A stretch of 61,774 bases of DNA from the IMG/VR virus record IMGVR_UViG_3300045988_110955; one strand, given 5' to 3'. The position numbers and the translations under genes were made by a program. The notes beneath the pieces are model-generated. The model saw only the letters and a program-made list of their open reading frames with translations, did no database searches and was not told the DNA's origin. Numbering within the stretch: position 1 is the first letter of the stretch; every line of letters begins with the position of its first letter. The stretch is from a virus. Positions 1 through 61,774 of this stretch are shown here, one piece after another.

Positions 1-55
1 CCCCGTCCGATCCGTTCAACACGGTCACCAAGGCCGCCGAGATCGCCGTTGAATA
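1..55. repeat. Terminal overlap: bases 1-55 are identical to 61720-61774 (circular closure of the contig)
   Basis: Direct comparison of both window ends. The overlap lies inside the terL frame. Unit length is 61719 bp, divisible by 3. Confidence 0.95.
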
Positions 56-998
56 TCTGGAGGGGATAGGGCATGATGATATGGTCTATCTTTATGGGGA
101 TGTATCGACCAAGGCCGGAAATACGATAGATGACGATAAGAGGTCTTTTTTCGATAAGTTCAAGGAGGGTATAGACAAGAGATTCCGCAGCGAGGACAGG
201 TTGCCTAGATCGAACCCATCCGTATCCATGACCGGGGAGTTTATCAACGCGATATATTCCGGAGATATAAAAGACGTGTCCATCATGATAGACGAGAGCT
301 GCGAGACATCGGTAAACGATTATATAACGGTTAAGAAGGATGTCAACGGGGCTATGCTCAAGCAGAGGGTAAAGGACAAGATTACGGGTCAATCCTACGA
401 GAAGGCCGGTCACCTTAGCGATGCCAAGCGTTATTTTGTCACGGAGATATTAAAGGATAGGTATACGTCTTTCTCGCTAAGGAGAAGGCACAATAAAAAT
501 AAGGAGGAGGATATGAGATATTACGATCACGTAAAATTGGATATATCGAACGCCACGAGGATAGTCTATGTGGCAGTTAATCCTGATGGGCTTGCGGGTA
601 TGGCAAAGGTGGCATTGATGGACGGGAAGGCGTACGTTCTGGATGCCTCGTTGAGGGATATCACGGAGGCTGGAGTTCTAAGGGATTTCTTGCGCCCTAT
701 AGGATGGGGGGATGTCGTGTTTGAGAGCGACAAGGCTTATTTCCCTGTAGCTAGGGAGATAAGGGAGAGCGGGGAGTGCGATATAAGGATAAGGAAGAGG
801 GCTTCCGATGCAAGATTGAGGATATCCGCCCATTCGGAGACCGTGAGAGATCGATTTTATTTTCTCGACAATTACGAGGAGAAGGATGATTATCTGTCGT
901 TTGTCGAGAATATGCTAGATTATGGGGGCAAGGATGGAGGGGAGTCGCTGTGTTGCCTATCCGCTATAGCGGAGATTTTGGTACGAAACAATATTTAA
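1..998 (+). CDS. terL: Terminase large subunit, C-terminal (nuclease) part
   Basis: Same frame as 60678..61774 once the 55-bp overlap is removed. Stop at 996-998. The combined ORF is about 679 codons. Confidence 0.9.
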   Translation, partial: PSDPFNTVTKAAEIAVEYLEGIGHDDMVYLYGDVSTKAGNTIDDDKRSFFDKFKEGIDKRFRSEDRLPRSNPSVSMTGEFINAIYSGDIKDVSIMIDESCETSVNDYITVKKDVNGAMLKQRVKDKITGQSYEKAGHLSDAKRYFVTEILKDRYTSFSLRRRHNKNKEEDMRYYDHVKLDISNATRIVYVAVNPDGLAGMAKVALMDGKAYVLDASLRDITEAGVLRDFLRPIGWGDVVFESDKAYFPVAREIRESGECDIRIRKRASDARLRISAHSETVRDRFYFLDNYEEKDDYLSFVENMLDYGGKDGGESLCCLSAIAEILVRNNI

Positions 999-1010
999 AA
1001 CGAATATATT

Positions 1011-2462
1011 ATGGGTTTGTTTGATTTTTTCAGGAAAGAGGATAAGGTGGCGAATGTGCCCGATCGTCCTCCAAGGTCGAGAGGACTCGTGGATTTGTCC
1101 GGTTATCTGGGGGTGTTCAGCCCCTATACCTGTTCCGGGAATTTTATCGAGGCCTTCGAGACCATGGGAGAGGTCTTTTTCCCCGTGGATTTCTTGGCTA
1201 GCAGGATAGCGGGCGGCAATTATCAATTAAAATTGGCGAAGGATGATTCCGTGGTGTTCAATAACGAGGAGATGAACCGTTTTTTTAGCGATCCTAACCC
1301 TTTGTTCTCGTTCGAGGATTTGGTTAAGATGTTCTTTGTCTATAAGTATGTGACAGGTAATGGATTCTGGCAGGCCTCCCCGTCTGTAGGGAGGATAAAG
1401 CCTAAGGAGCTATGGAAATGGTGCGATACCTATTGGGTCTTGCCAAGTGATCAGGTCGTGATAAACAGCCCGATGTCCATTCCCTTGTTCCAGCCGTCAA
1501 CAAAGGAGGATATAATCAACAGCTATCGTATTTCCACCAACTCGGGGCTTATGGATATAGACCCGTCTCTGGTCATCCACTATAAGGATATAAATATGCG
1601 ATTGAATAGCTCATACCTAAAGGGACGTAGCAGGTTGGAGACCCAACGTTATCCTATCGCCAACTTGGTCGCCGTGTACGAGGCAAGGAATGTCATATAC
1701 GTAAAAAGGGGGGCCTTGGGATTGCTGATAAGCAAGAAATATGACGCTGATGGTTCCCTTCCTCTCACCGACAAGGAGAAGAGAAACATAAGGAAGGAGT
1801 GGAACGACAATTATGGCTTGACTAATGACAGGTCCCAAATGAGCATAGTGGATGTCCCTACGGAGTTCGTGAGGATAAACATGTCCATCCAAGAACTTAT
1901 GCCTTTCGAGGAGACTTTGGCGGACGCTATACAGATAGCCGGTATATATGGTATACCTTCAGTGCTGATTCCACGCAAGGACATGGCCAAGTACGACAAT
2001 CAGGATATCGCCGAGATATCCGTTTATTCCAATATCGTTATTCCTGAGGCCCGGAAATTCTGCCGATCGATGACCTCCTTTCTTGGCCTTGATAAGTCCG
2101 GCATGTATATAGACGTGGATTTTAGTGGCGTAAGCGTATTGCAAGTACGTGATAAGGATATGGTAGAGAAGAGGCGTATCGTATCGGAGAAATGCCAGAA
2201 GGAATTCATGGGAGGCGTATTGACGTTGAATGACTGGAGAGCGCAGATAGGGGAGAGCAAGGTAGGGAACCCCTTGTATGACAAGTTGGTTTACGATATG
2301 TCTACCGAGGAATTGGCCTTGGTCAAGGAGATCATATCCTTAGCTAGGTCTGGCGGTCCATCAAGGAGCGTCTCATCCTCTTCTGAAGGGACTTCTGATA
2401 ACAAAAAACCGTCCGACGAGGGCGATGACGATAGGGGTGATGTTGATGATGATAAAAAATGA
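1011..2462 (+). CDS. Portal protein
   Basis: 483 aa, directly after terL, with an acidic C-terminal tail. The call rests on position and size. Confidence 0.75.
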   Translation: MGLFDFFRKEDKVANVPDRPPRSRGLVDLSGYLGVFSPYTCSGNFIEAFETMGEVFFPVDFLASRIAGGNYQLKLAKDDSVVFNNEEMNRFFSDPNPLFSFEDLVKMFFVYKYVTGNGFWQASPSVGRIKPKELWKWCDTYWVLPSDQVVINSPMSIPLFQPSTKEDIINSYRISTNSGLMDIDPSLVIHYKDINMRLNSSYLKGRSRLETQRYPIANLVAVYEARNVIYVKRGALGLLISKKYDADGSLPLTDKEKRNIRKEWNDNYGLTNDRSQMSIVDVPTEFVRINMSIQELMPFEETLADAIQIAGIYGIPSVLIPRKDMAKYDNQDIAEISVYSNIVIPEARKFCRSMTSFLGLDKSGMYIDVDFSGVSVLQVRDKDMVEKRRIVSEKCQKEFMGGVLTLNDWRAQIGESKVGNPLYDKLVYDMSTEELALVKEIISLARSGGPSRSVSSSSEGTSDNKKPSDEGDDDRGDVDDDKK

Positions 2463-2471
2463 TTCTATAGT

Positions 2472-2585
2472 TTTGCTTTTTAATATATTAACCCTATATT
2501 TGTAGGACATAACAAAAAAAGAAATTAGAGCCTAAGAGCCATACCCGGCGGGAGTCATATCCTGCGGGGTATGGCTCTTTTTATT
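2472..2585 (+). promoter_or_regulatory. Late cassette copy A: TTTG-N19-TATATTTG promoter boxes followed by AGAGCC-TA-AGAGCC, a long hairpin and a U-tract
   Basis: -33 TTTG at 2472-2475 and -7 TATATTTG at 2495-2502. Hairpin at 2535-2578, then TTTTTATTT. Nearly identical to 21098-21206. Confidence 0.6.
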
Positions 2586-2594
2586 TATACCGAC

Positions 2595-3551
2595 ATGGAA
2601 CCGTATAGAAGCATATTATTTAAGACCAAGTCCACGGACGTGGATGAGAAAGGAATAGTCAAGGTGGCCGTTAATGGTATCGGGATAAAGGACAGCGACG
2701 GCGATATATCGTCTCCCGGTTCTTTCTCCAAGACGCTCCAAGAGAATTTCAACAGGTGCAAGTGGTTTCTCAACCATGACAAGACCAAGCTTCTTGGCTG
2801 CCCTATAGAGGGAGTGGAGGAGGATGGCAATCTGGTCATGACCGGGCAGATCAATTTAAAGAAGCAGATAGGCGTAGAGACGCTGGAGGATTACAAGCTA
2901 TACAGGGATCATGGCAAGACCTTGGAGCATTCCGTGGGCGTCAGGGCCGTGAAGCGGGATCCCAATAACCCGGCTATCGTTAAGGAGTGGTTCTTGGGCG
3001 AGTATAGCACGCTGACCCATTGGGGTGCTAATCCTCAGACATTCTTGATGGATATAAAGGAATTGAGGGGTAGTGACTTGAGAGATCATATAAATATGAT
3101 GCGTGACGCTTTAAATAAGAGATATAGCGGAGATAAGCTCAAGGCTCTTGAGGCTAACATATCTATCGTAGAGAAAGCGTTGATCGGATCTAATATAGTA
3201 CAGTGCCCTCATTGCGGGCTGGCTTTCGATTATGGGTCAGTACCGGAACACACGTTGGAGAGCCAAGTGATCGATGCCGTCGGTGACTATTCACGATGGA
3301 TAACGGAGGATGTGGTATATCAGGAGATGGAAAAGATCAAGCCGGAGTTACAAGACCGTATCTTGGAGATAATCAACTCCAAGAAATCCGTTGATGATTT
3401 CGCCTCTTATGTCCGCTGCCCTAAATGTTATTCCAGAATATATAGAAGCAACACCCTTATATCTGAGCCGGAAGACTCCACTCAGATAGAGAAACATAAA
3501 GCCGCTAGATGCACTTTAGGGTCTCTAGGTGATCTTATTAATAACAATTAA
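2595..3551 (+). CDS. HK97-family prohead protease (S78-like) with a C-terminal double CxxC zinc-ribbon extension
   Basis: DSDGDISSPGSF...WFLNHD...LLG motif pattern. CPHCG and CPKCY lie in the C-terminal third. The track start 2571 lies inside the cassette hairpin, so ATG 2595 is preferred. Confidence 0.8.
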   Translation: MEPYRSILFKTKSTDVDEKGIVKVAVNGIGIKDSDGDISSPGSFSKTLQENFNRCKWFLNHDKTKLLGCPIEGVEEDGNLVMTGQINLKKQIGVETLEDYKLYRDHGKTLEHSVGVRAVKRDPNNPAIVKEWFLGEYSTLTHWGANPQTFLMDIKELRGSDLRDHINMMRDALNKRYSGDKLKALEANISIVEKALIGSNIVQCPHCGLAFDYGSVPEHTLESQVIDAVGDYSRWITEDVVYQEMEKIKPELQDRILEIINSKKSVDDFASYVRCPKCYSRIYRSNTLISEPEDSTQIEKHKAARCTLGSLGDLINNN

Positions 3552-3562
3552 TCAATTTATTT

Positions 3563-5233
3563 ATGTTGAAGAAAGGTTTTTATGAGAATTTAGGAGGTCT
3601 CGCTATCATGGCGTTGACCTTGGTGGTTTTTGCCGTTATCGCATGCGTAGGCGATCCGGCCTATGCCTTGGCGGTTGCGCCGGTATTGTCCTTCTCCGGT
3701 TTCGCCAAGAAGGAGAGTGAGTTGAGTGACGAGGAGAAACAAACGCTTGGGACTATCGAGAAGATGGTCAACAAGTGTCTGGAGGATTACGGATCTAATG
3801 TCATAGACAGGAAGGAGTACGAGGAGACGATGTCCGAGATTAGCGAGAAGCTTAAATCTCTAGGTTCCGGTAATAACAATAAGGAAGTCGCGGAGATTCG
3901 TGATATCATCAAGTCCATGGGCAAGGAGATTGAGCAAATGAAGGGGCGTGGCATCACCTTGGGGGGGGATAGCCCTCTTGAGAAAAGTATCAATGAGTTC
4001 CTTGACTCTGAGAAATTCAAGCAATATGTAGATGGTAAGACGAAGTCCTCCGGGAATTTCCATTTGGATTTGAAGGACGTGGTCAGTATGACGGATAGTT
4101 ATACGGGCAATATCTTGATCAGTCAGCAGCAAAACAGGGTCGTTACGCAGGTAAGCGAGAAAAAGATCAATTTCCGTAATCTCATGAGCGTCGATCAGGG
4201 TGATCCTGCCTTCCCGATGTTGACATGGCAGTTGATCTACGACTTGGATCGTAACGCCACTTTCGTGTCCGAGAACGGGCGGTTATCCCAATCATCCTTC
4301 AAGTTAAAGGAGGAGAGCTCGGAGGTTAAGCGTGTCGGTACCTTCCTCTATTTGTCCAAGAGATTGCTCAAATCTAGGGTATATGTTCGCTCATGGTTGA
4401 TCAATCGCTTATCCTCATGGGTAAGGATGGCCGAGGATTTCCAGATCATGTTCGGTGATGGAACGGGTGATAACCTGAAAGGTATCACCAAATACGATGG
4501 TGTTAAATGCGTTTCCGATATCATAACCGACGCGGTTGTCAGCGGAGAGGCCGGATCTATCAAGGGAGCGAGAAGCTACAATGGCGGAAAAGCCACTATC
4601 GTGGAGTTTACCAACCCGCAGGACAAGATCGTCGACGGCCAGAAGATCAAGATAGAGGGTGTAACCACGTTCACGGCTTTGAACGACACTTTCGACGTCC
4701 ATAAGATGAATGATCGGGAGATCATGGTCGAGGTTGCTTATACAGGCTCAGGGGTGTTTACCTCCGCTACTTTCGAGGTGAAGAATAATTTCTTCAACAC
4801 CGTCGCCTCCCCGAACCTAGGGGACGCTGTCAAGGCTATCTTTGGCGTCATGACGTACGCTGAGTATACCCCGAATATGATCGCCATGAACCCATCCACC
4901 TTGTTTGAGATCGAGACCTTGAAGGATACGTCCGGTCGGGACTTGAATCTCGTGACGTTGGTGAACGGCGTGAAATACGTGGCCGGAAGACCCGTTGTCG
5001 AGACCACTTGTATCATGCCGGGGTATTATTTCGTAGGGGACATGGTTAACGGGGCCTCCTTGGTGGATTATACCTCTATCAATATCGAGTTCGCCGATGA
5101 TATCGAGAGCCGATTGAAAAACCAGACGGCGGTGATCGTGGACGAGGAGGTTATCATGCCGGTATACAACCCGTGGGCGTTCGCCTATGGCAAGTTATCC
5201 GACGTATTGACCGCTATCAAGAAATCCTCTTAA
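3563..5233 (+). CDS. Major capsid protein, HK97 fold, with an N-terminal coiled-coil delta domain
   Basis: Coiled-coil N-terminus. FVSENGRL...MFGDGTGDNLKGI matches the HK97 MCP signature. Follows the protease. Confidence 0.9.
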   Translation: MLKKGFYENLGGLAIMALTLVVFAVIACVGDPAYALAVAPVLSFSGFAKKESELSDEEKQTLGTIEKMVNKCLEDYGSNVIDRKEYEETMSEISEKLKSLGSGNNNKEVAEIRDIIKSMGKEIEQMKGRGITLGGDSPLEKSINEFLDSEKFKQYVDGKTKSSGNFHLDLKDVVSMTDSYTGNILISQQQNRVVTQVSEKKINFRNLMSVDQGDPAFPMLTWQLIYDLDRNATFVSENGRLSQSSFKLKEESSEVKRVGTFLYLSKRLLKSRVYVRSWLINRLSSWVRMAEDFQIMFGDGTGDNLKGITKYDGVKCVSDIITDAVVSGEAGSIKGARSYNGGKATIVEFTNPQDKIVDGQKIKIEGVTTFTALNDTFDVHKMNDREIMVEVAYTGSGVFTSATFEVKNNFFNTVASPNLGDAVKAIFGVMTYAEYTPNMIAMNPSTLFEIETLKDTSGRDLNLVTLVNGVKYVAGRPVVETTCIMPGYYFVGDMVNGASLVDYTSINIEFADDIESRLKNQTAVIVDEEVIMPVYNPWAFAYGKLSDVLTAIKKSS

Positions 5234-5244
5234 TACATAATGAC

Positions 5245-5442
5245 ATGAGGGTTTCTATAATTATAACGGGTGAGGAGCTGGAGGTCGACAAGGTCATTCA
5301 GGAGAATTCCATACGAAAGGAGCTTGGCATGATCGATATATCCTCAAAGACGCCGGTTGGGACAAGAAAGAGAATCCCGGACACGGATACTAAGACATCC
5401 GTCTTTGGGGACTCGAAAATGTCACTTGATAAAGATAAATAG
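5245..5442 (+). CDS. Small hypothetical protein
   Basis: ATG at 5245, just after the capsid stop. 65 aa. Confidence 0.35.
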   Translation: MRVSIIITGEELEVDKVIQENSIRKELGMIDISSKTPVGTRKRIPDTDTKTSVFGDSKMSLDKDK

Positions 5443-5444
5443 CG

Positions 5445-5945
5445 ATGATAATAGACAATGCGTACTTCAAGGGAGACCTTAGGATACAGGGACTCGTGAT
5501 ACCGGAGGACGGGGGATTCTCCAATGAGGCTTCCAATGCCATATCGGAGAACGTGGTATGGTATATCGAGACCTACGGGGACGAGTACCTCGTCTCGCTC
5601 ATGGGAGGATATTATGACTCATTCGTCGATTACGCCGATAATGGCAGGAAGGGAAACGACATGTTTGATTATATCCTAGGGATATTGAGATCGGATAGGT
5701 CTCCCATGGCTATGTATGTCTATTTTCATTACCAGAGAAACGAGACGCTAATATCCGTATCCTCCACGTCCGATGACGTGGACGTGAGGCGGATATTAGC
5801 GCATACCTCAAGGATGATGACCCAAGCTTGGAATAATATGGTGGATATCAACATCGGGATATCGGATCGCATAAGGGAGTCTTTCAAGGAGGACATGGAT
5901 ATTGACAGGAATATATTGACCCATATAAATGAGATGAATATATGA
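5445..5945 (+). CDS. Hypothetical virion protein (head-tail joining region)
   Basis: 166 aa. ATGA-type coupling with the next ORF. Call is by position. Confidence 0.6.
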   Translation: MIIDNAYFKGDLRIQGLVIPEDGGFSNEASNAISENVVWYIETYGDEYLVSLMGGYYDSFVDYADNGRKGNDMFDYILGILRSDRSPMAMYVYFHYQRNETLISVSSTSDDVDVRRILAHTSRMMTQAWNNMVDINIGISDRIRESFKEDMDIDRNILTHINEMNI

Positions 5946-6454
5946 ATGTCTTGGTGGATATATTCAGGGATATCGTCGCTGGCGTTTCAAAAGACGTTGG
6001 GTATATGGTCAATTACCAATTCGGTGATTGGCAATATATGGCCAAGACGCTTTCCGCCATGGGGAAGGCACCCGTAACGGCGGGAAGGAAATATCCTATG
6101 ATAGGGTTATATTCCCCGTTCGACGAGGACAAGTCCAACCCTTCATTAACGTCCGTGAGCCTTTCCTTGATAATAGCCGTGAATACGTTGGGGAATTATA
6201 CCAATGAGGAGCGATTGGAGAAGTCCTTCAAGGCTACGTTGTATCCGGTATATGACAGCCTTATAAGGAGGATATCCAACGATCGCAAGTTTGATATAGG
6301 CCCCGGGGCGATAGTATCCCATGTGAAGACCGATAATTTCAGGTATGGAAGGGCTGGCGTGTATGGCGAGGGGAAAAGCGAGTTCGACGATCGCATAGAC
6401 GCTATTGATATTAAGGATTTAAGATTAAATGTAAAAAATATAACATGTAGATAA
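5942..6454 (+). CDS. Hypothetical virion protein (head-tail joining region)
   Basis: 170 aa, tightly packed in the structural operon. Confidence 0.6.
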   Translation: MNVLVDIFRDIVAGVSKDVGYMVNYQFGDWQYMAKTLSAMGKAPVTAGRKYPMIGLYSPFDEDKSNPSLTSVSLSLIIAVNTLGNYTNEERLEKSFKATLYPVYDSLIRRISNDRKFDIGPGAIVSHVKTDNFRYGRAGVYGEGKSEFDDRIDAIDIKDLRLNVKNITCR

Positions 6455-6456
6455 TT

Positions 6457-7305
6457 ATGGCAGTAAAAATGTTCAGGGACTGCGGTTCCGAGATTTTCAA
6501 TACCGGCACGAGCAAGTGTCCGTTTGTTCCCGACTATATCAAGGCGATCATACTCACTCCGGTAGGTATGACGTTCAAGATATCCGATTTTGACACGAAG
6601 CTGGGAGAGTACGCCCACGCCGATCGTCCGAACCGTGTCTATCCGATCTCGACGATCGCTGAGTACGCCACTTCCGGAGGCGAGGCCCAGACATCCGCTA
6701 CCGGTTATGGCTCGTCCAAGATCACGGGTTATAGCGAGCTTGTCGAGACTTATACGATGAACGATTATGACGAGGGCTTACGAACCAATCTCATGAAGCT
6801 CAAGAACGAGAGCATGAGGGTGATCTTCATCGACAAGAATAATGTCGTATATGGAGAGAAGACCGATACGGAAGGTGATTTCAGGGGATATGAGCTCGGT
6901 GCCGTTTATCCGGGCGGACAGAGGTTCAAGAGCTCCGGAGAGAACGCATCGCTTACGATCAACCTCGTTTATAAGGATGTTGAGAAAGCATGGATGAACG
7001 CTATATCTTTCACTAGCGATATCGATATCTTGGACGAGGCGAAGGGATTGGTCTGGGTGGATGTCAAGAAATTACCCGAAGGAGAGAATAAGTTTAAGGT
7101 GGTGGAGCATTACGGAGGTTTTGACCTTACCGAGATGTACGGGACGTTGTTAGGTAACTCCTCTGTATGGAATAACGCTTCTGCGGCTACTTATAACGCT
7201 GATGACGGCACTCTTACTTTGACCCCTTCATCCGGCACTCCCGCGCTCAAGAGGCCATCCGAGTTATACGCCGAGGACGTTAAAGGAATAGAGCAATGGT
7301 CATAA
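6457..7305 (+). CDS. Putative major tail (tube) protein
   Basis: 282 aa. The call is by position only, between the connector genes and the tape measure. Confidence 0.4.
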   Translation: MAVKMFRDCGSEIFNTGTSKCPFVPDYIKAIILTPVGMTFKISDFDTKLGEYAHADRPNRVYPISTIAEYATSGGEAQTSATGYGSSKITGYSELVETYTMNDYDEGLRTNLMKLKNESMRVIFIDKNNVVYGEKTDTEGDFRGYELGAVYPGGQRFKSSGENASLTINLVYKDVEKAWMNAISFTSDIDILDEAKGLVWVDVKKLPEGENKFKVVEHYGGFDLTEMYGTLLGNSSVWNNASAATYNADDGTLTLTPSSGTPALKRPSELYAEDVKGIEQWS

Positions 7306-7556
7306 ACGGGGTATCGTTCAATGATGAGGCTTGTCTCGGTATGGGAAGGAAGGCTTTCGTGAAGGCTCACGAGGGATCTTTCTTCCTTGACCGGGGAATG
7401 GCGGATCGAAGGAGGATACTATGTGACGCTTATGATATAATGGAGAGGAACCATGGGGACGATAGCGGGAGTGGCGAACGCCGTGAGGACGCTGGAGAAG
7501 AACTTCTGGCCGGAGGTTACGAACAGCTTGAGGGAGAGCGAGGGATTGATCCATGA
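7296..7556 (+). CDS. Hypothetical protein whose 3' third overlaps the next ORF
   Basis: 86 aa. The last ~35 codons overlap 7453..8001 and look low-complexity. Confidence 0.4.
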   Translation: MVINGVSFNDEACLGMGRKAFVKAHEGSFFLDRGMADRRRILCDAYDIMERNHGDDSGSGERREDAGEELLAGGYEQLEGERGIDP

Positions 7557-8001
7557 CTTGATCACTGATCAACTCATGTCCGGGTTAGACGAGAACAAGG
7601 AGCCTTTGAAGCCTACCTATCTGGATGACCCGTATTTCGTGGAGACCACGAAGACCCCAAAGGCGGCGAGGGCCAAGGCCAGATGGTACAAGGCGATGAA
7701 GGAAAGCATAACCCCGCCTAGGTCCTCTGACATACTCCATCTTCCGCCACGAGACCCTAACACCCCCAACCTTATCATACGAGGCGATTACCACGCCAGT
7801 ATAACGCCGATCGTGCAAGGCGGCAAGGATGGTGGCAAGATAGTCACGAGATCCATCGGTTTCTATGCCGGTGACGACGCTTTAGAGAAGAAATACGGCC
7901 CCGGTCATCTGGGTTTGACCCCGGAGGCTAGGGCTTATTTGATTGAGGAGCGGGTTGTTCCCGCGTTGGATAAGTTATTCAAGAAATACGGGTTCAAATG
8001 A
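7453..8001 (+). CDS. Hypothetical structural protein
   Basis: 182 aa. A stop at 7438-7440 in its frame fixes the start near 7453. Confidence 0.6.
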   Translation: MGTIAGVANAVRTLEKNFWPEVTNSLRESEGLIHDLITDQLMSGLDENKEPLKPTYLDDPYFVETTKTPKAARAKARWYKAMKESITPPRSSDILHLPPRDPNTPNLIIRGDYHASITPIVQGGKDGGKIVTRSIGFYAGDDALEKKYGPGHLGLTPEARAYLIEERVVPALDKLFKKYGFK

Positions 8002-8198
8002 TAAAGCCGTGCAATTGCGCCTCGCAGAACAAGGCGATGGCCACATACGAGAACATAAGGAGGCTGGCTATCAAGATGGCCGTTTCCGATAAACGCATTT
8101 ACGTGCTTATCCGTAAAACGGATGGCACGTTTGCCTTCGAGCCTTTAGATGCCATGGTATCTAAAGGCGATATTGTTGAATATATCCATTATTTATAA
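7998..8198 (+). CDS. Small hypothetical protein
   Basis: 66 aa, with a 4-nt overlap with the upstream ORF. Confidence 0.5.
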   Translation: MIKPCNCASQNKAMATYENIRRLAIKMAVSDKRIYVLIRKTDGTFAFEPLDAMVSKGDIVEYIHYL

Positions 8199-8203
8199 AT
8201 AGT

Positions 8204-8800
8204 ATGGCGAATATATACACGACATGCGACGAGATACCCTTATGCAAGTTCATCGAGATGTACAAGGGAAATCTTAACGCCCTTATAAAAGGAGGGAGGA
8301 CCAAGCCCACCGAAGGGGAGTTAAGGAAAGCGGCGATGGGGCTTATTGACGAGTATTCCGTTATAACCGGTAACAAGAATATCGCTATCGAGATAGAGGA
8401 TCGGTCAAGGGCGGTGGATTGCAATATCAAGCTTATCCTGTTGGAGTCAGCAGATCATTTGATAGACGCTATGATGTACGCTGACGCTTCGGATATTCTT
8501 GGCAGGGTAGGTATCCGCATGCCGGAGGAGCCGGGAGAGCAAGATCTGATCGTCGCTAAAAAGAGAATCCAGTCCAAGATGTCACAAGTGAAATATAGCC
8601 TGAGCGTTCTGGATAGGAACAAGTCTAAGGTGGTAGACCCCAAGGATAAAGATTTCACCCGTGAGAGAATGATCGTGTCCACCTATTTCAAGATGCGTAT
8701 CGATCCTGACACGTTCACCGCTGCCGAGTACGGGAATATGATAAGGATTATGTTTAACCAATTAGAGGACATGAGGAATTATGGCGGGAAACGAGACTAA
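8204..8800 (+). CDS. Putative tail assembly chaperone (positional call)
   Basis: 198 aa, immediately upstream of and overlapping the tape measure start. Confidence 0.4.
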   Translation: MANIYTTCDEIPLCKFIEMYKGNLNALIKGGRTKPTEGELRKAAMGLIDEYSVITGNKNIAIEIEDRSRAVDCNIKLILLESADHLIDAMMYADASDILGRVGIRMPEEPGEQDLIVAKKRIQSKMSQVKYSLSVLDRNKSKVVDPKDKDFTRERMIVSTYFKMRIDPDTFTAAEYGNMIRIMFNQLEDMRNYGGKRD

Positions 8801-11800
8801 GATCACTGATATAGTAGGGAAAGAGGCGTTTGATCAACTGGAGCGTCTGGATAGGAAATTAGCGGATACGCAGAATGTCTATATCGGGTTGGTAAAAGAG
8901 ATAGGGAAAGGGTTGACGATAAATCCATCAAGCTTGTCAGAGTTGAACGCCAAGATCGAGGAGTACAAGAAAAATGTATCAGCGCTTAAAAGCACGATTG
9001 ACACTCTCAATAAGACCAATGACCAGTACAAGAGAAAGATTGATGAGCTGATAGAGGTTAACAAGAGATATGCGGAAGCGGCTGGGAAAGTTCAAAATAG
9101 TTTAGATCAATCATCCTCTTCCGTAGCCAAGGAATCAAACGCTATCTCGGAGAACATGAAAGCCAAGCAACAAGAGGTTGTCATAAGTCAGGAATTGAAG
9201 GGACTCATTGACCAGACATTGGGATCTAGGGAGGAGAATATACGCAGGGTCGCTCAAGAAAGGACGATATTGGCCCAACTATCCAAGGAGAAAAGCCAAT
9301 TGAATAAAATGGAGAAAAGCGGGGCTATCTCAACTAAAGATGCCGCGCAAAAGAGGCAGGATCTGGTAAGGTCAGAATTGCTTCATCGAGAATCCTTGAG
9401 AGAACTGTTGAACATTCTTACGAATGAGACGAAAATGATCAACTCGGCCAACGATAGTTATCAAGAGCAATCGTTGCAATTGGAGAGGCTGAGAAAGGCG
9501 TATCGGATGCTTTCCACGGAAGCCGCTAACAGCAAGTTAGGAGTAGAGTTGCAAAAGAATATAGCGGCTTTGGACACTCAGGTAAAATCTGTTGATAAAA
9601 GTCTGGGACAGCATCAGAGAAACGTGGGTAATTATGTCTCCACATGGGATGGAATGGGAAACGCAATCAATCAATTAACCCGTGAGTTTCCCGCATTCTC
9701 GGTATCTCTACAGACCGGCTTTCTCGCTATCTCTAACAATATCCCTATATTGGTAGACCAAATATCTCGGATAAGGAAGGAGAACGCCGCCTTACGGGAG
9801 GAGGGACTGAAAGGTGTTCCCGTGTGGAAGCAAATAGCTAAGTCCGCTTTGTCTTTGAATACCTTGTTGTCGGTTGGTATAACTCTACTTACCGTATATG
9901 GTAAGGATATCTTTGAGTGGGGTAAAAACTTATTGTCATCCTCTAGCTCGGCTAAGGCCGCTTCGGAAGCCCAGAGAGACTTGAATTCATCCACCGGGGA
10001 TTATGCCAAGGCTTTAAAGAACTCGACATCATCATATGGGGAGAATCTTGTAACATTACGCAACTTACAAGCTGAATGGAATAATTTAGGAGGTAATCTC
10101 AATAAGCAGAAGCAATTTATCATCGACAATGCCTCTGAGTTTAAGAAATTAGATGTGTCAGTTACGGATGTTAATGACGCTGAGAATCTGCTAGTAGATA
10201 ATACGGAGGCTTTTATTAACGCCATGTCGTTAAGAGCGCAAGCCGCCGCCGGACAAAAATTGGCACAAGAAGAATACTCCAAGGCTTTACAGAAAACTAT
10301 TGAGGCGGACAATAAGTTAAAGGAAGCAGAAGAGGCGGAAAAGAATAGAACCGTAGGTGGAGCTCTAAAGATAGGAGCTAGTATAGATGAGTTTTTTGGA
10401 TTAAAGAGAGATTGGGATAAATTATCTGATCAATACGTTGAATCCCTCAGGGAGGAAGCGGACGCTTCCCAGAAAGAGGCGGATGCCTTCAATGCGGCTG
10501 GGGACGTATATCTTGATTATGTCTCTAAACGGTTAAAGGGAGCGAAAGAGATAATGGATAATGCCGGGATAAGTGATTACTCTAACGAGGAGAAACTTAA
10601 ACGACAGCAGGAACAAATAGAACGAGAGGCCAAGCGTAGGGGGAAATTAGAGATGGAGGCCGAACGGAATATTCAGGAGGCCCGTCTTAATGTGATGGAT
10701 GAGGGATATAAGAAAGACCGTCTTCTCTTGGAACAATCTTTCCAGAAACGGATAGATGACGTAAAGACGAAAGGCGTAAGGGTTAATGAGCAAATCGAGG
10801 CTATTGAGGCTGAGAGAAGCAAGAAGTTGGCGGAATTCGACCGTAAGATCTCGGAGCAAAGGGCTAATGAGGAGGCTCAAAATCGTCTTGCGATTGCAGA
10901 AAAAGGTAGCATGGATGAGCTTAATGCCCGTCTAGTCATATTACAATTGCAAAGAGATAAGGAATTAAAAGAGGCTGATAAGACTGAACAGGATAAGTCT
11001 TTGATTGTCGATAAATACAATAAACAAAGGCAGGATCTCTATAGAGATTATTATAAAAACTTGATGTCAACGCAACAATCTCAAAATGAAATATTCCTTT
11101 CTCAAAGGCAGATAGAGATAAACGAAGAGCTTAACATCTTGGCTAAACAATATGAGCAAGGGATTATCAAGAAAAAAGAATATGAGAAACAGAAATCGGA
11201 TTTGGAGCATCAGTATGCTATGGAGTCATTGAACAGCCAATTGCAGATATTGGAGTCAAATCTTTACTTATTTAGCGGGAATGAGCGACTTGAGAAAGAG
11301 AAAGAGATAGCTCGCCTCCGTGTTCAATTATCTAAAGAGACCAGCGATAAAATCATAGAGGATGCCAAACGAGAGGAAGAGGAGCGAAAAAAAGTAGAAC
11401 AGGCTAAAAAGCGCTTGATACAAGAATCTATATCTGCTATCATATCAATCGGTAATTCATTATTTCAACGTCAAATAGATAATGTAGATGCTGAAATAGA
11501 GGCTAACCAAGATGAGTATGACGCTAAGGTTGAGACTATAGACGCTCTTGCCGAGAAGGATATAATAACGACAGAGGAGGCCGAGGCCCGCAAGCGTGCG
11601 GCGGAGGAAGAGACCAGCCGCAAGAACAAGGAACTGGAGAAGAAAAAAGCCGAGTTGCAGACTAGACAGGCGAAGTTCCAGAAGGCGATGGATATAGCCC
11701 AGACTATAGCTGCCACATCTCTAGCTGTCACTAAAGCTTTGCCTAATTTTGTCCTAGCGGCACTAGTCGGGGCGATGGGTGCCGTACAACTCGCCACGAT

Positions 11801-12197
11801 CCTCGCCCAACCCATCCCCAAATATGCCCATGGTACCGACAATCACCCCGGCGGTCTGGCTATCGTTGGCGATGGAGGCCGTAGCGAGGCGGTATTGGTA
11901 GGAGATAAAGCGTACATTACCCCGGATAAGCCCACCTTGCTGTCATTGCCTGCGGGAGCCGAGGTCGTTCCGGATCTCAATGATCCGGCTTTCCTTAGCC
12001 GCTTCGTGGATAACATGTATTGGATCACCCACAACAAGAAAGGCGAGCCGGTTCAGATCGTCAATAATTTCGACGCTGAAGGGATAATAAGGGCTAATAA
12101 TGAGATAAAAAAAGAGATAGGCAAGCTATCTAAAACCATATCCAAGGGCAGCAAGAGCATCGATTTCGAGAATTACAAGAGATCGAGGATGAATTGA
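8781..12197 (+). CDS. Tail tape measure protein
   Basis: 1138 aa. Long coiled-coil K/E/Q-rich stretches and internal hydrophobic segments (GFLAISNNIPILV, LAALVGAMGAVQLATILAQP). Confidence 0.85.
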   Translation: MAGNETKITDIVGKEAFDQLERLDRKLADTQNVYIGLVKEIGKGLTINPSSLSELNAKIEEYKKNVSALKSTIDTLNKTNDQYKRKIDELIEVNKRYAEAAGKVQNSLDQSSSSVAKESNAISENMKAKQQEVVISQELKGLIDQTLGSREENIRRVAQERTILAQLSKEKSQLNKMEKSGAISTKDAAQKRQDLVRSELLHRESLRELLNILTNETKMINSANDSYQEQSLQLERLRKAYRMLSTEAANSKLGVELQKNIAALDTQVKSVDKSLGQHQRNVGNYVSTWDGMGNAINQLTREFPAFSVSLQTGFLAISNNIPILVDQISRIRKENAALREEGLKGVPVWKQIAKSALSLNTLLSVGITLLTVYGKDIFEWGKNLLSSSSSAKAASEAQRDLNSSTGDYAKALKNSTSSYGENLVTLRNLQAEWNNLGGNLNKQKQFIIDNASEFKKLDVSVTDVNDAENLLVDNTEAFINAMSLRAQAAAGQKLAQEEYSKALQKTIEADNKLKEAEEAEKNRTVGGALKIGASIDEFFGLKRDWDKLSDQYVESLREEADASQKEADAFNAAGDVYLDYVSKRLKGAKEIMDNAGISDYSNEEKLKRQQEQIEREAKRRGKLEMEAERNIQEARLNVMDEGYKKDRLLLEQSFQKRIDDVKTKGVRVNEQIEAIEAERSKKLAEFDRKISEQRANEEAQNRLAIAEKGSMDELNARLVILQLQRDKELKEADKTEQDKSLIVDKYNKQRQDLYRDYYKNLMSTQQSQNEIFLSQRQIEINEELNILAKQYEQGIIKKKEYEKQKSDLEHQYAMESLNSQLQILESNLYLFSGNERLEKEKEIARLRVQLSKETSDKIIEDAKREEEERKKVEQAKKRLIQESISAIISIGNSLFQRQIDNVDAEIEANQDEYDAKVETIDALAEKDIITTEEAEARKRAAEEETSRKNKELEKKKAELQTRQAKFQKAMDIAQTIAATSLAVTKALPNFVLAALVGAMGAVQLATILAQPIPKYAHGTDNHPGGLAIVGDGGRSEAVLVGDKAYITPDKPTLLSLPAGAEVVPDLNDPAFLSRFVDNMYWITHNKKGEPVQIVNNFDAEGIIRANNEIKKEIGKLSKTISKGSKSIDFENYKRSRMN

Positions 12198-12206
12198 GCG
12201 TAAAAC

Positions 12207-12317
12207 TTGCTTTTCTTATTCTTTCTAGTTATATTTGCTGGACATACAAGAAGACAGTAGAGCCTAAGAGCCATACCCGATAGAGTCACGTCTATGGGGT
12301 GTGGCTCTTTTTGTTTT
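12207..12317 (+). promoter_or_regulatory. Late cassette copy B (diverged)
   Basis: TTGC-N19-TATATTTG (12230-12237), AGAGCCTAAGAGCC, hairpin at 12267-12309, then a U-tract. The inner stem is changed in a compensatory way relative to copy A. Confidence 0.55.
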
Positions 12318-12374
12318 TACTGGTCAGCCTACCACAACAGGCTAGGAAGATTTTGGGCGACAGCGGTCGCTAAC

Positions 12375-12422
12375 AGCCTCCTTGATACGATGTGTTGTGG
12401 CTCGTGTCGGGGAGGCTTTTTC
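12375..12422 (+). terminator. Rho-independent terminator
   Basis: AGCCTCC / GGAGGCT stem followed by TTTTT. Confidence 0.6.
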
Positions 12423-12526
12423 ATTAAGAGGTGCCAAAGTAATCAAAATAACAAAGTCGTTTTGATCTTGTGGCTAAAATTGCGGGAGAAAAAGATAATA
12501 ATATAACAAGATAAATACGATTGTTC

Positions 12527-13186
12527 ATGAAGACAAATCAAGAGATGATCAGAAAAATGGGTAATTTCAATGTTATCCAGCGGACAAAGGATGGCATGTT
12601 TAATGCCACTGATTTATTGAAGCAATGGAATAATCAATCGTGCAGCGAAAGAAAAATGGATAATTTTTTCGCTTCTCATAAAACCAATGAGTTCATTAAT
12701 ACAATAATTGAACGGGAAAAACTAAATACCCCAAAAATGGTGTATTTAAAAACTAGAGGCAAAAAAGGTGGTACATGGATGCATCCGATGCTGTTTATAG
12801 ATTTTGCGATGTGGATTAATCCAGAATTTAAATACGATGTCATAAAATTCGTACATGATGAGATGATCCGTTACCGTAACGAAGCCGGTGATGCTTACAG
12901 GGAATTGTCCTCCGCTGTCATGAAGATCGTTCCGAATGATTTCATGCCAAAAGCCATGAGAAAAATAGGAGAGGCTTTAAACTGGATAATCTTCAACGGC
13001 CACGAGAGATTATTGAGAAACAAGCACGGTGACGAAAGCAAGCAACGTGAACTGTGGCAACTGGAGAAGAAGGTAGCCGATCTGATAAACGAGGGATTTA
13101 TTACCTCATACGATCCGCTTATCAACTATCTACGGAAGCTTTATAATAAAAAGAATAATCCAGCGGTATTTAACCAAGCGGTATAG
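12527..13186 (+). CDS. KilA-N domain protein
   Basis: DGMFNATDLLKQW...TNEFI...GGTWMHPMLFIDFAMWINPEF matches the KilA-N pattern. The track start 12521 is TTG; ATG is at 12527. Confidence 0.75.
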   Translation: MKTNQEMIRKMGNFNVIQRTKDGMFNATDLLKQWNNQSCSERKMDNFFASHKTNEFINTIIEREKLNTPKMVYLKTRGKKGGTWMHPMLFIDFAMWINPEFKYDVIKFVHDEMIRYRNEAGDAYRELSSAVMKIVPNDFMPKAMRKIGEALNWIIFNGHERLLRNKHGDESKQRELWQLEKKVADLINEGFITSYDPLINYLRKLYNKKNNPAVFNQAV

Positions 13187-13214
13187 AAGATTTTAAACAA
13201 CTAAAAATTAAAAT

Positions 13215-13643
13215 ATGGATTTGAACTATTTAGACTTATTGATTCATCTAGCGACGGAACTGAAAAAGGAAAAGATTAAACGTATTGAGGCTGAACGAAA
13301 GATTGAGTCTGACCTTCCCAAGGTTTTGTTTGCGGACGCTATATCCCGATCCCAACGCTCATGTTTGATCCCGGAGCTAGCAAAGATATTACAGCATAAC
13401 GGTGTCAATATTGATGCGGAGCGTCTATTAGCGTGGATGCGAAAGAATAATTATCTGCATGAGGAAGAAGAATATTTCAATCAACCTACCCAAAAATCCA
13501 TTGATCTGGGTTTATTCGAAGTAAAGAGCACTATTATAAATAAGATGAATGGAACCTTATTAGAGACGATTGTCATAAAAGTAACAGGCAAAGGCCAAGT
13601 TTACTTCGTGAACAAGTTTTTAGGTAATAAGGAGGCTTGTTAA
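13215..13643 (+). CDS. Antirepressor, KilAC/ANT C-terminal domain protein
   Basis: LPKVLFADAI...ELAKIL...LLAWMRKNNYL...PTQKSIDLGLFEV pattern. Confidence 0.7.
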   Translation: MDLNYLDLLIHLATELKKEKIKRIEAERKIESDLPKVLFADAISRSQRSCLIPELAKILQHNGVNIDAERLLAWMRKNNYLHEEEEYFNQPTQKSIDLGLFEVKSTIINKMNGTLLETIVIKVTGKGQVYFVNKFLGNKEAC

Positions 13644-13719
13644 AAACATAATAGACATGATTTGGTTTAGTTTTCATAAGCCCCCTCATGTCGTGAGACA
13701 GCAAGGGGGGATAAAAATA

Positions 13720-14190
13720 TTAATGATCGTAAACGTCTCCGAAGTTTGTCTCAATGAAAAATATATAAAATATCTTTCCGTCCTGTTTTCCAACGAATGG
13801 CCTATTGTCTCCATTTGCCCTAAAAACGTCCAATTCCACTTCAGGTGTAATAAATTTAGGGAGCCTGTCTTTTGGCTTTATTTGGTCTCGTGTTATTTTC
13901 TCAATGCCAAATTCATGCCTTCCTGATACCCTTATCTCTTTCCATCCTAATTCCGATAACTTCTGTAATCTAATTAAAAAGTCATGAAAAAAAGAATGGT
14001 CTTTACATTTATCAATTGAAAAGTCTATTAAATATTTAAAAGAGAATAGTGGATGATCTATATTTGATAATGTTTCTATCTCTGATCTACTGATTTTATT
14101 ATTATATATAGCGTCATTTATAAATTTTAAATCATCATCTTTTTTATTAGCCTTCTTTTTCGACTTTTTCTTTCCATTATTAGATTTCAT
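13720..14190 (-). CDS. Uncharacterised protein downstream of the Panacea antitoxin; candidate toxin
   Basis: 156 aa with a lysine-rich N-terminus. Its ATG overlaps the stop of 14187..14630 (ATGA). I recognise no domain. Confidence 0.5.
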   Translation of the reverse strand: MKSNNGKKKSKKKANKKDDDLKFINDAIYNNKISRSEIETLSNIDHPLFSFKYLIDFSIDKCKDHSFFHDFLIRLQKLSELGWKEIRVSGRHEFGIEKITRDQIKPKDRLPKFITPEVELDVFRANGDNRPFVGKQDGKIFYIFFIETNFGDVYDH

Positions 14191-14630
14191 TTTAAACGAG
14201 ATTTAAAAAATGAAGTGAGCTTATCTTTTGAAATAACGTTTCCTTCTCCTTTTGGGGTAGATATCCAGGGGGATTCATTATGAGTCATATTCATCAAGCC
14301 TGTAGCGGAGTATTTACCATACACTTTATACACCTCATTGAATAATGCCTCTTCTTTTCTATCCTCAAAAGAGAACTTTATCTCATTATCCGGAATAATC
14401 CCATTTCTACCATTTCCTTTATAATGATTATAAACGGAAGGAACCACCGGACCATACATCCAAGCTTCTATTTCATCATCAAAAAGAGGTGTGCCAAAAT
14501 ATGCGAGATGAAAGCCTTGTTGATAATATAGCATTTTCTGAAGCTTCAAATTTGTCATCAATTCACCGTCACTTGCCCTATATGCTTTAACAAGAAGCTG
14601 GTTTGCAATGTCTATTACTTTGTATGCCAT
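14187..14630 (-). CDS. Panacea (SocA-like, DUF4065) domain antitoxin
   Basis: TNLKLQKMLYYQQGFHLAYFGTPLFDDEIEAWMYGPVVPSVY is the hallmark Panacea motif. Confidence 0.75.
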   Translation of the reverse strand: MAYKVIDIANQLLVKAYRASDGELMTNLKLQKMLYYQQGFHLAYFGTPLFDDEIEAWMYGPVVPSVYNHYKGNGRNGIIPDNEIKFSFEDRKEEALFNEVYKVYGKYSATGLMNMTHNESPWISTPKGEGNVISKDKLTSFFKSRLK

Positions 14631-14698
14631 GACTTTTAAATTTAATTAGTACAAGATATATATATGATCGATAAATGACCATAAAAAAGAAGGTTTAT

Positions 14699-14866
14699 TC
14701 AAATCATATAGGGATAAACATCAATTCTTCTATCAAGTAACTCTTTAGACGTAAGGGATCTGAACTTTACTTGGATATCCTTCTTTTCTGAAACTGCGGT
14801 CACAATTTTGCTATTAACATCTTTGGGCCGCATGTCCTTACTGTTTTTGACTGTGCCCATATTCAT
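14699..14866 (-). CDS. Small ORF upstream of the Panacea gene
   Basis: 55 codons read by hand (MNMGTVKNSK...VYPYMI). Below the track's size cutoff. Confidence 0.3.
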   Translation of the reverse strand: MNMGTVKNSKDMRPKDVNSKIVTAVSEKKDIQVKFRSLTSKELLDRRIDVYPYMI

Positions 14867-15051
14867 TCATCTTTGTTGTTTTCGACACAAAGATGAGATA
14901 AACTGGATAACAAACAAATTTTTTTTAGCTAAAAAAACTAACAAAGATTAAATATAGTTGTAAGTGGTTGAGTGACAGATATTATATAGTTTTGGGCGTT
15001 GAGTCTTTAAATCCGTTTAGGGCATTCCTTAGCAAAACATTGGATTGTCTC

Positions 15052-15089
15052 ATGTAAAAATCCCCTCCTTGCGTAAATGCGGGGAGGGG
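15052..15089 (-). terminator. Rho-independent terminator of the XRE-lipoprotein-YbjQ operon
   Basis: CCCCTCC / GGAGGGG stem. On the - strand it is followed by ATTTTTAC. Confidence 0.7.
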
Positions 15090-15097
15090 GGAAATGC

Positions 15098-16096
15098 TTA
15101 ATTGAATGATGATCGTATGGCTTGGATTTTTAGTTTAAACATATCTAATATGGATAGTTCATTAGGACTTAGTCCTTTTATGTTCTCTCCACATTCACTA
15201 CAACAAACATGGTCAATATCATTTTTATGCCCATTAGGACAAATATACTTTTTATTTTCTTTTCCAAATAACCCTTTTACAATCTCATATTTGCCTTTGT
15301 CTGGCAAGTTATCTATTTGGGTTATAATTTTATCCATAATTTGTAGATCACTCCTATCATAATAAGGTTTGTCTGCATTCATTGTGCCTATTGCCTTTTT
15401 TAAATCTATCTGAATCAAGTCTAAAGTTAAAGAAGGATCAAATAATTGACATTTTCTTATAATATCAAGAACTGATACGTCTTCCTTTAGTTTGTTATAT
15501 AGAACTTTTGTTGTTATATCGTATGGTAAATTAGAAATAACTTTAGTTATATAGAGTATAGATCTATCATACTGATCAACAGAGTTTGCATAATAAATAT
15601 ACTTTTCTATAAGAGGATAGAGATAGTCGGTAGAAGGATTGTTTATCATAAATTCAAAATCTTCATCTGATATAGGCTTTGCTTCCTTTATTTGGTTTAT
15701 TATCCTTATTTTCTCTATTGTATCTTGAATTTTTGCAGAAGATATTGAGTTCTGATTGTTGTCTTCTTGCAATTTACATGCAGTTCCTGATGCTGATACC
15801 ATAAACATTGATTTTCCACCTCCAGATATTTCATCAATGTCTATGTGCAACCCTAGTATTGCATTTCCTCCCTTTTTTATGGTTTTGTTCTTTAAATCGG
15901 ATATAGCTTCTTCCCTTATAATCTCAAGTTTTCTTTCATATGAACTTGATTTACCCCCAAATATATCAGATAAAGATGCTGACATGTCTGAAAACAAGTT
16001 GGTGCCTATAACTAAAGAAGAGCAGACTAACCCTAAATATTCTTGAATAGGCTTATTTTCTATAAAAGAAGTTGTTGTAATGATGATGTCTTTCAT
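15098..16096 (-). CDS. YbjQ/DUF74 (UPF0145) domain fused to an unknown ~220-aa region ending in a zinc ribbon
   Basis: The N-terminal ~105 aa (IITTTSFIENKPI...GGNAILGLHIDIDEI...MFMVSASGTACKL) fits the YbjQ fold family. The C-terminus has CPNGH...CCSECG. Confidence 0.6.
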   Translation of the reverse strand: MKDIIITTTSFIENKPIQEYLGLVCSSLVIGTNLFSDMSASLSDIFGGKSSSYERKLEIIREEAISDLKNKTIKKGGNAILGLHIDIDEISGGGKSMFMVSASGTACKLQEDNNQNSISSAKIQDTIEKIRIINQIKEAKPISDEDFEFMINNPSTDYLYPLIEKYIYYANSVDQYDRSILYITKVISNLPYDITTKVLYNKLKEDVSVLDIIRKCQLFDPSLTLDLIQIDLKKAIGTMNADKPYYDRSDLQIMDKIITQIDNLPDKGKYEIVKGLFGKENKKYICPNGHKNDIDHVCCSECGENIKGLSPNELSILDMFKLKIQAIRSSFN

Positions 16097-16167
16097 GATG
16101 TTTATTTTATATAATAATGAAAATAACTAAAATAGAAGGAGAATGAGTGATATAAATGTTAGGTGAA

Positions 16168-16758
16168 TTATTCAGTGAAATATTTTGGAATAAAGTTTAG
16201 ATCCTTATCAAAAACATAATATAGCGTGTCTAGGATATTAAAAGCGTTCTCTCCATTTTGTTTTACAAATGATGTTTTTAAGAATACTTTAAACTCAAAT
16301 ATTGTATTTGGGTTTTTACGATTATCTATCAAGGTGTCTAATTTTTTAGCCATGTCTGTGTAATAACTTAAAGAGTCTCCGTATTCTTGTAGTTTCTTAT
16401 TGGCCTCTTGTGCATTATTAATAGACATATCTCTTAAATCTTTCATGCCTATATTGTTATATAAGGTTGCTTCTTGGCTTTCTTTTTTGATTATACTAAG
16501 TTGTTCTTTTTGTTTTTTTAGAAAAGATTCTGCTGTTTCTATATACTTTGCAGCTTTGATTTTGTCAATAATATTCTCGTCTATAGTATCATATCCAATA
16601 GGAGTAAAACTATGAAATTCAACTTTAAGATTATCCTTAAATGCCATATCATTAATATATGATTTGACCTTACCTGACATTATATCTATATTTTTCTCAT
16701 ATCCATTTTTGCATGATGTTAACAAAATAGACATGATGGATAGTATTATGTATTTCAT
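16168..16758 (-). CDS. Lipoprotein
   Basis: Signal peptide with lipobox (ILLTSC). 196 aa. Confidence 0.7.
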   Translation of the reverse strand: MKYIILSIMSILLTSCKNGYEKNIDIMSGKVKSYINDMAFKDNLKVEFHSFTPIGYDTIDENIIDKIKAAKYIETAESFLKKQKEQLSIIKKESQEATLYNNIGMKDLRDMSINNAQEANKKLQEYGDSLSYYTDMAKKLDTLIDNRKNPNTIFEFKVFLKTSFVKQNGENAFNILDTLYYVFDKDLNFIPKYFTE

Positions 16759-16842
16759 TTGTTAAACATAATATTGATTAATATTACGCAAATATATATT
16801 TTATTGTATTTGTGTTTATGATATTATATGTGTTTTACAACA

Positions 16843-17097
16843 TCATTCCACCTTAATCTTCAATGGATGCCCGCAATTAGGGCATTTATACCCTCCATCA
16901 TTCTCTTTTTGTACTTCAGAAGGGGAGGCGAAAAGCTGCCATACTGGTACTCCTATAGCATTAGCTATATTGGTTATTACTTTTACTGAAGGATTACCCG
17001 ATATGCTTTGGTTTAAAGCACTCAAGGTTACATTTAATTTTTCTGCGACTTGTTTAGTAGTCATGCCTTGTTCTTCTATAGCTTCTCTTATTCTCAT
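16843..17097 (-). CDS. XRE-family HTH regulator with a C-terminal CxxC zinc ribbon
   Basis: MTTKQVAEKLNVTLSALNQSISGNPS HTH; YKCPNCGHPL at the C-terminus. Confidence 0.8.
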   Translation of the reverse strand: MRIREAIEEQGMTTKQVAEKLNVTLSALNQSISGNPSVKVITNIANAIGVPVWQLFASPSEVQKENDGGYKCPNCGHPLKIKVE

Positions 17098-17144
17098 GAT
17101 GTAAAGTTATTTCTTGCACAAAAGTATTTTTATTAATCATACAA

Positions 17145-17224
17145 ACAAGGTATGTCTTGTGTAATTAATGTTAAAACAAAGATATATCTTGTTTTATTTA
17201 TTGTTTAGACAAGATATAGCTTGT
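17145..17224. promoter_or_regulatory. Three ACAAG-N6-CTTGT operator-like palindromes in the divergent promoter region
   Basis: Sites at 17145-17160, 17175-17193 and 17209-17224. The last abuts a TATATTTG box (17224-17231) facing 17258. Confidence 0.55.
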
Positions 17225-17257
17225 ATATTTGCATCGTCAAAATAAAACAACAGTACA

Positions 17258-17509
17258 ATGGCAACACAGAAATATAACAAGAGTGAGATTATGAAAGAAG
17301 CGCATAAGATCTATAGAGAGTGCAAGATGTACGGACGTACATTCGGCTCGTGCCTTAAACAGGCTTGGGGATCGGCGAAAGCGATGGTGCAGCTTGCGGA
17401 AAAACGTGCGGCGTTTGCCAAGGAACTTGCGGAAAGATCCCATGCTGTAAGACTTACTCATGTCGGTATGGCTAGCCTTTACGGTAACAGGGTTTATTCG
17501 GGTGATTGA
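17258..17509 (+). CDS. Hypothetical protein
   Basis: 83 aa. First gene of the rightward operon. Confidence 0.6.
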   Translation: MATQKYNKSEIMKEAHKIYRECKMYGRTFGSCLKQAWGSAKAMVQLAEKRAAFAKELAERSHAVRLTHVGMASLYGNRVYSGD

Positions 17510-17532
17510 TATACATTAATAATATAAGGAAT

Positions 17533-17793
17533 ATGGAAACGATAGAAGTTTTGAAGAACGTGCAAAGGATTGCGTTGGAGTGTATGATCGGAAGGAAACC
17601 GGTACATATAAATGTAGGCGTTATGCCGGAGACGGGCGGTTTATGCGTCACCGTACAGGACAGATCTCACGAGGTAGTCTACATGGAGATATTCAATGAC
17701 TGGATGCCGGATCACAAGGAATGGAATAAAAAGACCTACGATAGGTTCATGAGTGTAATTAGCGACATGACCTGCGTAAGGCTTGCGGGATAA
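17533..17793 (+). CDS. Hypothetical protein
   Basis: The track start 17506 is TTG; ATG is at 17533. Confidence 0.55.
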   Translation: METIEVLKNVQRIALECMIGRKPVHINVGVMPETGGLCVTVQDRSHEVVYMEIFNDWMPDHKEWNKKTYDRFMSVISDMTCVRLAG

Positions 17794-17887
17794 CTCGAAC
17801 GACGGGGAGAGGATCGGAAGTAGATGCCCCTCCGGTAATATCGCCGGAGGGTTTGAAGGGATTTTCAACAACAAATATATTAAGATC

Positions 17888-18628
17888 ATGAAAGAATTAG
17901 TATTTAAAGGCGATAATAATCGCATTTTCACGAACAGCTTATTGGTCGCTGAGAAGTTTGGCAAATTACATAAAGATGTAATGAGAGCGATAAAAGCATT
18001 ATTGACATCGGCGCAAAATTGCGCCAGTCTCTTCATAGAGTCGGAATATCCAGACAATTATGGACGTATTCAGCCAATGTATATTATGAATCGTGATGGA
18101 TTTACATTATTGGTTATGGGCTTTACTGGTGATAAGGCCCTTCAATTCAAGTTAGATTATATTGAGGCTTTCAACCGTATGGAAGAGCAGATCAAGACTG
18201 GAGATTTCCAGATTCCACAATCTTTCTCGGAGGCGTTGATGTTGGCGGCCAAGCAGCAAGAGCAGATAGAACAGGCAAATAGAACTATCAGCAAGCTCCA
18301 GCCCAAGGCCGATTTCGCGGACAAGGCTTTCGAGACCTCGGACAAGGTTGATATCGGTATGGCTGCGAAGATATTGAAATTAGGGTTCGGAAGAAACATC
18401 CTCTTCAAGAAGCTTAAAGAAATAGGCGTGTTCTTCTCCAACCGGAACGAGCCAAAACAGAAGTACATCAACGCCGGGTATTTCGAGATGACCGAGAAGT
18501 TTATTGAGAGGGAGAATCATCCGGGCTTTGTCGTGACGAAGGTACTCGTAACCCAGAAGGGGCTGGCTTACATAAACCATCTTCTGGGAGGTGATCCCGG
18601 TGACGGTAAGATTACTAGGATTGTTTGA
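17888..18628 (+). CDS. Rha-family regulatory protein fused to a KilAC/ANT antirepressor domain
   Basis: FTNSLLVAEKFGKLHKDVMRAI...YIMNRDGFTLLVMGFTGDKALQFK (Rha). C-terminal ADFADKAF...AAKILKLG...INAGYFE (KilAC). ATG at 17888. Confidence 0.8.
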   Translation: MKELVFKGDNNRIFTNSLLVAEKFGKLHKDVMRAIKALLTSAQNCASLFIESEYPDNYGRIQPMYIMNRDGFTLLVMGFTGDKALQFKLDYIEAFNRMEEQIKTGDFQIPQSFSEALMLAAKQQEQIEQANRTISKLQPKADFADKAFETSDKVDIGMAAKILKLGFGRNILFKKLKEIGVFFSNRNEPKQKYINAGYFEMTEKFIERENHPGFVVTKVLVTQKGLAYINHLLGGDPGDGKITRIV

Positions 18629-18765
18629 AAGATCCCCTTCCTTGACTATGTCAAGTATAAAATGTGACCTAAATAGATTAGATGTACGGATTAAGTACGT
18701 ATACCCAAGACTTTAACATTTTGTGACTTGAAAATAATTGTGAAATATTAAAAGATTGATTGAAT

Positions 18766-19062
18766 ATGAAAGAGAACGAGATTAAAAGCATCGTCGTGAA
18801 AGCCGACGGTAACGAGATCAAGGTTGACCACGCTCATGAGTTGGTTATTGGTGACTTGACCATAACCCCGGAAATGATGAGAGAGATAAAGAGTATGTCC
18901 ACTTGCCTGTTCTCTAAGGATATGGACGATATGATAGATACGCTTATCAATTTGAGTTGCGAGGGTAATTACGAGGACGGGTATATCATGGACAAGATGA
19001 GGGCCGTGTCATGCGTGAGGGATTTCTTGCGGGTGATCGAGAAAGATAATACGATTGATTAG
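18766..19062 (+). CDS. Hypothetical protein
   Basis: 98 aa from ATG 18766. Confidence 0.55.
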   Translation: MKENEIKSIVVKADGNEIKVDHAHELVIGDLTITPEMMREIKSMSTCLFSKDMDDMIDTLINLSCEGNYEDGYIMDKMRAVSCVRDFLRVIEKDNTID

Positions 19063-19150
19063 TTGATATTATCTTAATAGTCATTATCTTTGTGACAGAG
19101 CCAAAGAGCCGTACCGGAGACGTATTTGTCCCCGGACGGCTCTTCTTATT
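19063..19150 (+). promoter_or_regulatory. Late cassette copy D (most diverged)
   Basis: TTGA-N18-TATCTTTG (19085-19092), AGAGCCAAAGAGCC, hairpin at 19104-19144, then CTTATTT. Confidence 0.5.
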
Positions 19151-19153
19151 TAT

Positions 19154-21091
19154 ATGCGTATGATAAAAGCGGTATTATTGATAGGGGGGAAGAGGTATGA
19201 CGTGACCGATCACCTAAAGAACTGGGAGGACGTGGAGATATCGGCTAAGAGGAAGGATATTGGCGGTGTCGTTCGATCCTTCTCCAACAAGTTCGAGTTC
19301 GTGAAGGGGGCATACGACCTTCTTGAGGCCGAGTACCTATCCAATTATACGAAAGCCTCGGCCATATTGGTGATAGGCGTGTTGAACGATAGCTGGGGGT
19401 ATAACGAGAAGTTTCGTTGCAAGCTCGATTTCTCCACGTACCAGAGCGACGGGTATACGATATCCATAAACGCCATTGACGATAGCGTAGCGTCCATCAT
19501 CAACGCAAACAAGTCGCAGGTATACGATATCCCGGTGTCGGAGCTAAAGGAGGATACATTGTATTATGACAGGATCTATCTTAACAACAATACGAAATGG
19601 TCCATAAATCCAAATGTGGATCAAACGCAAGATGACGTATATGAGGTTATCATAAATACAAAAGACATATACACGCTATTGCCAATAACTTATATAGATA
19701 CAAATTTTGCCGTAAAGAACATAATAGATGTGTCGGATCAAATATTGAGTATCCATGAGGCTACTGGCGACAATTATATGATAAAAGGGATTACGCCACA
19801 TCCTATAAAAATAAAAATTTCATTCAGTATCAAAGCTGGTAAGACAAGTGAGGAGATCGTATTGGCCTTGTTTTTTGTTATACTAAACAAGGGAGGGGAT
19901 ATCTTACGAGAAGAAAGGACTTACATACCATTATCGGATACATATATAAATATAGATAAGACATTTGACATATCATTAGAACCGGACGATAGATTTGCCG
20001 TTTATTTCAACTCTGCGGGAGGTCATAGTACGGATATTCATTTGACAATTAAGGATGTAAAAGAGATATCCGTATCTTATATAGGTCGAAATAAGCCGGT
20101 AGAAATAGACGCTTTCTCCCCTAAAAAACTATTATCCTCGTTATTATCAAGGATGGGCGTGTCATTGTCCGGCGATATCGTCTCCGGTTCCATGCCTATA
20201 CCTTGGATGATGGCCGCTGAGAGCGTGAGAGGAATAAAGGACGCGAAGGTCCATACGTCCTTCTCCAAGTTCTGTGATTTCGCCAAGGCGTTGCTTGGGT
20301 ATGATTACGAGATACTGGATAATAGCGTGCGTTTCCGGCATATGAATGATTTCTTCGTCAATGAGACGAAAGAATTGGATCACGTGAGCAATATGGAGCT
20401 ATCCGTGGATGAGTCGTTGATATACTCTGGGGTTGAAATTGGATTCGACAAGCAGGACTATGATGAGATAAACGGGCGTGACGAGTTTCACTTCAAGAGC
20501 AGTTTCAGCACGGGATTGGACATAAAGGACAACATATTGTCATTGATAAGCCCGTATAGGGCAGATTGCTACGGATTGGAGTTTCTCGCTAACGAGCGTG
20601 ACGAGGAATCGAAGGATACGGATTCCGACAATGACATATTTATTGTCCACGCTAGGAAAGATGGGGATAGGTTAGTTCTGGTAAGAGAAGAGAATGGGGG
20701 AGCTATATATGCCGTTACGGGAGTATTGTTCTCCGACACTATCTTTAACGCCTCCTACTCGCCGAGAAATATGCTTCTTGTCAATAAGGAAAGGCTCGGG
20801 ATATGCACGGATTACCTGTCTTTCACGGCCTCGGACGGAAACTCCTCGATATCGATAGGAGGAGTATCGGAGACCCTTCCTATACCCCTGCCGGTTAACG
20901 ACCGGAGGATTAGGATTGATAAGGTGTCCTTGGAGACTCCGGGGTTATCCCCGTTCCCGGGTAATTACAGGGGCAAATTGTCGTTCTCGTACGCAGGGAG
21001 ATCGTACGAGGGATGGGTTAGCGAGATAACGGAGAAGATAGGGAAATACCAAACGGCATCCTATTCGCTGATATTGTCTAAAATTACATGA
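19154..21091 (+). CDS. Tail protein (distal-tail/baseplate position)
   Basis: 645 aa. First structural gene after the island. Has an AT-rich central segment. Confidence 0.5.
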   Translation: MRMIKAVLLIGGKRYDVTDHLKNWEDVEISAKRKDIGGVVRSFSNKFEFVKGAYDLLEAEYLSNYTKASAILVIGVLNDSWGYNEKFRCKLDFSTYQSDGYTISINAIDDSVASIINANKSQVYDIPVSELKEDTLYYDRIYLNNNTKWSINPNVDQTQDDVYEVIINTKDIYTLLPITYIDTNFAVKNIIDVSDQILSIHEATGDNYMIKGITPHPIKIKISFSIKAGKTSEEIVLALFFVILNKGGDILREERTYIPLSDTYINIDKTFDISLEPDDRFAVYFNSAGGHSTDIHLTIKDVKEISVSYIGRNKPVEIDAFSPKKLLSSLLSRMGVSLSGDIVSGSMPIPWMMAAESVRGIKDAKVHTSFSKFCDFAKALLGYDYEILDNSVRFRHMNDFFVNETKELDHVSNMELSVDESLIYSGVEIGFDKQDYDEINGRDEFHFKSSFSTGLDIKDNILSLISPYRADCYGLEFLANERDEESKDTDSDNDIFIVHARKDGDRLVLVREENGGAIYAVTGVLFSDTIFNASYSPRNMLLVNKERLGICTDYLSFTASDGNSSISIGGVSETLPIPLPVNDRRIRIDKVSLETPGLSPFPGNYRGKLSFSYAGRSYEGWVSEITEKIGKYQTASYSLILSKIT

Positions 21092-21097
21092 ATTTGT

Positions 21098-21206
21098 TTT
21101 GACAATTGATCCTTATCCCCTATATTTGTAGGACATAACAAAAAAGAAATTAGAGCCTAAGAGCCATACCCGGCGGGAGTCGTATCCTGTGGGGTATGGC
21201 TCTTTT
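21098..21206 (+). promoter_or_regulatory. Late cassette copy C
   Basis: TTTG-N19-TATATTTG (21121-21128) and hairpin at 21159-21203. About 95 percent identical to copy A by eye. Confidence 0.6.
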
Positions 21207-21221
21207 GGCGTTTATAGGCGT

Positions 21222-22112
21222 ATGATAAACGTGAGCAAGATATCACCATTGCTTTTTGACGTGGGCTATAACGGCATCGAGATGGAGCGTGAGTATATAC
21301 AACGCTTCTCTAATGCCGAGAATATAACCGTGCAATGCGTAGTATCCCCTTCCACCACTTTGTCTATGAGGTTGTTCGACCTTTGCGCCAACGATAGCTT
21401 CGTCATATCCCCCATATCCTATGAGATCAACGACTCGAATAAGCTTCTGGAGTTTATCGTTCCAAGAGGGAATAGCCTTTATAGGGCTTCCATAATCGGG
21501 AGTGAGGGGCAGATAAGCAGTCTCCCCTTCCGGTTTTGCGATAACGGGGAATTGGAGGGGCTGACGGAGGTGTCCTATACCAACAGGGATAATATCACCT
21601 CGTTCGGGGCGGTATTTGAGGTTGGAAACAATCAAAGGACTTTCAAGCTATGGATAGAGGGAGGGTTCAAGTCGGATGGGCATTCCCTTAACGTTAGCAA
21701 CGAGCAGTTCAGGACACAGGGGCAAGAGATCATAGAGCTTTACGCCGTACCGTATCAGGTGGACACGCTCACGATAGGGGATAACGAGGGGGTACCTTTC
21801 GAGATGGCCCGCTTGATCAATAACATATTCTGTCTGTCCGAGGTGAGGATAAACGGCGTTAGGTATGTCCGGAGCGAGTCCAGCGTACCCGAGAGGCAAG
21901 TGATAGCCGAGAGATACCCGTTGTTTGATTATACGTTTAACGTTGAGAGAGCGGAGAATATCTCCTTTAACGGGTTCACGGAACAGTCGGACGGATCTTG
22001 GGTCACGGGTTCCATAAGCGTGAACGTGGCAAACGCCAAGGACGGGCAGGTCCTGGTGTATGATGATTCCGTGGGGGCCTTTGTCAATCAATCAAACTTG
22101 GATTCGTTATGA
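21222..22112 (+). CDS. Tail/baseplate protein
   Basis: The track start 21189 lies in the cassette hairpin; ATG is at 21222. Confidence 0.5.
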   Translation: MINVSKISPLLFDVGYNGIEMEREYIQRFSNAENITVQCVVSPSTTLSMRLFDLCANDSFVISPISYEINDSNKLLEFIVPRGNSLYRASIIGSEGQISSLPFRFCDNGELEGLTEVSYTNRDNITSFGAVFEVGNNQRTFKLWIEGGFKSDGHSLNVSNEQFRTQGQEIIELYAVPYQVDTLTIGDNEGVPFEMARLINNIFCLSEVRINGVRYVRSESSVPERQVIAERYPLFDYTFNVERAENISFNGFTEQSDGSWVTGSISVNVANAKDGQVLVYDDSVGAFVNQSNLDSL

Positions 22113-25100
22113 GCAAAAAGAAATTGACCAAACATATATGGTACGGGTCGGATACGGTGATGTCCGAGGGTAAGCTGCAAGCGGCTCCTCCTCCCGTCGC
22201 TATAGATGACGGGACCAAAGAATGGCACCTCTCCGGATTGACGAGGGGCGAGTTGTTCGTGAATGATTACGCCGGAGACCCCGCCTTGTTCATCCTTGCC
22301 AGTGATAATAAGGTGCGAAGGATAGGAGGTCAAGGTTCCGGAAGCGGAGGTGAGGGGGGAGGCGGCGATTTCTCCTTGGCGCAAGGTCCGGGTATAGAGA
22401 TAAAATCGGATATCAATAATATATATACGATTTCCCATAAGGATACCTCTTCGCAAGAGAGTATAAATAAGACGAATAAGAAAGGTATTGCGTCCGTATT
22501 GCTAGATGACTTCGGCCATGTCACGGGCTTGGATACCTGTGACATACTCGATCTTGAGGACTTGGATAAGAGGTATCTTCGCAAGGATATCAATGACGAG
22601 GCGGCGGGAGAGATCATCTTCGACAAGAAGATAGGCTCCTCCATCTTTCTTGACGGCATGGACGGCAAGGGCTGGGAGATCAAGGCCGACGGTTCCGGTA
22701 TCATGGAGGCGTTGAAGGTGCGTTCCGACATATACGCTGGCAACAAGATCGGCTCCATATCGTTCGCCCCCGGCTTCACCGGCTTGGGCACGGAGATAGA
22801 CATCCCCACGGCCACGGGAACCTTTGACAACATATTCGTTAGGAAGACCTTCACGGCCTACGAGATAGTGTATTCGCAGATATACGGGTTGGGCGGCAAC
22901 CAGATCGTATCCGATATCAACAAGATAGGGAGGGTCGAGAGGCTGTCCGATCGTTGGAGATGCTACATGGACGACATGGACGGTCTCATGCTGATGAACC
23001 TCAGGGAAGGTGACGGAGTGAGGATACAGAGAAGGAACGGTATCACGTCCACTAAATATCTATTCGGTCGCTGTATCGGTATCTCATCCGACTATTTCGA
23101 CGTGGCCTACCCGCTGATAGAGGGTACCGGCGAGCCAGAGGCGGGGGATTTCGCCATGCGTTGGGGTAACGACAGGGATACCACTAGGCAGGGCCTTATC
23201 TACCTGACATCGGCGGATCAAGGAGCGCCGTTCATTGCCGTATATGACGGTATCACGGGCGTTTCCACGCAAGACACGCTGAAGGCCCAGCTAGGCAACC
23301 TCTCCATGATCCGTACCAAGAACGGGACCCAACTGAAGGGTTACGGGGCTTACCTGAACGGGATCTATATAGAGAACTCGTCCATATACCTCGATAACGG
23401 CATGACCGTGGAACAACAGTTCTCAGTGATGAACGGGGAGCTGAGGAGCGAGATCGAGGGGTTAAAGAACGACATGTCTCTGGAATCCGGGAATATACTT
23501 GTCAATTCCACGTTCGGGAAGGACACGAGTTATTGGGTGGAGGCCAACGACATCCATCTCATCAACGTGAGCGGCAATCTCCTGTGGGTGGGCGGTTCTT
23601 TTTACTCGGACAAGAGGAAGGTTTCCGATATCTATAGGGATGGCAGCAGGAACGTGCTTCGCATCAAGGACACGTATATATTCCAGCGTAACGACGTGAT
23701 GAAAGTTCCTGAGTTGGAAGAGAGCGAGGAGGGTCATACGTTCTCCTTCTCCTTGTTTTACAAGGTCATGAGACGAGGTGTTTTGACGGTGGGTTTCCAA
23801 GGGCAGGAGTTGTACGAGTCCTTGACGCTGGAGCCGTCCGACGAGTACGTGAAACTGTCCAAGGTCGGCAAATGGGACGGTACCGGGGATTTCCGGATCG
23901 GATTCACTGGCGAGATATTGATCTACGGCGTGTCGTTGTTCAATGACAGGCTGGCCGATGCCGTGATAAAGCTTGAGACGCGGATCTTGCAGACGGAGGA
24001 ATATATAAAGTTACTGGCCACTAAGGATTACGTGGACTCGGAGACCGGCAAGATCTACGAGAAATATACCGGCGAGTTGTCGGTCATGGCCACGGAGATA
24101 GCCGCAAGGGTGACACATACCGAGTTCGATACGGAGACGGCGGCCATAAGGCGTGAGGTATCGTCCGCTCTTACCGTTCAGGATGGCAAGATAAGCGGGA
24201 TATCCACGGATGTTAATAATATCCAGAATACGATAGATACGGCTGGGTGGATCAATACCACGCAAGGAAACGCGTTGTTCGCCGCCAAGAGCTTGGAGAA
24301 TGGCGATAATATCATATCGTATATCAACCAGACGGCAACCACCACCACGATCAAGGCGGAGAGGATCGATCTTGTCGGGGCGGTGACGTTCAGCATGTTT
24401 AATACGGATCTTCAAAGCACTATTAACGGGAAAGCAAACTCGAGCGCTCTTGGGGATTTGGCTTATGAGGACTATATCACCAAAGGGATGATGAGTACGG
24501 CCTTGCAATCGGAACTAAACGGGAAGGTAAGCGAAGGCGCTTTAGGGACATTAGCCTACGCAAGTTCTATATCAAAGAATGACTTGGCTTATTCTTTATT
24601 GACCGAATTTAACGGTAAGGCAAACAGTTCTTCTTTAAAGGCTCTTGCTTATTTAGATAAGGTTGAGCAAGCCCAATTGGGAGCGACAATCATATCAGGA
24701 GGTCATATTATCACATCCCTGATTGACACGGACGCAATTTATGCGAATATGGCATCTATAGCTGGATTTACGATTGAAAAAAATCAGCTTTATGGAACAA
24801 CGAATAATGAATATTACGGGAGTTATAAGATGTACATGGATTCAAGCAGATGTGAGATTGGAATATCTGATAGCAATGAGTCAACGTATAAACTGAGCGT
24901 AGGATATAATTATAGGACAACGAATGATGCGGGGACAGCGTCCTTGTTCATCAAAAAATCACTGGCGATAAGAACTATGGTCGAAGTCCCGAGAACCGCC
25001 ATAAAAGTAGCGGTCACTAACGCAGACGATTCTAATATGGTAAAATTAGAATGTGAGTCTACCAGAAATGATAGTGGGTTCATGAATTTTTTGTATTGCG

Positions 25101-25285
25101 AGCATGGGATAAGAGAGATACAGCTTGGGACCAAGAAGTTCTCAAACGACTCGCCAGGAATATGGCGTACCGTTTTACGTATGGATCTTATGCCTTCGGT
25201 AACACAAGTAAACACTGAATCCACATCAGGGACTAGATATAATGTCAAATGGGATTCCGCTACGGGACTTTTATATATAGAATAA
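22109..25285 (+). CDS. Tail fibre / host-specificity protein
   Basis: 1058 aa with a Gly-rich linker. Periodic GKANSSALG.LAY motifs. AT-rich C-terminal ~250 aa. Confidence 0.7.
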   Translation: MSKKKLTKHIWYGSDTVMSEGKLQAAPPPVAIDDGTKEWHLSGLTRGELFVNDYAGDPALFILASDNKVRRIGGQGSGSGGEGGGGDFSLAQGPGIEIKSDINNIYTISHKDTSSQESINKTNKKGIASVLLDDFGHVTGLDTCDILDLEDLDKRYLRKDINDEAAGEIIFDKKIGSSIFLDGMDGKGWEIKADGSGIMEALKVRSDIYAGNKIGSISFAPGFTGLGTEIDIPTATGTFDNIFVRKTFTAYEIVYSQIYGLGGNQIVSDINKIGRVERLSDRWRCYMDDMDGLMLMNLREGDGVRIQRRNGITSTKYLFGRCIGISSDYFDVAYPLIEGTGEPEAGDFAMRWGNDRDTTRQGLIYLTSADQGAPFIAVYDGITGVSTQDTLKAQLGNLSMIRTKNGTQLKGYGAYLNGIYIENSSIYLDNGMTVEQQFSVMNGELRSEIEGLKNDMSLESGNILVNSTFGKDTSYWVEANDIHLINVSGNLLWVGGSFYSDKRKVSDIYRDGSRNVLRIKDTYIFQRNDVMKVPELEESEEGHTFSFSLFYKVMRRGVLTVGFQGQELYESLTLEPSDEYVKLSKVGKWDGTGDFRIGFTGEILIYGVSLFNDRLADAVIKLETRILQTEEYIKLLATKDYVDSETGKIYEKYTGELSVMATEIAARVTHTEFDTETAAIRREVSSALTVQDGKISGISTDVNNIQNTIDTAGWINTTQGNALFAAKSLENGDNIISYINQTATTTTIKAERIDLVGAVTFSMFNTDLQSTINGKANSSALGDLAYEDYITKGMMSTALQSELNGKVSEGALGTLAYASSISKNDLAYSLLTEFNGKANSSSLKALAYLDKVEQAQLGATIISGGHIITSLIDTDAIYANMASIAGFTIEKNQLYGTTNNEYYGSYKMYMDSSRCEIGISDSNESTYKLSVGYNYRTTNDAGTASLFIKKSLAIRTMVEVPRTAIKVAVTNADDSNMVKLECESTRNDSGFMNFLYCEHGIREIQLGTKKFSNDSPGIWRTVLRMDLMPSVTQVNTESTSGTRYNVKWDSATGLLYIE

Positions 25286-25312
25286 TTATTAACAACTAAA
25301 ATACAGTAAATC

Positions 25313-25603
25313 ATGAAAGTAAATTTCAACAAACCCCTAAAGACCTTTAAGGGGGAAGACATGAAGGACGAGTTCGGAAAAGTTCAGATCATCAAGGATA
25401 TCGTATGCGCTAGGCTTTACTCTTCCGGCGATGAGATGAACGAGGACGAGAAATATGAGTCCTACAAGCTAATGACAAGGATCAACGCCGCCGATGGCGA
25501 TATGGACATTAGCGACAAGGAGTCCCTATTGATAAAGAAATGTTGTAACAAGACATTGACCGCCGGAGCTTTCGGTCAGATCTTTGAACTTTTAAACGTA
25601 TGA
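25313..25603 (+). CDS. Hypothetical protein
   Basis: 96 aa. Confidence 0.55.
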   Translation: MKVNFNKPLKTFKGEDMKDEFGKVQIIKDIVCARLYSSGDEMNEDEKYESYKLMTRINAADGDMDISDKESLLIKKCCNKTLTAGAFGQIFELLNV

Positions 25604-25607
25604 TACC

Positions 25608-25895
25608 ATGGAGATAACGAGCGACACAAGGACGATAAACGGCTACTCGGAAGTAGCCGGTATCAAGATACAGTATTCCGCCTCGGTCAAGACCGATGAG
25701 CGGATAGACCGGATAACAGGCTCTTTTATCAGGGACGGGGTACGTGTGGGATCTCTGGTCTACGAGCGTAACGGGCAATTCTTCATGTCGGTGGACAAGC
25801 CCGGCGTGATAACGAGCAAGGAGGATGCGGTGGCCATCGCCACTCAATTCTTTAACGACACTTACGAGATGTTGAACAGTCAAGCGGTGGAGTAA
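25608..25895 (+). CDS. Hypothetical protein
   Basis: 95 aa. Confidence 0.55.
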   Translation: MEITSDTRTINGYSEVAGIKIQYSASVKTDERIDRITGSFIRDGVRVGSLVYERNGQFFMSVDKPGVITSKEDAVAIATQFFNDTYEMLNSQAVE

Positions 25896-25896
25896 T

Positions 25897-27237
25897 ATGG
25901 AAAGCATCATCCTATCATCGGGCACCGAGGTAACCCCCGAGGACATCCAGAAGATAGCGTCGGCGGTCAACGGCCTGTTGCTGACCACGTCTAAGGACCC
26001 GGGACAGTACGAGGAGGCCGATAGCCTGCAAGGTATATCGTCCTTGCCGGTGTTCAGGCAATCCGGATCGGCCTACGATCTCGTACGTGTGGCCATATCC
26101 TTGTTGAGGGGCGTTGACGGGAAACAGATCGTCTTGCAGGTCACCGCCGATTACATACAGTGGCGTTACGAGGACGGGATGTGGCAGAACCTCATACCGC
26201 TCGCCGACTTGAAGAGGCCGGCCACGGAAGCCGCCGCCGATGTGCGTGAGAGGATGAACGCTATCGTGAGCGAGGTGAACGCCTTGAAGACCCAGTTCGA
26301 GAACGACGTGAGGCACGCCTTGGAGAGGGCGGATGCGGCAACCGAGAAAGCGAACACGGCGGCTGAGAACGCCAAGTCGGTGTCTGACCACCCGGGCTAT
26401 ATCGGCGATGACTTCCATGTCTACACGTGGGATTACGCTACCGGGACCTATATCAAGACGGACAGGATACTGAAACCGGAGGCGTTCACGATCTACAAGG
26501 TCTATAAGTCCGTCTCGGCTATGGAGGCGGACAAGTCTAACGTCCCGGAGGGGAAGTTCGTCATCATCAACACGGGCAGCGTGGAGGAGGAGGATACCGG
26601 CAAGCTGTATCTGAGGACATCGACGGGCTACGACTATATCGTGGACGTTTCCGGTATGAGAGGCTTCACCGGGAAGACCCCGCAATTCTCAATAGGCACC
26701 ATAACGGCGGGCACGTATCCTTCCGTCTCGTTGTCCGACGGGGGCACGGACACATCCGGCAACCCCGTATACAGGATGAACTTCGTGTTGCAGAGAGGCC
26801 CTAGGGGATTCTCTCCCAAGATATCGATCGGCAAGGTGACGACCGGTCTCCCGGGAACGGTGGCCCAAGCCACGATAACCGAGAAGGGAGAGACCGAGGA
26901 AGGGGTACCATTGGCGGAATTAGATCTTACCATCCCGCAAGGACAGGACGGGGCGGTGGCCGGCGTATACAAGACAAGGGAGATCGACCATGTCCCGGGG
27001 GCTAACGACGTGACCTACGAGGAGGGCAGTGAGACCAAGAGCTACCCTATAGGCGGTGAGGTCTATCTAAGGGAGGCTCCCGGAGACGTTACGTTCTACA
27101 AGCTCCACGACATAGTGGAGGGTAAGGCCATATGGGAGGAGTCTTCCGGTGCCGCCTTGCCGGGGAACATTTACTTGACCGGGGCGAATTACTACAATGA
27201 ATCAGTAACAATTATCGATAAAGGGATATTATCATGA
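25897..27237 (+). CDS. Tail fibre-like protein
   Basis: 446 aa. Coiled coil, then repeated G.(R/K)GF(T/S)(G/P)K...IG..T motifs. Confidence 0.55.
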   Translation: MESIILSSGTEVTPEDIQKIASAVNGLLLTTSKDPGQYEEADSLQGISSLPVFRQSGSAYDLVRVAISLLRGVDGKQIVLQVTADYIQWRYEDGMWQNLIPLADLKRPATEAAADVRERMNAIVSEVNALKTQFENDVRHALERADAATEKANTAAENAKSVSDHPGYIGDDFHVYTWDYATGTYIKTDRILKPEAFTIYKVYKSVSAMEADKSNVPEGKFVIINTGSVEEEDTGKLYLRTSTGYDYIVDVSGMRGFTGKTPQFSIGTITAGTYPSVSLSDGGTDTSGNPVYRMNFVLQRGPRGFSPKISIGKVTTGLPGTVAQATITEKGETEEGVPLAELDLTIPQGQDGAVAGVYKTREIDHVPGANDVTYEEGSETKSYPIGGEVYLREAPGDVTFYKLHDIVEGKAIWEESSGAALPGNIYLTGANYYNESVTIIDKGILS

Positions 27238-29390
27238 GCAAGAGAGGAGCTTACATATACCAACAGATAGAGCAGTCCACCGCCGAGTGGACGGCTGACA
27301 GCACCATATACCCGCCGTCGCTATGGCTTTTCGAGCGATTAACCAACGGTAATTTAAATATGAAGTTCTCGGACGGTGTCCATACGTACGCCGATCTTCC
27401 GTTGATGATGCAAGACATCAAGGTGAGGATAAAGACTAACACGGACACGGAATACGTCTTGGAGATAACCTCCGCTGAGGGAACCATAACCACGCCTAAC
27501 TTGCGTGACCATTACGACGATACGGATATCCGGAATCTGGTCACCGGTCTAAGGACAGACGTTAATAAGTTAAAGCCCGTTGTCACATCCACCCCGTCTA
27601 ACGGACAGATAACCATAACGCCGGACAAGGCCCAAAACGAAGATCCGGACGTGTCGATAACGCTGGAGACCAAGGGGGACAAGGATAAGTCTCTGATGGC
27701 TGATGGCAAGTACCGCAAGCTGCCCGTGTACGGCAGGAACCTGTTGCTGGGATCAGGGAAGGAGGTGAGTAATTCGAATTACAATATCGCTGATTATTGG
27801 CTAACTGAACCGATATCTAAAGGAACACAAGTAACATTGACTATTTTTGGAGAATTGGGTGATGATAAGGAAATGTTCACTATATATAACTCTACTGGTG
27901 CAGTAGGTTCTATGGCTCAGTTCAGTAAGGCTGACTTTGTGAATGGGAAGGCCAGTAAGACTTTTAAATGGATTACTAATATCGGAGATGCAGTAGCTGA
28001 TAATACACATATGGTTGTATTTAGTTCTCCTAAAACTGGCACATCAACTTCCACCATCCATAAGATTAAACTTGAATATGGTGACATTTCGACCGAGTGG
28101 TCTCCAGCTTGGGAAGATATACCAGATCTAGAAGAAAGATATGCATACGGTGTTGAATGGGATACTGCATCATCTAGTCCTGATGGGGTTAGAGTAGGTA
28201 ATATGCAATTGCATAGGGAGTTGCCGGTGCAGAGTAAGATGAGAAGGTGTCTTTTGGATAGAGATGGTGGAGTTAAAGAATATTTGGATAATGAGCTTTC
28301 ATGGGGTGGAAGCTATTTGGATTATGCCGTTATGACAGAGATACCTGAACATTGGTATAAATTGTATTTTAATGGCACTAAATTTAGGAAGATGTTGTCC
28401 GAAATTCCATTACCTGGGTATAAACATGTAGATAAGTTCTATATCTCAACATATGAAGCCAGAATGTATAGAACCGATAATTTATTATGTTCGGCGGCTG
28501 GAGCTAGTAAATTAAGTGATCCTAATTCAACTAATTTTAGAGGTGGCGACAATACCGCTGAATGGGATGATACCTACCGTTCCCTACTCGGCCGCCCCGT
28601 CACCAACCTCACCCGAGACCAATTCCGACAAGCCGCGAGGAAAAGAGGCAGCGGATGGGAAATGTATACCTATAACGCCCACAAGATCCTGTTCTGGCTA
28701 TTCGCCGTCGAGTACGCCACGCTGGACAGCCAGAAGCCTTTCAACGCCCAGAAGGACGCTAACGGTTTCGCCCAAGGTGGCTTAGGTCCGGGACCGACGC
28801 AAATGACGGATTGGACTAACTTCAACAACATCAACCCCCTTATCCCATGCGGCTATACCAACGAGTTCGGGAACGGCTCGGGAGAGAAGGCATATGTGGT
28901 GAAGAACGCTTCCGGTGGTACTCACGCCACGTTGATGGCTAACAGGTATCGTGGTATAGAGAATCCGTTCGCCCATATATGGAAATATACTGACGGGGCC
29001 AATATACAGGTCACCACGGGCGATGCGGGATTATCCATATTATGGACTACCGATGACCCGTCGAATTTCAGCGACACCTCTTACACCGGCTATGACAAGA
29101 AGGGCAATATCTGCCGTACAAACGGTTATGCCAAGAAGATGTTGCTTGGGGAAGATGGCGATATAGTGTCCACGGAGGTCGGCGGTAGCTCCTCTACCTA
29201 CTGGTGCGACTACTACTACACCTATACATCGGCTAACCGCATGCAGGTGGTGCTGGTTGGCGGTTACGCGGACAACGGGTCGGGTGCGGGCCTCGCTCGC
29301 GTGCGTGCGAATTCTGCGCCTTCCGATGCGGCTCGTCACCTCGGTTCGCGCCTTTGCTTTTTCCCCGAATATCGTAAAACGTCGGCGTAG
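27234..29390 (+). CDS. DGR target: fibre/receptor-binding protein with a C-terminal variable region
   Basis: 718 aa. The C-terminus ...WCDYYY...VVLVGGYADNGSGAGLARVRANSAPSDAARHLGSRLCFF contains the VR. Confidence 0.85.
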   Translation: MSKRGAYIYQQIEQSTAEWTADSTIYPPSLWLFERLTNGNLNMKFSDGVHTYADLPLMMQDIKVRIKTNTDTEYVLEITSAEGTITTPNLRDHYDDTDIRNLVTGLRTDVNKLKPVVTSTPSNGQITITPDKAQNEDPDVSITLETKGDKDKSLMADGKYRKLPVYGRNLLLGSGKEVSNSNYNIADYWLTEPISKGTQVTLTIFGELGDDKEMFTIYNSTGAVGSMAQFSKADFVNGKASKTFKWITNIGDAVADNTHMVVFSSPKTGTSTSTIHKIKLEYGDISTEWSPAWEDIPDLEERYAYGVEWDTASSSPDGVRVGNMQLHRELPVQSKMRRCLLDRDGGVKEYLDNELSWGGSYLDYAVMTEIPEHWYKLYFNGTKFRKMLSEIPLPGYKHVDKFYISTYEARMYRTDNLLCSAAGASKLSDPNSTNFRGGDNTAEWDDTYRSLLGRPVTNLTRDQFRQAARKRGSGWEMYTYNAHKILFWLFAVEYATLDSQKPFNAQKDANGFAQGGLGPGPTQMTDWTNFNNINPLIPCGYTNEFGNGSGEKAYVVKNASGGTHATLMANRYRGIENPFAHIWKYTDGANIQVTTGDAGLSILWTTDDPSNFSDTSYTGYDKKGNICRTNGYAKKMLLGEDGDIVSTEVGGSSSTYWCDYYYTYTSANRMQVVLVGGYADNGSGAGLARVRANSAPSDAARHLGSRLCFFPEYRKTSA
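29245..29361 (+). repeat. DGR variable repeat (VR)
   Basis: 117-bp ungapped match to 29807-29923 with 19 differences, all at TR adenines. Confidence 0.9.
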
Positions 29391-29429
29391 CCGCACGTAT
29401 CACGTCGGGAATTTTTTGTATAACGTTTA

Positions 29430-29783
29430 ATGAGGATAAAAATGGAAGAAGAAAAGAATAAAGATGACGGCAGCTTGTCGTTCTTGAATATCCCAAGGGA
29501 TAAGAACTCAAGGCATTTTAATTGTCCGGAGATCACCCAACAGAAGTTGACGAATCTCACGTTCTGGGTAATTGATTACATGGATGGCGTGTCCACCAAG
29601 TTCGGGAAAGACAGGGCGCTTGTCATGATCAAGGAGAATCTAGAGGATAAGGATAGTGATGCCAAGAAATTCTTTACGAACTCCCAAGAGATCAAGTACG
29701 TTCTTGGTAAGATAAAGGAGATGGACAAGTTCCCTAGGAAAGTGACGATGCGAGCCTCCGGGAACAGGTATTATCTCGAATGA
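29430..29783 (+). CDS. DGR-associated accessory ORF in the avd position, not Avd-like by eye
   Basis: 117 aa between the target and TR. The sequence (…FWVIDYMDGVSTKFGKDRALVMI…KKFFTNSQEIKYVLGKI…) does not look like a four-helix-bundle Avd. Confidence 0.6.
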   Translation: MRIKMEEEKNKDDGSLSFLNIPRDKNSRHFNCPEITQQKLTNLTFWVIDYMDGVSTKFGKDRALVMIKENLEDKDSDAKKFFTNSQEIKYVLGKIKEMDKFPRKVTMRASGNRYYLE

Positions 29784-29806
29784 CGGAATGAGGGTCGATC
29801 ATCCCT

Positions 29807-29923
29807 AGGTGGTGCTGGTTGGCGGTAACGCGGACAACAGGTCGAATGCAGGCCTCGCTAACGTGAATACGAATAATGCGCCTTCCGATGCGAATCGTAA
29901 CATCGGTTCACGCCTATACTTTT
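29807..29923 (+). repeat. DGR template repeat (TR)
   Basis: Intergenic and AAC/AAT-rich. Contains 28 adenines, 19 of which differ in VR. Confidence 0.9.
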
Positions 29924-30060
29924 AGAGAGGGGAAAAGATATTTAGATAACAAACAGGGATGGTGGCCTCGCCTCTTGGCGAAAAAAGTCTCCCCATATAA
30001 AGGGTGTTGGTAGGGAAACCGAAGACTCCCTATGATAAAAAGCAAATTAATGACAATAAA

Positions 30061-31098
30061 ATGAAGAGAATAGGGAATTTATTTGATAAGATAGCGAATA
30101 TGGACAACTTGATACTTGCGGACATGAAAGCCCGAAGGGGAAAGAAGGATTCATACGGCATAAGGTTGTTCGACAAGGACAAAGAGGGTAATCTAAGCCG
30201 TTTACTAAAGTCTCTGCTGGATGGCACGTTCAAGACTTCCAAGTACCGGACTGATACCATCTATGAGCCAAAAGAAAGGATCATCTTCAAGCTCCCTTAT
30301 TATCCGGACAGGATATTGCATCATGCCATAATGAACGTCATGGAACCTATATGGGTTTCCGTGTTCACGGCTGATACGACATCATGTATCAAGGGAAGAG
30401 GAATAACGGAGGCGTATAAGAGGACAAGACGGGCTTTGTCCGATCGTGAATCCGTCTATTGCCTCAAGGTTGATATCCGCAAATTCTATCCGTCAATAGA
30501 CCATGAGGTGTTGAAAGGCATCGCTCGGAAGAAGATCAAGGACGATCGCTTGCTTATGTTGTTGGATGAGATCATTGATTCCGCTCCCGGCGTTCCGATC
30601 GGGAATTATCTTAGCCAATATCTTGCGAATCTTTATCTCGCCTATCTGGATCACGAGATAAAGGAGATTATAGATATAAGGCATTATATCAGATACGCGG
30701 ATGACATGACTTTTTTCCATCATGATAAGTGTTTCTTGAGAAACGTATTACTTCCGTGGCTTATCGATAGATTGGCTGTGTTGAAGTTGGAGCTGAAAGG
30801 GAATTACCAGATATTTAAGATCGCTGAGAGAAGATCGGATAAAAGCGGCCGTGGTATAGATTTCGTGGGGTTCGTTTTCTATAAGGAGCATATACGGATA
30901 AGGAAGAGGACTAAGCAAAATCTATGTCGTGCGGCGGCTAGATTGAATAAAGTCCCGAATATATCCTTAACGGAATACAAGGCAGGTCTAGCCGGTTGGC
31001 TGGGCTGGATATATGATAGCGATAGCAAGCATTTAGCTAAGAAAATTTTAAAACCAGAGTTTTATGAAGCGATCATGGAGCGACACAATGCCGCCTAA
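30061..31098 (+). CDS. DGR reverse transcriptase
   Basis: MKRIGNLFDKIANMDNLILADMKARRGKK N-terminus. IRYADDMTFF (YxDD) motif. ATG 30061 is preferred over the track start 30004. Confidence 0.9.
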   Translation: MKRIGNLFDKIANMDNLILADMKARRGKKDSYGIRLFDKDKEGNLSRLLKSLLDGTFKTSKYRTDTIYEPKERIIFKLPYYPDRILHHAIMNVMEPIWVSVFTADTTSCIKGRGITEAYKRTRRALSDRESVYCLKVDIRKFYPSIDHEVLKGIARKKIKDDRLLMLLDEIIDSAPGVPIGNYLSQYLANLYLAYLDHEIKEIIDIRHYIRYADDMTFFHHDKCFLRNVLLPWLIDRLAVLKLELKGNYQIFKIAERRSDKSGRGIDFVGFVFYKEHIRIRKRTKQNLCRAAARLNKVPNISLTEYKAGLAGWLGWIYDSDSKHLAKKILKPEFYEAIMERHNAA

Positions 31099-31456
31099 AA
31101 TAGAGCGGGACGGTGACGGTTCCTACCTGTACCGGTGGGACGTTAGAGAGGAGACAAGGGAGATGGGTGACGATATGGCCCCCGTGATCTCCTATAGTTA
31201 CAACGAGGTCAGGATATGGGCCACGTTAACTGCCAACAAGATATTGGAGGCCTGTATCAACGCCCTATGGGACAAGGACGTGGAGCAAAAGAAGCTGAAC
31301 GACTACAACGCCGCCCAGCTAGGCATATTGGACTTGTCATACGTGGAGTCTTATAAGACGTTCCTTAACGAGAGGAAGGCGTTGAAAGACCGTGTGGATA
31401 GCGATTTCGCCGAGTGGGAGGCGGCGAGAGAGGAGGAGAGCATAGTGGTTTTATAA
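31088..31456 (+). CDS. Hypothetical protein
   Basis: Overlaps the RT stop. About 122 aa. Confidence 0.55.
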   Translation: MPPKIERDGDGSYLYRWDVREETREMGDDMAPVISYSYNEVRIWATLTANKILEACINALWDKDVEQKKLNDYNAAQLGILDLSYVESYKTFLNERKALKDRVDSDFAEWEAAREEESIVVL

Positions 31457-31481
31457 CTAAATAAAAAAAAGGATCGGAAGA

Positions 31482-31958
31482 ATGGAATTTTTTAAAATGA
31501 TTTGCAGTATGAGGGAGCTACTGACTGTAGTCGTGTTTGAGATGTTCATCGTTATGGTGGCGATGGGGTGGGATTTCGCCTCGGGTTATTACAAGGCTAA
31601 ATTGAGGGGCGAGGAGCGTAATTCGTATGGCATGCGTAGGACGGTCAGTAAGTTCATACTTTACGCTGGTAGCGTATGTATAGCGTGCGGGATAGACTCG
31701 GTTTGCTACGTGTGCCGGTTCTGGGAATTTATCCATCTGCCTTTCTTGACCAATGTCCCGGTCGTATCCTCGATAGTGACCGTATTTATCTTGATAACGG
31801 AGGTTCGGTCTATCTGGGAGAAGGCTGACGCCAAACAAAGGAGGCAGGCGAGTAAGACAGCCGACATGATCGGTAAGGTTGTAACGCAAAAGGTTTTGGA
31901 GGACGCTTTGACAAACGCTTTATCCAATGCCATGAATAAAAAGAAGAAAGGAGAGTAA
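31482..31958 (+). CDS. Holin
   Basis: Three hydrophobic helices. WDFASGYYKAKLRGEERNSYGMRRTVSKF resembles the phage_holin_4 motif. Precedes the lysin. Confidence 0.65.
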   Translation: MEFFKMICSMRELLTVVVFEMFIVMVAMGWDFASGYYKAKLRGEERNSYGMRRTVSKFILYAGSVCIACGIDSVCYVCRFWEFIHLPFLTNVPVVSSIVTVFILITEVRSIWEKADAKQRRQASKTADMIGKVVTQKVLEDALTNALSNAMNKKKKGE

Positions 31959-31961
31959 AAT

Positions 31962-32372
31962 ATGGGGAAAAATAATTTACCTCGTGGGTATCGGAACAAC
32001 AACCCGGGAAACATCCGGATCAACGGAGACTTGTTCCAAGGTGAGATACGTCCGAGCAAGGACAAGTCGTTCAAACAGTTTGAGACGATGGCGTATGGCT
32101 ACCGTGCCATATTCCGGATCTTGCGTAACTACTATAACAACTATAATTTGGACACGATCCGCAAGATGATCGGTCGTTGGGCTCCTGAAAACGAGAACGA
32201 CACGGAGGCTTACGTAAAGGCCGTATCCGGTTACGCCGGCATCCCGGCTGATGATCCTATCAACATCAATGATCGCGAGCAGATGATCCGAATTGTGTCT
32301 GGTATGAGCAAGGTGGAGAATGGGAGAGAGGCAGATATGTCGGATGTTATTGCGGGGTGGAATCTGCTATGA
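31962..32372 (+). CDS. Putative endolysin (RNNNPGNIR-motif family)
   Basis: Lies between the holin and the spanin. YRNNNPGNIR...WAPENEND motif. Confidence 0.55.
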   Translation: MGKNNLPRGYRNNNPGNIRINGDLFQGEIRPSKDKSFKQFETMAYGYRAIFRILRNYYNNYNLDTIRKMIGRWAPENENDTEAYVKAVSGYAGIPADDPININDREQMIRIVSGMSKVENGREADMSDVIAGWNLL

Positions 32373-32836
32373 AAATATGGTTCGTCATATTATTATGCCT
32401 TCTCTGTGCCTGTGGAACTTCCAAGAAATCCACGGATACGGAGAGGCATGCCACTACAAGTGTCAGTCTATCGGATAGTATCTTTAAAAAAGACAGCCTT
32501 TCGGCCATAGAGCGGATATTATCTAACGAGAGATTGAGCGCCCGGATCTTGGTCGTGGAGTGGTCTTCTCCAGACAGCGTGGGGAACATATATCCTGTCA
32601 AGACATCCGATATAACCATAGGAAAGGAGCGAGAGGAATCAGGCGAGAAGATCGTTTCGTCCGGATCTGATATGACAGAGGTGAGGACGAATAATGAGAC
32701 GGTAGTTACCGATGAGAGAGAAACGATAAACGTGGATAAGGGAACGAGGCTCATTCATCTTAGGGTATGGTGGTATCTGTTGGTAGGAGGGATGATTGCG
32801 GCCATGTTATGGTGGATCATTAATAAGAGAGGGTGA
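32369..32836 (+). CDS. Unimolecular spanin-like lipoprotein
   Basis: Lipobox LLCAC near the N-terminus and a C-terminal TM helix (WWYLLVGGMIAAMLWWII). ATGA overlap with the lysin. Confidence 0.55.
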   Translation: MKIWFVILLCLLCACGTSKKSTDTERHATTSVSLSDSIFKKDSLSAIERILSNERLSARILVVEWSSPDSVGNIYPVKTSDITIGKEREESGEKIVSSGSDMTEVRTNNETVVTDERETINVDKGTRLIHLRVWWYLLVGGMIAAMLWWIINKRG

Positions 32837-32955
32837 TTTAATATTGATACATAGTGTTATCCAATGACTCCGAGAGGACGAGTTGGCGGGGAGATAAAGA
32901 AAAAAGAATCTTCCCTAAATAATCGGATCGGAAGTTTGATTATTTTTCATGCCAC

Positions 32956-33001
32956 GCACGACGGGAAGATTCTTATAAGTCTTTCTGCCGTGCATTTTTT
33001 T
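32956..33001 (+). terminator. Rho-independent terminator after the lysis cassette
   Basis: 13-bp imperfect stem GCACGACGGGAAG / CTTTCTGCCGTGC, then TTTTTTT. Confidence 0.6.
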
Positions 33002-33043
33002 GCCCGGCTTTGATAGTAAAACAAACCACGAAATAAAAAGTTT

Positions 33044-33334
33044 ATGAATAAGGTGGAAATTTTTTACAAAAAAGTGATAGAGGCGGTATGCAAGGAGTGC
33101 GGGACCGATCCGATAATGATGTTTAGTAACAACAAAGAACGCAATGTTGACGCTAGGGGAGTGGCTATAACCATACTGGCCGATCGCAAGTTAAGCGACA
33201 ATATCATATCCGATCTGACGGGAATGACGAGGCAGGCGGTCAACAGGATGCGTAACTTGTACCCGGACAGGATCAAGAGGAGTTACTATCTGAGGAGGAC
33301 GGTGGAGAGCGTTAAAGATAGCATAAATGAATAG
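33044..33334 (+). CDS. Small HTH DNA-binding protein (DnaA-C-like)
   Basis: DARGVAITILADRKLSDNIISDLTGMTRQAVNRM. Confidence 0.45.
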   Translation: MNKVEIFYKKVIEAVCKECGTDPIMMFSNNKERNVDARGVAITILADRKLSDNIISDLTGMTRQAVNRMRNLYPDRIKRSYYLRRTVESVKDSINE

Positions 33335-33485
33335 TTATGATTATATTATAACTTTTTCAAAGTTCAAATGTTATACTAATGATAGAAAAAAAGTTACCGA
33401 AAATATTGTAGGTGATAGAAAAATAGTTATCTTTGTGCGTTCATTCATCCAAGATGATGATTTTATTAACCAAAAGGATTAGCAC

Positions 33486-33698
33486 ATGGTAAGAAAGATC
33501 AAGGCTGTTATTGCCTTATTGGAAGCGAATGGATGGGCGCACATAAGAACTAGAGGAGATCACAGGATATTCAGGAAAGACGGAGAACCCCGTTCTATTC
33601 CTATTCCGGGGAGTCCTAGTGACGATCTAGCAATCGGTACGCTAAAATCAATATTAAAACAAGCCGGGCTAAGCGAGTCTGACTTTGATAAAATTTGA
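33486..33698 (+). CDS. hicA: HicA toxin
   Basis: LLEANGWAHIRTRGDHRIFRK...IPIPG. Confidence 0.85.
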   Translation: MVRKIKAVIALLEANGWAHIRTRGDHRIFRKDGEPRSIPIPGSPSDDLAIGTLKSILKQAGLSESDFDKI

Positions 33699-33790
33699 TT
33701 ACATCCAATGGATAGCAGGACATATAGCCAGTCCTGCTTTCATTTTGGATGAGTGATAAATTAGCAAACATGAACCTAAAAAATATCAAT

Positions 33791-34195
33791 ATGAAAACGT
33801 TGACTGTTATAATCGAGAGAACCGATAATAATTACTCGGCATATCTGCAAGAAGTGGATGGTATCGTGGCAACAGGTAAAAGCGTGGAAGAAATTAAAAA
33901 ATGTATAATTGATTCTATTAACGTACTAATAGATGAATGTAATGAGTTTGGCGATGCTATTCCAGAGGCACTTAAAGGTGAGTATTGTTTGGCGTTTAAA
34001 ATGGATGTTAAATCTCTTTTGGATTTCTACTCAAAGATATTCACAAAAGCTGGATTAGAACGTATTACGGGCATAAACCAAAAGCAATTATGGCATTATG
34101 CGTCAGGTTTACGTAACCCACGCCCAGAGCAAACCGTTAAATTGGAGAATGCCCTTCATAAACTAGGAGAGGAATTATTGGCTATAAATCTATAA
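33791..34195 (+). CDS. hicB: HicB antitoxin with a C-terminal HTH
   Basis: TLTVIIERTDNNYSAYLQEVDGIVATGKSVEE. Adjacent to hicA. Confidence 0.75.
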   Translation: MKTLTVIIERTDNNYSAYLQEVDGIVATGKSVEEIKKCIIDSINVLIDECNEFGDAIPEALKGEYCLAFKMDVKSLLDFYSKIFTKAGLERITGINQKQLWHYASGLRNPRPEQTVKLENALHKLGEELLAINL

Positions 34196-34223
34196 TTAAC
34201 CGCTATCCTTATGCTTCCTATGG

Positions 34224-34250
34224 CCCCCAAAAATCTGGGGGCTTTTTTTG
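34224..34250 (+). terminator. Rho-independent terminator
   Basis: GCCCCCA / TGGGGGC stem plus T7. Confidence 0.8.
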
Positions 34251-34384
34251 TGTCATCCCCTTCCGCAAAGAACTAGCAACAACCTCGCAACAAGCTAGCA
34301 AGGAGATATTTATTTAGCAAGGCACTTCTCTGGATTTTTGTGGTGTCCGGGATAACCCGGATATGACCATAAAATTCATGATAT

Positions 34385-35146
34385 ATGGAAGCAGAGAAAA
34401 TCATTAAAGAGAAAGAGATCGTCCATGATGACGAGCACAAGGACTACGCTAGCAAGGGCGTGGGTAACGCCGGCTTGACATTGGGCATCATTGGCACTGC
34501 TCTTGGAGCTTGGGCCGTGTCACGTAACCGTGGCGGTTTGTTCGGTGGTGGCTGGGGAGCCGGTATGCCGGAGAACGTAAACATCAACACGACCACAGGA
34601 GGCGGTGGTGGTTCCGGGGTAGGCGCTCCGACTGCGTTTATGGCTTGGGAAAAGGGTTGTGAGGAGGCTATCGCCTTGACTAACTCATTGTGGGGACTTC
34701 ACGTATCAAGCATGCAGGCCGATTACGACCATCGTAATACGGATGTAGCCGAGAAATTCCAGCTTTACCAATCACAGGTAAACGGCGATTTCGGAAACTA
34801 CAAGGCTATCCGTGATCTTAACGACTATCAAACCGACAAGCTTAACAATGCGGCGTTTGGCCTGTACAAGAGTCAACGTGACGGTTTTGACGTGTTGAAC
34901 GCCCGTATCAGCCATTTGGAGAAAGAGGTAGCCGTAGGTGCCGCTATCCGTCCTTACCAAGATCGTCTGATCCAGTGCGAGATCGACAAGGCGTTCACGG
35001 CTTCTGTCAACTACACGAGACAGCTTGATTGTCGTAACATCAAGGGAGAGTTGGTATTGCCTAACACCCCTGTCGTTACCGGTTATGGGAGTTACCGTAG
35101 CTGCTGTGGGTTTCCCCAGACAAGCGCCCCCGCTGAGACAGCTTGA
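34385..35146 (+). CDS. Hypothetical membrane protein with a Gly-rich segment
   Basis: 253 aa. TM helix (AGLTLGIIGTALGAWAV), then a GGGGGSG run. Confidence 0.6.
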   Translation: MEAEKIIKEKEIVHDDEHKDYASKGVGNAGLTLGIIGTALGAWAVSRNRGGLFGGGWGAGMPENVNINTTTGGGGGSGVGAPTAFMAWEKGCEEAIALTNSLWGLHVSSMQADYDHRNTDVAEKFQLYQSQVNGDFGNYKAIRDLNDYQTDKLNNAAFGLYKSQRDGFDVLNARISHLEKEVAVGAAIRPYQDRLIQCEIDKAFTASVNYTRQLDCRNIKGELVLPNTPVVTGYGSYRSCCGFPQTSAPAETA

Positions 35147-35260
35147 TGATCCAAAGTCCAAGCCCAAGGCGAAGGCTAAGGTAAGCAAGAGAAAGAAAAG
35201 TTAGTGGTAGCCCCTCGGGGCTTACCACTTTCCTGTTACCAACCACTAACAAAAGATATT

Positions 35261-35779
35261 ATGGCATTAAATAACGTATTCATAGGAGGCGGCGATCCGT
35301 TGCTAGGACAATCCACCGGAAATATAAGCTCGGATATGGAGGCTTATGAGCGTCAGTTGCAAGAGACCCTCAATCAGATACAAGTCCAGAAGCAGCGGGT
35401 GTTAAACCCTCAGAATAACCCCAAAAGAAGCCAATCTCCCTTATGGGATGAGATGGACAAGGTCGTTAATGATATGACGGACATGGAGATCGAGGCGTTA
35501 AACAACGACCCGGAATACCAGAAGGCACAAAACGCTCTGATGGGCATACTTAACCGGGAATACATGAGAATCATGCGCCCGATCGTGGAAGAGTCCAAGG
35601 ACGGGAAGGAGATACTGGACAGCCTTATGACAATCACCAAGAGAGTCAAGAAATCGGCCTCGGAGGAAGCGAACAAGAATATAGCGCTCTTTAATGAGTA
35701 TACGTCTAAATACGCCGATATGCCCTACGCCGAGTTCCTGAAGCTGAAGAATAGCGGTAAGAAGAAACAACCTAATTAA
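35261..35779 (+). CDS. Hypothetical protein
   Basis: ATG at 35261. 172 aa. Confidence 0.55.
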   Translation: MALNNVFIGGGDPLLGQSTGNISSDMEAYERQLQETLNQIQVQKQRVLNPQNNPKRSQSPLWDEMDKVVNDMTDMEIEALNNDPEYQKAQNALMGILNREYMRIMRPIVEESKDGKEILDSLMTITKRVKKSASEEANKNIALFNEYTSKYADMPYAEFLKLKNSGKKKQPN

Positions 35780-35787
35780 TCGGGATC

Positions 35788-36231
35788 ATGGAACTTAAAC
35801 AGCAAGCTTTGGAATTAAAGAGCCGGTTGGTGAACTCGGTTGAGATATGGGCGGAGGAAAGGGTTGATTCTTTCGTCTCCGGAAACACGGCATTCAAGCC
35901 CCTTGGCAAGTATCTTAAAAGAGGTGTCCACAACATCCTCGTGCAAAAGGACAAGGAGATCACCGATAAGGTGGAGGGTTTCATGATGTTCGTCGCTGAC
36001 GAGAACGGCAATTACGATAAGGAAGAGCTATTCGATGACGCTATGAACGTATTCAAGAGCATGAAGCCGTATAAGTTCGAGCAAGGATTCTTGAAGGGTA
36101 CGATCGGGGAAGGCTCCATCTTGATAGAGCTCCCAGATAACGGCCTCATGAATTTTATCCTTGGTGATACTAACGCTATCCGTATAACGGAAGCGGATTT
36201 TCTGGAACTGAAATCAATATTCACAGAATAA
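35788..36231 (+). CDS. Hypothetical protein
   Basis: 147 aa. Confidence 0.6.
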   Translation: MELKQQALELKSRLVNSVEIWAEERVDSFVSGNTAFKPLGKYLKRGVHNILVQKDKEITDKVEGFMMFVADENGNYDKEELFDDAMNVFKSMKPYKFEQGFLKGTIGEGSILIELPDNGLMNFILGDTNAIRITEADFLELKSIFTE

Positions 36232-36246
36232 AATAAATGACAGGGT

Positions 36247-36738
36247 ATGAGATACAAGGAATTGATGAAGGACTATCATTCGAAAGGGATGGTATCCGAG
36301 AAAAAGATGTGGGAGGCCATATGCGAGCTGGACGAGGCTATGGAGTGTCTAAAAGAGAAAGATCCCGACACGTATGACGAGGCCATACGTGATATACATG
36401 AGGTTTTTTGCGGTCCTCATTATAATGAGCATTTCGCTAAGATGGACGTGGCGGCAATGCACCATAAAGGCAAGTCGGGGGAGGATAAGGGTGAGCACTG
36501 GAACATCCAGCAAGTAACCGCTGTCGCTAAAGGCATGAGCGTACCGGGCAACGCTAATATTTGGGATGTTTACGTTGCGCTAAATTCAGCGTGGCACGAC
36601 AAGGAAGTAAAGTTCACGGAATGGTTCGGTCCGGATGCCGAGAAAAAGATCATCGAGGACGCTGTCAATTTCTACTTCATGGATGATGACGCTCCTGAAG
36701 GCAAGGTCTGGATTTACATGTGCGCCATGGATGACTAA
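36247..36738 (+). CDS. Hypothetical protein
   Basis: 163 aa. Confidence 0.6.
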   Translation: MRYKELMKDYHSKGMVSEKKMWEAICELDEAMECLKEKDPDTYDEAIRDIHEVFCGPHYNEHFAKMDVAAMHHKGKSGEDKGEHWNIQQVTAVAKGMSVPGNANIWDVYVALNSAWHDKEVKFTEWFGPDAEKKIIEDAVNFYFMDDDAPEGKVWIYMCAMDD

Positions 36739-36848
36739 GACACGATCACATAACAAGAAAAGAAACGATTCTGTAAGACGGGAAATAGACCGCCTTATAG
36801 AATCGTTGTCGTTCGAGCCTGTCAACTTCTACGAGGTTATGGCCAGAA

Positions 36849-37322
36849 TTAGGCACTTGATGTGCCTGTTATGATATCTCTGAAATTAGGCAACTGCAAA
36901 TAGAACGAGAATCTGCTTAACGGTCTCCATCGTTCAAGCAATGATTGGTTGCACTCATTCCATCCATCTTTTCCGAAGCGGATATCCAAGGCATTAGTTA
37001 TCTTACGCACGATAGACTGGATGTATGGTACATTTGCCCTGTTCCCAATGGAAGGGGTATAAATACATATTTTATATATTCCTCCATTATTACAATCCCA
37101 GCTTCCCCTATAAAAAGTGATATGGGCTTTGTCTAGTATTGCCTCGTCTGACAGGCTTATAAACCCGTTATAACTTCCGATCAACATCGCTTCAAATACT
37201 TTTAACCCAGTGGACGAGCGAAGAAGCTTTTTTAATTCTCGCTCGTCCCGGACAATTTGGCTTATTCCCATGAATATATCATTTAATCTATGTCGGCCTT
37301 TTATTTTTTTTGATTGACTCAT
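36849..37322 (-). CDS. Hypothetical protein
   Basis: 157 aa. Confidence 0.55.
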   Translation of the reverse strand: MSQSKKIKGRHRLNDIFMGISQIVRDERELKKLLRSSTGLKVFEAMLIGSYNGFISLSDEAILDKAHITFYRGSWDCNNGGIYKICIYTPSIGNRANVPYIQSIVRKITNALDIRFGKDGWNECNQSLLERWRPLSRFSFYLQLPNFRDIITGTSSA

Positions 37323-37515
37323 TAAGTATCTTGATCGCCAATAGCGGATCTTTATCCGTTAAAGTGTTCCATACTTTTATTTCGGGTTTCACCCTAGAAT
37401 AATGATGTAGCACTATATTGTTGGCTTTGTCGACTCTTCCGGTTCCATATATCCATAACATCCCGGGATATAACTGGAAGTTTTTCATTATCTTCTTGGC
37501 TTGTCTTAATCTCAT
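37288..37515 (-). CDS. Hypothetical protein
   Basis: 75 aa. Confidence 0.5.
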   Translation of the reverse strand: MRLRQAKKIMKNFQLYPGMLWIYGTGRVDKANNIVLHHYSRVKPEIKVWNTLTDKDPLLAIKILNESIKKNKRPT

Positions 37516-37531
37516 GATTTCAATTTATTTA

Positions 37532-37753
37532 TTATTTAATGATTATATAGTCCCCGCAATCTTCAATATACTTTATTCCGGCACTATCAAGAGTATTCTC
37601 TATGTCCACTTGGCACAGGCAAGATTCCGGTATGATATTGTCATACCCTTCCGCTGGGATCATTTTCGTGATTTGCGGGAAATGATCCTCTAATTGTTTA
37701 GGGGATTGTATTTCTACATCCCCGTCGTAAATAAGTACGCACATAACTGTCAT
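37532..37753 (-). CDS. Hypothetical protein
   Basis: 73 aa. Confidence 0.5.
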   Translation of the reverse strand: MTVMCVLIYDGDVEIQSPKQLEDHFPQITKMIPAEGYDNIIPESCLCQVDIENTLDSAGIKYIEDCGDYIIIK

Positions 37754-37998
37754 CCAAATATGTAATATTTCCCGGCCTCATAAACCATTTTTGTAGAAGG
37801 ATCATCCAGATCGCCATCCTCCAAATCACTTTTTGGAATACACTCATCCCATAAGATGTTATAGAACATATCTTCTGAATTTTTTTCTAATGCGCATTGC
37901 TTGCGTAAACAAAAATCCTCTCCCCAAATGGCGACATCTTGCTGTTGCTCTTCCTGTGTCATACTGGAGATCTTATCACTTAATTCTTTCCAAGTCAT
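37750..37998 (-). CDS. Hypothetical protein
   Basis: 82 aa with a 4-nt overlap. Confidence 0.55.
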   Translation of the reverse strand: MTWKELSDKISSMTQEEQQQDVAIWGEDFCLRKQCALEKNSEDMFYNILWDECIPKSDLEDGDLDDPSTKMVYEAGKYYIFG

Positions 37999-38003
37999 AT
38001 CTT

Positions 38004-38366
38004 TTAAATTATGGGCCTTCCCATGAAGGCTCGGTTAATACTATTCCTCAGATCGAGTATAGGCATCCAATGGGTAACACAAATTTTATCACCATTAGTA
38101 TCATACCATTCATTACATTCTCTGCAATACCAACCCTGTTGTAAGTATTTAAAATAATCAGTACACCAGCAGCCAGTTATTACCAGATCTTCATCATCAG
38201 GTAACTTATCTTTTGTGCTTATCCACGGGAATTGCTTTGCCTGCCATTCGGCACCTGCAATAAATCCCTGATAATACGCCGGGAATGCACTACCGCTACT
38301 CCTGCTTTCAGCGAATAAATGAGCCGCTTCCTCTACCGTCTGTCTCTTATCAATATCTCTTTCCAT
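38004..38366 (-). CDS. DUF551-like protein
   Basis: WISTKDKLPDDED...VTHWMPI pattern. Confidence 0.55.
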   Translation of the reverse strand: MERDIDKRQTVEEAAHLFAESRSSGSAFPAYYQGFIAGAEWQAKQFPWISTKDKLPDDEDLVITGCWCTDYFKYLQQGWYCRECNEWYDTNGDKICVTHWMPILDLRNSINRAFMGRPII

Positions 38367-38424
38367 GATTTTAAATAATATTTAAATATTGCTAACCACA
38401 CATTGTTTGTACACGACAAACCTG

Positions 38425-38553
38425 TATATTTGCGTTGCGTTTGGTTGGAACATTAACACCTCCAATCTGGTGAACTGTCATTCACCTCCTTGTCCTATCT
38501 CCCTTGTCCGAGAAAAGACACAAGCCCATTGTCCTGTAACTTTGGGCTTTTTT
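38425..38553 (+). ncRNA. Candidate leader/sRNA: TATATTTG box to an intrinsic terminator, carrying two CACCTCC anti-SD motifs
   Basis: -7 box at 38425-38432. Terminator AAGCCC/GGGCTT plus T6 at 38522-38553. CACCTCCTT is the exact complement of the AAGGAGGTG upstream of the next ORF. Confidence 0.35.
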
Positions 38554-38631
38554 AGTTTCGCTTGACAGGGCGTAGCTAAATATAGCTTGACGATGCAGGT
38601 CGTCAGGCAAATCGGAAAGGAGGTGTTTAAT

Positions 38632-38757
38632 GTGGAAGACCAAACGCGCGAAGACAGCAAGACTCGTATTTTCTGTCGCTACATAGTAAAGAATGGTAAG
38701 AGAATCTATCCTAAGACCTCTCGTTATTTTTCTTTCTTGGTGAGCGATAAAAAGTAA
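38632..38757 (+). CDS. Small basic protein (…RIFCRYIVKNGKRIYPKTSRYFSFLV…) on the opposite strand to its neighbours
   Basis: Read by hand. GTG at 38632 lies 9 nt after a strong AAGGAGGTG. An alternative ATG is at 38593. Below the track cutoff. Confidence 0.4.
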   Translation: MEDQTREDSKTRIFCRYIVKNGKRIYPKTSRYFSFLVSDKK

Positions 38758-38772
38758 GCCTAGCTGTTTTTT

Positions 38773-38803
38773 AGGAGATGTGCAGGCATCTCCTTCCTTT
38801 ATT
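38773..38803 (+). terminator. Hairpin terminator after the small + strand ORF
   Basis: AGGAGATG / CATCTCCT stem followed by TCCTTTATT. Confidence 0.5.
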
Positions 38804-38820
38804 AGTCTATAAGCGTTGCC

Positions 38821-39258
38821 TTAATCATTTGATCCTCCTTTCAGTAGTTCGGGATTGTCATACACTGAGCCCATAATGCTTCCTTGGCACACCTCCGAAT
38901 CCAGCAATTCGCATGGATTAACCCCATCTAGGGATATGCACCATCCTGTATGTTCATACATATCAATTACTTTTGGAAACTCTCTTTTCTCTTCATGTTT
39001 CCATGTTGAGAATATAACGGCATAAATACGTCCGCTTGGAGCTTTTATTAAATCCCCCTCGTAAATCTCCTTTCCGCTCTTGTCTTTTAGGCCTGTGAAC
39101 TGGCCTATGGTATTAGGAATGATACCAACCCATTTACCGGGATTGATCTCAAAAAAGATTTTGCTCATTTTCCTTTTAATGGTTCCATACGAAATGGTCA
39201 TGCTTTTCACCCATTCACCTCCATTGACTCTCTTCCCTCTGAACTTTATCTCACGCAT
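38821..39258 (-). CDS. YopX family protein
   Basis: MREIKFRGKR...IGQFTGLKDKSGKEIYEGDLI. Confidence 0.8.
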   Translation of the reverse strand: MREIKFRGKRVNGGEWVKSMTISYGTIKRKMSKIFFEINPGKWVGIIPNTIGQFTGLKDKSGKEIYEGDLIKAPSGRIYAVIFSTWKHEEKREFPKVIDMYEHTGWCISLDGVNPCELLDSEVCQGSIMGSVYDNPELLKGGSND

Positions 39259-39922
39259 TATTTGATCCTCCTTTCTCTAATATATCCTCACAAGCCTTGC
39301 TGTAGCACCTTACCGGCTTTTGGTGAAATGAACACCAAGCTTCCCCGTTTGCGTCTTCATCCTCGATAAGTTTGCAGTCTCCACATTTATCTGTTAGGTA
39401 TTTCTTGTCAAGGTATCCTTCCTTGATAAGCCATTCAATCATTTCAGTGATAGCATCAAAAAGGCTCTCCCTGCAATATGACTGGGCAAGGTTACTTCCT
39501 GCGGAATACTTTATAGTGAATTCTTTATCTCGTGGAAGTATGAATAGGTAATAGTTATATCCCTCACATTCTATTTGATCGGGTATCATGTCTATCAGCT
39601 TGGATAGAGACCAAGCCGGGATATCCTTACCCCATAGATGGTCAAACACTTCTTCCCCCGTCATGTGTGTACCATCAGAATGTTTGTGAAAAGGCATTGC
39701 AAGTTTAGCTATTCTTTGCGGTGTCCAAAACCTACCTCTCAATGTAGGCGGTTTCGTTTGTAGTTCCCACTCCAGCGCAGGCACTCTGCTTCTCGTAAAG
39801 TGATATGACATGTCCGCCGTCTCCGGTCTCACCCCGACCTCTAATAGGCGGGATGATTGTTGTTTATTCGTGCAAATTTGATTCATGTTATAATTCGTTG
39901 TTAAATATTCCTTATTATCCAT
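39251..39922 (-). CDS. Hypothetical protein (IPAWSLSKLIDMIP motif, phage ABA-sandwich-like)
   Basis: 223 aa. The motif is recalled from memory only. Confidence 0.5.
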   Translation of the reverse strand: MDNKEYLTTNYNMNQICTNKQQSSRLLEVGVRPETADMSYHFTRSRVPALEWELQTKPPTLRGRFWTPQRIAKLAMPFHKHSDGTHMTGEEVFDHLWGKDIPAWSLSKLIDMIPDQIECEGYNYYLFILPRDKEFTIKYSAGSNLAQSYCRESLFDAITEMIEWLIKEGYLDKKYLTDKCGDCKLIEDEDANGEAWCSFHQKPVRCYSKACEDILEKGGSNNA

Positions 39923-40190
39923 ATCTTTCCCTCAATTTATCAATGTAAGATAAGTACCATTCACGAGTTTTCTCCTTGTCATACCCTACGTATAATAAAC
40001 CAAAAGGATCGTACTCTATAAACTCATCGGTCTTGCAGAAAGGGCAGGGGACATCCCCGCCTATGGTCAATCCCCCAACCTCGCTATCATATGAGTCAAG
40101 ATCCCATAGATAGCCGTCACAGCATATTGCGTCTGGATAAGATGCGCCGAAAAAGGGAAACTCGGGACATTTTTTTATTTCCTCTTCCAT
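39915..40190 (-). CDS. Hypothetical Cys-rich protein
   Basis: 91 aa. Confidence 0.55.
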   Translation of the reverse strand: MEEEIKKCPEFPFFGASYPDAICCDGYLWDLDSYDSEVGGLTIGGDVPCPFCKTDEFIEYDPFGLLYVGYDKEKTREWYLSYIDKLRERYG

Positions 40191-40192
40191 AT

Positions 40193-40339
40193 CTATCCCT
40201 CATGAATAACCACACACTCAATTTGTTCCTCAAACGTAACGTCCACTATATCGTAGGTATAGTTATCGGATGTTTCTATAATGACCTCCGCTTCCGGGTC
40301 TTGCTCTTGTAATAGAGCGATTAGTTCTTTATTTCTCAT
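40193..40339 (-). CDS. Small hypothetical protein
   Basis: 48 aa read by hand (MRNKELIALLQEQDPEAEV...). Confidence 0.4.
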   Translation of the reverse strand: MRNKELIALLQEQDPEAEVIIETSDNYTYDIVDVTFEEQIECVVIHEG

Positions 40340-40401
40340 GCTAATTTTTATCTTGTTGATTTAAAGGGGCATCCCATGAAAGGAACGCCCCGGATAGATT
40401 A

Positions 40402-40608
40402 CTAGTTCTGCTCGGCAAGTTTCTTGAACTCCCCAAGCAACATATAGATCGTGGCGATATCGTCCTTGAAGCGATCCACCGTTTCCTCGTTGATGCACCA
40501 TAAGTAGTTGAATACCAAGTCCATCAGTTGGTCGCACACCTCGGAGGGCGTGGTGATCTTGTTCATGAACTCGTTGAACGAGGTAAAGTCGTATTGTTTA
40601 GCTAGCAT
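40402..40608 (-). CDS. Hypothetical protein
   Basis: 68 aa. Confidence 0.55.
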   Translation of the reverse strand: MLAKQYDFTSFNEFMNKITTPSEVCDQLMDLVFNYLWCINEETVDRFKDDIATIYMLLGEFKKLAEQN

Positions 40609-41485
40609 AGTTCAACTCCTCCATCTTAGAAAATCCTAACACGGACATAAGAGAATCGAATTTGTCCACATACCACTCCGGTTGCGTTTCCTTCGGGTTG
40701 TTCTTGTTTATTTGATTCTCTCCGTATTCGAGTCCTTTCTTGGATATGGAGTTGAAATATTTGGTATTCCCTTTAGAGGATTTACGGGATATACGTTCGA
40801 TATATCCTAGCTCGATAGCCCTTTTGTAGAATTGATTCCTTGACACCTTGTAACCTTTATCGCTGAGTAAGTCAGTGGCCGATTTCATCACGCCCTTCGA
40901 CGGGACGTAGTCAGGCAAGGGCAATCCAAGAGGGGTGGCTACTTTCTCAAGCAAAGACAGCTTGGAAACGTCATTGAGGTTCAGCATCTCGCTTACGCCC
41001 TTCACCCATTCTATTCCGGCCCGGACTTTTGTCGGGGTGACGGACACTGGTCTGGATTGGTTAATTGATTTGCTTTCTTCCAGTTTTTCCTCACAAGCGA
41101 TAAAGTAACGGCGGGCTTGCTTACCTTTCTCGCTTCTTTGGATCATTGATACTTCTTTCGCCATGTTTAATGTCATTGCGTAATCTTGAAGTTCTTGATT
41201 CGCAAGGGTGTTAAATACTTTACACCCTACATAGTCCTTGTTTTCGTCGAAACCGTACTGTAGTTGTCGGTCAAACCAAGACTGGAATCTTTCCGTACAA
41301 CCTAAAAAGTCGTACAAAGCTCTTGCGCTAACGGCTCTTTTTCCGTTGCTTTCTGTGATGGGGATTAACGCCCCTACGTTTGTTGTAATTTCTGCCATAT
41401 CGATAGTCATTTTTTTGGCATTATAGGCAAAGAAAAACGGCTTGCCTTTCCCGTTGACTATCACCTCAAGAGGCTGGTGTCCCAT
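40598..41485 (-). CDS. AntA/AntB-type antirepressor
   Basis: ARALYDFLGCTERFQSWFDRQLQYGFDENKDY...LNMAKEVSMIQRSEKGKQARRYFIACEEKL. Confidence 0.8.
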   Translation of the reverse strand: MGHQPLEVIVNGKGKPFFFAYNAKKMTIDMAEITTNVGALIPITESNGKRAVSARALYDFLGCTERFQSWFDRQLQYGFDENKDYVGCKVFNTLANQELQDYAMTLNMAKEVSMIQRSEKGKQARRYFIACEEKLEESKSINQSRPVSVTPTKVRAGIEWVKGVSEMLNLNDVSKLSLLEKVATPLGLPLPDYVPSKGVMKSATDLLSDKGYKVSRNQFYKRAIELGYIERISRKSSKGNTKYFNSISKKGLEYGENQINKNNPKETQPEWYVDKFDSLMSVLGFSKMEELNYAS

Positions 41486-41651
41486 TACAGTTCACCACGG
41501 GGGTACAAGCCGTATATCTTAGATACATCGATCTTACAAGCATAAAAAATGCCCGCTATATATGGCAGGCTTCCGTCTGCCTCTTGAGTATGATAGTCGC
41601 TACAAATGTACCACTTCTTTCCAAAACGCCAAATAAAATCATTGAAAAAAA

Positions 41652-42299
41652 TCACCCGGCTTTCTCAAAAGCCTTATTGAATACCCTCGGATCAAGTATA
41701 GCGTTCGTTATCGCCGTGAACGCCTTCACGATCCCGGGCTGCTCGTTTAAGTTTATTCTCACGTCCTTTCCGGTGACCTCGCTTGATAACCGGTCGCTCA
41801 GATATTCCACCTTGTCCAGTGTCAGATAGGATAGGGGATTGTACGCCAAAGGAACGATCCTCCGCATCCTGTCACCGAAATCGCTTATCGTGATCCTCGA
41901 CATCTGCGCTAGCATGTTTATCGTTGACGACAACGAGGCGATCCGGTTCGTCATGCCCGATACCCCGTGATCCAGCAATATCTGGCTGATCGTGTAGTAA
42001 TACCGGTCTATATGAGGTTGCACGTCCTCCTCCATGCTTTGCGTTATCTCCGCTAACGCCTCCTTGTTAGCCTTGGCTATCCGGAAGATGTTGGTGTTAT
42101 AAGCGTCTATCTCTTTCTCGATAGCGTTGGCCGTCCGTTTGGCGTTATGCCTGTAGTGCTCGCTATTCCTTATGGCCTCCATGAGCGATACGGTGTAGTT
42201 ATACACTTGGTCGTTCACGAAGAGGACCATGTAGGTCAGCGACGTGACAAGTCCGTTCGTGTCCTTGTCGATCTCTTCCCAATCGTTGTACTTTCTCAT
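41652..42299 (-). CDS. Hypothetical helical protein, translationally coupled to the ACP-like ORF
   Basis: 215 aa with a 4-nt overlap. Confidence 0.6.
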   Translation of the reverse strand: MRKYNDWEEIDKDTNGLVTSLTYMVLFVNDQVYNYTVSLMEAIRNSEHYRHNAKRTANAIEKEIDAYNTNIFRIAKANKEALAEITQSMEEDVQPHIDRYYYTISQILLDHGVSGMTNRIASLSSTINMLAQMSRITISDFGDRMRRIVPLAYNPLSYLTLDKVEYLSDRLSSEVTGKDVRINLNEQPGIVKAFTAITNAILDPRVFNKAFEKAG

Positions 42300-42595
42300 T
42301 CTTCCATCCTCCGGATCATATAGTCAACCACGTCCTTTATGGTAAGGCATCGTACGGAATCATCATCATCATCCGGGATCAATATGCCAAACTCTTTTTC
42401 TAGTTCCATCATGAGTTCAGCCTCGTCAAGACTGTCCATCCATAGATCATCCTCCAGCTTGGATTCCATCGTAAGTGGCTGATTCTTACAGCAACATATC
42501 TCCTCTATAATCTCAAATACTTTGTTTTTTATAGTTTCTTTTTCCATTTCTGTATTTTTTTTATTTATCTCATCATGGATGAATGCGGCTTTCAA
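42296..42595 (-). CDS. Acyl-carrier-protein-like protein
   Basis: LEDDLWMDSLDEAELMMELEKEFGILIPDDD matches the ACP DSL phosphopantetheine-site helix II pattern. Confidence 0.6.
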   Translation of the reverse strand: MKAAFIHDEINKKNTEMEKETIKNKVFEIIEEICCCKNQPLTMESKLEDDLWMDSLDEAELMMELEKEFGILIPDDDDDSVRCLTIKDVVDYMIRRMEE

Positions 42596-42608
42596 CTATG
42601 ATGAATGA

Positions 42609-42878
42609 TTAAACCTTGTTTGTTTTAGTGAACACCACGCTCTCGTGATCCGGCCTCAGATGGGCCATGCAAGCGGATGAGTATTCGCAGAATCTAGCTC
42701 CCTCGTCCCGGAAGACGCATCCCCTGCACGGGATCTTGTTCTGCCCGTTGTAGTACGGCCTGTACTTTTCCACGACAATTTTCATGTCTCCTACCAACAC
42801 GATCAACCCGGTAGGGGTGTTTCTTAATCTGTCTGTTATTTCCATTATCTTGTTCTTAAAATGGCATGTCCTTGTCAT
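42609..42878 (-). CDS. Hypothetical Cys-rich protein
   Basis: 89 aa. Confidence 0.55.
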   Translation of the reverse strand: MTRTCHFKNKIMEITDRLRNTPTGLIVLVGDMKIVVEKYRPYYNGQNKIPCRGCVFRDEGARFCEYSSACMAHLRPDHESVVFTKTNKV

Positions 42879-45267
42879 AACTCCCGTAATCGTAGAACTT
42901 GGTCATACCGTCATTATGCTTGAATTTTACTAATCCCGTGGCCCCGTCTCTATTTTTGGCCACGATCAACTCCCCATAGTTGTGTTCGACGTTCCCGTTC
43001 TTGTCCTTTACCTCGATCTTGTAATACTCCGGCCTATGGATGAACATTACGATATCAGCGTCTTGTTCGATAGCCCCGGATTCCCTAAGATCTGATAGGA
43101 GGGGTTTCTTGTCCGGTCTGGCCTCGTTTCCCCTGTTCAATTGGGATAAGAGCAAGAAGGGAACCTTTAACTCCTTCGCCGTGATCTTGGCGGTCCTGGA
43201 CATCTTCGCTACCTCACGTTCACGGCTTCCTTCCCGTTCACCGCTCTCCGCCAATTGGAGATAGTCGGCCATGATTATCCCGCACTTGCCTTGTTTCTTC
43301 AGTATTTTACATCGTGACCGGATATAGTCCATCGTCACGCACGGGTTGTCATCGACGTAGATCGGAAGTCTCCAAAGCTCATTCACTGCCGTCTCTACCT
43401 TGTTGATCTCCTCGTTTGTCATATACCCGGACTTGAACCGTTCCGGATCTACGTCGCACTCGGAGAGGATCAGCCTGTTAGCCAAGCTTATGTCTGACAT
43501 CTCAAGCGAGAATATCGCAACCGGGATCTTGGATCTAGCCGCTGATTTGGCCAAGTGAAGCATCACGGCGGTATTGTGGGTGACTATGTAGTCGTCCGTT
43601 ATATACAAGGCCTTCTCATGCGATACCGATATGCACTGGCATTCAACCCTGCGGTTGGTCGGTGTCACGGACATCACGGTCAAAGGTTTGTTCCTCCGGT
43701 CTGGCCTCACTCTGTTGAATTTCCTTGGGAGCGTGAAGCATTCCCTAGGATTGTCCGCTACGATCACGAGCCTGAAACTGTTCCTTTTCCGCTCGCCATA
43801 AAGGAATGAGCGTCTTTCTCTCAAGGAACATTTATATCCTAAAGACCAGCAAAGTGTTTGTACGCCTCTCGCCAATTTAGCGCTCGTGGTGTTGTAGCAT
43901 ATAGCCCCATTCTTGTCTATATCCCCGTCTGTATCGAGAAGACCGTTCAACAGCTCAACCCTTTGATCCCTGCATGCGTCAATGTACATGTCCGGGATGA
44001 ACTTCTCGTAGGAATGGACATTCAACAATCCTAGGCTCTTTAGCTCTGACAGGTATTTATTGACCTTCCTGTTCTCCTTGTTGGTCACTAGGAAGCGATC
44101 ATCCGACACGATAACATCGTAGTCGACCATACCTTGGATCTTATCAGCGATGAACTTGTCCGGCTTGCACCAGCTAACCCCCTTGCTCAAGACTCCATCT
44201 CCTAGCAAGACTCCCATGAGATATGGGTGGATCACGAAATCTTTCTTTTCTCCGAATATCCCGGAGAAACGAGGAATGCTTATTCTGCCGGAATATCTTT
44301 CCTTGCTTATCAAGTCCATAAGCTCTAGGGTAGATACGACCCTTTCGGCCTTGGCGTTGAACTTGGAAGATATTACGCTCCACAAGTGGCTGCCACAGCA
44401 TTCGATCTTGCGACCGTCCGAGAACTCGACCATGTATGTCTTGACATGTCCTTGCGGGAATATGCCGGTCACACGTGATTCAGCCCCGTCTACGGAGCAA
44501 ACTTGGTCGCCTATCGCAAGATCCTTGTTCAGTTTCCATCCAGAAGGTGTCAATACCTTGGCATCCATCCTTAGAGCCTTTCCCATGGAGGGCCTAGCGG
44601 CTATTATCACCAAGTTTCCCGGTTGCCAGCCGTTAGTGATCTTATTCAGGTCGTGAAGCCCAGTGTCTACACCAGACCGGATGTTTTTCCTAGCCATCTC
44701 CACACGCTTGTATAAACCGTCCATGGAGCCTTTAAGAGCCTTGGATATATGCTCGCCATTGGACTTCCCGATAAGCTCCTCCATGAGGCTCTCTGATCCG
44801 TTTATGGCCTTGTGCAGTACGTCACCTATATCCTCGTTGGAATAGATAGCGTTCTCAAGTTCATTGGCTATCACCAGCCCTTTCCTCTGTATGGATCGCT
44901 CCTTGACTATCATTGCGTGGTCCAGTATATGGGCCGATGACCCAATCTTGGAGGTAAGGGAGGCTATGTAGATCGGCCCCCCTATACTCTCGAGATCTCC
45001 GGATGACAACATCGCTTGGGTGACCGTCATCATGTCTATGGGCTTTCTCTCCTTGTATAGCCCGGATATGGCCTTGAATACCGATTGGTTCCTCTTGTCG
45101 TAGAAATCGGCCTCAGATAGTTCCGAGACGATTTTCTCGAAAGCGTCGCTCTCTATGAGGCAAGCCCCTAGTATTATCTGCTCTATCTCCTTGGCTTGGG
45201 GAGGTAGTTTCCCGTCAATCTGGGACGATGTAAACCTGTCTCGATCCATTCTGTTGCTTGTCTTCAT
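42856..45267 (-). CDS. dnaB: Replicative DNA helicase DnaB, interrupted by an intein
   Basis: PPQAKEIEQIILGACL, AARPSMGK|...|TAVMLHLA, SLEMS, IIMADYLQL, SQLNR, LRESGAIEQDADIVMFIHR. Confidence 0.95.
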   Translation of the reverse strand: MKTSNRMDRDRFTSSQIDGKLPPQAKEIEQIILGACLIESDAFEKIVSELSEADFYDKRNQSVFKAISGLYKERKPIDMMTVTQAMLSSGDLESIGGPIYIASLTSKIGSSAHILDHAMIVKERSIQRKGLVIANELENAIYSNEDIGDVLHKAINGSESLMEELIGKSNGEHISKALKGSMDGLYKRVEMARKNIRSGVDTGLHDLNKITNGWQPGNLVIIAARPSMGKALRMDAKVLTPSGWKLNKDLAIGDQVCSVDGAESRVTGIFPQGHVKTYMVEFSDGRKIECCGSHLWSVISSKFNAKAERVVSTLELMDLISKERYSGRISIPRFSGIFGEKKDFVIHPYLMGVLLGDGVLSKGVSWCKPDKFIADKIQGMVDYDVIVSDDRFLVTNKENRKVNKYLSELKSLGLLNVHSYEKFIPDMYIDACRDQRVELLNGLLDTDGDIDKNGAICYNTTSAKLARGVQTLCWSLGYKCSLRERRSFLYGERKRNSFRLVIVADNPRECFTLPRKFNRVRPDRRNKPLTVMSVTPTNRRVECQCISVSHEKALYITDDYIVTHNTAVMLHLAKSAARSKIPVAIFSLEMSDISLANRLILSECDVDPERFKSGYMTNEEINKVETAVNELWRLPIYVDDNPCVTMDYIRSRCKILKKQGKCGIIMADYLQLAESGEREGSREREVAKMSRTAKITAKELKVPFLLLSQLNRGNEARPDKKPLLSDLRESGAIEQDADIVMFIHRPEYYKIEVKDKNGNVEHNYGELIVAKNRDGATGLVKFKHNDGMTKFYDYGSYDKDMPF
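43573..44577 (-). mobile_element. Intein (335 aa) with a LAGLIDADG homing endonuclease, inserted in the DnaB Walker A (GK|T)
   Basis: Spans residues 231-565. Starts ALRMDAKVL and ends IVTHN followed by T. GVLLGDG and LLNGLLDTDG are the LAGLIDADG motifs. The exteins rejoin to GKT. Confidence 0.85.
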
Positions 45268-45922
45268 TCTCGTTTATATTTTCAAACTCACTCTCCCATC
45301 TTCGCTGGTTTATCCAAGTTGTCAAGTGCGGATATTCGGGCACCCAATTGCCGGAATTCTTTTTCTCGTTATGCCATTCTATCTCTTTGCTTATGGCTAA
45401 AGGCAATAAGTCTATGACCTCGGCATAATCCTTATGCTTTTTGACAAAATTGTTGAATTCAACGTCAAGACCTTTTTTAGTGCCCGGATATGATTTTCGG
45501 AAAGCCTCGAATTTTTCTTTTATATATTTTCTTTTTTTATCATTATCAATATCATTATCATATAGGGTTATCTTCGGTAATGTTGGGTTATCTTCGGTTA
45601 TCTTCGGTAATGTTGGGTTGTCTTCTTTACCCTTTGAGTAATAGGGGTTTGACTTGCCTTTCTTGAAATTTGGATTACCTCCTTTTTTACCGGATTCCCT
45701 ATTGTTGGATACTCTCTCATCATATTTTTTTTGATTGAAATCGATTTCTCTTTTAATGAAGGAGAATGCCATTTTAGCCTGCGGTCTCAGCTCCGATAGT
45801 GTCCCCGATACGGCATACCTAATAACCGCCTCGTACACTTCAAGTCTGATCTCCGAAGGATAATCCACTAACACCTCGTACCAATCAGCATTAAAAAGAA
45901 ATGTTTTTTTAGATGTGTCCAT
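45215..45922 (-). CDS. Putative replication initiator/organiser with an internal EDNPTLPKIT x2 repeat
   Basis: 235 aa, directly upstream of dnaB. The call is by position. Confidence 0.5.
   Translation of the reverse strand: MDTSKKTFLFNADWYEVLVDYPSEIRLEVYEAVIRYAVSGTLSELRPQAKMAFSFIKREIDFNQKKYDERVSNNRESGKKGGNPNFKKGKSNPYYSKGKEDNPTLPKITEDNPTLPKITLYDNDIDNDKKRKYIKEKFEAFRKSYPGTKKGLDVEFNNFVKKHKDYAEVIDLLPLAISKEIEWHNEKKNSGNWVPEYPHLTTWINQRRWESEFENINENEDKQQNGSRQVYIVPD
45567..45626. repeat. 30-bp tandem duplication containing four GTT(A/G)TCTTC 9-mers (iteron-like)
   Basis: The 9-mers start at 45567, 45587, 45597 and 45617. Confidence 0.5.
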
Positions 45923-45923
45923 G

Positions 45924-46088
45924 TCAATATATTATTCCTCTATTATATAATTCCTTCCTATATTGCTCCAACGCCTGAAGGCATCGTTCCTTGTCCATGT
46001 ATCCCATTGGCATTATTCCGGCCAACCTTGCGTTGCATCGGTCTATGCCATATTTGAGATCCTTGTTTGACATTTTCTTTATATCCAT
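45924..46088 (-). CDS. Small hypothetical protein
   Basis: 54 aa read by hand (MDIKKMSNKDLKYGIDRCNARL...). Confidence 0.4.
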   Translation of the reverse strand: MDIKKMSNKDLKYGIDRCNARLAGIMPMGYMDKERCLQALEQYRKELYNRGIIY

Positions 46089-46170
46089 GATTACTTAAAT
46101 TTAAAGTGTACGATATACTCCCCGGCCTAGACCGGGGCTTTTAAAATCTTAATACGTGAGTAGGGTAGGG

Positions 46171-46428
46171 CTATTTGATAGTCCTCTTGATCTCGTCCAT
46201 CAACCTCTCTGTTATCCTCTTGTCGTGCCACTCGTGCCATTCGGTGAATAGCCCCTTGGCGGCGATGAAGAAGAAGCACGAGTTCTTTAGCTCCGTCTCT
46301 TGCGAGGACGTGATGCGAGACCATCTGAGCTGTTCTTTCACGTGCTCCAATTCCTTGGAAAGCTGGTCGTTCTCCTTGGATAGGCGGTTGATCTTGATAG
46401 TTTGTTGACGTGCTGTTGGAGTACTCAT
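46171..46428 (-). CDS. Hypothetical protein
   Basis: 85 aa with a coiled-coil N-terminus. Confidence 0.5.
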   Translation of the reverse strand: MSTPTARQQTIKINRLSKENDQLSKELEHVKEQLRWSRITSSQETELKNSCFFFIAAKGLFTEWHEWHDKRITERLMDEIKRTIK

Positions 46429-46781
46429 AGCGTACCTCCTTCCAGCCCGGCTAAAATGAATGCGGACATCAATAAGATTAGTACCTTGACATAGCCGATA
46501 ACGTCGTTCTTGTTATCGCACTCGAGCAAGCCGAATGACATGAAGGTTAATAGCTTGGCGATGGATCGCCATGATAGGAAGCTCGTTTCGTGAGCGGACG
46601 TGGTTGTGCAATTACTGTTGTTCGTTACACTCGCAGATTTCATAGGACTTGGCATGTTAATGAAATTTGAGTATATAAAAAAGGCTATCGCCCCACGAAC
46701 CGCCAAGTCCAAGTTAAAACACAAGTGTCGTAACCCATGTGGATTGATAGCCTTTATATCTTTGTAGATATAACACGCCAT
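46425..46781 (-). CDS. Hypothetical membrane protein
   Basis: 118 aa. The start is uncertain. Confidence 0.45.
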   Translation of the reverse strand: MACYIYKDIKAINPHGLRHLCFNLDLAVRGAIAFFIYSNFINMPSPMKSASVTNNSNCTTTSAHETSFLSWRSIAKLLTFMSFGLLECDNKNDVIGYVKVLILLMSAFILAGLEGGTL

Positions 46782-46918
46782 GTCTAGCCATAAAAATAGC
46801 TACGACAAAATTGTATTTCTAATACTTGAACTGGCGGGTCCACTGCAAAGATACAACTCAAATTCAAAATGCCAAATGATTTGCTTTAAAAATATAGGAC
46901 ACGCATCCTAGTGATGTG

Positions 46919-47143
46919 CTATAGTGGTGTCGGTTGAGATGGATTGATAACCTCATTGTCTCGTTTTTGCTCTTTCCATTCCCTGAACTCTTTTAACTCA
47001 AGCAAAGAGTGGAAACCTCCTAGAACGAATGAATATACCATTGGGAGTTCTTGTATCGTATATCCTCCAGCTTTGCTTAAAAGAGACATCCTCAGTTTGA
47101 TGTCTCTTTTTTCTCTTAGATAGTTTAAGATTTCTATTATCAT
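46919..47143 (-). CDS. Hypothetical protein
   Basis: 74 aa. Confidence 0.5.
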   Translation of the reverse strand: MIIEILNYLREKRDIKLRMSLLSKAGGYTIQELPMVYSFVLGGFHSLLELKEFREWKEQKRDNEVINPSQPTPL

Positions 47144-47195
47144 GATTTAATCATATTGATTGCTCTTTTTAAACACCAAACAAATTGAAGTTTTT

Positions 47196-47384
47196 TTAGA
47201 ACCACGGGATATATCCCGGTGGCGTGTTGTCCTTGTCCTTGAATCTTTTTAGATGCTCTTCCACGTTCAAACCCTCCCTTACGAGGATGATCGTGTTCTT
47301 GTCAACCCTTACGGGTATTCTCTTGAATTTAGGCTCCGGGAGTATATCCCCGTTTGCCTTCGTGTTCGCTTTGATCGTTCTCAT
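47196..47384 (-). CDS. Hypothetical protein
   Basis: 62 aa. Confidence 0.55.
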   Translation of the reverse strand: MRTIKANTKANGDILPEPKFKRIPVRVDKNTIILVREGLNVEEHLKRFKDKDNTPPGYIPWF

Positions 47385-47389
47385 ATAAG

Positions 47390-47542
47390 TTATCGTTTAT
47401 AGTTGTCACAATACCGGAAGGAGTTCGCTACCCTTCCGGTGTTCAGTATCTCGCACCATACGGCCAGACCCTTGTGAGGCTTGCCGTGCACGCAATCGGC
47501 GCATCTGATACGCTCGGGTTGCTTGTTAGGTTTCTTAGCCAT
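47390..47542 (-). CDS. Small Cys-rich protein
   Basis: 50 aa read by hand (MAKKPNKQPERIRCADCVHGKPH...). Confidence 0.45.
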   Translation of the reverse strand: MAKKPNKQPERIRCADCVHGKPHKGLAVWCEILNTGRVANSFRYCDNYKR

Positions 47543-47885
47543 TCAAGTAGTTTTTTATAAGTGTAATGAAATCGTCCAGCGATCGGCATATCTCATATCT
47601 GTACCCTTGAGCCTCTACCGCCTTCTGGAATGCCTTCTGGCTGTCCTGTTGCCGGCCTTTTCTTGTCTTCATTTCCACGTACAGACCGTGATGGACGTTA
47701 TTCGGGACTGACAGGAACAGATCGGCGACCCCTGCCAAAGCCCCTTCCGCTTTTAATATAGCCCCGGTTACCGTGTCCCTCCGTCCTCCGTTCGGGACGC
47801 TAAAGAAGCATCCTGCGTATCTCGGATATTGGAGACGGAAGTATCTGACGCAGGCTTGCTGGGTCTGTGATTCGATATTCCTCAT
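47535..47885 (-). CDS. VRR-NUC domain nuclease
   Basis: QQACVRYFRLQYP...VPNGG...GVADLFLSVP...LYVEMKTRKGRQQDSQKAF. Confidence 0.8.
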   Translation of the reverse strand: MRNIESQTQQACVRYFRLQYPRYAGCFFSVPNGGRRDTVTGAILKAEGALAGVADLFLSVPNNVHHGLYVEMKTRKGRQQDSQKAFQKAVEAQGYRYEICRSLDDFITLIKNYLNG

Positions 47886-48069
47886 TTGTACTTATCGTCT
47901 ATCAAGATTAATACAATAAAAATTATCGCTAGGATAGCGAGTATGAACGTTATCACCCCGAAGGCGAATAACAGGCTTTGAAAAATGTCACTCATAATCG
48001 TAATTGTCAAAATCATCCGGATCGTAATCCGGAATGTCGTTACCGAAATCCATGATTGTTATTTGTTGT

Positions 48070-48150
48070 TGGTGGACGGTGCCGGGATCGAACCGGCCTC
48101 TTTACGTCATGCGCACTCCGTAACGTTTTATCCCGGAATACTTACCGCCC
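48070..48150 (-). tRNA. tRNA-like gene with Ala-type acceptor (G3:U70, A73, encoded CCA) but a non-canonical anticodon arm
   Basis: Acceptor GGGCGGT/ACCGTCC. T arm GCCGG-TTCGATC-CCGGC. The central arm is a 5-7 bp stem (TTACG/CGTAA) with a 12-nt loop GAGTGCGCATGA. Confidence 0.5.
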
Positions 48151-48153
48151 GAA

Positions 48154-48184
48154 ATCCCCGCGTATCCTCACGGACGGCGGGGAT
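48154..48184 (-). other. Hairpin with a conserved 15-nt loop, copy 1
   Basis: ATCCCCGC / GCGGGGAT stem. The - strand reads CCGTCCGTGAGGATA across the stem-loop junction. Lies 3 nt upstream of the tRNA-like gene. Confidence 0.5.
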
Positions 48185-48232
48185 AAAAACTAAATCTAAT
48201 ACCATGAAAAACACACTCTAATATTAATATCC

Positions 48233-49045
48233 TTAGTTCTGAATCTTTATTAAATCGGGTATCGCTCCATAAATGGGGGTACGACCATCCCATTTGTCGA
48301 TAAACTGCTTATAAAGAATTTCTTTAGTCAATCCTCTCGAGGTGATTAACGCTTGTTCCGTTTTCAATTGCTCCAACTCGTTGCGTTTCCGTTGCTCCGC
48401 TATCTGCTGGTCTAAAACCGAAATATTGGTGTTAACTTCATTCCGACTATCGATCTTCTCTCGTACTGCCTTAGAAAATTCTAATTGTGCTGAGAATGTG
48501 AGTAATTGAAGGCCTCTTTTCTCGAATTCCTTATCTACGATCTGCTCAAGGCGCTTCTCAAAAAGAAGCGAACCTCCATCTGCCATTAAGCTATCGGTCT
48601 TATGTTTACGGCTTTCCTCCTTGATCAGGTCATAGATGCGAGGTTCTAGTATGTTATCCTCCAATGATTGCATAAAACCGTCTTTTCCTGATTCCGTATC
48701 GGCCTTGTCTATGTGCTTGTTATCGAAAACAACGTCTATTGCCCTGTTTTTGATAACCTTGTAGGAGTAAGTGGGGCGTGCGTTAAACTCCGTATTGTCT
48801 GCGGCTTTTAACGTGACAGGGCTTCCGAATTCGCCTCGTTGGTCGAATAGCGGGACTTGAAATAATTCCGTGCCCCATTCCCAAGTTGAAACCCTGCCCG
48901 ATACGACCTTGAAATCATCCTTTCCTTGTTTCCCGTAATTTTCCATCAATACCCCAGCGTAATTAGGTGCTACACGTTCACAAGAGGATAAAAATACCAT
49001 AGCGATTATCGCTATAGTAAAAAACTTAAAACTTGTCCTTTTCAT
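48233..49045 (-). CDS. SPFH/band-7 (prohibitin-like) lipoprotein
   Basis: Lipobox FLSSC. The SPFH-like core is followed by a coiled coil. Confidence 0.65.
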   Translation of the reverse strand: MKRTSFKFFTIAIIAMVFLSSCERVAPNYAGVLMENYGKQGKDDFKVVSGRVSTWEWGTELFQVPLFDQRGEFGSPVTLKAADNTEFNARPTYSYKVIKNRAIDVVFDNKHIDKADTESGKDGFMQSLEDNILEPRIYDLIKEESRKHKTDSLMADGGSLLFEKRLEQIVDKEFEKRGLQLLTFSAQLEFSKAVREKIDSRNEVNTNISVLDQQIAEQRKRNELEQLKTEQALITSRGLTKEILYKQFIDKWDGRTPIYGAIPDLIKIQN

Positions 49046-49205
49046 TCTTGATAAAATTAAATAGTTTGTAAATTATAAATAATGAACTAGTTAACATAAT
49101 GACTATTCCTAGCCATGCGTCAACATGGTTAAAAACTCTGTTCCCTACCGGAATAAAGGCTATGGCCAATATCAATACCCAATGTTTGTTGATAAAATTT
49201 CTCAT
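49026..49205 (-). CDS. Small two-TM membrane protein coupled to the SPFH gene
   Basis: 59 aa read by hand (MRNFINKHWVLILAIAFIPV...). ATGA overlap upstream and a 20-nt overlap downstream. Below the track cutoff. Confidence 0.5.
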   Translation of the reverse strand: MRNFINKHWVLILAIAFIPVGNRVFNHVDAWLGIVIMLTSSLFIIYKLFNFIKNEKDKF

Positions 49206-49780
49206 ATTTGTTGGTTTAGTGCCTCATTGTATAAAGGCATGATTAATCCGATACTGCTTACGTCTTCTACCATGCTGTCAAAAATGATGGCATCGTTAAC
49301 GCCCTTGAAAGTAGCCGTGCATCGATCGCATTCATATAAAGCTTTCCTCATTATGTCGAATAAGCCCATGTTAAAGGATATTTGAGGAAGCGGAACGCTG
49401 GGTTTTGCCTGATAATTTTGTATCACTTTCTCTGCGTCTGGATATTTTAAGTTCTCATCCGCGAAATAGAAGAACGCCTTGTCATTCTTCTTATGGCACT
49501 CTATTCCGTCATCAGAGATAAGGATGTCATCATATTTCAACATGTCCTTAAAAAATAGACTATGCAGTAATTTGCCGTCTAACGCCTGTATCATGGCTTC
49601 GTCAAGGTTTGAGCATTCGGATATCCTGTTTTTAACGATAATATGTCCGTCACTGGCGTAGGCCCAATCTCCCTTGAAATACACGCATTCCATAGCGGGG
49701 CGGTTATCGTCTTTTGCGCAAGCCAAAAACATTTGTACGTTCTTGTCAAAGTTGTAAGAACCTTCTTTTCTCTTTCCCAT
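49202..49780 (-). CDS. Hypothetical protein with a weak sliding-clamp (DnaN)-like motif
   Basis: WAYASDGHIIVKN resembles the clamp ATDGHRLA motif. ATG at 49780. Confidence 0.35.
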   Translation of the reverse strand: MGKRKEGSYNFDKNVQMFLACAKDDNRPAMECVYFKGDWAYASDGHIIVKNRISECSNLDEAMIQALDGKLLHSLFFKDMLKYDDILISDDGIECHKKNDKAFFYFADENLKYPDAEKVIQNYQAKPSVPLPQISFNMGLFDIMRKALYECDRCTATFKGVNDAIIFDSMVEDVSSIGLIMPLYNEALNQQI

Positions 49781-49784
49781 ATCA

Positions 49785-49985
49785 TTAATATTTAATATTA
49801 TATTTATTTCTTTCGTATTGTGGGATATACCCTTTGCAAGGAGTATTCCCGTCAAATAAGACCGATTCCGGCCTTACAGTTTCCCCATCTTTTTTAGACG
49901 GGTCTTTCCAATGCTTTTGCCGTTGATGACAGAGGCAGTGTCTTTTAGAGCAATCCTCATTGAGGCAGTATTTAAGATCTCTCAT
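49785..49985 (-). CDS. Small Cys/His-rich protein
   Basis: 66 aa from an internal ATG (MRDLKYCLNEDCSKRHCLCH...). Confidence 0.4.
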   Translation of the reverse strand: MRDLKYCLNEDCSKRHCLCHQRQKHWKDPSKKDGETVRPESVLFDGNTPCKGYIPQYERNKYNIKY

Positions 49986-50145
49986 TATCGTATCTCTTAT
50001 AGGTTTCCAGCTTCTTGACCTCCTTTTTAAGGAGTCTGGCCGCATCCTTGTATTTGACGCTGCCATAAGGAGCGGCAATAATAATGTTGGTGTGCCTCAC
50101 GATCTTGTCGATCAGGTAATTTGGAGGCCTGTCGTTTTTTCTCAT
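49972..50145 (-). CDS. Small hypothetical protein
   Basis: 57 aa (MRKNDRPPNYLIDKIV...). The upstream part of the track ORF overlaps 50148..50582 and is rejected. Confidence 0.45.
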   Translation of the reverse strand: MRKNDRPPNYLIDKIVRHTNIIIAAPYGSVKYKDAARLLKKEVKKLETYKRYDNERS

Positions 50146-50147
50146 GA

Positions 50148-50582
50148 CTAAAAATTCGATAGGTTTCTCATGAAATCGTATTCGGATATATCCCGAAGGA
50201 ATACCGAGAAAAGCACGTCCTTCACACGCTCGTAGAGATCCATGAACTCGGCCTCGTCCATCTTGTCGAAGGCTATCGACTTGGGAATCTCTATCCATTC
50301 CTTACGTGATATGCTATAGGCCGTATCGCAATGCCCGGCGGCGATCTCTACGGCCTTCCGGAAGCACTCCACGCTTTCCTTGAAATGCGCCGTGGTCTTC
50401 TCGTTTTGGTAAGACCATGCGCAATTTATCAAGGCGAAATACTTCTTTAGGAAGTCGTAGTTCCGTGCCAGCGTTATCTTGGCCTTGTATATCTTACCTA
50501 GCTTGAGTTTTTTCTTCTCGTCATAGTCGGAATCATAGCATGGCCTCAATCCGCCGGCGGTGTTGAGCAAGTATAGTTCCAT
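50148..50582 (-). CDS. DUF1367 family phage protein
   Basis: KLGKIYKAKITLARNYDFLKKYFALIN pattern. Confidence 0.7.
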   Translation of the reverse strand: MELYLLNTAGGLRPCYDSDYDEKKKLKLGKIYKAKITLARNYDFLKKYFALINCAWSYQNEKTTAHFKESVECFRKAVEIAAGHCDTAYSISRKEWIEIPKSIAFDKMDEAEFMDLYERVKDVLFSVFLRDISEYDFMRNLSNF

Positions 50583-50584
50583 GA

Positions 50585-50890
50585 TTAAAAGGGGAGATCC
50601 GAATCATCGACCGATGGGGCGTTGTTGATATCCTCCGGTGAGGGGATATTGCTCTTGAACGTGGATTCCATCAAGTCACCTATGCCATAATAAACACCTT
50701 CCTTTCGCTCCTCTTTCCTTGGGGCGCAAGACACATAATGCGTATAGGTGCGGTTGTCGAACGTGACAGGCTCTTTTTTCTCCCCGATCGAGATATTGAG
50801 GAATATCTTCTCCCCCTTGGCCGTCATTACTTTTTTCATCAACTCCTTCGGTATGTCGCTCAAGCAGATTGAGCCGTATAAATTTGCCAT
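50585..50890 (-). CDS. Putative single-stranded DNA-binding protein (SSB-type acidic tip)
   Basis: The C-terminus ...SVDDSDLPF mimics the SSB DDDIPF tip. Adjacent to the recombinase. Confidence 0.5.
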   Translation of the reverse strand: MANLYGSICLSDIPKELMKKVMTAKGEKIFLNISIGEKKEPVTFDNRTYTHYVSCAPRKEERKEGVYYGIGDLMESTFKSNIPSPEDINNAPSVDDSDLPF

Positions 50891-50892
50891 AT

Positions 50893-51372
50893 TTATTGTT
50901 TATTAAAAGTTATAGAGTAACTGGTTTTTGCCATCCTTATCGCCGGATGGATCGTGTATATCTCCCCGGTCTCGTCATCAATGACCGTGGTATTATCCGG
51001 CACCGTCTTCAGGAACGCCTCCCGTTCTTTTATCTTGGCATCGAGAAGCATCCTTTCCTCGATCAGCCTAGCGTAGACCGGGTCATTGCAATTGGAGTGG
51101 TCGTAGGATACGCCTGTCTCCTTTATCTTGACCGTGGCCCCGTTCCAAGAGCGCTCCTTTCCGTATTTCTCGATCTCAGAAAGGACGGCGTCCTTCATCC
51201 GGTCATCGTCCAGCGTCCTCTTGATGGTCTCTTGCATCGCCTTTAACTTGACGACGTGTGATACGGGATCTACCTCACCTTCCAGTACCGGGTTCAAAAG
51301 GTCTATGGATAAAGCCTCGATCTCGCTTTTCGTTAGCGGGGTCTTGCCGCTTAGCTCTAGTTCTTTGCTCAT
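50893..51372 (-). CDS. Hypothetical protein
   Basis: 159 aa. Confidence 0.6.
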   Translation of the reverse strand: MSKELELSGKTPLTKSEIEALSIDLLNPVLEGEVDPVSHVVKLKAMQETIKRTLDDDRMKDAVLSEIEKYGKERSWNGATVKIKETGVSYDHSNCNDPVYARLIEERMLLDAKIKEREAFLKTVPDNTTVIDDETGEIYTIHPAIRMAKTSYSITFNKQ

Positions 51373-52055
51373 GACAGGTTATTGTTTATTTTATAGTTGT
51401 TGTATATCTCAATGAAAGAATCCATCTCAACCTTTCCTATAATGTAAGCATTGCTGATAACGCTTTCTACGGAGAATGGTTGGTTGGCCTCCTTGGCTAT
51501 CTTCTCCTTATTGTATAGCCACTCCGATATGGATTTCATTGCGCTCTCATTGTTTAGATGATCTCTCGTAAGCTCTTTCTTTACTCTGGAGTTTGCCGTT
51601 TTTTTAGGCAGCTCTTTAGGCAGCTCTTTAGGCAGCTCCTTTTGGGCGGTATTACTGCTCGCTATGTTAGCGTCCTCGTCATCGTCAGCCACGATGCCTA
51701 GGATGGCGCAAAAGGCGTATCTCTTGGCGTAAGTGATGGCCGATCCTATGGATTGAGCGTCCGCCGTATTGGATGGCATCCTTACCTTGGACGATATCCA
51801 TTGACCGGAGGAATGAAGCAGTATGGTCCGGATAGAGTAATCATCCTCTATTAGCTGACATACTGAAAGTTCATTGTCGGCTAATGGCTGTTTCGCCGCC
51901 CTTTTGCATTCGGATAGGTCCGCGTACTTAAACTTGTACTCTCCTCCTGTTTTAGTTCTTACTTTAACCTCGGAATTGAGGCTTGGTTGCTCTAGCGATC
52001 CTTGGAACTTGGCCAACGCTATCGCTAATTTGTCAATCTCTTCTGATTTATCCAT
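51369..52055 (-). CDS. ERF-family single-strand annealing recombinase
   Basis: KFKYADLSEC...LHSSGQW...QSIGSAITYAKRYAFCAILGIVADDDEDAN. Contains a KELP x3 repeat. Confidence 0.85.
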   Translation of the reverse strand: MDKSEEIDKLAIALAKFQGSLEQPSLNSEVKVRTKTGGEYKFKYADLSECKRAAKQPLADNELSVCQLIEDDYSIRTILLHSSGQWISSKVRMPSNTADAQSIGSAITYAKRYAFCAILGIVADDDEDANIASSNTAQKELPKELPKELPKKTANSRVKKELTRDHLNNESAMKSISEWLYNKEKIAKEANQPFSVESVISNAYIIGKVEMDSFIEIYNNYKINNNLS

Positions 52056-52077
52056 GTTATCGTGTATTTAAATTCGT

Positions 52078-52110
52078 CAGCCTCCGGGAGTCGAACCCGG
52101 ACTAAGACCA
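52078..52110 (-). pseudogene. tRNA-derived minihelix (acceptor halves plus T arm only), a truncated paralogue of 52370..52436
   Basis: GGTCTTAG joined directly to TCCGGGTTCGACTCCCGGA and AGGCTG. Confidence 0.3.
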
Positions 52111-52369
52111 TCGGCCGCCCTTCCCTCACTACCGTGTCCCTTTCCACCGGGCCAATGATATCGTCATGGCCTACCACTTGTCTAGGATATCGGTTGCCGG
52201 TCTGGGTCGGGGTTGCACCTCGTAAGGGCAGGTTTACCAATTATAAGAATCAAACAGGAACCTAAGCTCTTCCATGCTCTCCTCATATTCCTCGTTGTCC
52301 TCCTCCCCGTCGTACTCCGGTTCGCCGTCGGGGTCTTTGATGTAGATGTCTCTCATTTATCTTGATTTG

Positions 52370-52436
52370 CAGGCCTCCGGGAGTCGAACCCGGCCATCCC
52401 CATGTTAGGGGCGCTCTACCGATAAGCTAAGACCTT
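52370..52436 (-). tRNA. Short (67-nt) tRNA-like gene with a 4-bp/6-nt anticodon hairpin
   Basis: Acceptor AGGTCT/AGGCCT. D arm GCTT-ATCGGTA-GAGC. T arm CCGGG-TTCGACT-CCCGG. The central arm is CCCC-TAACAT-GGGG. No encoded CCA. Confidence 0.35.
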
Positions 52437-52440
52437 GAAT

Positions 52441-52851
52441 TTATTCGATCTCGATAATCTCGAATTTTCCTTTCTTTATATATATCTTATGATTGTAGTA
52501 GTCTTTGACTATTCCATGATCGGAAACTGTGTTTATGTTCTTTGTGTAATCCTCAACATATGAGTTATCGTAAGCCTCGACCGTGGCAGAGCCGTAAGCC
52601 TTGACCGTGGCAGAGCCGCAAGCCTTGACCGTGGCAGAGCCGCAAGCAAATGATTTAGCATTAGAGGTGTGTTCTTTTCTTGTGTAAATGCCAGCTTCGG
52701 TTAATTCCTCCTCAGTAAAGTTTTTTTCTAGGTAATTTGCGTCAATCATCTTGAACGTACTCAAGACCCAATACCAATTATCGGTTATCGCTTTCAGCAA
52801 GTCTTGTTTGCTTTTTTTGCGTTTAACCCCATACTGTATCCATCTTGGCAA
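52441..52851 (-). CDS. Hypothetical protein with a CGSATVKA x3 repeat
   Basis: 136 aa, TTG start in the track. Confidence 0.55.
   Translation of the reverse strand: MPRWIQYGVKRKKSKQDLLKAITDNWYWVLSTFKMIDANYLEKNFTEEELTEAGIYTRKEHTSNAKSFACGSATVKACGSATVKAYGSATVEAYDNSYVEDYTKNINTVSDHGIVKDYYNHKIYIKKGKFEIIEIE
52574..52645. repeat. 24-bp tandem repeat x3, in frame within 52441..52851
   Basis: GCCT(C/T)GACCGTGGCAGAGCCG(T/C)AA. Confidence 0.9.
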
Positions 52852-53054
52852 GCGTGATGTTTTTTAGCCCGTTCAAGCAGATCTTCTTTTAATTCTTCGA
52901 ATGTCTTCATTTTTTATCGTTTATTAGTTTAATGATATCTTTTCTTATCTCTATCAATTCTTCCTTGCTAAGAGAATTTAGCTCGTCTAGGATATCGTCC
53001 TTCTTGGATCGGTTAGGCCTTGAAGGGGCTTGCACCACGTATATCACCCCGAAA

Positions 53055-53324
53055 TCATTTTTCTGACTCATAAGTCATTATAACTATTTGGTGTACCACA
53101 ATAAAGATTGATATGATCGCTAGGATCAAGAGGTGAATATTGAGAGGTTTTTCGTACCACTCAAATATTGACACTATTGATATTAGCCCTAGTACGGTAG
53201 CGGAGATCATCCTAAAAGAAAAGACGATCACGCTCTTTATGGCCCGGAATATCTTCCAGAGCCATGCTTGGTTTCTCTTTATCATATATATTGTTGTTTT
53301 TAAAATTCGGGAAAAAGGCCTCAT
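53055..53324 (-). CDS. Small membrane protein
   Basis: 89 aa with two hydrophobic helices. The start codon lies at the loop-stem junction of the conserved-loop hairpin. Confidence 0.5.
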   Translation of the reverse strand: MRPFSRILKTTIYMIKRNQAWLWKIFRAIKSVIVFSFRMISATVLGLISIVSIFEWYEKPLNIHLLILAIISIFIVVHQIVIMTYESEK

Positions 53325-53344
53325 ATCCTCACGGACGGAGACCT
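53316..53344 (-). other. Hairpin with the conserved 15-nt loop, copy 2
   Basis: AGGCCTC / GAGACCT stem (one mismatch) with the same CCGTCCGTGAGGATA core on the - strand. Confidence 0.45.
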
Positions 53345-53406
53345 GCGTTGTAAAAATTGTGACTTTGATTTTCTGTTGATTGAATAAGCGCCTATTCGGC
53401 GAATAG

Positions 53407-53567
53407 TGGATGTATCCGGACTCGAACCGGAAATGGTGGTGTTTTTGCGGCCCCCGATTTTAAGTCGGTTATTCCTAGTATGTCTCGCAAGTTGCAGGTT
53501 TTATGCTGTTATCTTGGAATTTTGCACCTTACATACTGATTAGCGTTTACCAATTTCGCCATACATC
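53407..53567 (-). ncRNA. 161-nt tRNA-Leu-like element with an extra ~73-nt insertion
   Basis: Acceptor GGATGTA/TACATCC plus A73. Leu-type D arm GCG-AAATTGGTAAA-CGC. T arm TCCGG-TTCGAGT-CCGGA. Internal hairpin ACCGA-CTTAAAA-TCGGG (UAA). Long inserted stem CAGTATGT/ACATACTAG. Confidence 0.35.
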
Positions 53568-53692
53568 CGTTTGCCGGGGAATCCCACCCCGGCGAGTTCT
53601 TAATTATTTAAAAATTCTTTCTGCCTGCCTCACGGCGGTATATTAAGGTCTTGGTTAAGAAGTGTATAATAATTAGCAATGTGATTTAAGCG

Positions 53693-53824
53693 TGGTAGCC
53701 GGGGGAACTCGCACCCCCTGTAACCCTAGATAATAATATAACTAGATAACCAATCTAACATTGGACGCACGCCTTGATCGTGCGGCTAAACGAATAATAT
53801 TAAAACTGATCATGGTTCGCTACC
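53693..53824 (-). ncRNA. Second oversize tRNA-like element (weak)
   Basis: 6-bp acceptor-like pairing GGTAGC/GCTACC. GGGGG/CCCCC arm. Hairpin GCACG-ATCAAGG-CGTGC (CAA) followed by CCAAT-GTTAG-ATTGG. AT-rich inserts. Confidence 0.25.
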
Positions 53825-53891
53825 TGCCCTAGCCATTTCCTAGGGTGGGATTCTTCTTTCTTTCATGTGATTAACTTGGTTATTAATAGGT

Positions 53892-54206
53892 CTATCGGTC
53901 TTTTTCGTCAACATCTTCAACCTCGCTCTCGAGATCCTTCTTGATCTCATTGATAGCTTGGATGGTGTTGTCCGCGTTGATAATCGTCTCCTTGTACTCG
54001 ATCAATTGATTGATCTTGCTCTTGTAATTTACCCCGTCGTCACCTAGGTTGTTTATCTCCTCGTGATATCGGATGTCGGCTAATACCTTTTGCTCCTCTA
54101 CGTTGTTTAACGCCGAGTCAAGCGCTCTCATGATCTCTTGACTCCTTAACTCTGACAGTCGATCTGTCTGTTTTTTACCCCTAAGGATAGAAAGGATCTT
54201 TTTCAT
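53892..54206 (-). CDS. Hypothetical coiled-coil protein
   Basis: 104 aa. Confidence 0.6.
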   Translation of the reverse strand: MKKILSILRGKKQTDRLSELRSQEIMRALDSALNNVEEQKVLADIRYHEEINNLGDDGVNYKSKINQLIEYKETIINADNTIQAINEIKKDLESEVEDVDEKDR

Positions 54207-54412
54207 ACTCTCAATAATTTTGTCGTTTTTATTAAATGGATTTTATCGCTAGTGATCGTTGTACATAATGAGGCAAAGGCCATTGAAAATCTATCGCATC
54301 TTTCTTTAACGAAAAAACCGTCTAAGCTGCTTACATTGGGATTTCGAGAGATCTCGAATCCATTGCCGGTAAATCCTGTGCCAAGGATATTTCCTTGTAA
54401 TTCATTTTCCAT
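54203..54412 (-). CDS. Hypothetical protein
   Basis: 69 aa with a 4-nt overlap with the next ORF. Confidence 0.45.
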   Translation of the reverse strand: MENELQGNILGTGFTGNGFEISRNPNVSSLDGFFVKERCDRFSMAFASLCTTITSDKIHLIKTTKLLRV

Positions 54413-54419
54413 ATTCTTT

Positions 54420-54690
54420 ATATTTTAATGTTCGCTCCCCCACAACCTCCAACGGTTTCGAACCCGAATCATAGACGGGTGGGGGAAAATCTTGCGTCCT
54501 TCGTAATGGTTAACCAACGCCGCCGCCGGCGCAACACCAAAAGGAAGTACGAAAGACGCAAGAGTGTTTTATCTATAGCCCATCGTGGTCACGGCGCATA
54601 TATCGCTATCACGTTTCCTCGCTATAGACGGGCACCTCATAACGTTGAAGGCGTTACTGCGTGCCGTGATGTAAAAATGTCAAAGATCTT
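54420..54690 (-). ncRNA. ~270-nt non-coding segment with several long stems
   Basis: TCCCCCAC/GTGGGGGA (8 bp), GCGTCCTTCGTA/TACGAAAGACGC (12 bp, 1 mismatch) enclosing CGCCG/CGGCG, CTATAGC/GCTATAG, and CGGCAC/GTGCCG enclosing TAACG/CGTTA. Confidence 0.35.
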
Positions 54691-54692
54691 AA

Positions 54693-54779
54693 TGGTCACC
54701 GGGGTGGGATTCGAACCCACGGGGTATTTCTACTCCTCTTTAGGAGAGAGGGACGCTTCCAGCTACGTGCTACCCGGCG
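54693..54779 (-). tRNA. tRNA with anticodon CCU (Arg) and an unusually long 14-nt variable region; encoded CCA
   Basis: Acceptor CGCCGGG/CCCGGTG (G2:U71). Anticodon arm CCTCT-CTCCTAA-AGAGG. Variable region A-GTA-GAAA-TAC-CCC. T arm GTGGG-TTCGAAT-CCCAC. A73-CCA. Confidence 0.55.
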
Positions 54780-54787
54780 TTCTCCAC

Positions 54788-54991
54788 CTATTTTAAGGTG
54801 GCGTATTTGATGCAATCCCAAGCGTTACAAAACCATTTCCCGTTCTGAGATTTTGTTGGTTTTTCGCATCTGATAAGTCCCTTCCCTACCAAATCGTAGA
54901 GCCTTCCACGTCCACCTACTATGGAGGCTGCCGTCCTTTGCCCAAAGGTCTTATCGTTAAGGACTATTTTTAATGCTTCCTCGTTTATCAT
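54788..54991 (-). CDS. Small early protein
   Basis: 67 aa. Confidence 0.55.
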   Translation of the reverse strand: MINEEALKIVLNDKTFGQRTAASIVGGRGRLYDLVGKGLIRCEKPTKSQNGKWFCNAWDCIKYATLK

Positions 54992-54996
54992 ATCGC

Positions 54997-55200
54997 TTAT
55001 TTTAATCTGGTTACTTCTATACTGTCAATTCTCCCAGCTACTGATGTCTTAAATAAATACCCCTTCTTTTTTAATCTAGATATTGTATAGATTATGCTTC
55101 GAGGGTTAATATCCTTGTTTAGGAACTCTATCGTTGTTCCTAAAGGAATGGATAACAGCGTGTCTGTTACTGAAATTCTAGTTTTAATTGTATTATTCAT
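54997..55200 (-). CDS. First gene of the leftward early operon (Cro position)
   Basis: 67 aa, divergent from the repressor gene. Confidence 0.55.
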   Translation of the reverse strand: MNNTIKTRISVTDTLLSIPLGTTIEFLNKDINPRSIIYTISRLKKKGYLFKTSVAGRIDSIEVTRLK

Positions 55201-55224
55201 ATTCTTTTACTAAATTTGCTCATT

Positions 55225-55338
55225 GCAACTTTTAAGTTGCGTTTGTTTGCTTGTATTGTTGTTTTATGATGCAAATATAATGCAATTGCATTAATGGTAG
55301 AAATATTATGTGATAAATATTAATGCTTTTGCATTAAT
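55225..55338. promoter_or_regulatory. Immunity switch region with three palindromic operator candidates
   Basis: GCAACTTTTAAGTTGC (55225-55240), TAATGCAATTGCATTA (55278-55293) and ATTAATGC-TTTT-GCATTAAT (55319-55338). A leftward TATATTTG box (55272-55279, - strand) overlaps the second site. Confidence 0.55.
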
Positions 55339-55354
55339 TAACTATGGTCGATAT

Positions 55355-56143
55355 ATGGAGACAATCAATAACAGGATTAAACTAATTGTAGATGAGTTGT
55401 TTGATGGCAATGTTAGTGCATTTTGCCGTAGAGTAGGAGTAAAACAGCCTACTATTAATACAATATTAGGGACTCGTCAAAGTAAGCCTTCATATGATAT
55501 TATTAATGCTATTGCATTATCTGGGCTGGGTGTGTCTTTGGCATGGTTAGTTACAGGATCTGGTGAAATGAAGGATGAGGGGAATGTTAAGGACGAGGTA
55601 TTAGAAATACCTTTAGACCTTAATAAAGGAGATTTCTTAATTGAGAATAATAATGGCGTTAAATTCTATGACTTAGGAAATGGTCGATATCGTATGACTG
55701 TCAGCAAGGTGCCGTTTTGCGCTTATGGCAGGTTTGCTAACGAAAGCGATCGTCTTGATCCGGATAAGGAGGATTGGGAGACCGAGTCTTTCGAATGGGA
55801 TCGGATTGTCCATGGGAGATATTTAGCTTTTGAGGTTAAAGGGGACAGCATGGACAACGGGACGAGAGAGAGTTTTGAGGAAGGCGATGTCGTCCTTGTT
55901 AGGGAGCTGGATAGATCGCATTGGAGAGATGGGCTGCGATATAAGGATCATCCTTATTGGGTTGTCGTGTTTGGGACATCCGTCCTCATAAAGCAGATGA
56001 CAGGCTGCGATATGGACGAGGGTAAGATAACGTTGCACTCACTAAACCCATCTCCAGAGTTTTCCGATTTCTCTTTACCGCTAGATAGCGTGAGGGCTTT
56101 ATATTATGTATTACAGAAAAAGCCTAAAGTCGTGAGATTTTAA
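55355..56143 (+). CDS. CI-like repressor (XRE HTH plus S24 LexA-type peptidase domain)
   Basis: VSAFCRRVGVKQPTINTIL HTH. C-terminal FEVKGDSMDNG...VVVFGTSVLIKQ. Confidence 0.85.
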   Translation: METINNRIKLIVDELFDGNVSAFCRRVGVKQPTINTILGTRQSKPSYDIINAIALSGLGVSLAWLVTGSGEMKDEGNVKDEVLEIPLDLNKGDFLIENNNGVKFYDLGNGRYRMTVSKVPFCAYGRFANESDRLDPDKEDWETESFEWDRIVHGRYLAFEVKGDSMDNGTRESFEEGDVVLVRELDRSHWRDGLRYKDHPYWVVVFGTSVLIKQMTGCDMDEGKITLHSLNPSPEFSDFSLPLDSVRALYYVLQKKPKVVRF

Positions 56144-56254
56144 CGAGAAAGCCATACGCAAAAATGATATGATGTTCTTTAGCGTATCCTTGCCCTGTTA
56201 AAACGTGATAATAAATATTTGATGTATAAATCGATACGATACAAAATGGAGAAA

Positions 56255-56298
56255 TACTTCTAAGCTGTGGGTCATGGGTTCGAATCCCATCCTGATCA
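56255..56298 (+). other. 3' portion of a tRNA gene (T arm plus acceptor strand) without a 5' half: candidate attP core
   Basis: ATGGG-TTCGAAT-CCCAT-CCTGATC-A. No complementary GATCAGG upstream. Lies 155 bp upstream of int. Confidence 0.6.
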
Positions 56299-56302
56299 CG
56301 AA

Positions 56303-56357
56303 GAGCGGAAGTTTATAATTGTTTGATATTTAGCTGTTAAACTTCCGCTTTTGTTTT
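56303..56357 (+). terminator. Strong rho-independent terminator following the tRNA fragment
   Basis: 12-bp stem AGCGGAAGTTTA/TAAACTTCCGCT, then TTTTGTTTT. Confidence 0.75.
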
Positions 56358-56453
56358 AGATCTTTCCCCTTTTGTAGATTAAAAAAAAGGATATAAAGTC
56401 CACTTTTGGACATAAAAGCTTATCCTTCGCGTATCCTAAAAAATTTAATCTAT

Positions 56454-57701
56454 ATGGCTACTTTAAAATTGACACTTTTCAAGGCCAAGGCTCTCAAGGA
56501 TGGGAGGCACAAGGTCAGGGTGGCGGTCTGCCACAAGAGAGAGACTTGTTATATCGTGACGAACGTGATATTAGATAGCGAGTCCCAGTTTAAGAACGGT
56601 CAAGTCGTAAAGAGACCGGACGCTTCTTTTATAAACAAAAGATTGAGGAATATGCTTAATGAGTATCAAGACAAGCTTGACTCGATTAAGAACCAATCGT
56701 TATATACATGCGTGCAGATAAAGGGCATGTTGGTTAATTCAACAGGGGATAACGATATCTCTACGTTCAAGGATGTAAGCTCATCCTATGAAAGGGAGTT
56801 GATCGATAATGGGAGTATCGGGTACTCAAAGCTGATCGAGCGGAATTGCAGGTATTTTACCGAGTTCGTGAAAGGGGATATATTCCTTTCCGATATCACT
56901 CCAGAACTGATAGAAGGTTATTCTAGGTTCTTGAGGAATAAAAAGGGAATTGGGGAGGCCACGAACTCCATGATGATGAGACATACCAAGACTATAATCA
57001 ATAAGGGTATAAAAAGAAGGCTTGTGAAATATGATGTCCATCCTTTCGTAAACTTCCAGATATCGACCTCTCCCGTACGTGAGGTTGACATATCTTTCGA
57101 GTCATTTAATCGTTTGCGAATGGCCGATCCTTCGGAGCGTCGATTAAAGGTGGCGCACGATCTGTTTTGCTTGTCGTTTTATCTTGGAGGTATCAATCTT
57201 ATAGATCTACTCGGCATTGATTTCCGTGGAATCGATACGCTGGAATATGTAAGGACTAAATCTAGGAATATGACGAGGGGAGGCAATAAGATCGTGTTCT
57301 CTATACCAGACCAAGCGAGAGATATTATAGATAGATGGATGGATAAGAGGACTGGCAAGTTGGATTTCGGATATAAGTTTTCCTATCCTAATTTCTCTAG
57401 GTATCTTTCTCGTTCGCTATCCAAATTGGCGCAGTCGTTAGGGATAACGGAAAAAGTGGTGTATTATTCCGCTCGTAAATCTTTCGCTCAATACGCTTCC
57501 GAGATAGGAATCCCGGATGGGGTCATAGATTATTGTTTAGGGCATTCAGATAAGTCGAAAGGCGTGATACGTTATTATACTAAGGTAAAAAAATTTCAAG
57601 CGGACATGGCGATATCAAGGGTAATTGATTACGTTAACAATCCGGATCGTTACCGGGATTATGTGGAGATGAGAAGGGATATAATGATGATGCGTGGGTA
57701 A
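56454..57701 (+). CDS. int: Tyrosine integrase (Bacteroidota phage-integrase type)
   Basis: N-terminal arm-type domain (ATLKLTLFKAKALKDGRHKVRV). C-terminal ARKSFAQY...CLGHSD...VIRYYTK (R..H..R..Y). Confidence 0.9.
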   Translation: MATLKLTLFKAKALKDGRHKVRVAVCHKRETCYIVTNVILDSESQFKNGQVVKRPDASFINKRLRNMLNEYQDKLDSIKNQSLYTCVQIKGMLVNSTGDNDISTFKDVSSSYERELIDNGSIGYSKLIERNCRYFTEFVKGDIFLSDITPELIEGYSRFLRNKKGIGEATNSMMMRHTKTIINKGIKRRLVKYDVHPFVNFQISTSPVREVDISFESFNRLRMADPSERRLKVAHDLFCLSFYLGGINLIDLLGIDFRGIDTLEYVRTKSRNMTRGGNKIVFSIPDQARDIIDRWMDKRTGKLDFGYKFSYPNFSRYLSRSLSKLAQSLGITEKVVYYSARKSFAQYASEIGIPDGVIDYCLGHSDKSKGVIRYYTKVKKFQADMAISRVIDYVNNPDRYRDYVEMRRDIMMMRG

Positions 57702-57888
57702 TATGTTTTTTTTATCATTAATGCTAAATAATATGTGAATATGATAAACTTTCATAAGCCGACAAAGGTTATAGGAATGGGCATTATAGCAACAGTATTA
57801 CTTATCGTGCGACAAGAGACTATAGCGTTAACCTTGAGTATAAATTGTGCATGTCTTAAAAAATTATCAATAATAAAACGTAAATGTT

Positions 57889-58110
57889 ATGGAAAAGAGC
57901 GATCGTCTTGTAGAATTGCTAGAGATTTTGAAAAGGGCTGAATGTATATTTATTGAACAATGGAAAATCTTATATAAAGAGGATGAGATTGACATGGAAG
58001 ATATTTTCAGCATATTCTATAAAGGTAGTAATGATTGTGAAATTCAAGTTAAAAGATTGATAATTAAAAATATAGATAGTGTAGTATGTAATAGGGTGGA
58101 GACTGCATAA
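57889..58110 (+). CDS. Hypothetical protein
   Basis: 73 aa, AT-rich. Confidence 0.45.
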   Translation: MEKSDRLVELLEILKRAECIFIEQWKILYKEDEIDMEDIFSIFYKGSNDCEIQVKRLIIKNIDSVVCNRVETA

Positions 58111-58150
58111 TAATTCGAGTTATAGAAAAGGAAAAATAGACCAATAAAAT

Positions 58151-58188
58151 ACGCCCGTGTCAGAAAAAACACGGGCGTTATACTTTTT
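58151..58188. terminator. Bidirectional terminator between convergent genes
   Basis: ACGCCCGTGT / ACACGGGCGT stem with T-runs on both strands. Confidence 0.7.
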
Positions 58189-58205
58189 GGATGCGACAAA
58201 TAGAA

Positions 58206-58418
58206 CTATTTTGTCCTTTCGACCAAAATCTTTGAAATTCGAACTTGCAGTTGCTGCAACTCGATATTATTCAGTTCTTCCAAATCAATGTTCGCTATTT
58301 TTACTTTCCGATTTTCGTCAAAGGAATTTTTCTTCTCCTCGAGAAGAGCGGTTACTAACTCGTCTATTTGACCCTTGATCTTTTGAGCCTTTAGCTCATA
58401 ATTGATAGTTCTTGCCAT
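58206..58418 (-). CDS. Hypothetical coiled-coil protein
   Basis: 70 aa. Confidence 0.5.
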   Translation of the reverse strand: MARTINYELKAQKIKGQIDELVTALLEEKKNSFDENRKVKIANIDLEELNNIELQQLQVRISKILVERTK

Positions 58419-58435
58419 AATATAGTTTTTTAATG

Positions 58436-58639
58436 TTATTTATTTGTGAAATCAAGCTTATAGCCTAGTGCATCACCTATCTTGGACAGGATGTCTATAC
58501 CAGTGCTGTATTTACCTGTCTCTATCCGGGCGATATTACCCGGGGCTAGGCCTGTAAGTTCAGCTAGTTTGTATTGTGATATCCCGGCCTCCATGCGCAT
58601 CTGGGCTATCCGCTTGCCTATTCGCTCCCGGTCATTCAT
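58436..58639 (-). CDS. XRE-family HTH protein
   Basis: GKRIAQMRMEAGISQYKLAELTGLAPGNIARIETGK. Confidence 0.8.
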   Translation of the reverse strand: MNDRERIGKRIAQMRMEAGISQYKLAELTGLAPGNIARIETGKYSTGIDILSKIGDALGYKLDFTNK

Positions 58640-58823
58640 ATCGCCCTTTCTTTACATTTACTGTTATTACCGTGTAAAATGGAGCCTCCATCCCTACTTG
58701 ACAGTAGGCGTTGCCTTCCTTGTCTACCCAAACAGCCTTACCATAGCTGCTATCTGGATGATTGGTAGTGGATGTTACTTCAATCTCTTCGCCGTTGAAA
58801 TTATTTTTAAGATATGTTTTCAT
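58632..58823 (-). CDS. Small hypothetical protein
   Basis: 63 aa. Overlaps the HTH gene start by 8 nt. Confidence 0.5.
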   Translation of the reverse strand: MKTYLKNNFNGEEIEVTSTTNHPDSSYGKAVWVDKEGNAYCQVGMEAPFYTVITVNVKKGRYE

Positions 58824-58834
58824 ATTTACTATTA

Positions 58835-59107
58835 TTATAAAATTTCTTCGATTTGAAATTCCGCCTCTTTTTCCCAGTCAAAAGAGTCCATATTATCTTC
58901 GTCTTCGTCTGTCAGATAATAATATGCCGTGACTCTGTAGTTTCCAAACTCTATCGGTTCGCCAGCCCATTCGTTTTTACCTATATGCTTCGGATCCTCA
59001 AAAGATGACATTAAGCGGCTGCTTGGTTCTGCCTGAGATTTGAGAGCTTTTTCAACAATTTCTTTCCCGTATTTCTCTTCAATTTCTTTATAAGTATAAG
59101 TCTTCAT
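58835..59107 (-). CDS. Small acidic protein
   Basis: 90 aa. The C-terminal half is D/E-rich (LTDEDEDNMDSFDWEKEAEFQIEEIL). Confidence 0.55.
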   Translation of the reverse strand: MKTYTYKEIEEKYGKEIVEKALKSQAEPSSRLMSSFEDPKHIGKNEWAGEPIEFGNYRVTAYYYLTDEDEDNMDSFDWEKEAEFQIEEIL

Positions 59108-59152
59108 AATATTCGCCCGTCACGCCGGTAGCTCAGCTTTTAATATTAGTTA

Positions 59153-59428
59153 TTATAGCTCTCCCTTTAAAATGTCATTAACGTAAAGCAAAAAGTTTCT
59201 GTCGCTTACTTGATCATCGGCAAAAAAATCAAACAACATGCCGTTGCCAAGTTTGGATATTTTTTCAAATGCGGCTTGCATTAATTGAGACGCTTTTTCC
59301 CTTGTACTCTCAGGGGCTTCGTTAACAAATTTATCGATTCTTTTTTTGACATCTTCAAGCATCATTTCATGTGCTTGCTTTCTGCCTTGCTCTGTCTTGG
59401 ATAGTTCTCTATACGTAGATGTATTCAT
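59153..59428 (-). CDS. Hypothetical protein
   Basis: Internal ATG (MNTSTYRELS...) preferred. Confidence 0.5.
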   Translation of the reverse strand: MNTSTYRELSKTEQGRKQAHEMMLEDVKKRIDKFVNEAPESTREKASQLMQAAFEKISKLGNGMLFDFFADDQVSDRNFLLYVNDILKGEL

Positions 59429-59533
59429 TTCCTTAATGCCGCTTATCCGTTGCCGCCGGTTCTTATTTTGATATTGCAAATATACTATCAAATTTGATAG
59501 TACGCAAGTTTTTCAATGATTATTTTTTATGCT

Positions 59534-59758
59534 CTATGGCATATTTTCTTTTTCCTCCAGTACCTTCTTAAGCTGATATAGGCTTATTATGTCATATTCA
59601 AATGTCGGATTTTCCCAGTTCCGACGTACGGAGTTCGTTTGGACAGAGATAAATTTTCGAAGGTCAAATATGTATTGACACGGGCTTAGCCTGATTTCAT
59701 TAAATGTTATCTCGTAGTTATCAAACCACTCAAGCAGTTGTTTAAGTTTCTCGTTCAT
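59534..59758 (-). CDS. Hypothetical protein
   Basis: Internal ATG (MNEKLKQLLEWF...) preferred. Confidence 0.5.
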   Translation of the reverse strand: MNEKLKQLLEWFDNYEITFNEIRLSPCQYIFDLRKFISVQTNSVRRNWENPTFEYDIISLYQLKKVLEEKENMP

Positions 59759-59903
59759 GGTATATAAATGATTAACACCCGCGAATATACCCAATTTAAC
59801 CTTGCGATTTTAGGATATAAATAATTTTGTCTATATTTGCTTCAAGTTTGTGACTTGTATTATTGATTGGATATTATGTTTAACAATATAATATAGGTCA
59901 CTT

Positions 59904-60062
59904 ATGGATTTTTATAACAACTCATCTCAAAGGCAACAAGTGGACGTTTACTGTCCTGTCCATCATAATTGGATTGGCCACTATGATTATGGCTCCAAGG
60001 GGGTCTATTATTGCTGGTGCAAGAAATGCAAGAAAGAAATCAAAATCGTTATGGGAAAATGA
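59904..60062 (+). CDS. Small zinc-ribbon protein upstream of terS
   Basis: 52 aa read by hand (…CPVHH…CWCKKCKKEI…). ATGA-type overlap with terS. A TATATTTG box at 59832-59839 lies upstream. Confidence 0.4.
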   Translation: MDFYNNSSQRQQVDVYCPVHHNWIGHYDYGSKGVYYCWCKKCKKEIKIVMGK

Positions 60063-60595
60063 AGAGGTTGACACAAAAACAAGAGAATTTCTGTAATTAT
60101 TATATCGAGTGCGGCGGGAACGCTTCCGAGGCGTACAGGCGTGCCTACTCTTGCGATAAATGGAAGGATAAGTCCGTATGGGAGAAGGCTTCGGCTTTAT
60201 TGGATGATGTCAAGGTTCAGTCAAGGGTAAGGGAACTGCAAGAGGAGCAGAAAGTTAAGTCAGATATAACCAAGGAGAAATTACTAGGCGAGTTAGGTAA
60301 CATAGCGTTCTCGTCCATAGCCCACCTCCACAATACATGGATAGAGCGCAAGGAGTTCGAGAGTCTAACGGACAAGGAGAAGTCGGCTATCAAGAGCATA
60401 TCTACTAAAATCCTGAAGAAAAATATAGGGACGAGCGATGACCCGGAAATCATTGACGTGGAATATGTCAAGATAGAGATGCACGATAAGCTGAAAGCCA
60501 TAGAGCGTATCTGTAAGATGCTTGGCTTTGACGCTCCAACCGTGGTAGACCTTGGCAAATCGCTGATCGGAATAGATACCGGAATAGATGATTAG
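60059..60595 (+). CDS. terS: Terminase small subunit
   Basis: LTQKQENFCNYYIECGGNASEAYRRAY is the classic Terminase_2 N-terminus. ATG 60059 is preferred over TTG 60011. Confidence 0.85.
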   Translation: MKRLTQKQENFCNYYIECGGNASEAYRRAYSCDKWKDKSVWEKASALLDDVKVQSRVRELQEEQKVKSDITKEKLLGELGNIAFSSIAHLHNTWIERKEFESLTDKEKSAIKSISTKILKKNIGTSDDPEIIDVEYVKIEMHDKLKAIERICKMLGFDAPTVVDLGKSLIGIDTGIDD

Positions 60596-60677
60596 TGTTC
60601 TATTTTTAAATAAATGGATATGTTTATTAGGAAAAATACGAGGTTTATAATTTTATAATTGTTCTATATTTAATATT

Positions 60678-61774
60678 TTGGGAGCTGATACGGATAACAG
60701 GAGGATAATAAGCTACAAGAGGTTCAATCCGAACTTTCACCATTTGAAGCTGGCGTTGGGGAATGACGATATAAGGTTCATCTTCATGTACGGGGGATCG
60801 TCTTCCGCCAAGTCTTTCTCAGCGGCCCAAGCCTTCCTGTTGGAATGTATATCCAAGGGCTATAACACGATTGTCTTTAGGAAGACCGGAGCAACCATAG
60901 CGGACAGTATCTACAAGACGTTCCAAGAGGCGGCTAAATCATTGCATATAGATACTTTTTTCAAATTCCAAGAAAACCTTATAAGGTGTTTCAACGGTCC
61001 CTATATCCGGTTCAAAGGGCTGGACGATCCGGAGAAGATCAAGGGTCTCGAATCTTATCAGTACGTGTTTTGCGAGGAGATATCCGAGTTCGATGAATCC
61101 GACTTGAAACAGATAAGGAAGCGTCTCCGTGGTCGCAAGGGACAGAAGATCGTAGCTCTATTTAACCCGATATCGGAGGATCATTGGATCAAGAAAAAGA
61201 TATTTGATACCGAGACATTGACCGAGGTGGACAATCATCTGTACGGGAAGCTCAAGGATAGCGTAACGGGTAAGATACTGCCAAAGGAATATTCCGAGAT
61301 AGGGAGGAAATGGGTCAATTCCGAGCGGACCATATACAATCCAAGGAAAAAGACTTACGAGACGCACCGCCCGGATATGGTTATCATCAAGTCCACCTAT
61401 CTTAATAATTTCTGGGTCGTAGGGTCTCCTGATGGCACGTATGGCTTTTATGACGCTCAGACGATAGCGGATTTCGAGAGGGACAAGGAAAGGGATTACG
61501 CTTATTATCTGATATACGCCTTGGGCGAGTGGGGGACGATAAGGACGGGTGGCGAGTTCTTCCACGCCTTCGACCCCGCCAAGCATAAGGGCAAGTGCCC
61601 ATATGTCAAGGCTCCCGTGCATATATCGATAGATAACAACGTCCTGCCTTATATCTCCATCTCTTTTTGGCAGGTTGAGACCGGGGATATAACGAGGATA
61701 AGGCAGATTCACGAGGAAACCCCGTCCGATCCGTTCAACACGGTCACCAAGGCCGCCGAGATCGCCGTTGAATA
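60678..61774 (+). CDS. terL: Terminase large subunit, N-terminal ATPase part (runs off the window end and continues at base 56)
   Basis: Frame is open from the stop at 60648-60650 to the window end. TTG at 60678 is the first plausible start. Walker A is MYGGSSSAKS and a Walker B-like motif is YVFCEEISEF. Not in the ORF track because there is no stop in the window. Confidence 0.9.
   Translation, partial: MGADTDNRRIISYKRFNPNFHHLKLALGNDDIRFIFMYGGSSSAKSFSAAQAFLLECISKGYNTIVFRKTGATIADSIYKTFQEAAKSLHIDTFFKFQENLIRCFNGPYIRFKGLDDPEKIKGLESYQYVFCEEISEFDESDLKQIRKRLRGRKGQKIVALFNPISEDHWIKKKIFDTETLTEVDNHLYGKLKDSVTGKILPKEYSEIGRKWVNSERTIYNPRKKTYETHRPDMVIIKSTYLNNFWVVGSPDGTYGFYDAQTIADFERDKERDYAYYLIYALGEWGTIRTGGEFFHAFDPAKHKGKCPYVKAPVHISIDNNVLPYISISFWQVETGDITRIRQIHEETPSDPFNTVTKAAEIAVE
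61720..61774. repeat. Second copy of the 55-bp terminal overlap
   Basis: Identical to 1-55. Confidence 0.95.

Follow-up and report, generated by a model that had tools for sequence, protein, structure and literature searches.

Late transcription in phage lambda is governed at PR'-tR', where a constitutive-type promoter is followed by a terminator within about 80 nt and then by the late genes, and where a short abortive RNA is expected. The gene for the regulator Q is found a short way upstream of the late region; Q contacts promoter DNA together with a sigma-paused complex, and its action, from one promoter, is processive. To our knowledge, hardly anything is established about how Bacteroidota phages control their late genes, and the literature offers no Q-like system for them. 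We analysed 61,774 nucleotides of a gut Bacteroidota phage (IMG/VR record IMGVR_UViG_3300045988_110955; this whole stretch is referred to as the window). The front of its late genes carries exactly four cassettes, all on the + strand, each consisting of a -33/-7 Bacteroidota promoter, a direct repeat AGAGCC-NN-AGAGCC, a hairpin of 41–46 nt and a U-rich tract, with the 5' arm of the hairpin beginning within repeat 2 in all four. A preliminary description had likened them to PR'-tR'. The layout of late promoter, terminator and late genes is indeed present in 4 of 4 cassettes, and a candidate regulator gene closely precedes the late region, as the Q gene does in lambda. However, PHROG and Pfam scans of about 70 ORFs found no Q, N, NusG, sigma, RinA/ArpU or Ogr-type regulator, and in the absence of a lambda-Q, NusG or sigma homologue the "lambda logic" is only an analogy of layout. 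Unlike in lambda, four cassettes are present, and what is conserved in them is a tandem repeat, carried on the RNA strand and overlapping the terminator at its 5' arm. We give an even chance to the reading that each cassette is a cis-acting RNA read-through switch, gated by a phage zinc-ribbon protein at the tandem repeats.

Cassette A (2472..2589) lies between the stop codon of the portal gene (2462) and the start of the protease gene (2595). Its promoter comprises a -33 box, TTTG, at 2472-2475, a spacer of N19 and the -7 box TATATTTG at 2495-2502; the repeats are at 2527-2532 and 2535-2540, the hairpin at 2534-2579 and the U-tract at 2580-2589. Cassette B (12207..12319) begins 10 nt past the tape-measure stop (12197), with (C)TTG at 12207-12209, N20 and TATATTTG at 12230-12237, repeats at 12259-12264 and 12267-12272, and a hairpin at 12266-12309 followed by UUUGUUUUU. 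On its 3' side is a structured leader (12320..12421, + strand), kept in relatives, which closes with another terminator-like hairpin (about 12374-12418), bearing UUUUUC, and precedes a KilA-N/Bro-like island gene (12521-13186). Cassette C, of a short class (19063..19153), directly fills the space from the stop of ORF 18760-19062 to the ATG at 19154; TTG at 19063-19065, N19 and TATCTTTG at 19085-19092 are followed by repeats at 19097-19102 and 19105-19110 and a hairpin at 19104-19144. Cassette D (21098..21213) follows the stop of ORF 19154-21091 and precedes the ATG at 21222, with its -33 TTTG at 21098-21101, N19, TATATTTG at 21121-21128, repeats at 21152-21157 and 21160-21165, and a hairpin at 21159-21204, then UUGGCGUUU. 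All four follow the sense strand of the late genes and occupy gaps between stop and start codons.

The positions of the four copies agree with the preliminary description: a covariance model built from relatives matches exactly these sites in the window (63–89 bits, E 1e-15 to 1e-22), with nothing further above 12 bits, and AGAGCCWAAGAGCC has four exact + strand occurrences against 0.58 expected. A fifth site with one mismatch, AGAGCT-AA-AGAGCC (44034, - strand), lies within a primase/helicase coding sequence, has no hairpin and was put down to chance. The near-identical pair had been mislabelled as A and C; it is the first and fourth copies, A (2472) and D (21098), that share 97% identity over 67 nt and an identical promoter core of 28 nt. 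Start codons called inside the hairpins had been suspected to be artefacts, and this is supported, as ATG 2571 and GTG 21189 sit in the 3' arm. The starts conserved in relatives are the in-frame ATGs at 2595 and 21222, and also 19154/19160, 10–18 nt past the hairpin end. For annotation, this is a warning that start codons called inside cassette hairpins are wrong.

The -7 box TAnnTTTG and an upstream -33 box, at a spacing of about 19–20 nt, occur in 4 of 4 copies, the -33 box being TTTG in A and D and TTG in B and C. The full promoter pattern has four occurrences in the window, where 0.64 would be expected. In its -7 box the cassette agrees with the published sigma-ABfr consensus (PMC7366714), and by pattern the cassette boxes fit a Bacteroidota sigma-ABfr-type promoter, from which we infer promoter activity. 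Among relatives, the TAnnTTTG box is kept in all 30 distinct upstream contexts, 3–4 or 20–25 nt before repeat 1 despite differing flanks; in two divergent copies it lies 7 nt before repeat 1. The -7 box of copy C ends only 4 nt before repeat 1, so a start about 7 nt downstream would fall inside that repeat, and RNA initiated at a short-class promoter would hold only one complete repeat. Promoter plus terminator is also the accepted signature of intergenic sRNAs in Bacteroides (PMC7366714), and the predicted products, 56–79 nt long, have a fitting length, so the cassettes could be four copies of a small RNA gene acting in trans, with read-through incidental. This we regard as extremely improbable: the downstream genes, which start 10–18 nt past the hairpin, have no other promoter, and a variable stem makes up most of the RNA, leaving no conserved single-stranded seed except the repeats.

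The four hairpins fold at -30 to -43 kcal/mol (z-scores -6.5 to -7.6), each with a stem of 19–20 bp and a 1x1 internal loop. By structure they fit intrinsic (Rho-independent) terminators, and termination at them is predicted. The U-tract claimed for each copy is present in all but is weaker in C (CUUAUUUAU) and D than in A and B, which have at least five U in the next 8 nt and are both listed by a terminator scan. A bidirectional terminator was rejected because the upstream A-rich run lies 12 nt from the stem. Rfam returned no matches in the window at the gathering threshold, and only a chance match to a Phe leader (E 2.2) at an E-value threshold. The stem is longer than in typical terminators and stands between cistrons right after a promoter, which would suit an RNA processing or stability element, with the hairpin either cleaved or shielding mRNA ends, the 3' end of the message before it and the 5' end of the one after it. 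T7 likewise has repeated promoter-then-hairpin modules between late genes, but its hairpins are RNase III processing sites without U-tracts or flanking direct repeats. We judge a processing element decidedly unlikely, as it leaves the conserved unpaired repeat 1, the U-tract and the linkage to zinc-ribbon genes unexplained.

In a set of 49 distinct sequences, pairing holds in 95.7% of cells and falls to 36–57% once the partner column is slid, and compensatory double changes occur at seven pairs, a number reached in 0 of 500 shuffles. The changes noticed earlier in copy B are borne out, both the A-U to G-U substitution and the inner-stem swap from CGGGA/UCCUG to AUAGA/UCUAU. In relatives the upper stem covaries, while the lower 7 bp and the unpaired upstream AGAGCC repeat are invariant; divergent copies have the whole inner stem replaced and both AGAGCC motifs retained. 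G-U pairs at four stem positions point to RNA structure on the transcribed strand, and reverse-strand covariance-model scores are much lower. A DNA cruciform or palindrome was rejected on the G-U pairs and this strand asymmetry. A boxA-like reading of GCUCUUU was set aside, as that sequence is stem-paired and the conserved unpaired element is its complement.

Recognition at the level of DNA was weighed against these data. In P2, the small zinc-finger phage protein Ogr/Delta serves four late transcription units with a common element, but Ogr acts at DNA dyads at about -55 via the RNA polymerase alpha subunit, with no terminator. The AGAGCC repeats could be a Q-binding-element or ops-like loading site, an operator or a recombination linker, the palindrome being incidental; short-class repeats do lie at the predicted start site, the position of the repeat relative to the promoter varies, and the cassettes border mosaic modules, with the island between B and C. 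We find this highly improbable, since the G-U pairs and strand scores show selection on one transcribed strand, the repeat spacing varies across loci (6, 8, about 16, 20 and 28 nt) without helical phasing, and no homologue of a DNA-binding antiterminator was found in the phage.

The preliminary description had staked its reading in part on conservation in related phages, and the cassette recurs at over 115 loci of IMG/VR. The related viral contigs number above 100, and none of them lacks the -7 box. The order of promoter, terminator-like hairpin and gene, confirmed in all four copies, is kept in relatives and is thus neither a chance arrangement nor a simple operon boundary. By megablast, 25 kb of the window gave a single match among cultured phages, of 131 bp, and so has no annotated close relative there. 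Some relatives have swapped cassette flanks, which, with the near-identity of A and D, suggests recombination between copies. Such exchange would suit ordinary punctuation that needs no factor of its own, in which host-type internal promoters and leaky terminators set stoichiometry and the AGAGCC duplication is a passenger of a spreading cassette, as would the lack of a recognisable Q, NusG or sigma factor in the phage. We nevertheless consider punctuation unlikely: neither the unpaired repeat 1 nor the lower stem varies, even where the promoter flanks and the remainder of the stem have diverged, and the rule that a repeat forms the 5' arm recurs with other repeats and in other phyla, beside one protein family.

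This design, in which the second copy of a direct repeat doubles as the 5' arm of an intrinsic terminator, recurs in genomes of Lachnospiraceae, Oscillospiraceae, Alistipes, Bacteroidaceae and Muribaculaceae, sometimes with 3–10 tandem repeats; roughly 100 chance matches are expected in the genome motif search, and those in GC-rich soil sequences are probably chance. Small Com-like genes of the Cys_rich_KTR family (PF14205) carry it at their 3' end in Firmicutes phages and Tn916-like elements, and in the Firmicutes phages the KTR gene and its repeat-terminator stand just upstream of late genes. Of 63 terminator-like matches, 20 have a CxxC...CxxC ORF ending at the motif; for random positions within those loci the figure is 13 of 2400. 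ORFs adjoining the motif match Pfam PF14205 Cys_rich_KTR and PHROG 6417 "translational regulator" (Com-like). Firmicutes ORFs beside AGAGCC terminators score 26.9–44.8 bits against a PF14205 cutoff of 25.5, and the KTR-like ORFs match phrog_6417 and, weakly, phrog_13819 (gpCom). Those linked to the motif sit before scaffold, TerL, portal or HNH-TerS genes. Other KTR clades have other repeats (AGACGC, CC[A/G]GAGC, GCGCCUGAGCCA), copy 2 always being the terminator 5' arm. Two KTR genes (L241 and L242) are followed by terminators without an obvious repeat.

In Tn916-like elements, the Cys_rich_KTR protein is again a small zinc ribbon, whose conserved tail, ...EPDA(K/Q)TQSR, is encoded by AGAGCC-N14-AGAGCC, and the second AGAGCC copy starts the terminator hairpin. 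There the repeats are inside coding sequence, whereas those of the window are non-coding and promoter-driven. The small KTR ORF between tet(M) and an orf9-type regulator we take to be Tn916 orf6. Literature searches on Cys_rich_KTR/PF14205 and Tn916 orf6 found no functional description, and those on Bacteroides phage antitermination and zinc-ribbon antiterminators found no matching one. Rfam placed no family at the motif in the Firmicutes and Tn916 loci, and among PDB sequences the KTR profile found nothing beyond generic zinc ribbons and fingers.

The Com protein of phage Mu binds the RNA motifs GAG(N)2CC and CC(N)2-3GAG beside a hairpin (PMC6483171), and the AGAGCC-UA-AGAGCC of the window contains CC-UAA-GAG, which resembles the Com SELEX motif by sequence alone (PMC6483171). 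Common to the Com-mom system and the loci described here are a zinc-finger protein of about 50–60 aa encoded immediately upstream of its target, and an RNA motif of the GAG/CC type, often bipartite, that flanks a hairpin. In the Com system the hairpin conceals the start codon of mom and regulation is translational, whereas the hairpin here has a U-tract and excludes the start codon, and there are multiple target sites per genome; start codons are sequestered neither in the window nor at the Firmicutes loci. Initiation in Bacteroidota does not depend on Shine-Dalgarno sequences, and a zinc-ribbon protein might bind beside an inhibitory hairpin and open it, letting ribosomes load on the U/A-rich tract. 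The proteins linked to the motif are Com-like, Com itself acts beside a hairpin and recognises GAG/CC motifs, and the window start codons are merely 10–18 nt past the hairpin. They are outside it all the same, a U-run follows every hairpin in the style of an intrinsic terminator, about 200 nt separate cassette B from the next ORF, and many Firmicutes loci have the next gene 90–190 nt downstream or with its own Shine-Dalgarno sequence outside the hairpin, so we hold translational control to be quite unlikely. Where the next start codon is 90–190 nt past the hairpin, as at several Firmicutes loci, the distance fits termination and not start-codon masking.

A factor that binds the hairpin or repeat had been postulated, and the KTR/Com linkage now supplies a concrete candidate, with binding itself presumed: a 52-aa zinc-ribbon ORF at 59904..60062 on the + strand (CPxH...CxxC, ...YYCWCKKCKKEIKIVMGK). 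It is the first gene of the packaging operon, and its stop overlaps the TerS start (ATGA, 60059-62). A -7 box, TATATTTG (59833-59840, within 59826..59840, + strand), lies 5' of this ORF and the TerS-TerL-portal operon; no AGAGCC cassette is found at that promoter region, and the ORF adjoins no cassette in the window. It is conserved at 74–100% identity in relatives, and those that bear cassettes keep its counterpart directly before TerS. An AlphaFold model shows a four-strand zinc ribbon (pLDDT 71) of CHCC pattern, one zinc ligand being His, and the best non-self Foldseek matches are phage "Cysteine-rich protein" entries (E 0.03–0.05). The ORF has no Pfam (PF14205/Com) or PHROG match of its own. 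Its family aligned to the KTR-like set by hhalign (93.8%, E 1.7e-7, 35 columns, shallow alignments), which, with a short CKKCKKEI match, makes it a candidate relative of KTR/Com; zinc ribbons are prone to spurious similarity.

RNA sites at which a bound protein blocks a terminator by overlapping its 5' arm are known from the BglG/SacY/LicT targets (RAT) and from HutP. The folds of those proteins are unrelated (CAT-PRD; HutP hexamer), and RAT is a small hairpin where the cassette site is a single-stranded tandem repeat. As a read-through switch, each cassette would be self-contained and placed before one block of late genes. A host sigma-ABfr-type promoter would start the RNA, two tandem AGAGCC motifs would appear within about 0–25 nt, and the second would build the base of the 19–20 bp hairpin abutting the U-rich tract. 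Unaided, this RNA would terminate as a 55–80 nt product, and transcription coming in from the gene before the cassette would stop there too. A small Com/KTR-type zinc-ribbon protein, for which ORF 59904-60062 is the candidate, would bind the emerging single-stranded repeats and withhold the lower 7 nt of the hairpin 5' arm. The remaining upper hairpin would then be parted from the U-tract by GGCUC, so that termination would fail and RNA polymerase would read into the protease/capsid, island and tail genes. In folding with the lower 5' arm removed, the residual hairpin has -21 kcal/mol and ends 5 nt before the U run. The model would combine the timing logic of lambda PR'-tR' with LicT- or Com-like mechanics. 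Its direction of regulation is presumed, and the protein could equally stabilise the hairpin and be a negative regulator.

We propose, more tentatively, that the cassettes are the Bacteroidota form of an undescribed cross-phylum module, in which zinc-ribbon proteins of the Com/KTR type act as sequence-specific RNA-binding antiterminators whose target is a direct repeat with its last copy as the terminator 5' arm. These proteins would comprise PF14205 and its relatives, among them the product of the small ORF that lies downstream of tet(M)/tet(O) in Tn916-like elements. Together, the cassettes and the KTR linkage point to an undescribed protein-controlled read-through switch. If true, this would give a function to the widespread orphan family PF14205/Cys_rich_KTR, a testable read-through mechanism downstream of tet(M)/tet(O) in Tn916-like elements, and a portable protein–RNA switch, of about 50 aa and about 60 nt, for engineering in Bacteroides and Clostridia. 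It would also explain how structural genes stay silent behind constitutive host-type promoters in abundant temperate gut phages, with one module timing late genes in many of these phages and gating read-through in conjugative transposons.

The first 55 nt of the window (bases 1–55) are identical to its last (61720–61774), so the contig is circular or circularly permuted, at about 61.7 kb, and the large terminase gene runs across the junction. The virus is a temperate siphovirus of the Bacteroidota type, with a CI-like repressor (55310–56143), an integrase (56406–57701), and replication and recombination genes on the minus strand (about 36.8–54.2 kb). The plus-strand late region opens with TerS (start at about 60059) and continues across the contig junction through TerL, portal (1011–2462), protease (2595–3551), major capsid (3563–5233) and tape measure (8781–12197) to an accessory island (12.5–19.06 kb) with KilA-N/Bro/Ant-like genes and some minus-strand genes, and tail genes from 19154 onward. 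A complete diversity-generating retroelement occupies 27234–31098: its VR (29245–29361) is at the 3′ end of a tail-fibre-like gene (27234–29390), its TR (29807–29923) differs from the VR at 19 positions, all 19 at TR adenines, and it includes an accessory ORF (29430–29783), a match to the Rfam RT-17 RNA (29964–30049) and a reverse transcriptase ORF (30004–31098). Period-10 tandem repeats (GGTTATCTTC/GGTAATGTTG; 45566–45625), inside or beside a replication-initiator-like gene (45215–45922), are possibly iterons, and a 24-nt repeat occurs three times at 52569–52647. The minus-strand features at 52060–52100, 52353–52436 and 54693–54779 comprise a tRNA-Arg(CCT) gene, an odd tRNA-like gene without a determined anticodon, and a copy of a tRNA 3′ part; this extra 41-nt copy (…GCCTCCGGGAGTCGAACCCGG), 293 nt off, could be a tRNA remnant.

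As the preliminary description had proposed, four cassettes punctuate the late genes (A–D, plus strand: 2472–2589, 12207–12319, 19063–19153 and 21098–21213), each with a Bacteroidota −33/−7 promoter, two AGAGCC repeats, a hairpin and a U-tract. They fill intergenic gaps, beginning 1–10 nt past the upstream stop codon, and all except B end 10–18 nt short of the next gene's conserved start. The exact motif AGAGCC-(T/A)A-AGAGCC is found four times in the window, all on the plus strand, against 0.58 expected. Each hairpin spans 41–46 nt, with folding energies of −30 to −43 kcal/mol and z-scores of −6.5 to −7.6, and its 5′ arm starts one base ahead of repeat 2. A covariance model built from relatives picked out precisely these four sites (63–89 bits), with nothing above 12 bits in the rest of the window. 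The sole other near-match to the repeat, at 44034 on the minus strand, was rejected, as it lies within the primase/helicase gene and lacks a hairpin. The copies that share 97% identity proved to be those at 2472 and 21098, first and fourth in order, rather than A and C as first described; the G-U change and inner-stem swap of copy B were read correctly. Start codons that had been suspected as artefacts, at 2571 and 21189, fall in the hairpin 3′ arm, and starting at in-frame ATGs (2595 and 21222) yields N-termini conserved in relatives. Directly 3′ of cassette B come about 100 nt of structured RNA (12320–12421), conserved in relatives, with another strong terminator-like hairpin (GCCUCC...GGAGGC UUUUUC) at the end, ahead of the island gene; this stretch may serve as a second checkpoint or as a small RNA.

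The cassette is well conserved. A pattern search of IMG/VR with AGAGCCNAAGAGCCNTACC returned at least 115 loci. In relatives the cassette stands ahead of the protease gene, homologues of 19154 and 21222, or a portal gene, and also of KilA-N-like and other accessory genes. The matches listed fall into 59 distinct versions, counted over 60 nt upstream plus 80 nt from repeat 1; their 45-nt upstream contexts take 30 distinct forms, all 30 of which contain TAnnTTTG, 20–25 nt (long class) or 3–4 nt (short class) before repeat 1; in two divergent copies found by the covariance model the distance is 7 nt. Usually a TTTG lies about 19 nt further upstream, despite differing surrounding sequence, and together the two elements correspond to the published sigma-ABfr consensus (PMC7366714). 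In copy C only 4 nt separate the end of the −7 box from repeat 1, and a start 7 nt after the box would cut into that repeat, as in the short class generally.

Stem positions pair in 95.7% of cells across 49 distinct sequences, against 36–57% when partners are slid. Compensatory double changes affect seven pairs (62 cells; matched by 0 of 500 shuffles), G-U pairs are used at four stem positions, and the seven lowest stem pairs are invariant. These patterns argue that selection acts on the RNA structure of this strand and also on the sequence of both repeats, one of them unpaired. The divergent copies replace the whole inner stem, for example AUACCC/GGGUAU by GUAUACG/CGUAUAC or by AUUCUC.../GGGAU, and keep both AGAGCC motifs and GGCUCU. 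That the cassettes are sites acting at the DNA level is highly improbable, given the strand asymmetry and the use of G-U pairs; that their hairpins serve RNA processing or stability, like those of T7, is very unlikely. No Rfam family matched the cassette. In two IMG/VR relatives (L054 and L109), the upstream flank of cassette A is joined to the downstream flank of D, or U-tracts are mixed, which suggests that the repeated cassettes have recombined or that the assemblies are chimeric there. A sister phage group (L248–L252), whose zinc-ribbon ORF is 82% identical to that of the window, has the cassette (8869–8922) between TerL and portal rather than portal and protease; the called portal start (8905/8906) is inside the hairpin in four of the five loci, and the call at 8929 in L251 is outside.

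The same design extends to other phyla. We searched for AGAGCC-NN-AGAGCC-N20-45-GGCTCTT in one genome per species, in a database of a size for which about 100 chance matches are expected; matches from GC-rich soil genomes look like chance. Among the matches listed, dozens combine a clean hairpin with a T-tract, in Lachnospiraceae, Roseburia, Oscillospiraceae, other Clostridia, Alistipes, Bacteroidaceae and Muribaculaceae, some with 3–10 tandem AGAGCC units. In many cases the motif marks the end of a small ORF bearing two CxxC knuckles, and often this ORF continues through the repeats (encoding ...IEPKSR) to a stop in the hairpin loop. Such an ORF ends at 20 of the 63 terminator-like matches among those listed, compared with 13 of 2400 positions drawn at random from these loci. 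Against Pfam PF14205 Cys_rich_KTR (KTR) the ORFs reach E 1e-11, with several exceeding the threshold, and they also match PHROG 5602 and PHROG 6417 "translational regulator", a group resembling Com, the phage Mu zinc finger; the match to gpCom itself is weak. Scaffold, large terminase or portal genes follow. A −7 box also precedes the cassette in three Muribaculaceae/Bacteroidales genomes (L192, L183 and L235). HTH excisionase-like genes lie 3′ of it in L192, L235 and L221, and the cassette is therefore not restricted to phage late genes; the downstream ORF in L183 is of another type. tRNA 3′ ends directly precede copies in three Bacteroidales loci (L142, L163, L174) and one from Muribaculaceae (L180).

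A protein-side search by tblastn gave the same picture. In Flavonifractor phage Cormatin, a KTR gene between the replication initiator and HNH-TerS-TerL is followed by two copies of GCGCCUGAGCCA, the second forming the terminator 5′ arm, and uncultured gut phages use CC(A/G)GAGC or AGACGC repeats likewise. In Tn916-like regions of Streptococcus "phage" records (IPP61, L239 1519–1730; phi-SsuFJNP8_rum, L243; phi-m46.1, L246 1498–1730), a KTR ORF, which we take to be Tn916 orf6, separates tet(M) or tet(O) from the next regulator. It ends in ...EPDA(K/Q)TQSR, encoded by AGAGCC-N14-AGAGCC plus a hairpin that the second copy opens, and this conserved tail may be kept for the RNA rather than the peptide. 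At two KTR genes no repeat is evident beside the terminator. The principle conserved in these loci is a direct repeat, the last copy of which supplies the terminator 5′ arm, beside a small Com/KTR zinc-ribbon gene. Our literature search found no published function for the Cys_rich_KTR family.

The window carries a candidate of this kind, a 52-residue zinc-ribbon ORF (59904–60062; MDFYNNSSQRQQVDVYCPVHHNWIGHYDYGSKGVYYCWCKKCKKEIKIVMGK) directly preceded by a strong −7 box (59833–59840), its TGA overlapping the TerS ATG (ATGA, 60059–62). It is 74–98% identical among database proteins and 80–100% in the fetched loci of relatives, which keep its position before TerS and also carry cassettes. Pfam and PHROG scans gave no match for this ORF. 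Its family aligns with the KTR-like set by hhalign (probability 93.8%, E 1.7e-7) over the first knuckle and the CKKCKKEIKI segment, and BLASTP links it over 16 residues (E 3e-4) to an Alistipes ORF abutting an AGAGCC terminator. The AlphaFold model is a four-strand ribbon (pLDDT 71), for which the best non-self Foldseek matches are phage "Cysteine-rich proteins" (E 0.03–0.05, TM about 0.6). Homology to the KTR-like proteins is thus moderately supported, not proved.

Intrinsic termination requires a stem placed directly against the U-tract. With the lower 5′ arm withheld, the upper part of the hairpin that is left (−21 kcal/mol) stops 5 nt short of the U-run. We infer that host polymerase would start at each cassette and, without the factor, terminate to give an RNA of about 56–79 nt. 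The zinc-ribbon protein would bind the tandem repeats as they emerge and hold the lower 5′ arm, so that the polymerase fails to terminate and goes on into the late genes, the direction of control being assumed. Com is an RNA-binding zinc finger whose sites, GAG(N)2CC or CC(N)2-3GAG, are often bipartite and lie beside a hairpin (PMC6483171); the window repeat contains CC-UAA-GAG. This model would explain why sequence constraint falls on the lower stem and unpaired repeat only, why repeat spacing can vary (6–28 nt), and why in Firmicutes phages the regulator gene lies shortly before the first terminator, where it would serve as a Q-like timing device. The U-tracts of C and D are mediocre. Leaky terminators that need no factor are an unlikely explanation of the cassettes. 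Translational activation in the manner of Com is also unlikely, since the hairpin does not include the start codons, which in Firmicutes loci are as much as 190 nt from it, and a role as trans-acting small RNAs is barely credible.

The factor-dependent terminator resembles LicT/RAT or Com in its proposed mechanics, but the cassette hairpins do not sequester a start codon as in Com/mom. Of the lambda PR′-tR′ logic first suggested, the layout of promoter, terminator-like hairpin and gene holds, but no Q homologue was found in the window phage. The cassettes would represent protein-dependent control of a terminator hairpin, in a form absent from Rfam and the searched literature. In this phage the target would have been joined to a promoter of host type and have spread to four sites, with the regulator heading the packaging operon. 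More broadly, and tentatively, KTR proteins in phages and Tn916-like elements alike may have such terminator control as their function, a reading we hold plausible if somewhat short of probable.

Follow-up and report, generated by a model that had tools for sequence, protein, structure and literature searches.

The 61,774-nucleotide stretch analysed here (the window; IMG/VR record IMGVR_UViG_3300045988_110955) carries an intact and very probably active diversity-generating retroelement (DGR) that lacks Avd. It resides in a 61.8-kb temperate phage that probably infects Bacteroidales and, judging from sequence comparisons, should diversify the receptor-binding C-terminal tip of that phage's distal tail protein. 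A DGR acting on a fibre tip is a well-known kind of element; the small uncharacterised helper found here instead of Avd is apparently undescribed. From the letters alone (the sequence-only reading), it had been proposed that the window holds a DGR and that the phage is temperate, with the variable repeat at the 3' end of its last tail or fibre gene; this proposal stands. All features described below are on the + strand.

The template repeat (TR, 29807-29923) and the variable repeat (VR, 29245-29361) form a gapless 117-bp alignment (MAFFT and direct count). They differ at 19 positions, all of them among the 28 TR adenines (hypergeometric p = 2e-15), exactly as first reported, and the non-adenine mismatches that would speak against a DGR are absent from the computed alignment. 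The substitutions comprise 10 A>G, 6 A>C and 3 A>T. Homology stops sharply at both ends, and no further copy of the repeat is present in the window. VR provides the codons for residues 671-709 of the 718-aa target ORF and is followed by 9 further residues, in keeping with its earlier placement over the last ~40 residues; the translations quoted with that placement are also correct. TR itself is non-coding: read in the VR frame, it has a stop codon at either end. Its translation, VVLVGGNADNRSNAGLANVNTNNAPSDANRNIGSRLYF, includes 9 AAY codons, which agrees with the AAC/AAT bias already noted, and 25 of its 28 adenines occupy codon positions 1 or 2. By computation, none of the A-containing codons in the repeat can mutate to a stop.

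Comparison of 52 related phage loci indicates that VR is hypervariable at A sites only. The exact core of TR is present on 51 IMG/VR contigs, and in about 30 related IMG/VR cassettes TR is 98-100% identical while the VRs are all different, with mismatches almost only at A. The fraction of changed sites over 45 distinct VRs is 0.61 for A and 0.009 for all other positions. The A-site differences 33, 110 and 112 (TR 29839, 29916 and 29918) are the same in 45 of the 45 distinct VRs, and that at site 44 in 44 of them. Because of this invariance, a few of the 19 mismatches are fixed TR/VR differences rather than fresh mutagenesis, and the raw count of 19 therefore overstates recent mutagenesis.

Two of the fixed sites, 110 (a synonymous codon position) and 112, look IMH/IMH*-like. 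They lie in the 3' end of VR (29349-29361, CGCCTTTGCTTTT; TR counterpart 29911-29923, CGCCTATACTTTT), where T 29354 and G 29356 are invariant in all 45 distinct VRs and TR has A at both counterparts. In the distant cassettes that were compared, VR ends are conserved and TR ends are divergent. From these sequences, this 13-bp end is a candidate IMH. A stem-loop with a T-run begins 3 nt 3' of the VR end (29364-29417; DNA fold -12.4 kcal/mol). It is conserved in cassette-less relatives, and its stability is no better than that of shuffled sequence (z = -0.63). From its position, it is a candidate terminator of the target gene and/or target-recognition DNA hairpin.

The reverse transcriptase (RT) gene (30061-31098) encodes 345 aa (pI 9.6) with a YADD box (RVT_1, E 7e-13; phrog_1423, E 2e-103). 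Its ATG lies 137 nt after TR, close to the ~140 bp estimated at first sight, and homologues share the same MKRIGNLF start. The best PDB match is the 328-aa RT 8ub7_A (E 4e-33), presumably the Bordetella phage DGR RT, followed by a group II intron RT (E 2e-14). In the alignment to 8ub7_A, the residues corresponding to bRT K29, R74, D138, I181, G182, Q187 and D215/D216 are conserved; these are the catalytic and the template- and dNTP-contacting residues. The IGxxxSQ motif, a signature of DGR RTs, is conserved as well. The RT is 46% identical to the DGR RT of the crAss-like phage cr50_1.

The transcript between the accessory gene and the RT gene is structured. The strand directly upstream of TR (29793-29806) pairs with 29955-29967 in the TR-RT spacer to give a cPRT-Stop-like duplex. 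The resulting 13-bp long-range duplex, P1, brackets TR and shows compensatory changes at 8 of its 13 pairs. It is followed by a hairpin, P2 (CGCC-UCUU-GGCG, 29969-29980), with covariation at 3 of 4 pairs and 98% of cells paired, and by an A6 run (29981-29986) that is invariant in 25 cassettes. RNAalifold predicts P1 and P2 independently. Over both helices, 89.9% of cells are paired and 11 of 17 pairs show double changes; the observed value was not attained in any of 500 shuffles, and for slid controls the figure is 36-61%. The Rfam motif RT-17 (RF03020) matches at 29964-30049 over the full model, directly upstream of the RT gene (43.4 bits; gathering score 40.4), and is also found in the spacers of four relatives (L083, L138, L142 and L169). 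In the Bordetella DGR RNA, a duplex between upstream and spacer sequences with an adjacent stem-loop and adenosines constitutes the cPRT Stop (bioRxiv 10.1101/2023.10.23.563531), an arrangement that P1, P2 and the A-run match. Neither Rfam nor Weinberg et al. 2017 (PMC5737381) assigns a function to RT-17; a role in DGRs for RT motifs besides RT-10 is offered there as speculation. In the window, the motif has a verified TR on one side and a DGR RT on the other, and the 'gaCC' that the Rfam model leaves unpaired at its 5' end is part of the long-range duplex with the sequence upstream of TR.

Between VR and TR lies a small gene (29430-29783, phrog_19665; probable start ATG 29442) for a basic protein of 113 aa (pI 8.6). 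It has no match to an Avd, Pfam or NCBIfam family. Its AF2 model (pLDDT 80) is beta-barrel-like, with the order b1-b2-b3-helix-b4-b5, and the topology, together with weak SSB matches, weakly suggests an OB-like fold. The identification of this protein as Avd was rejected, since it has no Avd match and the model is not a helical bundle. Its best structural matches are phage RT-domain proteins. Complete stand-alone cassettes with a homologue of the gene, some 30 in number, have adenine-specific TR/VR pairs. In a distant subfamily, about 40 of 44 loci have the domain as an in-frame fusion at the C-terminus of the RT, and the C-terminal ~85 residues of these sister-lineage RTs are homologous to the window protein (39% identity, E 2e-15). 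Taken together, the comparisons suggest that the protein is an apparently undescribed DGR cofactor that takes the place of Avd.

Could this 113-117-aa ORF rather be an unrelated phage gene nested in an accessory-free 'target-X-TR-RT' element whose RT works alone? Wu et al. 2018 (PMC5758913) report that 29% of DGRs are without an accessory gene and that conservation of nested ORFs is unusual. In addition, a Foldseek search of PDB linked the protein to no known nucleic-acid-binding family at a significant level (best E = 0.4), and the accessory role is predicted from sequence and a model. We nonetheless consider this unlikely. The protein keeps ~70% identity over 405 clusters of homologues, whereas targets and RTs diverge to 42-66%; all 80 homologue loci, from many genomes, have it beside an RT gene or RT fragment; the same domain forms the C-terminal extension of the sister-lineage RT; and the gene is lost with TR and RT as a single module. 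This module (accessory, TR, spacer and RT; 29431-31062, 1.63 kb) is absent from relatives L003, L017 and L033, which match the window as far as 29430 and again from 31063-31064, these two points being separated in them by ~10 nt.

Such losses are common, and this favours a different reading, namely that the DGR of this genome is a recently inactivated remnant and its VR a frozen record of past diversification. About 22 related loci have a VR with the A-scar pattern and no accessory gene, TR or RT; at locus L041, a VR/TR hybrid accompanies deletion of the accessory gene; and activity cannot be demonstrated from a single sequence. The consequence of loss can be seen in near-identical phages (divergence of 1% or less in the 700 nt upstream of VR). 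Of the 18 cassette-bearing pairs, 17 have 10-18 nt of difference between their VRs; all 6 cassette-less pairs have 0-1 nt, a comparison which shows that the fibre-tip VR becomes frozen once the cassette is lost. In the window, however, all parts are intact (the RT ORF with its YADD, P1, P2, RT-17 and the accessory gene, as well as a TR identical to that of many relatives), and the RT protein is 100% identical to those of relatives in which identical backbones carry diverged VRs. Inactivation is quite improbable. Hardly credible is the view that there is no DGR at all, only a retron, a group II intron fragment or a defence RT (DRT/Abi) beside a copy of the fibre 3' end that arose by chance or by recombination. 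The RT does give sub-threshold matches to group II, Drt3a, retron and Abi models and is labelled 'retron-type' or 'MatK' in some databases. Yet these matches are far below the curated cut-offs, the structure nearest by sequence is that of 8ub7_A, and the confinement of mismatches to adenines and the contrast between conserved TR and hypervariable VR in dozens of relatives contradict it; non-adenine mismatches do not dominate there.

The target gene (27234-29390, 718 aa) is the last large tail or fibre gene ahead of the lysis genes (phrog_5302 'tail protein', E 5e-106). Its C-terminal ~420 aa (residues ~300-718, 28131-29390) are a self-contained DGR-target module, preceded by a phage-specific N-terminal part (residues 1 to ~300). 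The module alone is the entire target in other cassettes (441-443 aa, 45-49% identity), is 93% nt-identical to that of cr50_1 gp044 and has more than 7000 homologues, among which no Pfam domain was found. To our knowledge, a C-type lectin fold is universal in characterised DGR targets. For the C-type lectin/FGE fold suggested earlier for residues ~560-718, no confirmation was obtained: neither Foldseek nor PDB profile searches with the C-terminal module returned a match, and its model has a mean pLDDT of 57, falling below 35 over the VR region. The temperate, Bacteroidota-style character attributed to the phage is borne out by a Bacteroidota-type integrase (domains Arm-DNA-bind_5 and SAM_5), an S24 repressor and antirepressors, by exact copies of the RT on contigs up to 535 kb, and by the location of accessory-gene homologues and sister cassettes in Bacteroidales genomes. 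Siphovirus morphology is plausible in view of a tape measure protein of 1138 aa and the failure to find a tail sheath in the phage.

An acidic ORF (31064-31456, 130 aa, pI 4.6, phrog_11557) overlaps the RT stop. An acidic ORF occupies the same position at 71 of the 77 loci where RT and accessory gene could both be scored, and the window ORF may be a second cassette-associated gene. Its role in the DGR is uncertain, because it is kept in cassette-less phages. A weak profile-profile match over the N-terminal 56 columns (probability 52%, E 1.4e-4) connects it with the 158-162-aa acidic ORFs of the fused-RT lineage, and a relationship to the 'CH1' accessory described by Wu et al. 2018 is possible.

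The following mechanism can be proposed. The transcript (~29785-30060) folds by pairing of the 14 nt upstream of TR with 29955-29967, as covariation shows, so that TR is looped out and P1 is followed by P2, the A-run and the rest of the RT-17 RNA. By analogy with Bordetella, RT and the OB-like accessory protein would bind this RNA, priming would occur in cis at a point within the 31-nt linker (29924-29954), and TR would be copied towards its 5' end, with misincorporation opposite adenines and a halt at P1. The cDNA would then replace VR, the IMH-like end setting the 3' boundary, and the fixed differences (29354 and 29356 versus 29916 and 29918) may keep the transfer one-way. The ~22 truly variable adenines, in the 9 AAY and other codons, could yield roughly 10^14 fibre tips, as computed. 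As the comparisons show, accessory gene, TR and RT travel together as a 1.6-kb unit that is often lost, leaving VR frozen.

The sequence-only reading likened the element to the Bordetella phage BPP-1 DGR (mtd-avd-TR-brt). The likeness holds for the order target, small gene, TR, RT on one strand, but not for the small gene, which matches no Avd family and has a beta-rich, OB-like model, whereas Avd is a helical-bundle pentamer. In both elements, the distal tail-fibre gene has VR at its 3' end, and the TR/VR differences are adenine-specific. The BPP-1 RT is the closest solved relative of the window RT, with template- and dNTP-contacting residues conserved, and in both RNAs a short stem-loop and adenosines come after a ~13-bp upstream:spacer duplex. 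In contrast, the linker between TR and the duplex is 31 nt in the window and ~11 nt in its relatives, and there is therefore no space for the 11-bp Avd-binding stem-loop. The IMH-like element, ~13 bp with two fixed differences, is much shorter than that of BPP-1, the target is not detectably Mtd, and the spacer RNA is RT-17 rather than RT-10.

Avd-less DGRs have been described as 'lineage 3' (PMC5758913, PMC7290462). By its sequence, the window element belongs with the Avd-less DGRs, and its placement in lineage 3 is putative. Like those of Wu et al. 2018 (PMC5758913), crAssphage LMMB (PMC7290462) and cr50_1, it has no avd; the core order target-TR-RT and residence in gut Bacteroidales phages are also shared. 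The acidic ORF after the RT recurs in cr50_1 as gp043, and incomplete cassettes are frequent in the crAssphage LMMB population (PMC7290462), as among the relatives of the window. Unlike the lineage 3 cassettes of the literature, which are described as lacking an accessory or having 'CH1' only, the window has a conserved OB-like ORF between VR and TR. The DGRs of Bacteroides, Phocaeicola and Prevotella, with RTs of 431-434 aa and an acidic 158-162-aa ORF downstream, fit Wu's architecture E / CH1 (lineage 3a), the equation of that ORF with 'CH1' being by published description only (length, pI and host). Their RTs are only 28-36% identical to that of the window and their spacer RNA is Rfam RT-3 instead of RT-17. 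They nevertheless share adenine-specific TR/VR pairs and an acidic ORF that overlaps or abuts the RT stop, and in their order, target-TR-RT::domain-acidic ORF, the domain that stands alone in the window is fused to the RT.

The template repeat (TR, 29807-29923) and the variable repeat (VR, 29245-29361) form an ungapped 117-bp alignment, in which all 19 mismatches fall on TR adenines (10 A>G, 6 A>C and 3 A>T in the direction TR to VR). TR comprises 28 adenines and 89 other residues, and none of the latter is changed (0/89); the probability that 19 random mismatches would all land on the 28 adenines is 2e-15. Direct inspection of the repeats and ORFs over 27100-31300 reveals that the similarity between TR and VR breaks off sharply at both ends. 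They are the only copies in the window, where neither a third copy nor a second target (a remote VR) was found. VR spans codons 671-709 of the 718-residue ORF at 27234-29390, that is, the 3' end of the target gene. Read in the VR frame, TR is bounded by stop codons and holds 9 AAY codons; 25 of its 28 adenines occupy codon positions 1 or 2 and, by computation, none of the A-containing codons within the repeat can become a stop by mutation of A. The theoretical VR repertoire was computed at ~10^14.5 peptides. The sequence-only reading was thus correct in the coordinates, counts and translations of the repeats, in finding no mismatch outside the TR adenines and in ascribing to TR a codon bias of the AAC/AAT type.

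It had also placed a YADD reverse transcriptase (RT) about 140 bp past TR. The YADD is present and the ATG lies 137 nt after the end of TR. The ORF (30061-31098) is a reverse transcriptase according to its RVT_1 and phrog_1423 matches, and an upstream GTG start is unlikely since homologues begin at the same MKRIGNLF. The best PDB match is 8ub7_A, a 328-aa RT (E 4e-33), which we take to be part of the bRT-Avd-RNA complex of the Bordetella phage; a group II intron RT comes next (2e-14). YADD and PIGNYLSQ align to YMDD and PIGSLTSQ of bRT, the Bordetella phage RT, and IGxxxSQ (motif 4) is a signature of the RTs of diversity-generating retroelements (DGRs). The alignment also reveals conservation of bRT K29, R74, D138, I181, G182, Q187 and D215/216, residues that contact the template base and the incoming dNTP or act in catalysis (bioRxiv 10.1101/2023.10.23.563531). 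On these features the RT would belong to the DGR clade, and its catalytic motif is intact. Assignment as a retron, DRT or Abi enzyme was rejected because all these models score far below their curated cut-offs.

Relatives of the target number 187 in IMG/VR, and 80 of these loci were examined. The full cassette (accessory gene, TR, spacer and RT) is present in ~30 of the 80, with TR 98-100% and RT 97-100% identical to those of the window. The VRs of these ~30 loci are all different, with mismatches almost solely at TR adenines; averaged over 45 distinct VRs, the changed fraction amounts to 0.61 for A sites and 0.009 for the others. About 22 loci carry a VR with the same pattern of A-site scars relative to the window TR, yet no accessory gene, TR or RT within 4 kb, and the TR core was not found anywhere on their contigs. 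Three loci (L003, L017 and L033) match the window up to 29430 and again from 31063-31064, indicating that the cassette is a discrete 1.63-kb module, either present or absent. Pairs of loci no more than 1% divergent over the 700 nt upstream of VR provide a natural experiment. The VRs of cassette-bearing pairs are 10-18 nt apart in 17 of 18 cases; those of the cassette-less pairs (6/6) differ by just 0-1 nt. VR is frozen where the cassette is missing, and phages that are otherwise identical but naturally have or lack the 1.6-kb module offer a clean comparative measure of DGR-driven fibre evolution. A VR invariant among many relatives, together with an RT carrying disabling mutations, had been named beforehand as evidence against the element; the divergence in 17/18 near-identical cassette-bearing pairs is the opposite result. 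With VR variable and TR constant among close relatives, diversification appears to be ongoing in these relatives.

One locus, L041 (IMGVR_UViG_3300045988_088318), carries a single VR/TR hybrid repeat at 5703-5819. It resembles VR over the first 66 nt, where 7 A sites are changed, and is identical to TR over the last 51 nt; the TR spacer and RT come next, and the accessory gene is absent. This locus is either the product of a cassette-killing VR x TR recombination or an assembly chimera.

Repeat sites 33, 110 and 112 are G, T and G, respectively, in 45/45 distinct related VRs, and site 44, a synonymous position, is G in 44 of the 45. Site 110 is a synonymous third codon position (CTA versus CTT), so that selection at the protein level does not explain its fixity. 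Sites 110 and 112 probably lie outside the transferred segment and, if so, would be fixed differences of a short IMH versus IMH*. We infer that the VR 3' end, CGCCTTTGCTTTT, is a candidate IMH and its TR counterpart, CGCCTATACTTTT, a candidate IMH*. Distant cassettes have a conserved VR end but divergent TR ends. The A-site states of the 45 VRs relative to the window TR are biased to G (A kept 496, G 424, T 205, C 135). This bias and the near-constant G at sites 33 and 44 could stem from misincorporation that depends on context or from nucleotide-level selection.

The target belongs to phrog_5302 ('tail protein') and is the final structural gene ahead of the lysis genes, encoding a holin (31482-31958) and an endolysin (31962-32372). 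The last 420 residues of the protein make up an autonomous module, which in more distant cassettes constitutes the whole target (441-443 aa, 45-49% identity). The family has more than 7000 members, none with a Pfam domain. Pfam, PDB sequence and PDB profile searches gave no match to a C-type lectin or Ig-like fold. The AF2 model of the C-terminal module, based on a 51-sequence alignment, has a mean pLDDT of 57, falling below 35 over VR, and a Foldseek search with this low-confidence model returned no significant match. The C-terminal ...NIGSRLCF motif resembles the NIGFR ends of C-type lectin VRs.

The C-terminal 410 residues of the target, VR included (window 28139-29372), are 93% identical at the nucleotide level to gp044, a tail protein gene of the Suoliviridae crAss-like phage cr50_1 (NC_055868.1, here L001, 3007-4237). 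The gp044 VR differs from the window TR at 15 A sites and by one G>A. No copy of the window TR was found in cr50_1, so that the gp044 VR is an orphan. The sharing of this module, with its orphan VR, suggests that phages of unrelated orders have recently exchanged a diversified receptor-binding module; diversified fibre tips would thus move between unrelated orders of gut phages. The target gene is compositionally mosaic (window 27750-28560), with an AT-rich middle between GC-rich flanks. The similarity of relatives to the target begins at differing N-terminal breakpoints (residues 92, 100, 121 and 142), which suggests repeated domain shuffling of the N-terminal part of the fibre. A second class of VR allele (…LIGGSADIGQNSGLAYINTHDASSAAAKYFGSRLCFF) is found in the VR region of nine loci on different contigs (L019-L023, L043, L062, L071 and L081), its copies being near-identical and encoding 3 closely related peptide variants. 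It shows many non-A differences from the window TR and has no cassette nearby; this allele is either an apparently frozen fibre tip that has become widespread, or the target of a TR that was not seen.

The window appears to hold the complete genome of a temperate phage. It encodes a small terminase (60011-60595), a portal (1011-2462), a protease and major capsid protein, a tape measure protein of 1138 aa, distal tail proteins (19154-29390), antirepressors (Ant proteins), an S24 repressor, a Bacteroidota-type integrase with Arm-DNA-bind_5 and SAM_5 domains (56406-57701) and a tRNA-Arg(CCU) (54693-54779). A DnaB-like replicative helicase of 803 aa (42856-45267, minus strand) has a LAGLIDADG homing-endonuclease domain inside, and this insertion looks like an intein. 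The exact RT protein is found on ~350 public contigs, the longest 535 kb, indicating that it occurs as a prophage, and the accessory homologues and sister cassettes sit in Bacteroidales genomes. The phage had been described as a temperate siphovirus of Bacteroidota. The integrase, S24 repressor, Ant proteins and long RT-bearing contigs agree with a temperate life style, and judged from genes alone, the long tape measure, the lack of any match to a tail sheath gene in the window and the Bacteroidales homologues agree with the remainder. Among GenBank phages no close nucleotide relative was found, bar the cr50_1 fibre module and a 131-bp HNH fragment.

Several other features of the genome may be mentioned. 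Between the tape measure and distal tail genes lies an AT-rich island (window 12500-18650, GC 31-38% versus ~46%) with KilA-N and two ANT/Rha antirepressor-type genes; its minus strand encodes a SocA/Panacea antitoxin-domain protein and a YbjQ-domain protein. The island has the appearance of a moron or of a regulatory insertion within the structural module. Window 33486-34195, just past the lysis genes, holds a HicA toxin gene (70 aa) and then a 148-aa ORF that may be HicB. Directly past the lysis genes of sister prophages (L219 and L221-L224, ~5350-6200), there are small genes with anti-defence Pfam matches (Tad2-like, Sequestin and DUF6808), and the window has other ORFs there (32350-33350); this is a variable accessory slot beside the DGR and lysis block. 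ARAGORN reports a 68-nt 'tRNA-???' with uncalled anticodon at 52369-52436 (minus strand), ~2.3 kb from tRNA-Arg(CCU), and Rfam made no call of this tRNA-like gene at the gathering threshold.

The small ORF between VR and TR (29430-29783) encodes 113 aa (pI 8.6) from a probable start at 29442. It belongs to phrog_19665, a family of uncharacterised proteins, and has no Avd, Pfam or NCBIfam assignment; its Trep_dent_lipo matches are weak and far below the cut-off. Avd, the usual DGR cofactor, belongs to a four-helix-bundle family described by PF05635 and the NCBIfam Avd models. Identity of the small ORF with Avd was rejected, given the absence of Pfam, NCBIfam (E <= 0.01), PADLOC or PDB-profile matches and a beta-rich model. 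The AlphaFold model (pLDDT 80; order b1-b2-b3-helix-b4-b5) fits an OB-like fold, with five strands and a helix between strands 3 and 4. Foldseek found no significant match in the PDB (best E = 0.4), the weak matches being enriched in the OB folds of SSB, PriB and Teb1. Among predicted viral structures (BFVD), the sole significant matches are phage RT-domain proteins, with SSBs next (E ~1e-2).

The ORF might also be a passenger nested in the element. Its homologues were scanned in one genome per species, yielding 80 loci on which a small DGR finder was run. The homologue adjoins an RT gene or fragment in 80/80. It stands alone in 36 of them (for instance in Alistipes putredinis DSM 17216, Rikenellaceae, Muribaculaceae and Bacteroides faecichinchillae), and the complete loci of this type (~30/36) have the order target-accessory-TR-RT throughout, with TR/VR pairs of 13-24 mismatches, 89-100% of which are at TR adenines. 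The homologous domain follows the RT in 44/80 loci and is fused in frame as its C-terminal ~85 residues in ~40 (for instance in Phocaeicola plebeius, P. coprocola, Bacteroides finegoldii, Segatella copri and Parabacteroides). The fused RTs are 431-434 aa long and their domain is 39% identical to the stand-alone accessory (E 2e-15). The accessory is unusually conserved, with 405 clusters at ~70% identity. Taken together, the constant adjacency to RT, a conservation above that of RT and target, the co-loss with TR and RT and the fusion to RT counter the passenger interpretation and mark the protein as a genuine DGR component. It has no homology to cr50_1 gp043 or gp045, and no description of it was found in the literature searched. 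Wu et al. 2018 (PMC5758913) reported an Avd-less lineage 3 and noted that ~20% of DGR RTs carry unexplained C-terminal extensions. In one distant cassette (L086, 5001-5907), two tandem copies of a 114-aa accessory gene lie between target and RT; its sisters L084 and L085 have one copy each.

The cassette also encodes a structured RNA. In the MFE fold of 29790-30063, the 14 nt directly upstream of TR pair with the spacer at 29955-29967. The z-score of the whole TR-spacer MFE is not significant, and the structure is seen by covariation only. From an alignment of 25 distinct cassettes, RNAalifold independently predicts this duplex bracketing TR (P1) and an adjacent hairpin (P2, 29969-29980). In the P1+P2 model 89.9% of the cells are paired across the 25 cassettes, with both-side changes in 11 of 17 pairs (51 cells). 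Such pairing is reached by 0/500 shuffles, and shifting the 3' partners by 1-3 columns as a control leaves 36-61% paired. An invariant A-run (29981-29986) lies directly 3' of P2. The Rfam model, like visual inspection, also shows a third helix (GGG...CCC around UGGUAG/CGAA), which was excluded from these counts since the alignment is out of register there.

P1, P2 and the A-run have the same arrangement as the cPRT Stop of the Bordetella DGR RNA, where a duplex between the upstream-of-TR sequence and the spacer is followed by a short stem-loop and adenosines with A-minor contacts. The cPRT Stop terminates cDNA synthesis and is also required for it; the surveyed duplexes, all from Avd-containing DGRs, average 13 bp (bioRxiv 10.1101/2023.10.23.563531). 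Between the end of TR and the 3' strand of P1, the linker measures 31 nt in the window and ~11 nt in relatives. Unlike the Bordetella spacer, which has an 11-bp Avd-binding stem-loop, this linker has no room for such an element, consistent with the absence of Avd. The segment 29964-30049, beside the RT gene, matches the full-length Rfam RT-17 model (RF03020; 43.4 bits versus gathering 40.4). RT-17 is also found in the spacers of related loci L083, L138, L142 and L169, and the spacers of fused-RT cassettes are RT-3 RNA (128-150 bits). Among the RT RNA motifs, RT-10 alone has been tied to a DGR (BPP-1), the others being matters of speculation (Weinberg et al. 2017, PMC5737381). With respect to the priming nucleotide, complementarity between the TR 3' end and the linker was looked for and nothing convincing emerged; a hairpin after VR is no more stable than shuffles. 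Phage cr50_1 has its own, different DGR just upstream of gp044 (L001 1-1916: VR 49-114, TR 322-387, RT 557-1597 and the acidic gp043), in which 246-256 and 463-473 form a P1-like duplex and ~474-492 a P2-like hairpin and A-rich run. In this linear record the VR-bearing gene runs off the end, and bases 1-4636 are unannotated.

We tentatively propose, at somewhat less than even odds, that phrog_19665 is an undescribed DGR cofactor that replaces Avd, either as a stand-alone protein encoded between VR and TR or as an RT C-terminal domain, in a very large, mostly Bacteroidales phage lineage. This lineage would have its own spacer RNAs (RT-17 with the stand-alone form, RT-3 with the fused form), which keep the cPRT-Stop duplex but not the Avd-binding stem-loop. 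If this is true, 'Avd-independent' DGRs are not cofactor-free but use a different RNA- or cDNA-binding partner, and this partner is the key to reconstituting them.

The RT stop lies within an acidic ORF of 130 aa (31064-31456, pI 4.6). An acidic ORF (pI 4.3-5.3) occupies the identical position in 71 of the 77 loci where RT and accessory could both be scored, and also occurs in cr50_1 as gp043. In the fused-RT lineage it is 158-162 aa long. Compared by published description only, this form fits the CH1 accessory of lineage 3a in Bacteroides (160-169 aa, pI 4.7; Wu et al. 2018, PMC5758913). Profile-profile comparison of the stand-alone and fused-lineage acidic ORFs gives a probability of 52% (E 1.4e-4) over the N-terminal 56 columns, and both sets share an RWD[VI] motif. 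The acidic ORF is possibly a second cassette-associated gene. It is kept, however, in phages that lost the cassette, making a role in the DGR uncertain.

The element is very probably a functional-type DGR, a known kind of element that had been correctly called. DGRs are common and well described in gut phages, so that the element as such is ordinary. Its value is somewhat raised by the non-Avd cofactor and RT fusion, the RNA map, the cassette polymorphism and the fibre module shared with a crAss-like phage. To our knowledge, nearly all that is understood of the DGR mechanism derives from the Avd-dependent Bordetella element. The present cassette is a compact and abundant Avd-less model, and the candidate cofactor, the RT-fusion 'Rosetta stone' and the covariation-supported RNA map render the mechanism of Avd-less DGRs directly testable. 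In pairwise comparison the RT is 46% identical to that of cr50_1. By its gene content the element fits among the Avd-less DGRs of gut Bacteroidales phages, the 'lineage 3' of Wu et al. 2018 (PMC5758913). The sequence-only reading had likened it to BPP-1. The order target-accessory-TR-RT stands, but the accessory is not Avd, having a beta-rich model and no Pfam, NCBIfam or PDB-profile match, and no avd, HRDC or MSL gene was matched among the ORFs flanking the cassette. The element thus lies outside the avd-TR-RT architecture of BPP-1, while sharing with the Bordetella DGR the RT clade, adenine mutagenesis, a fibre-tip target and the cPRT-Stop RNA.
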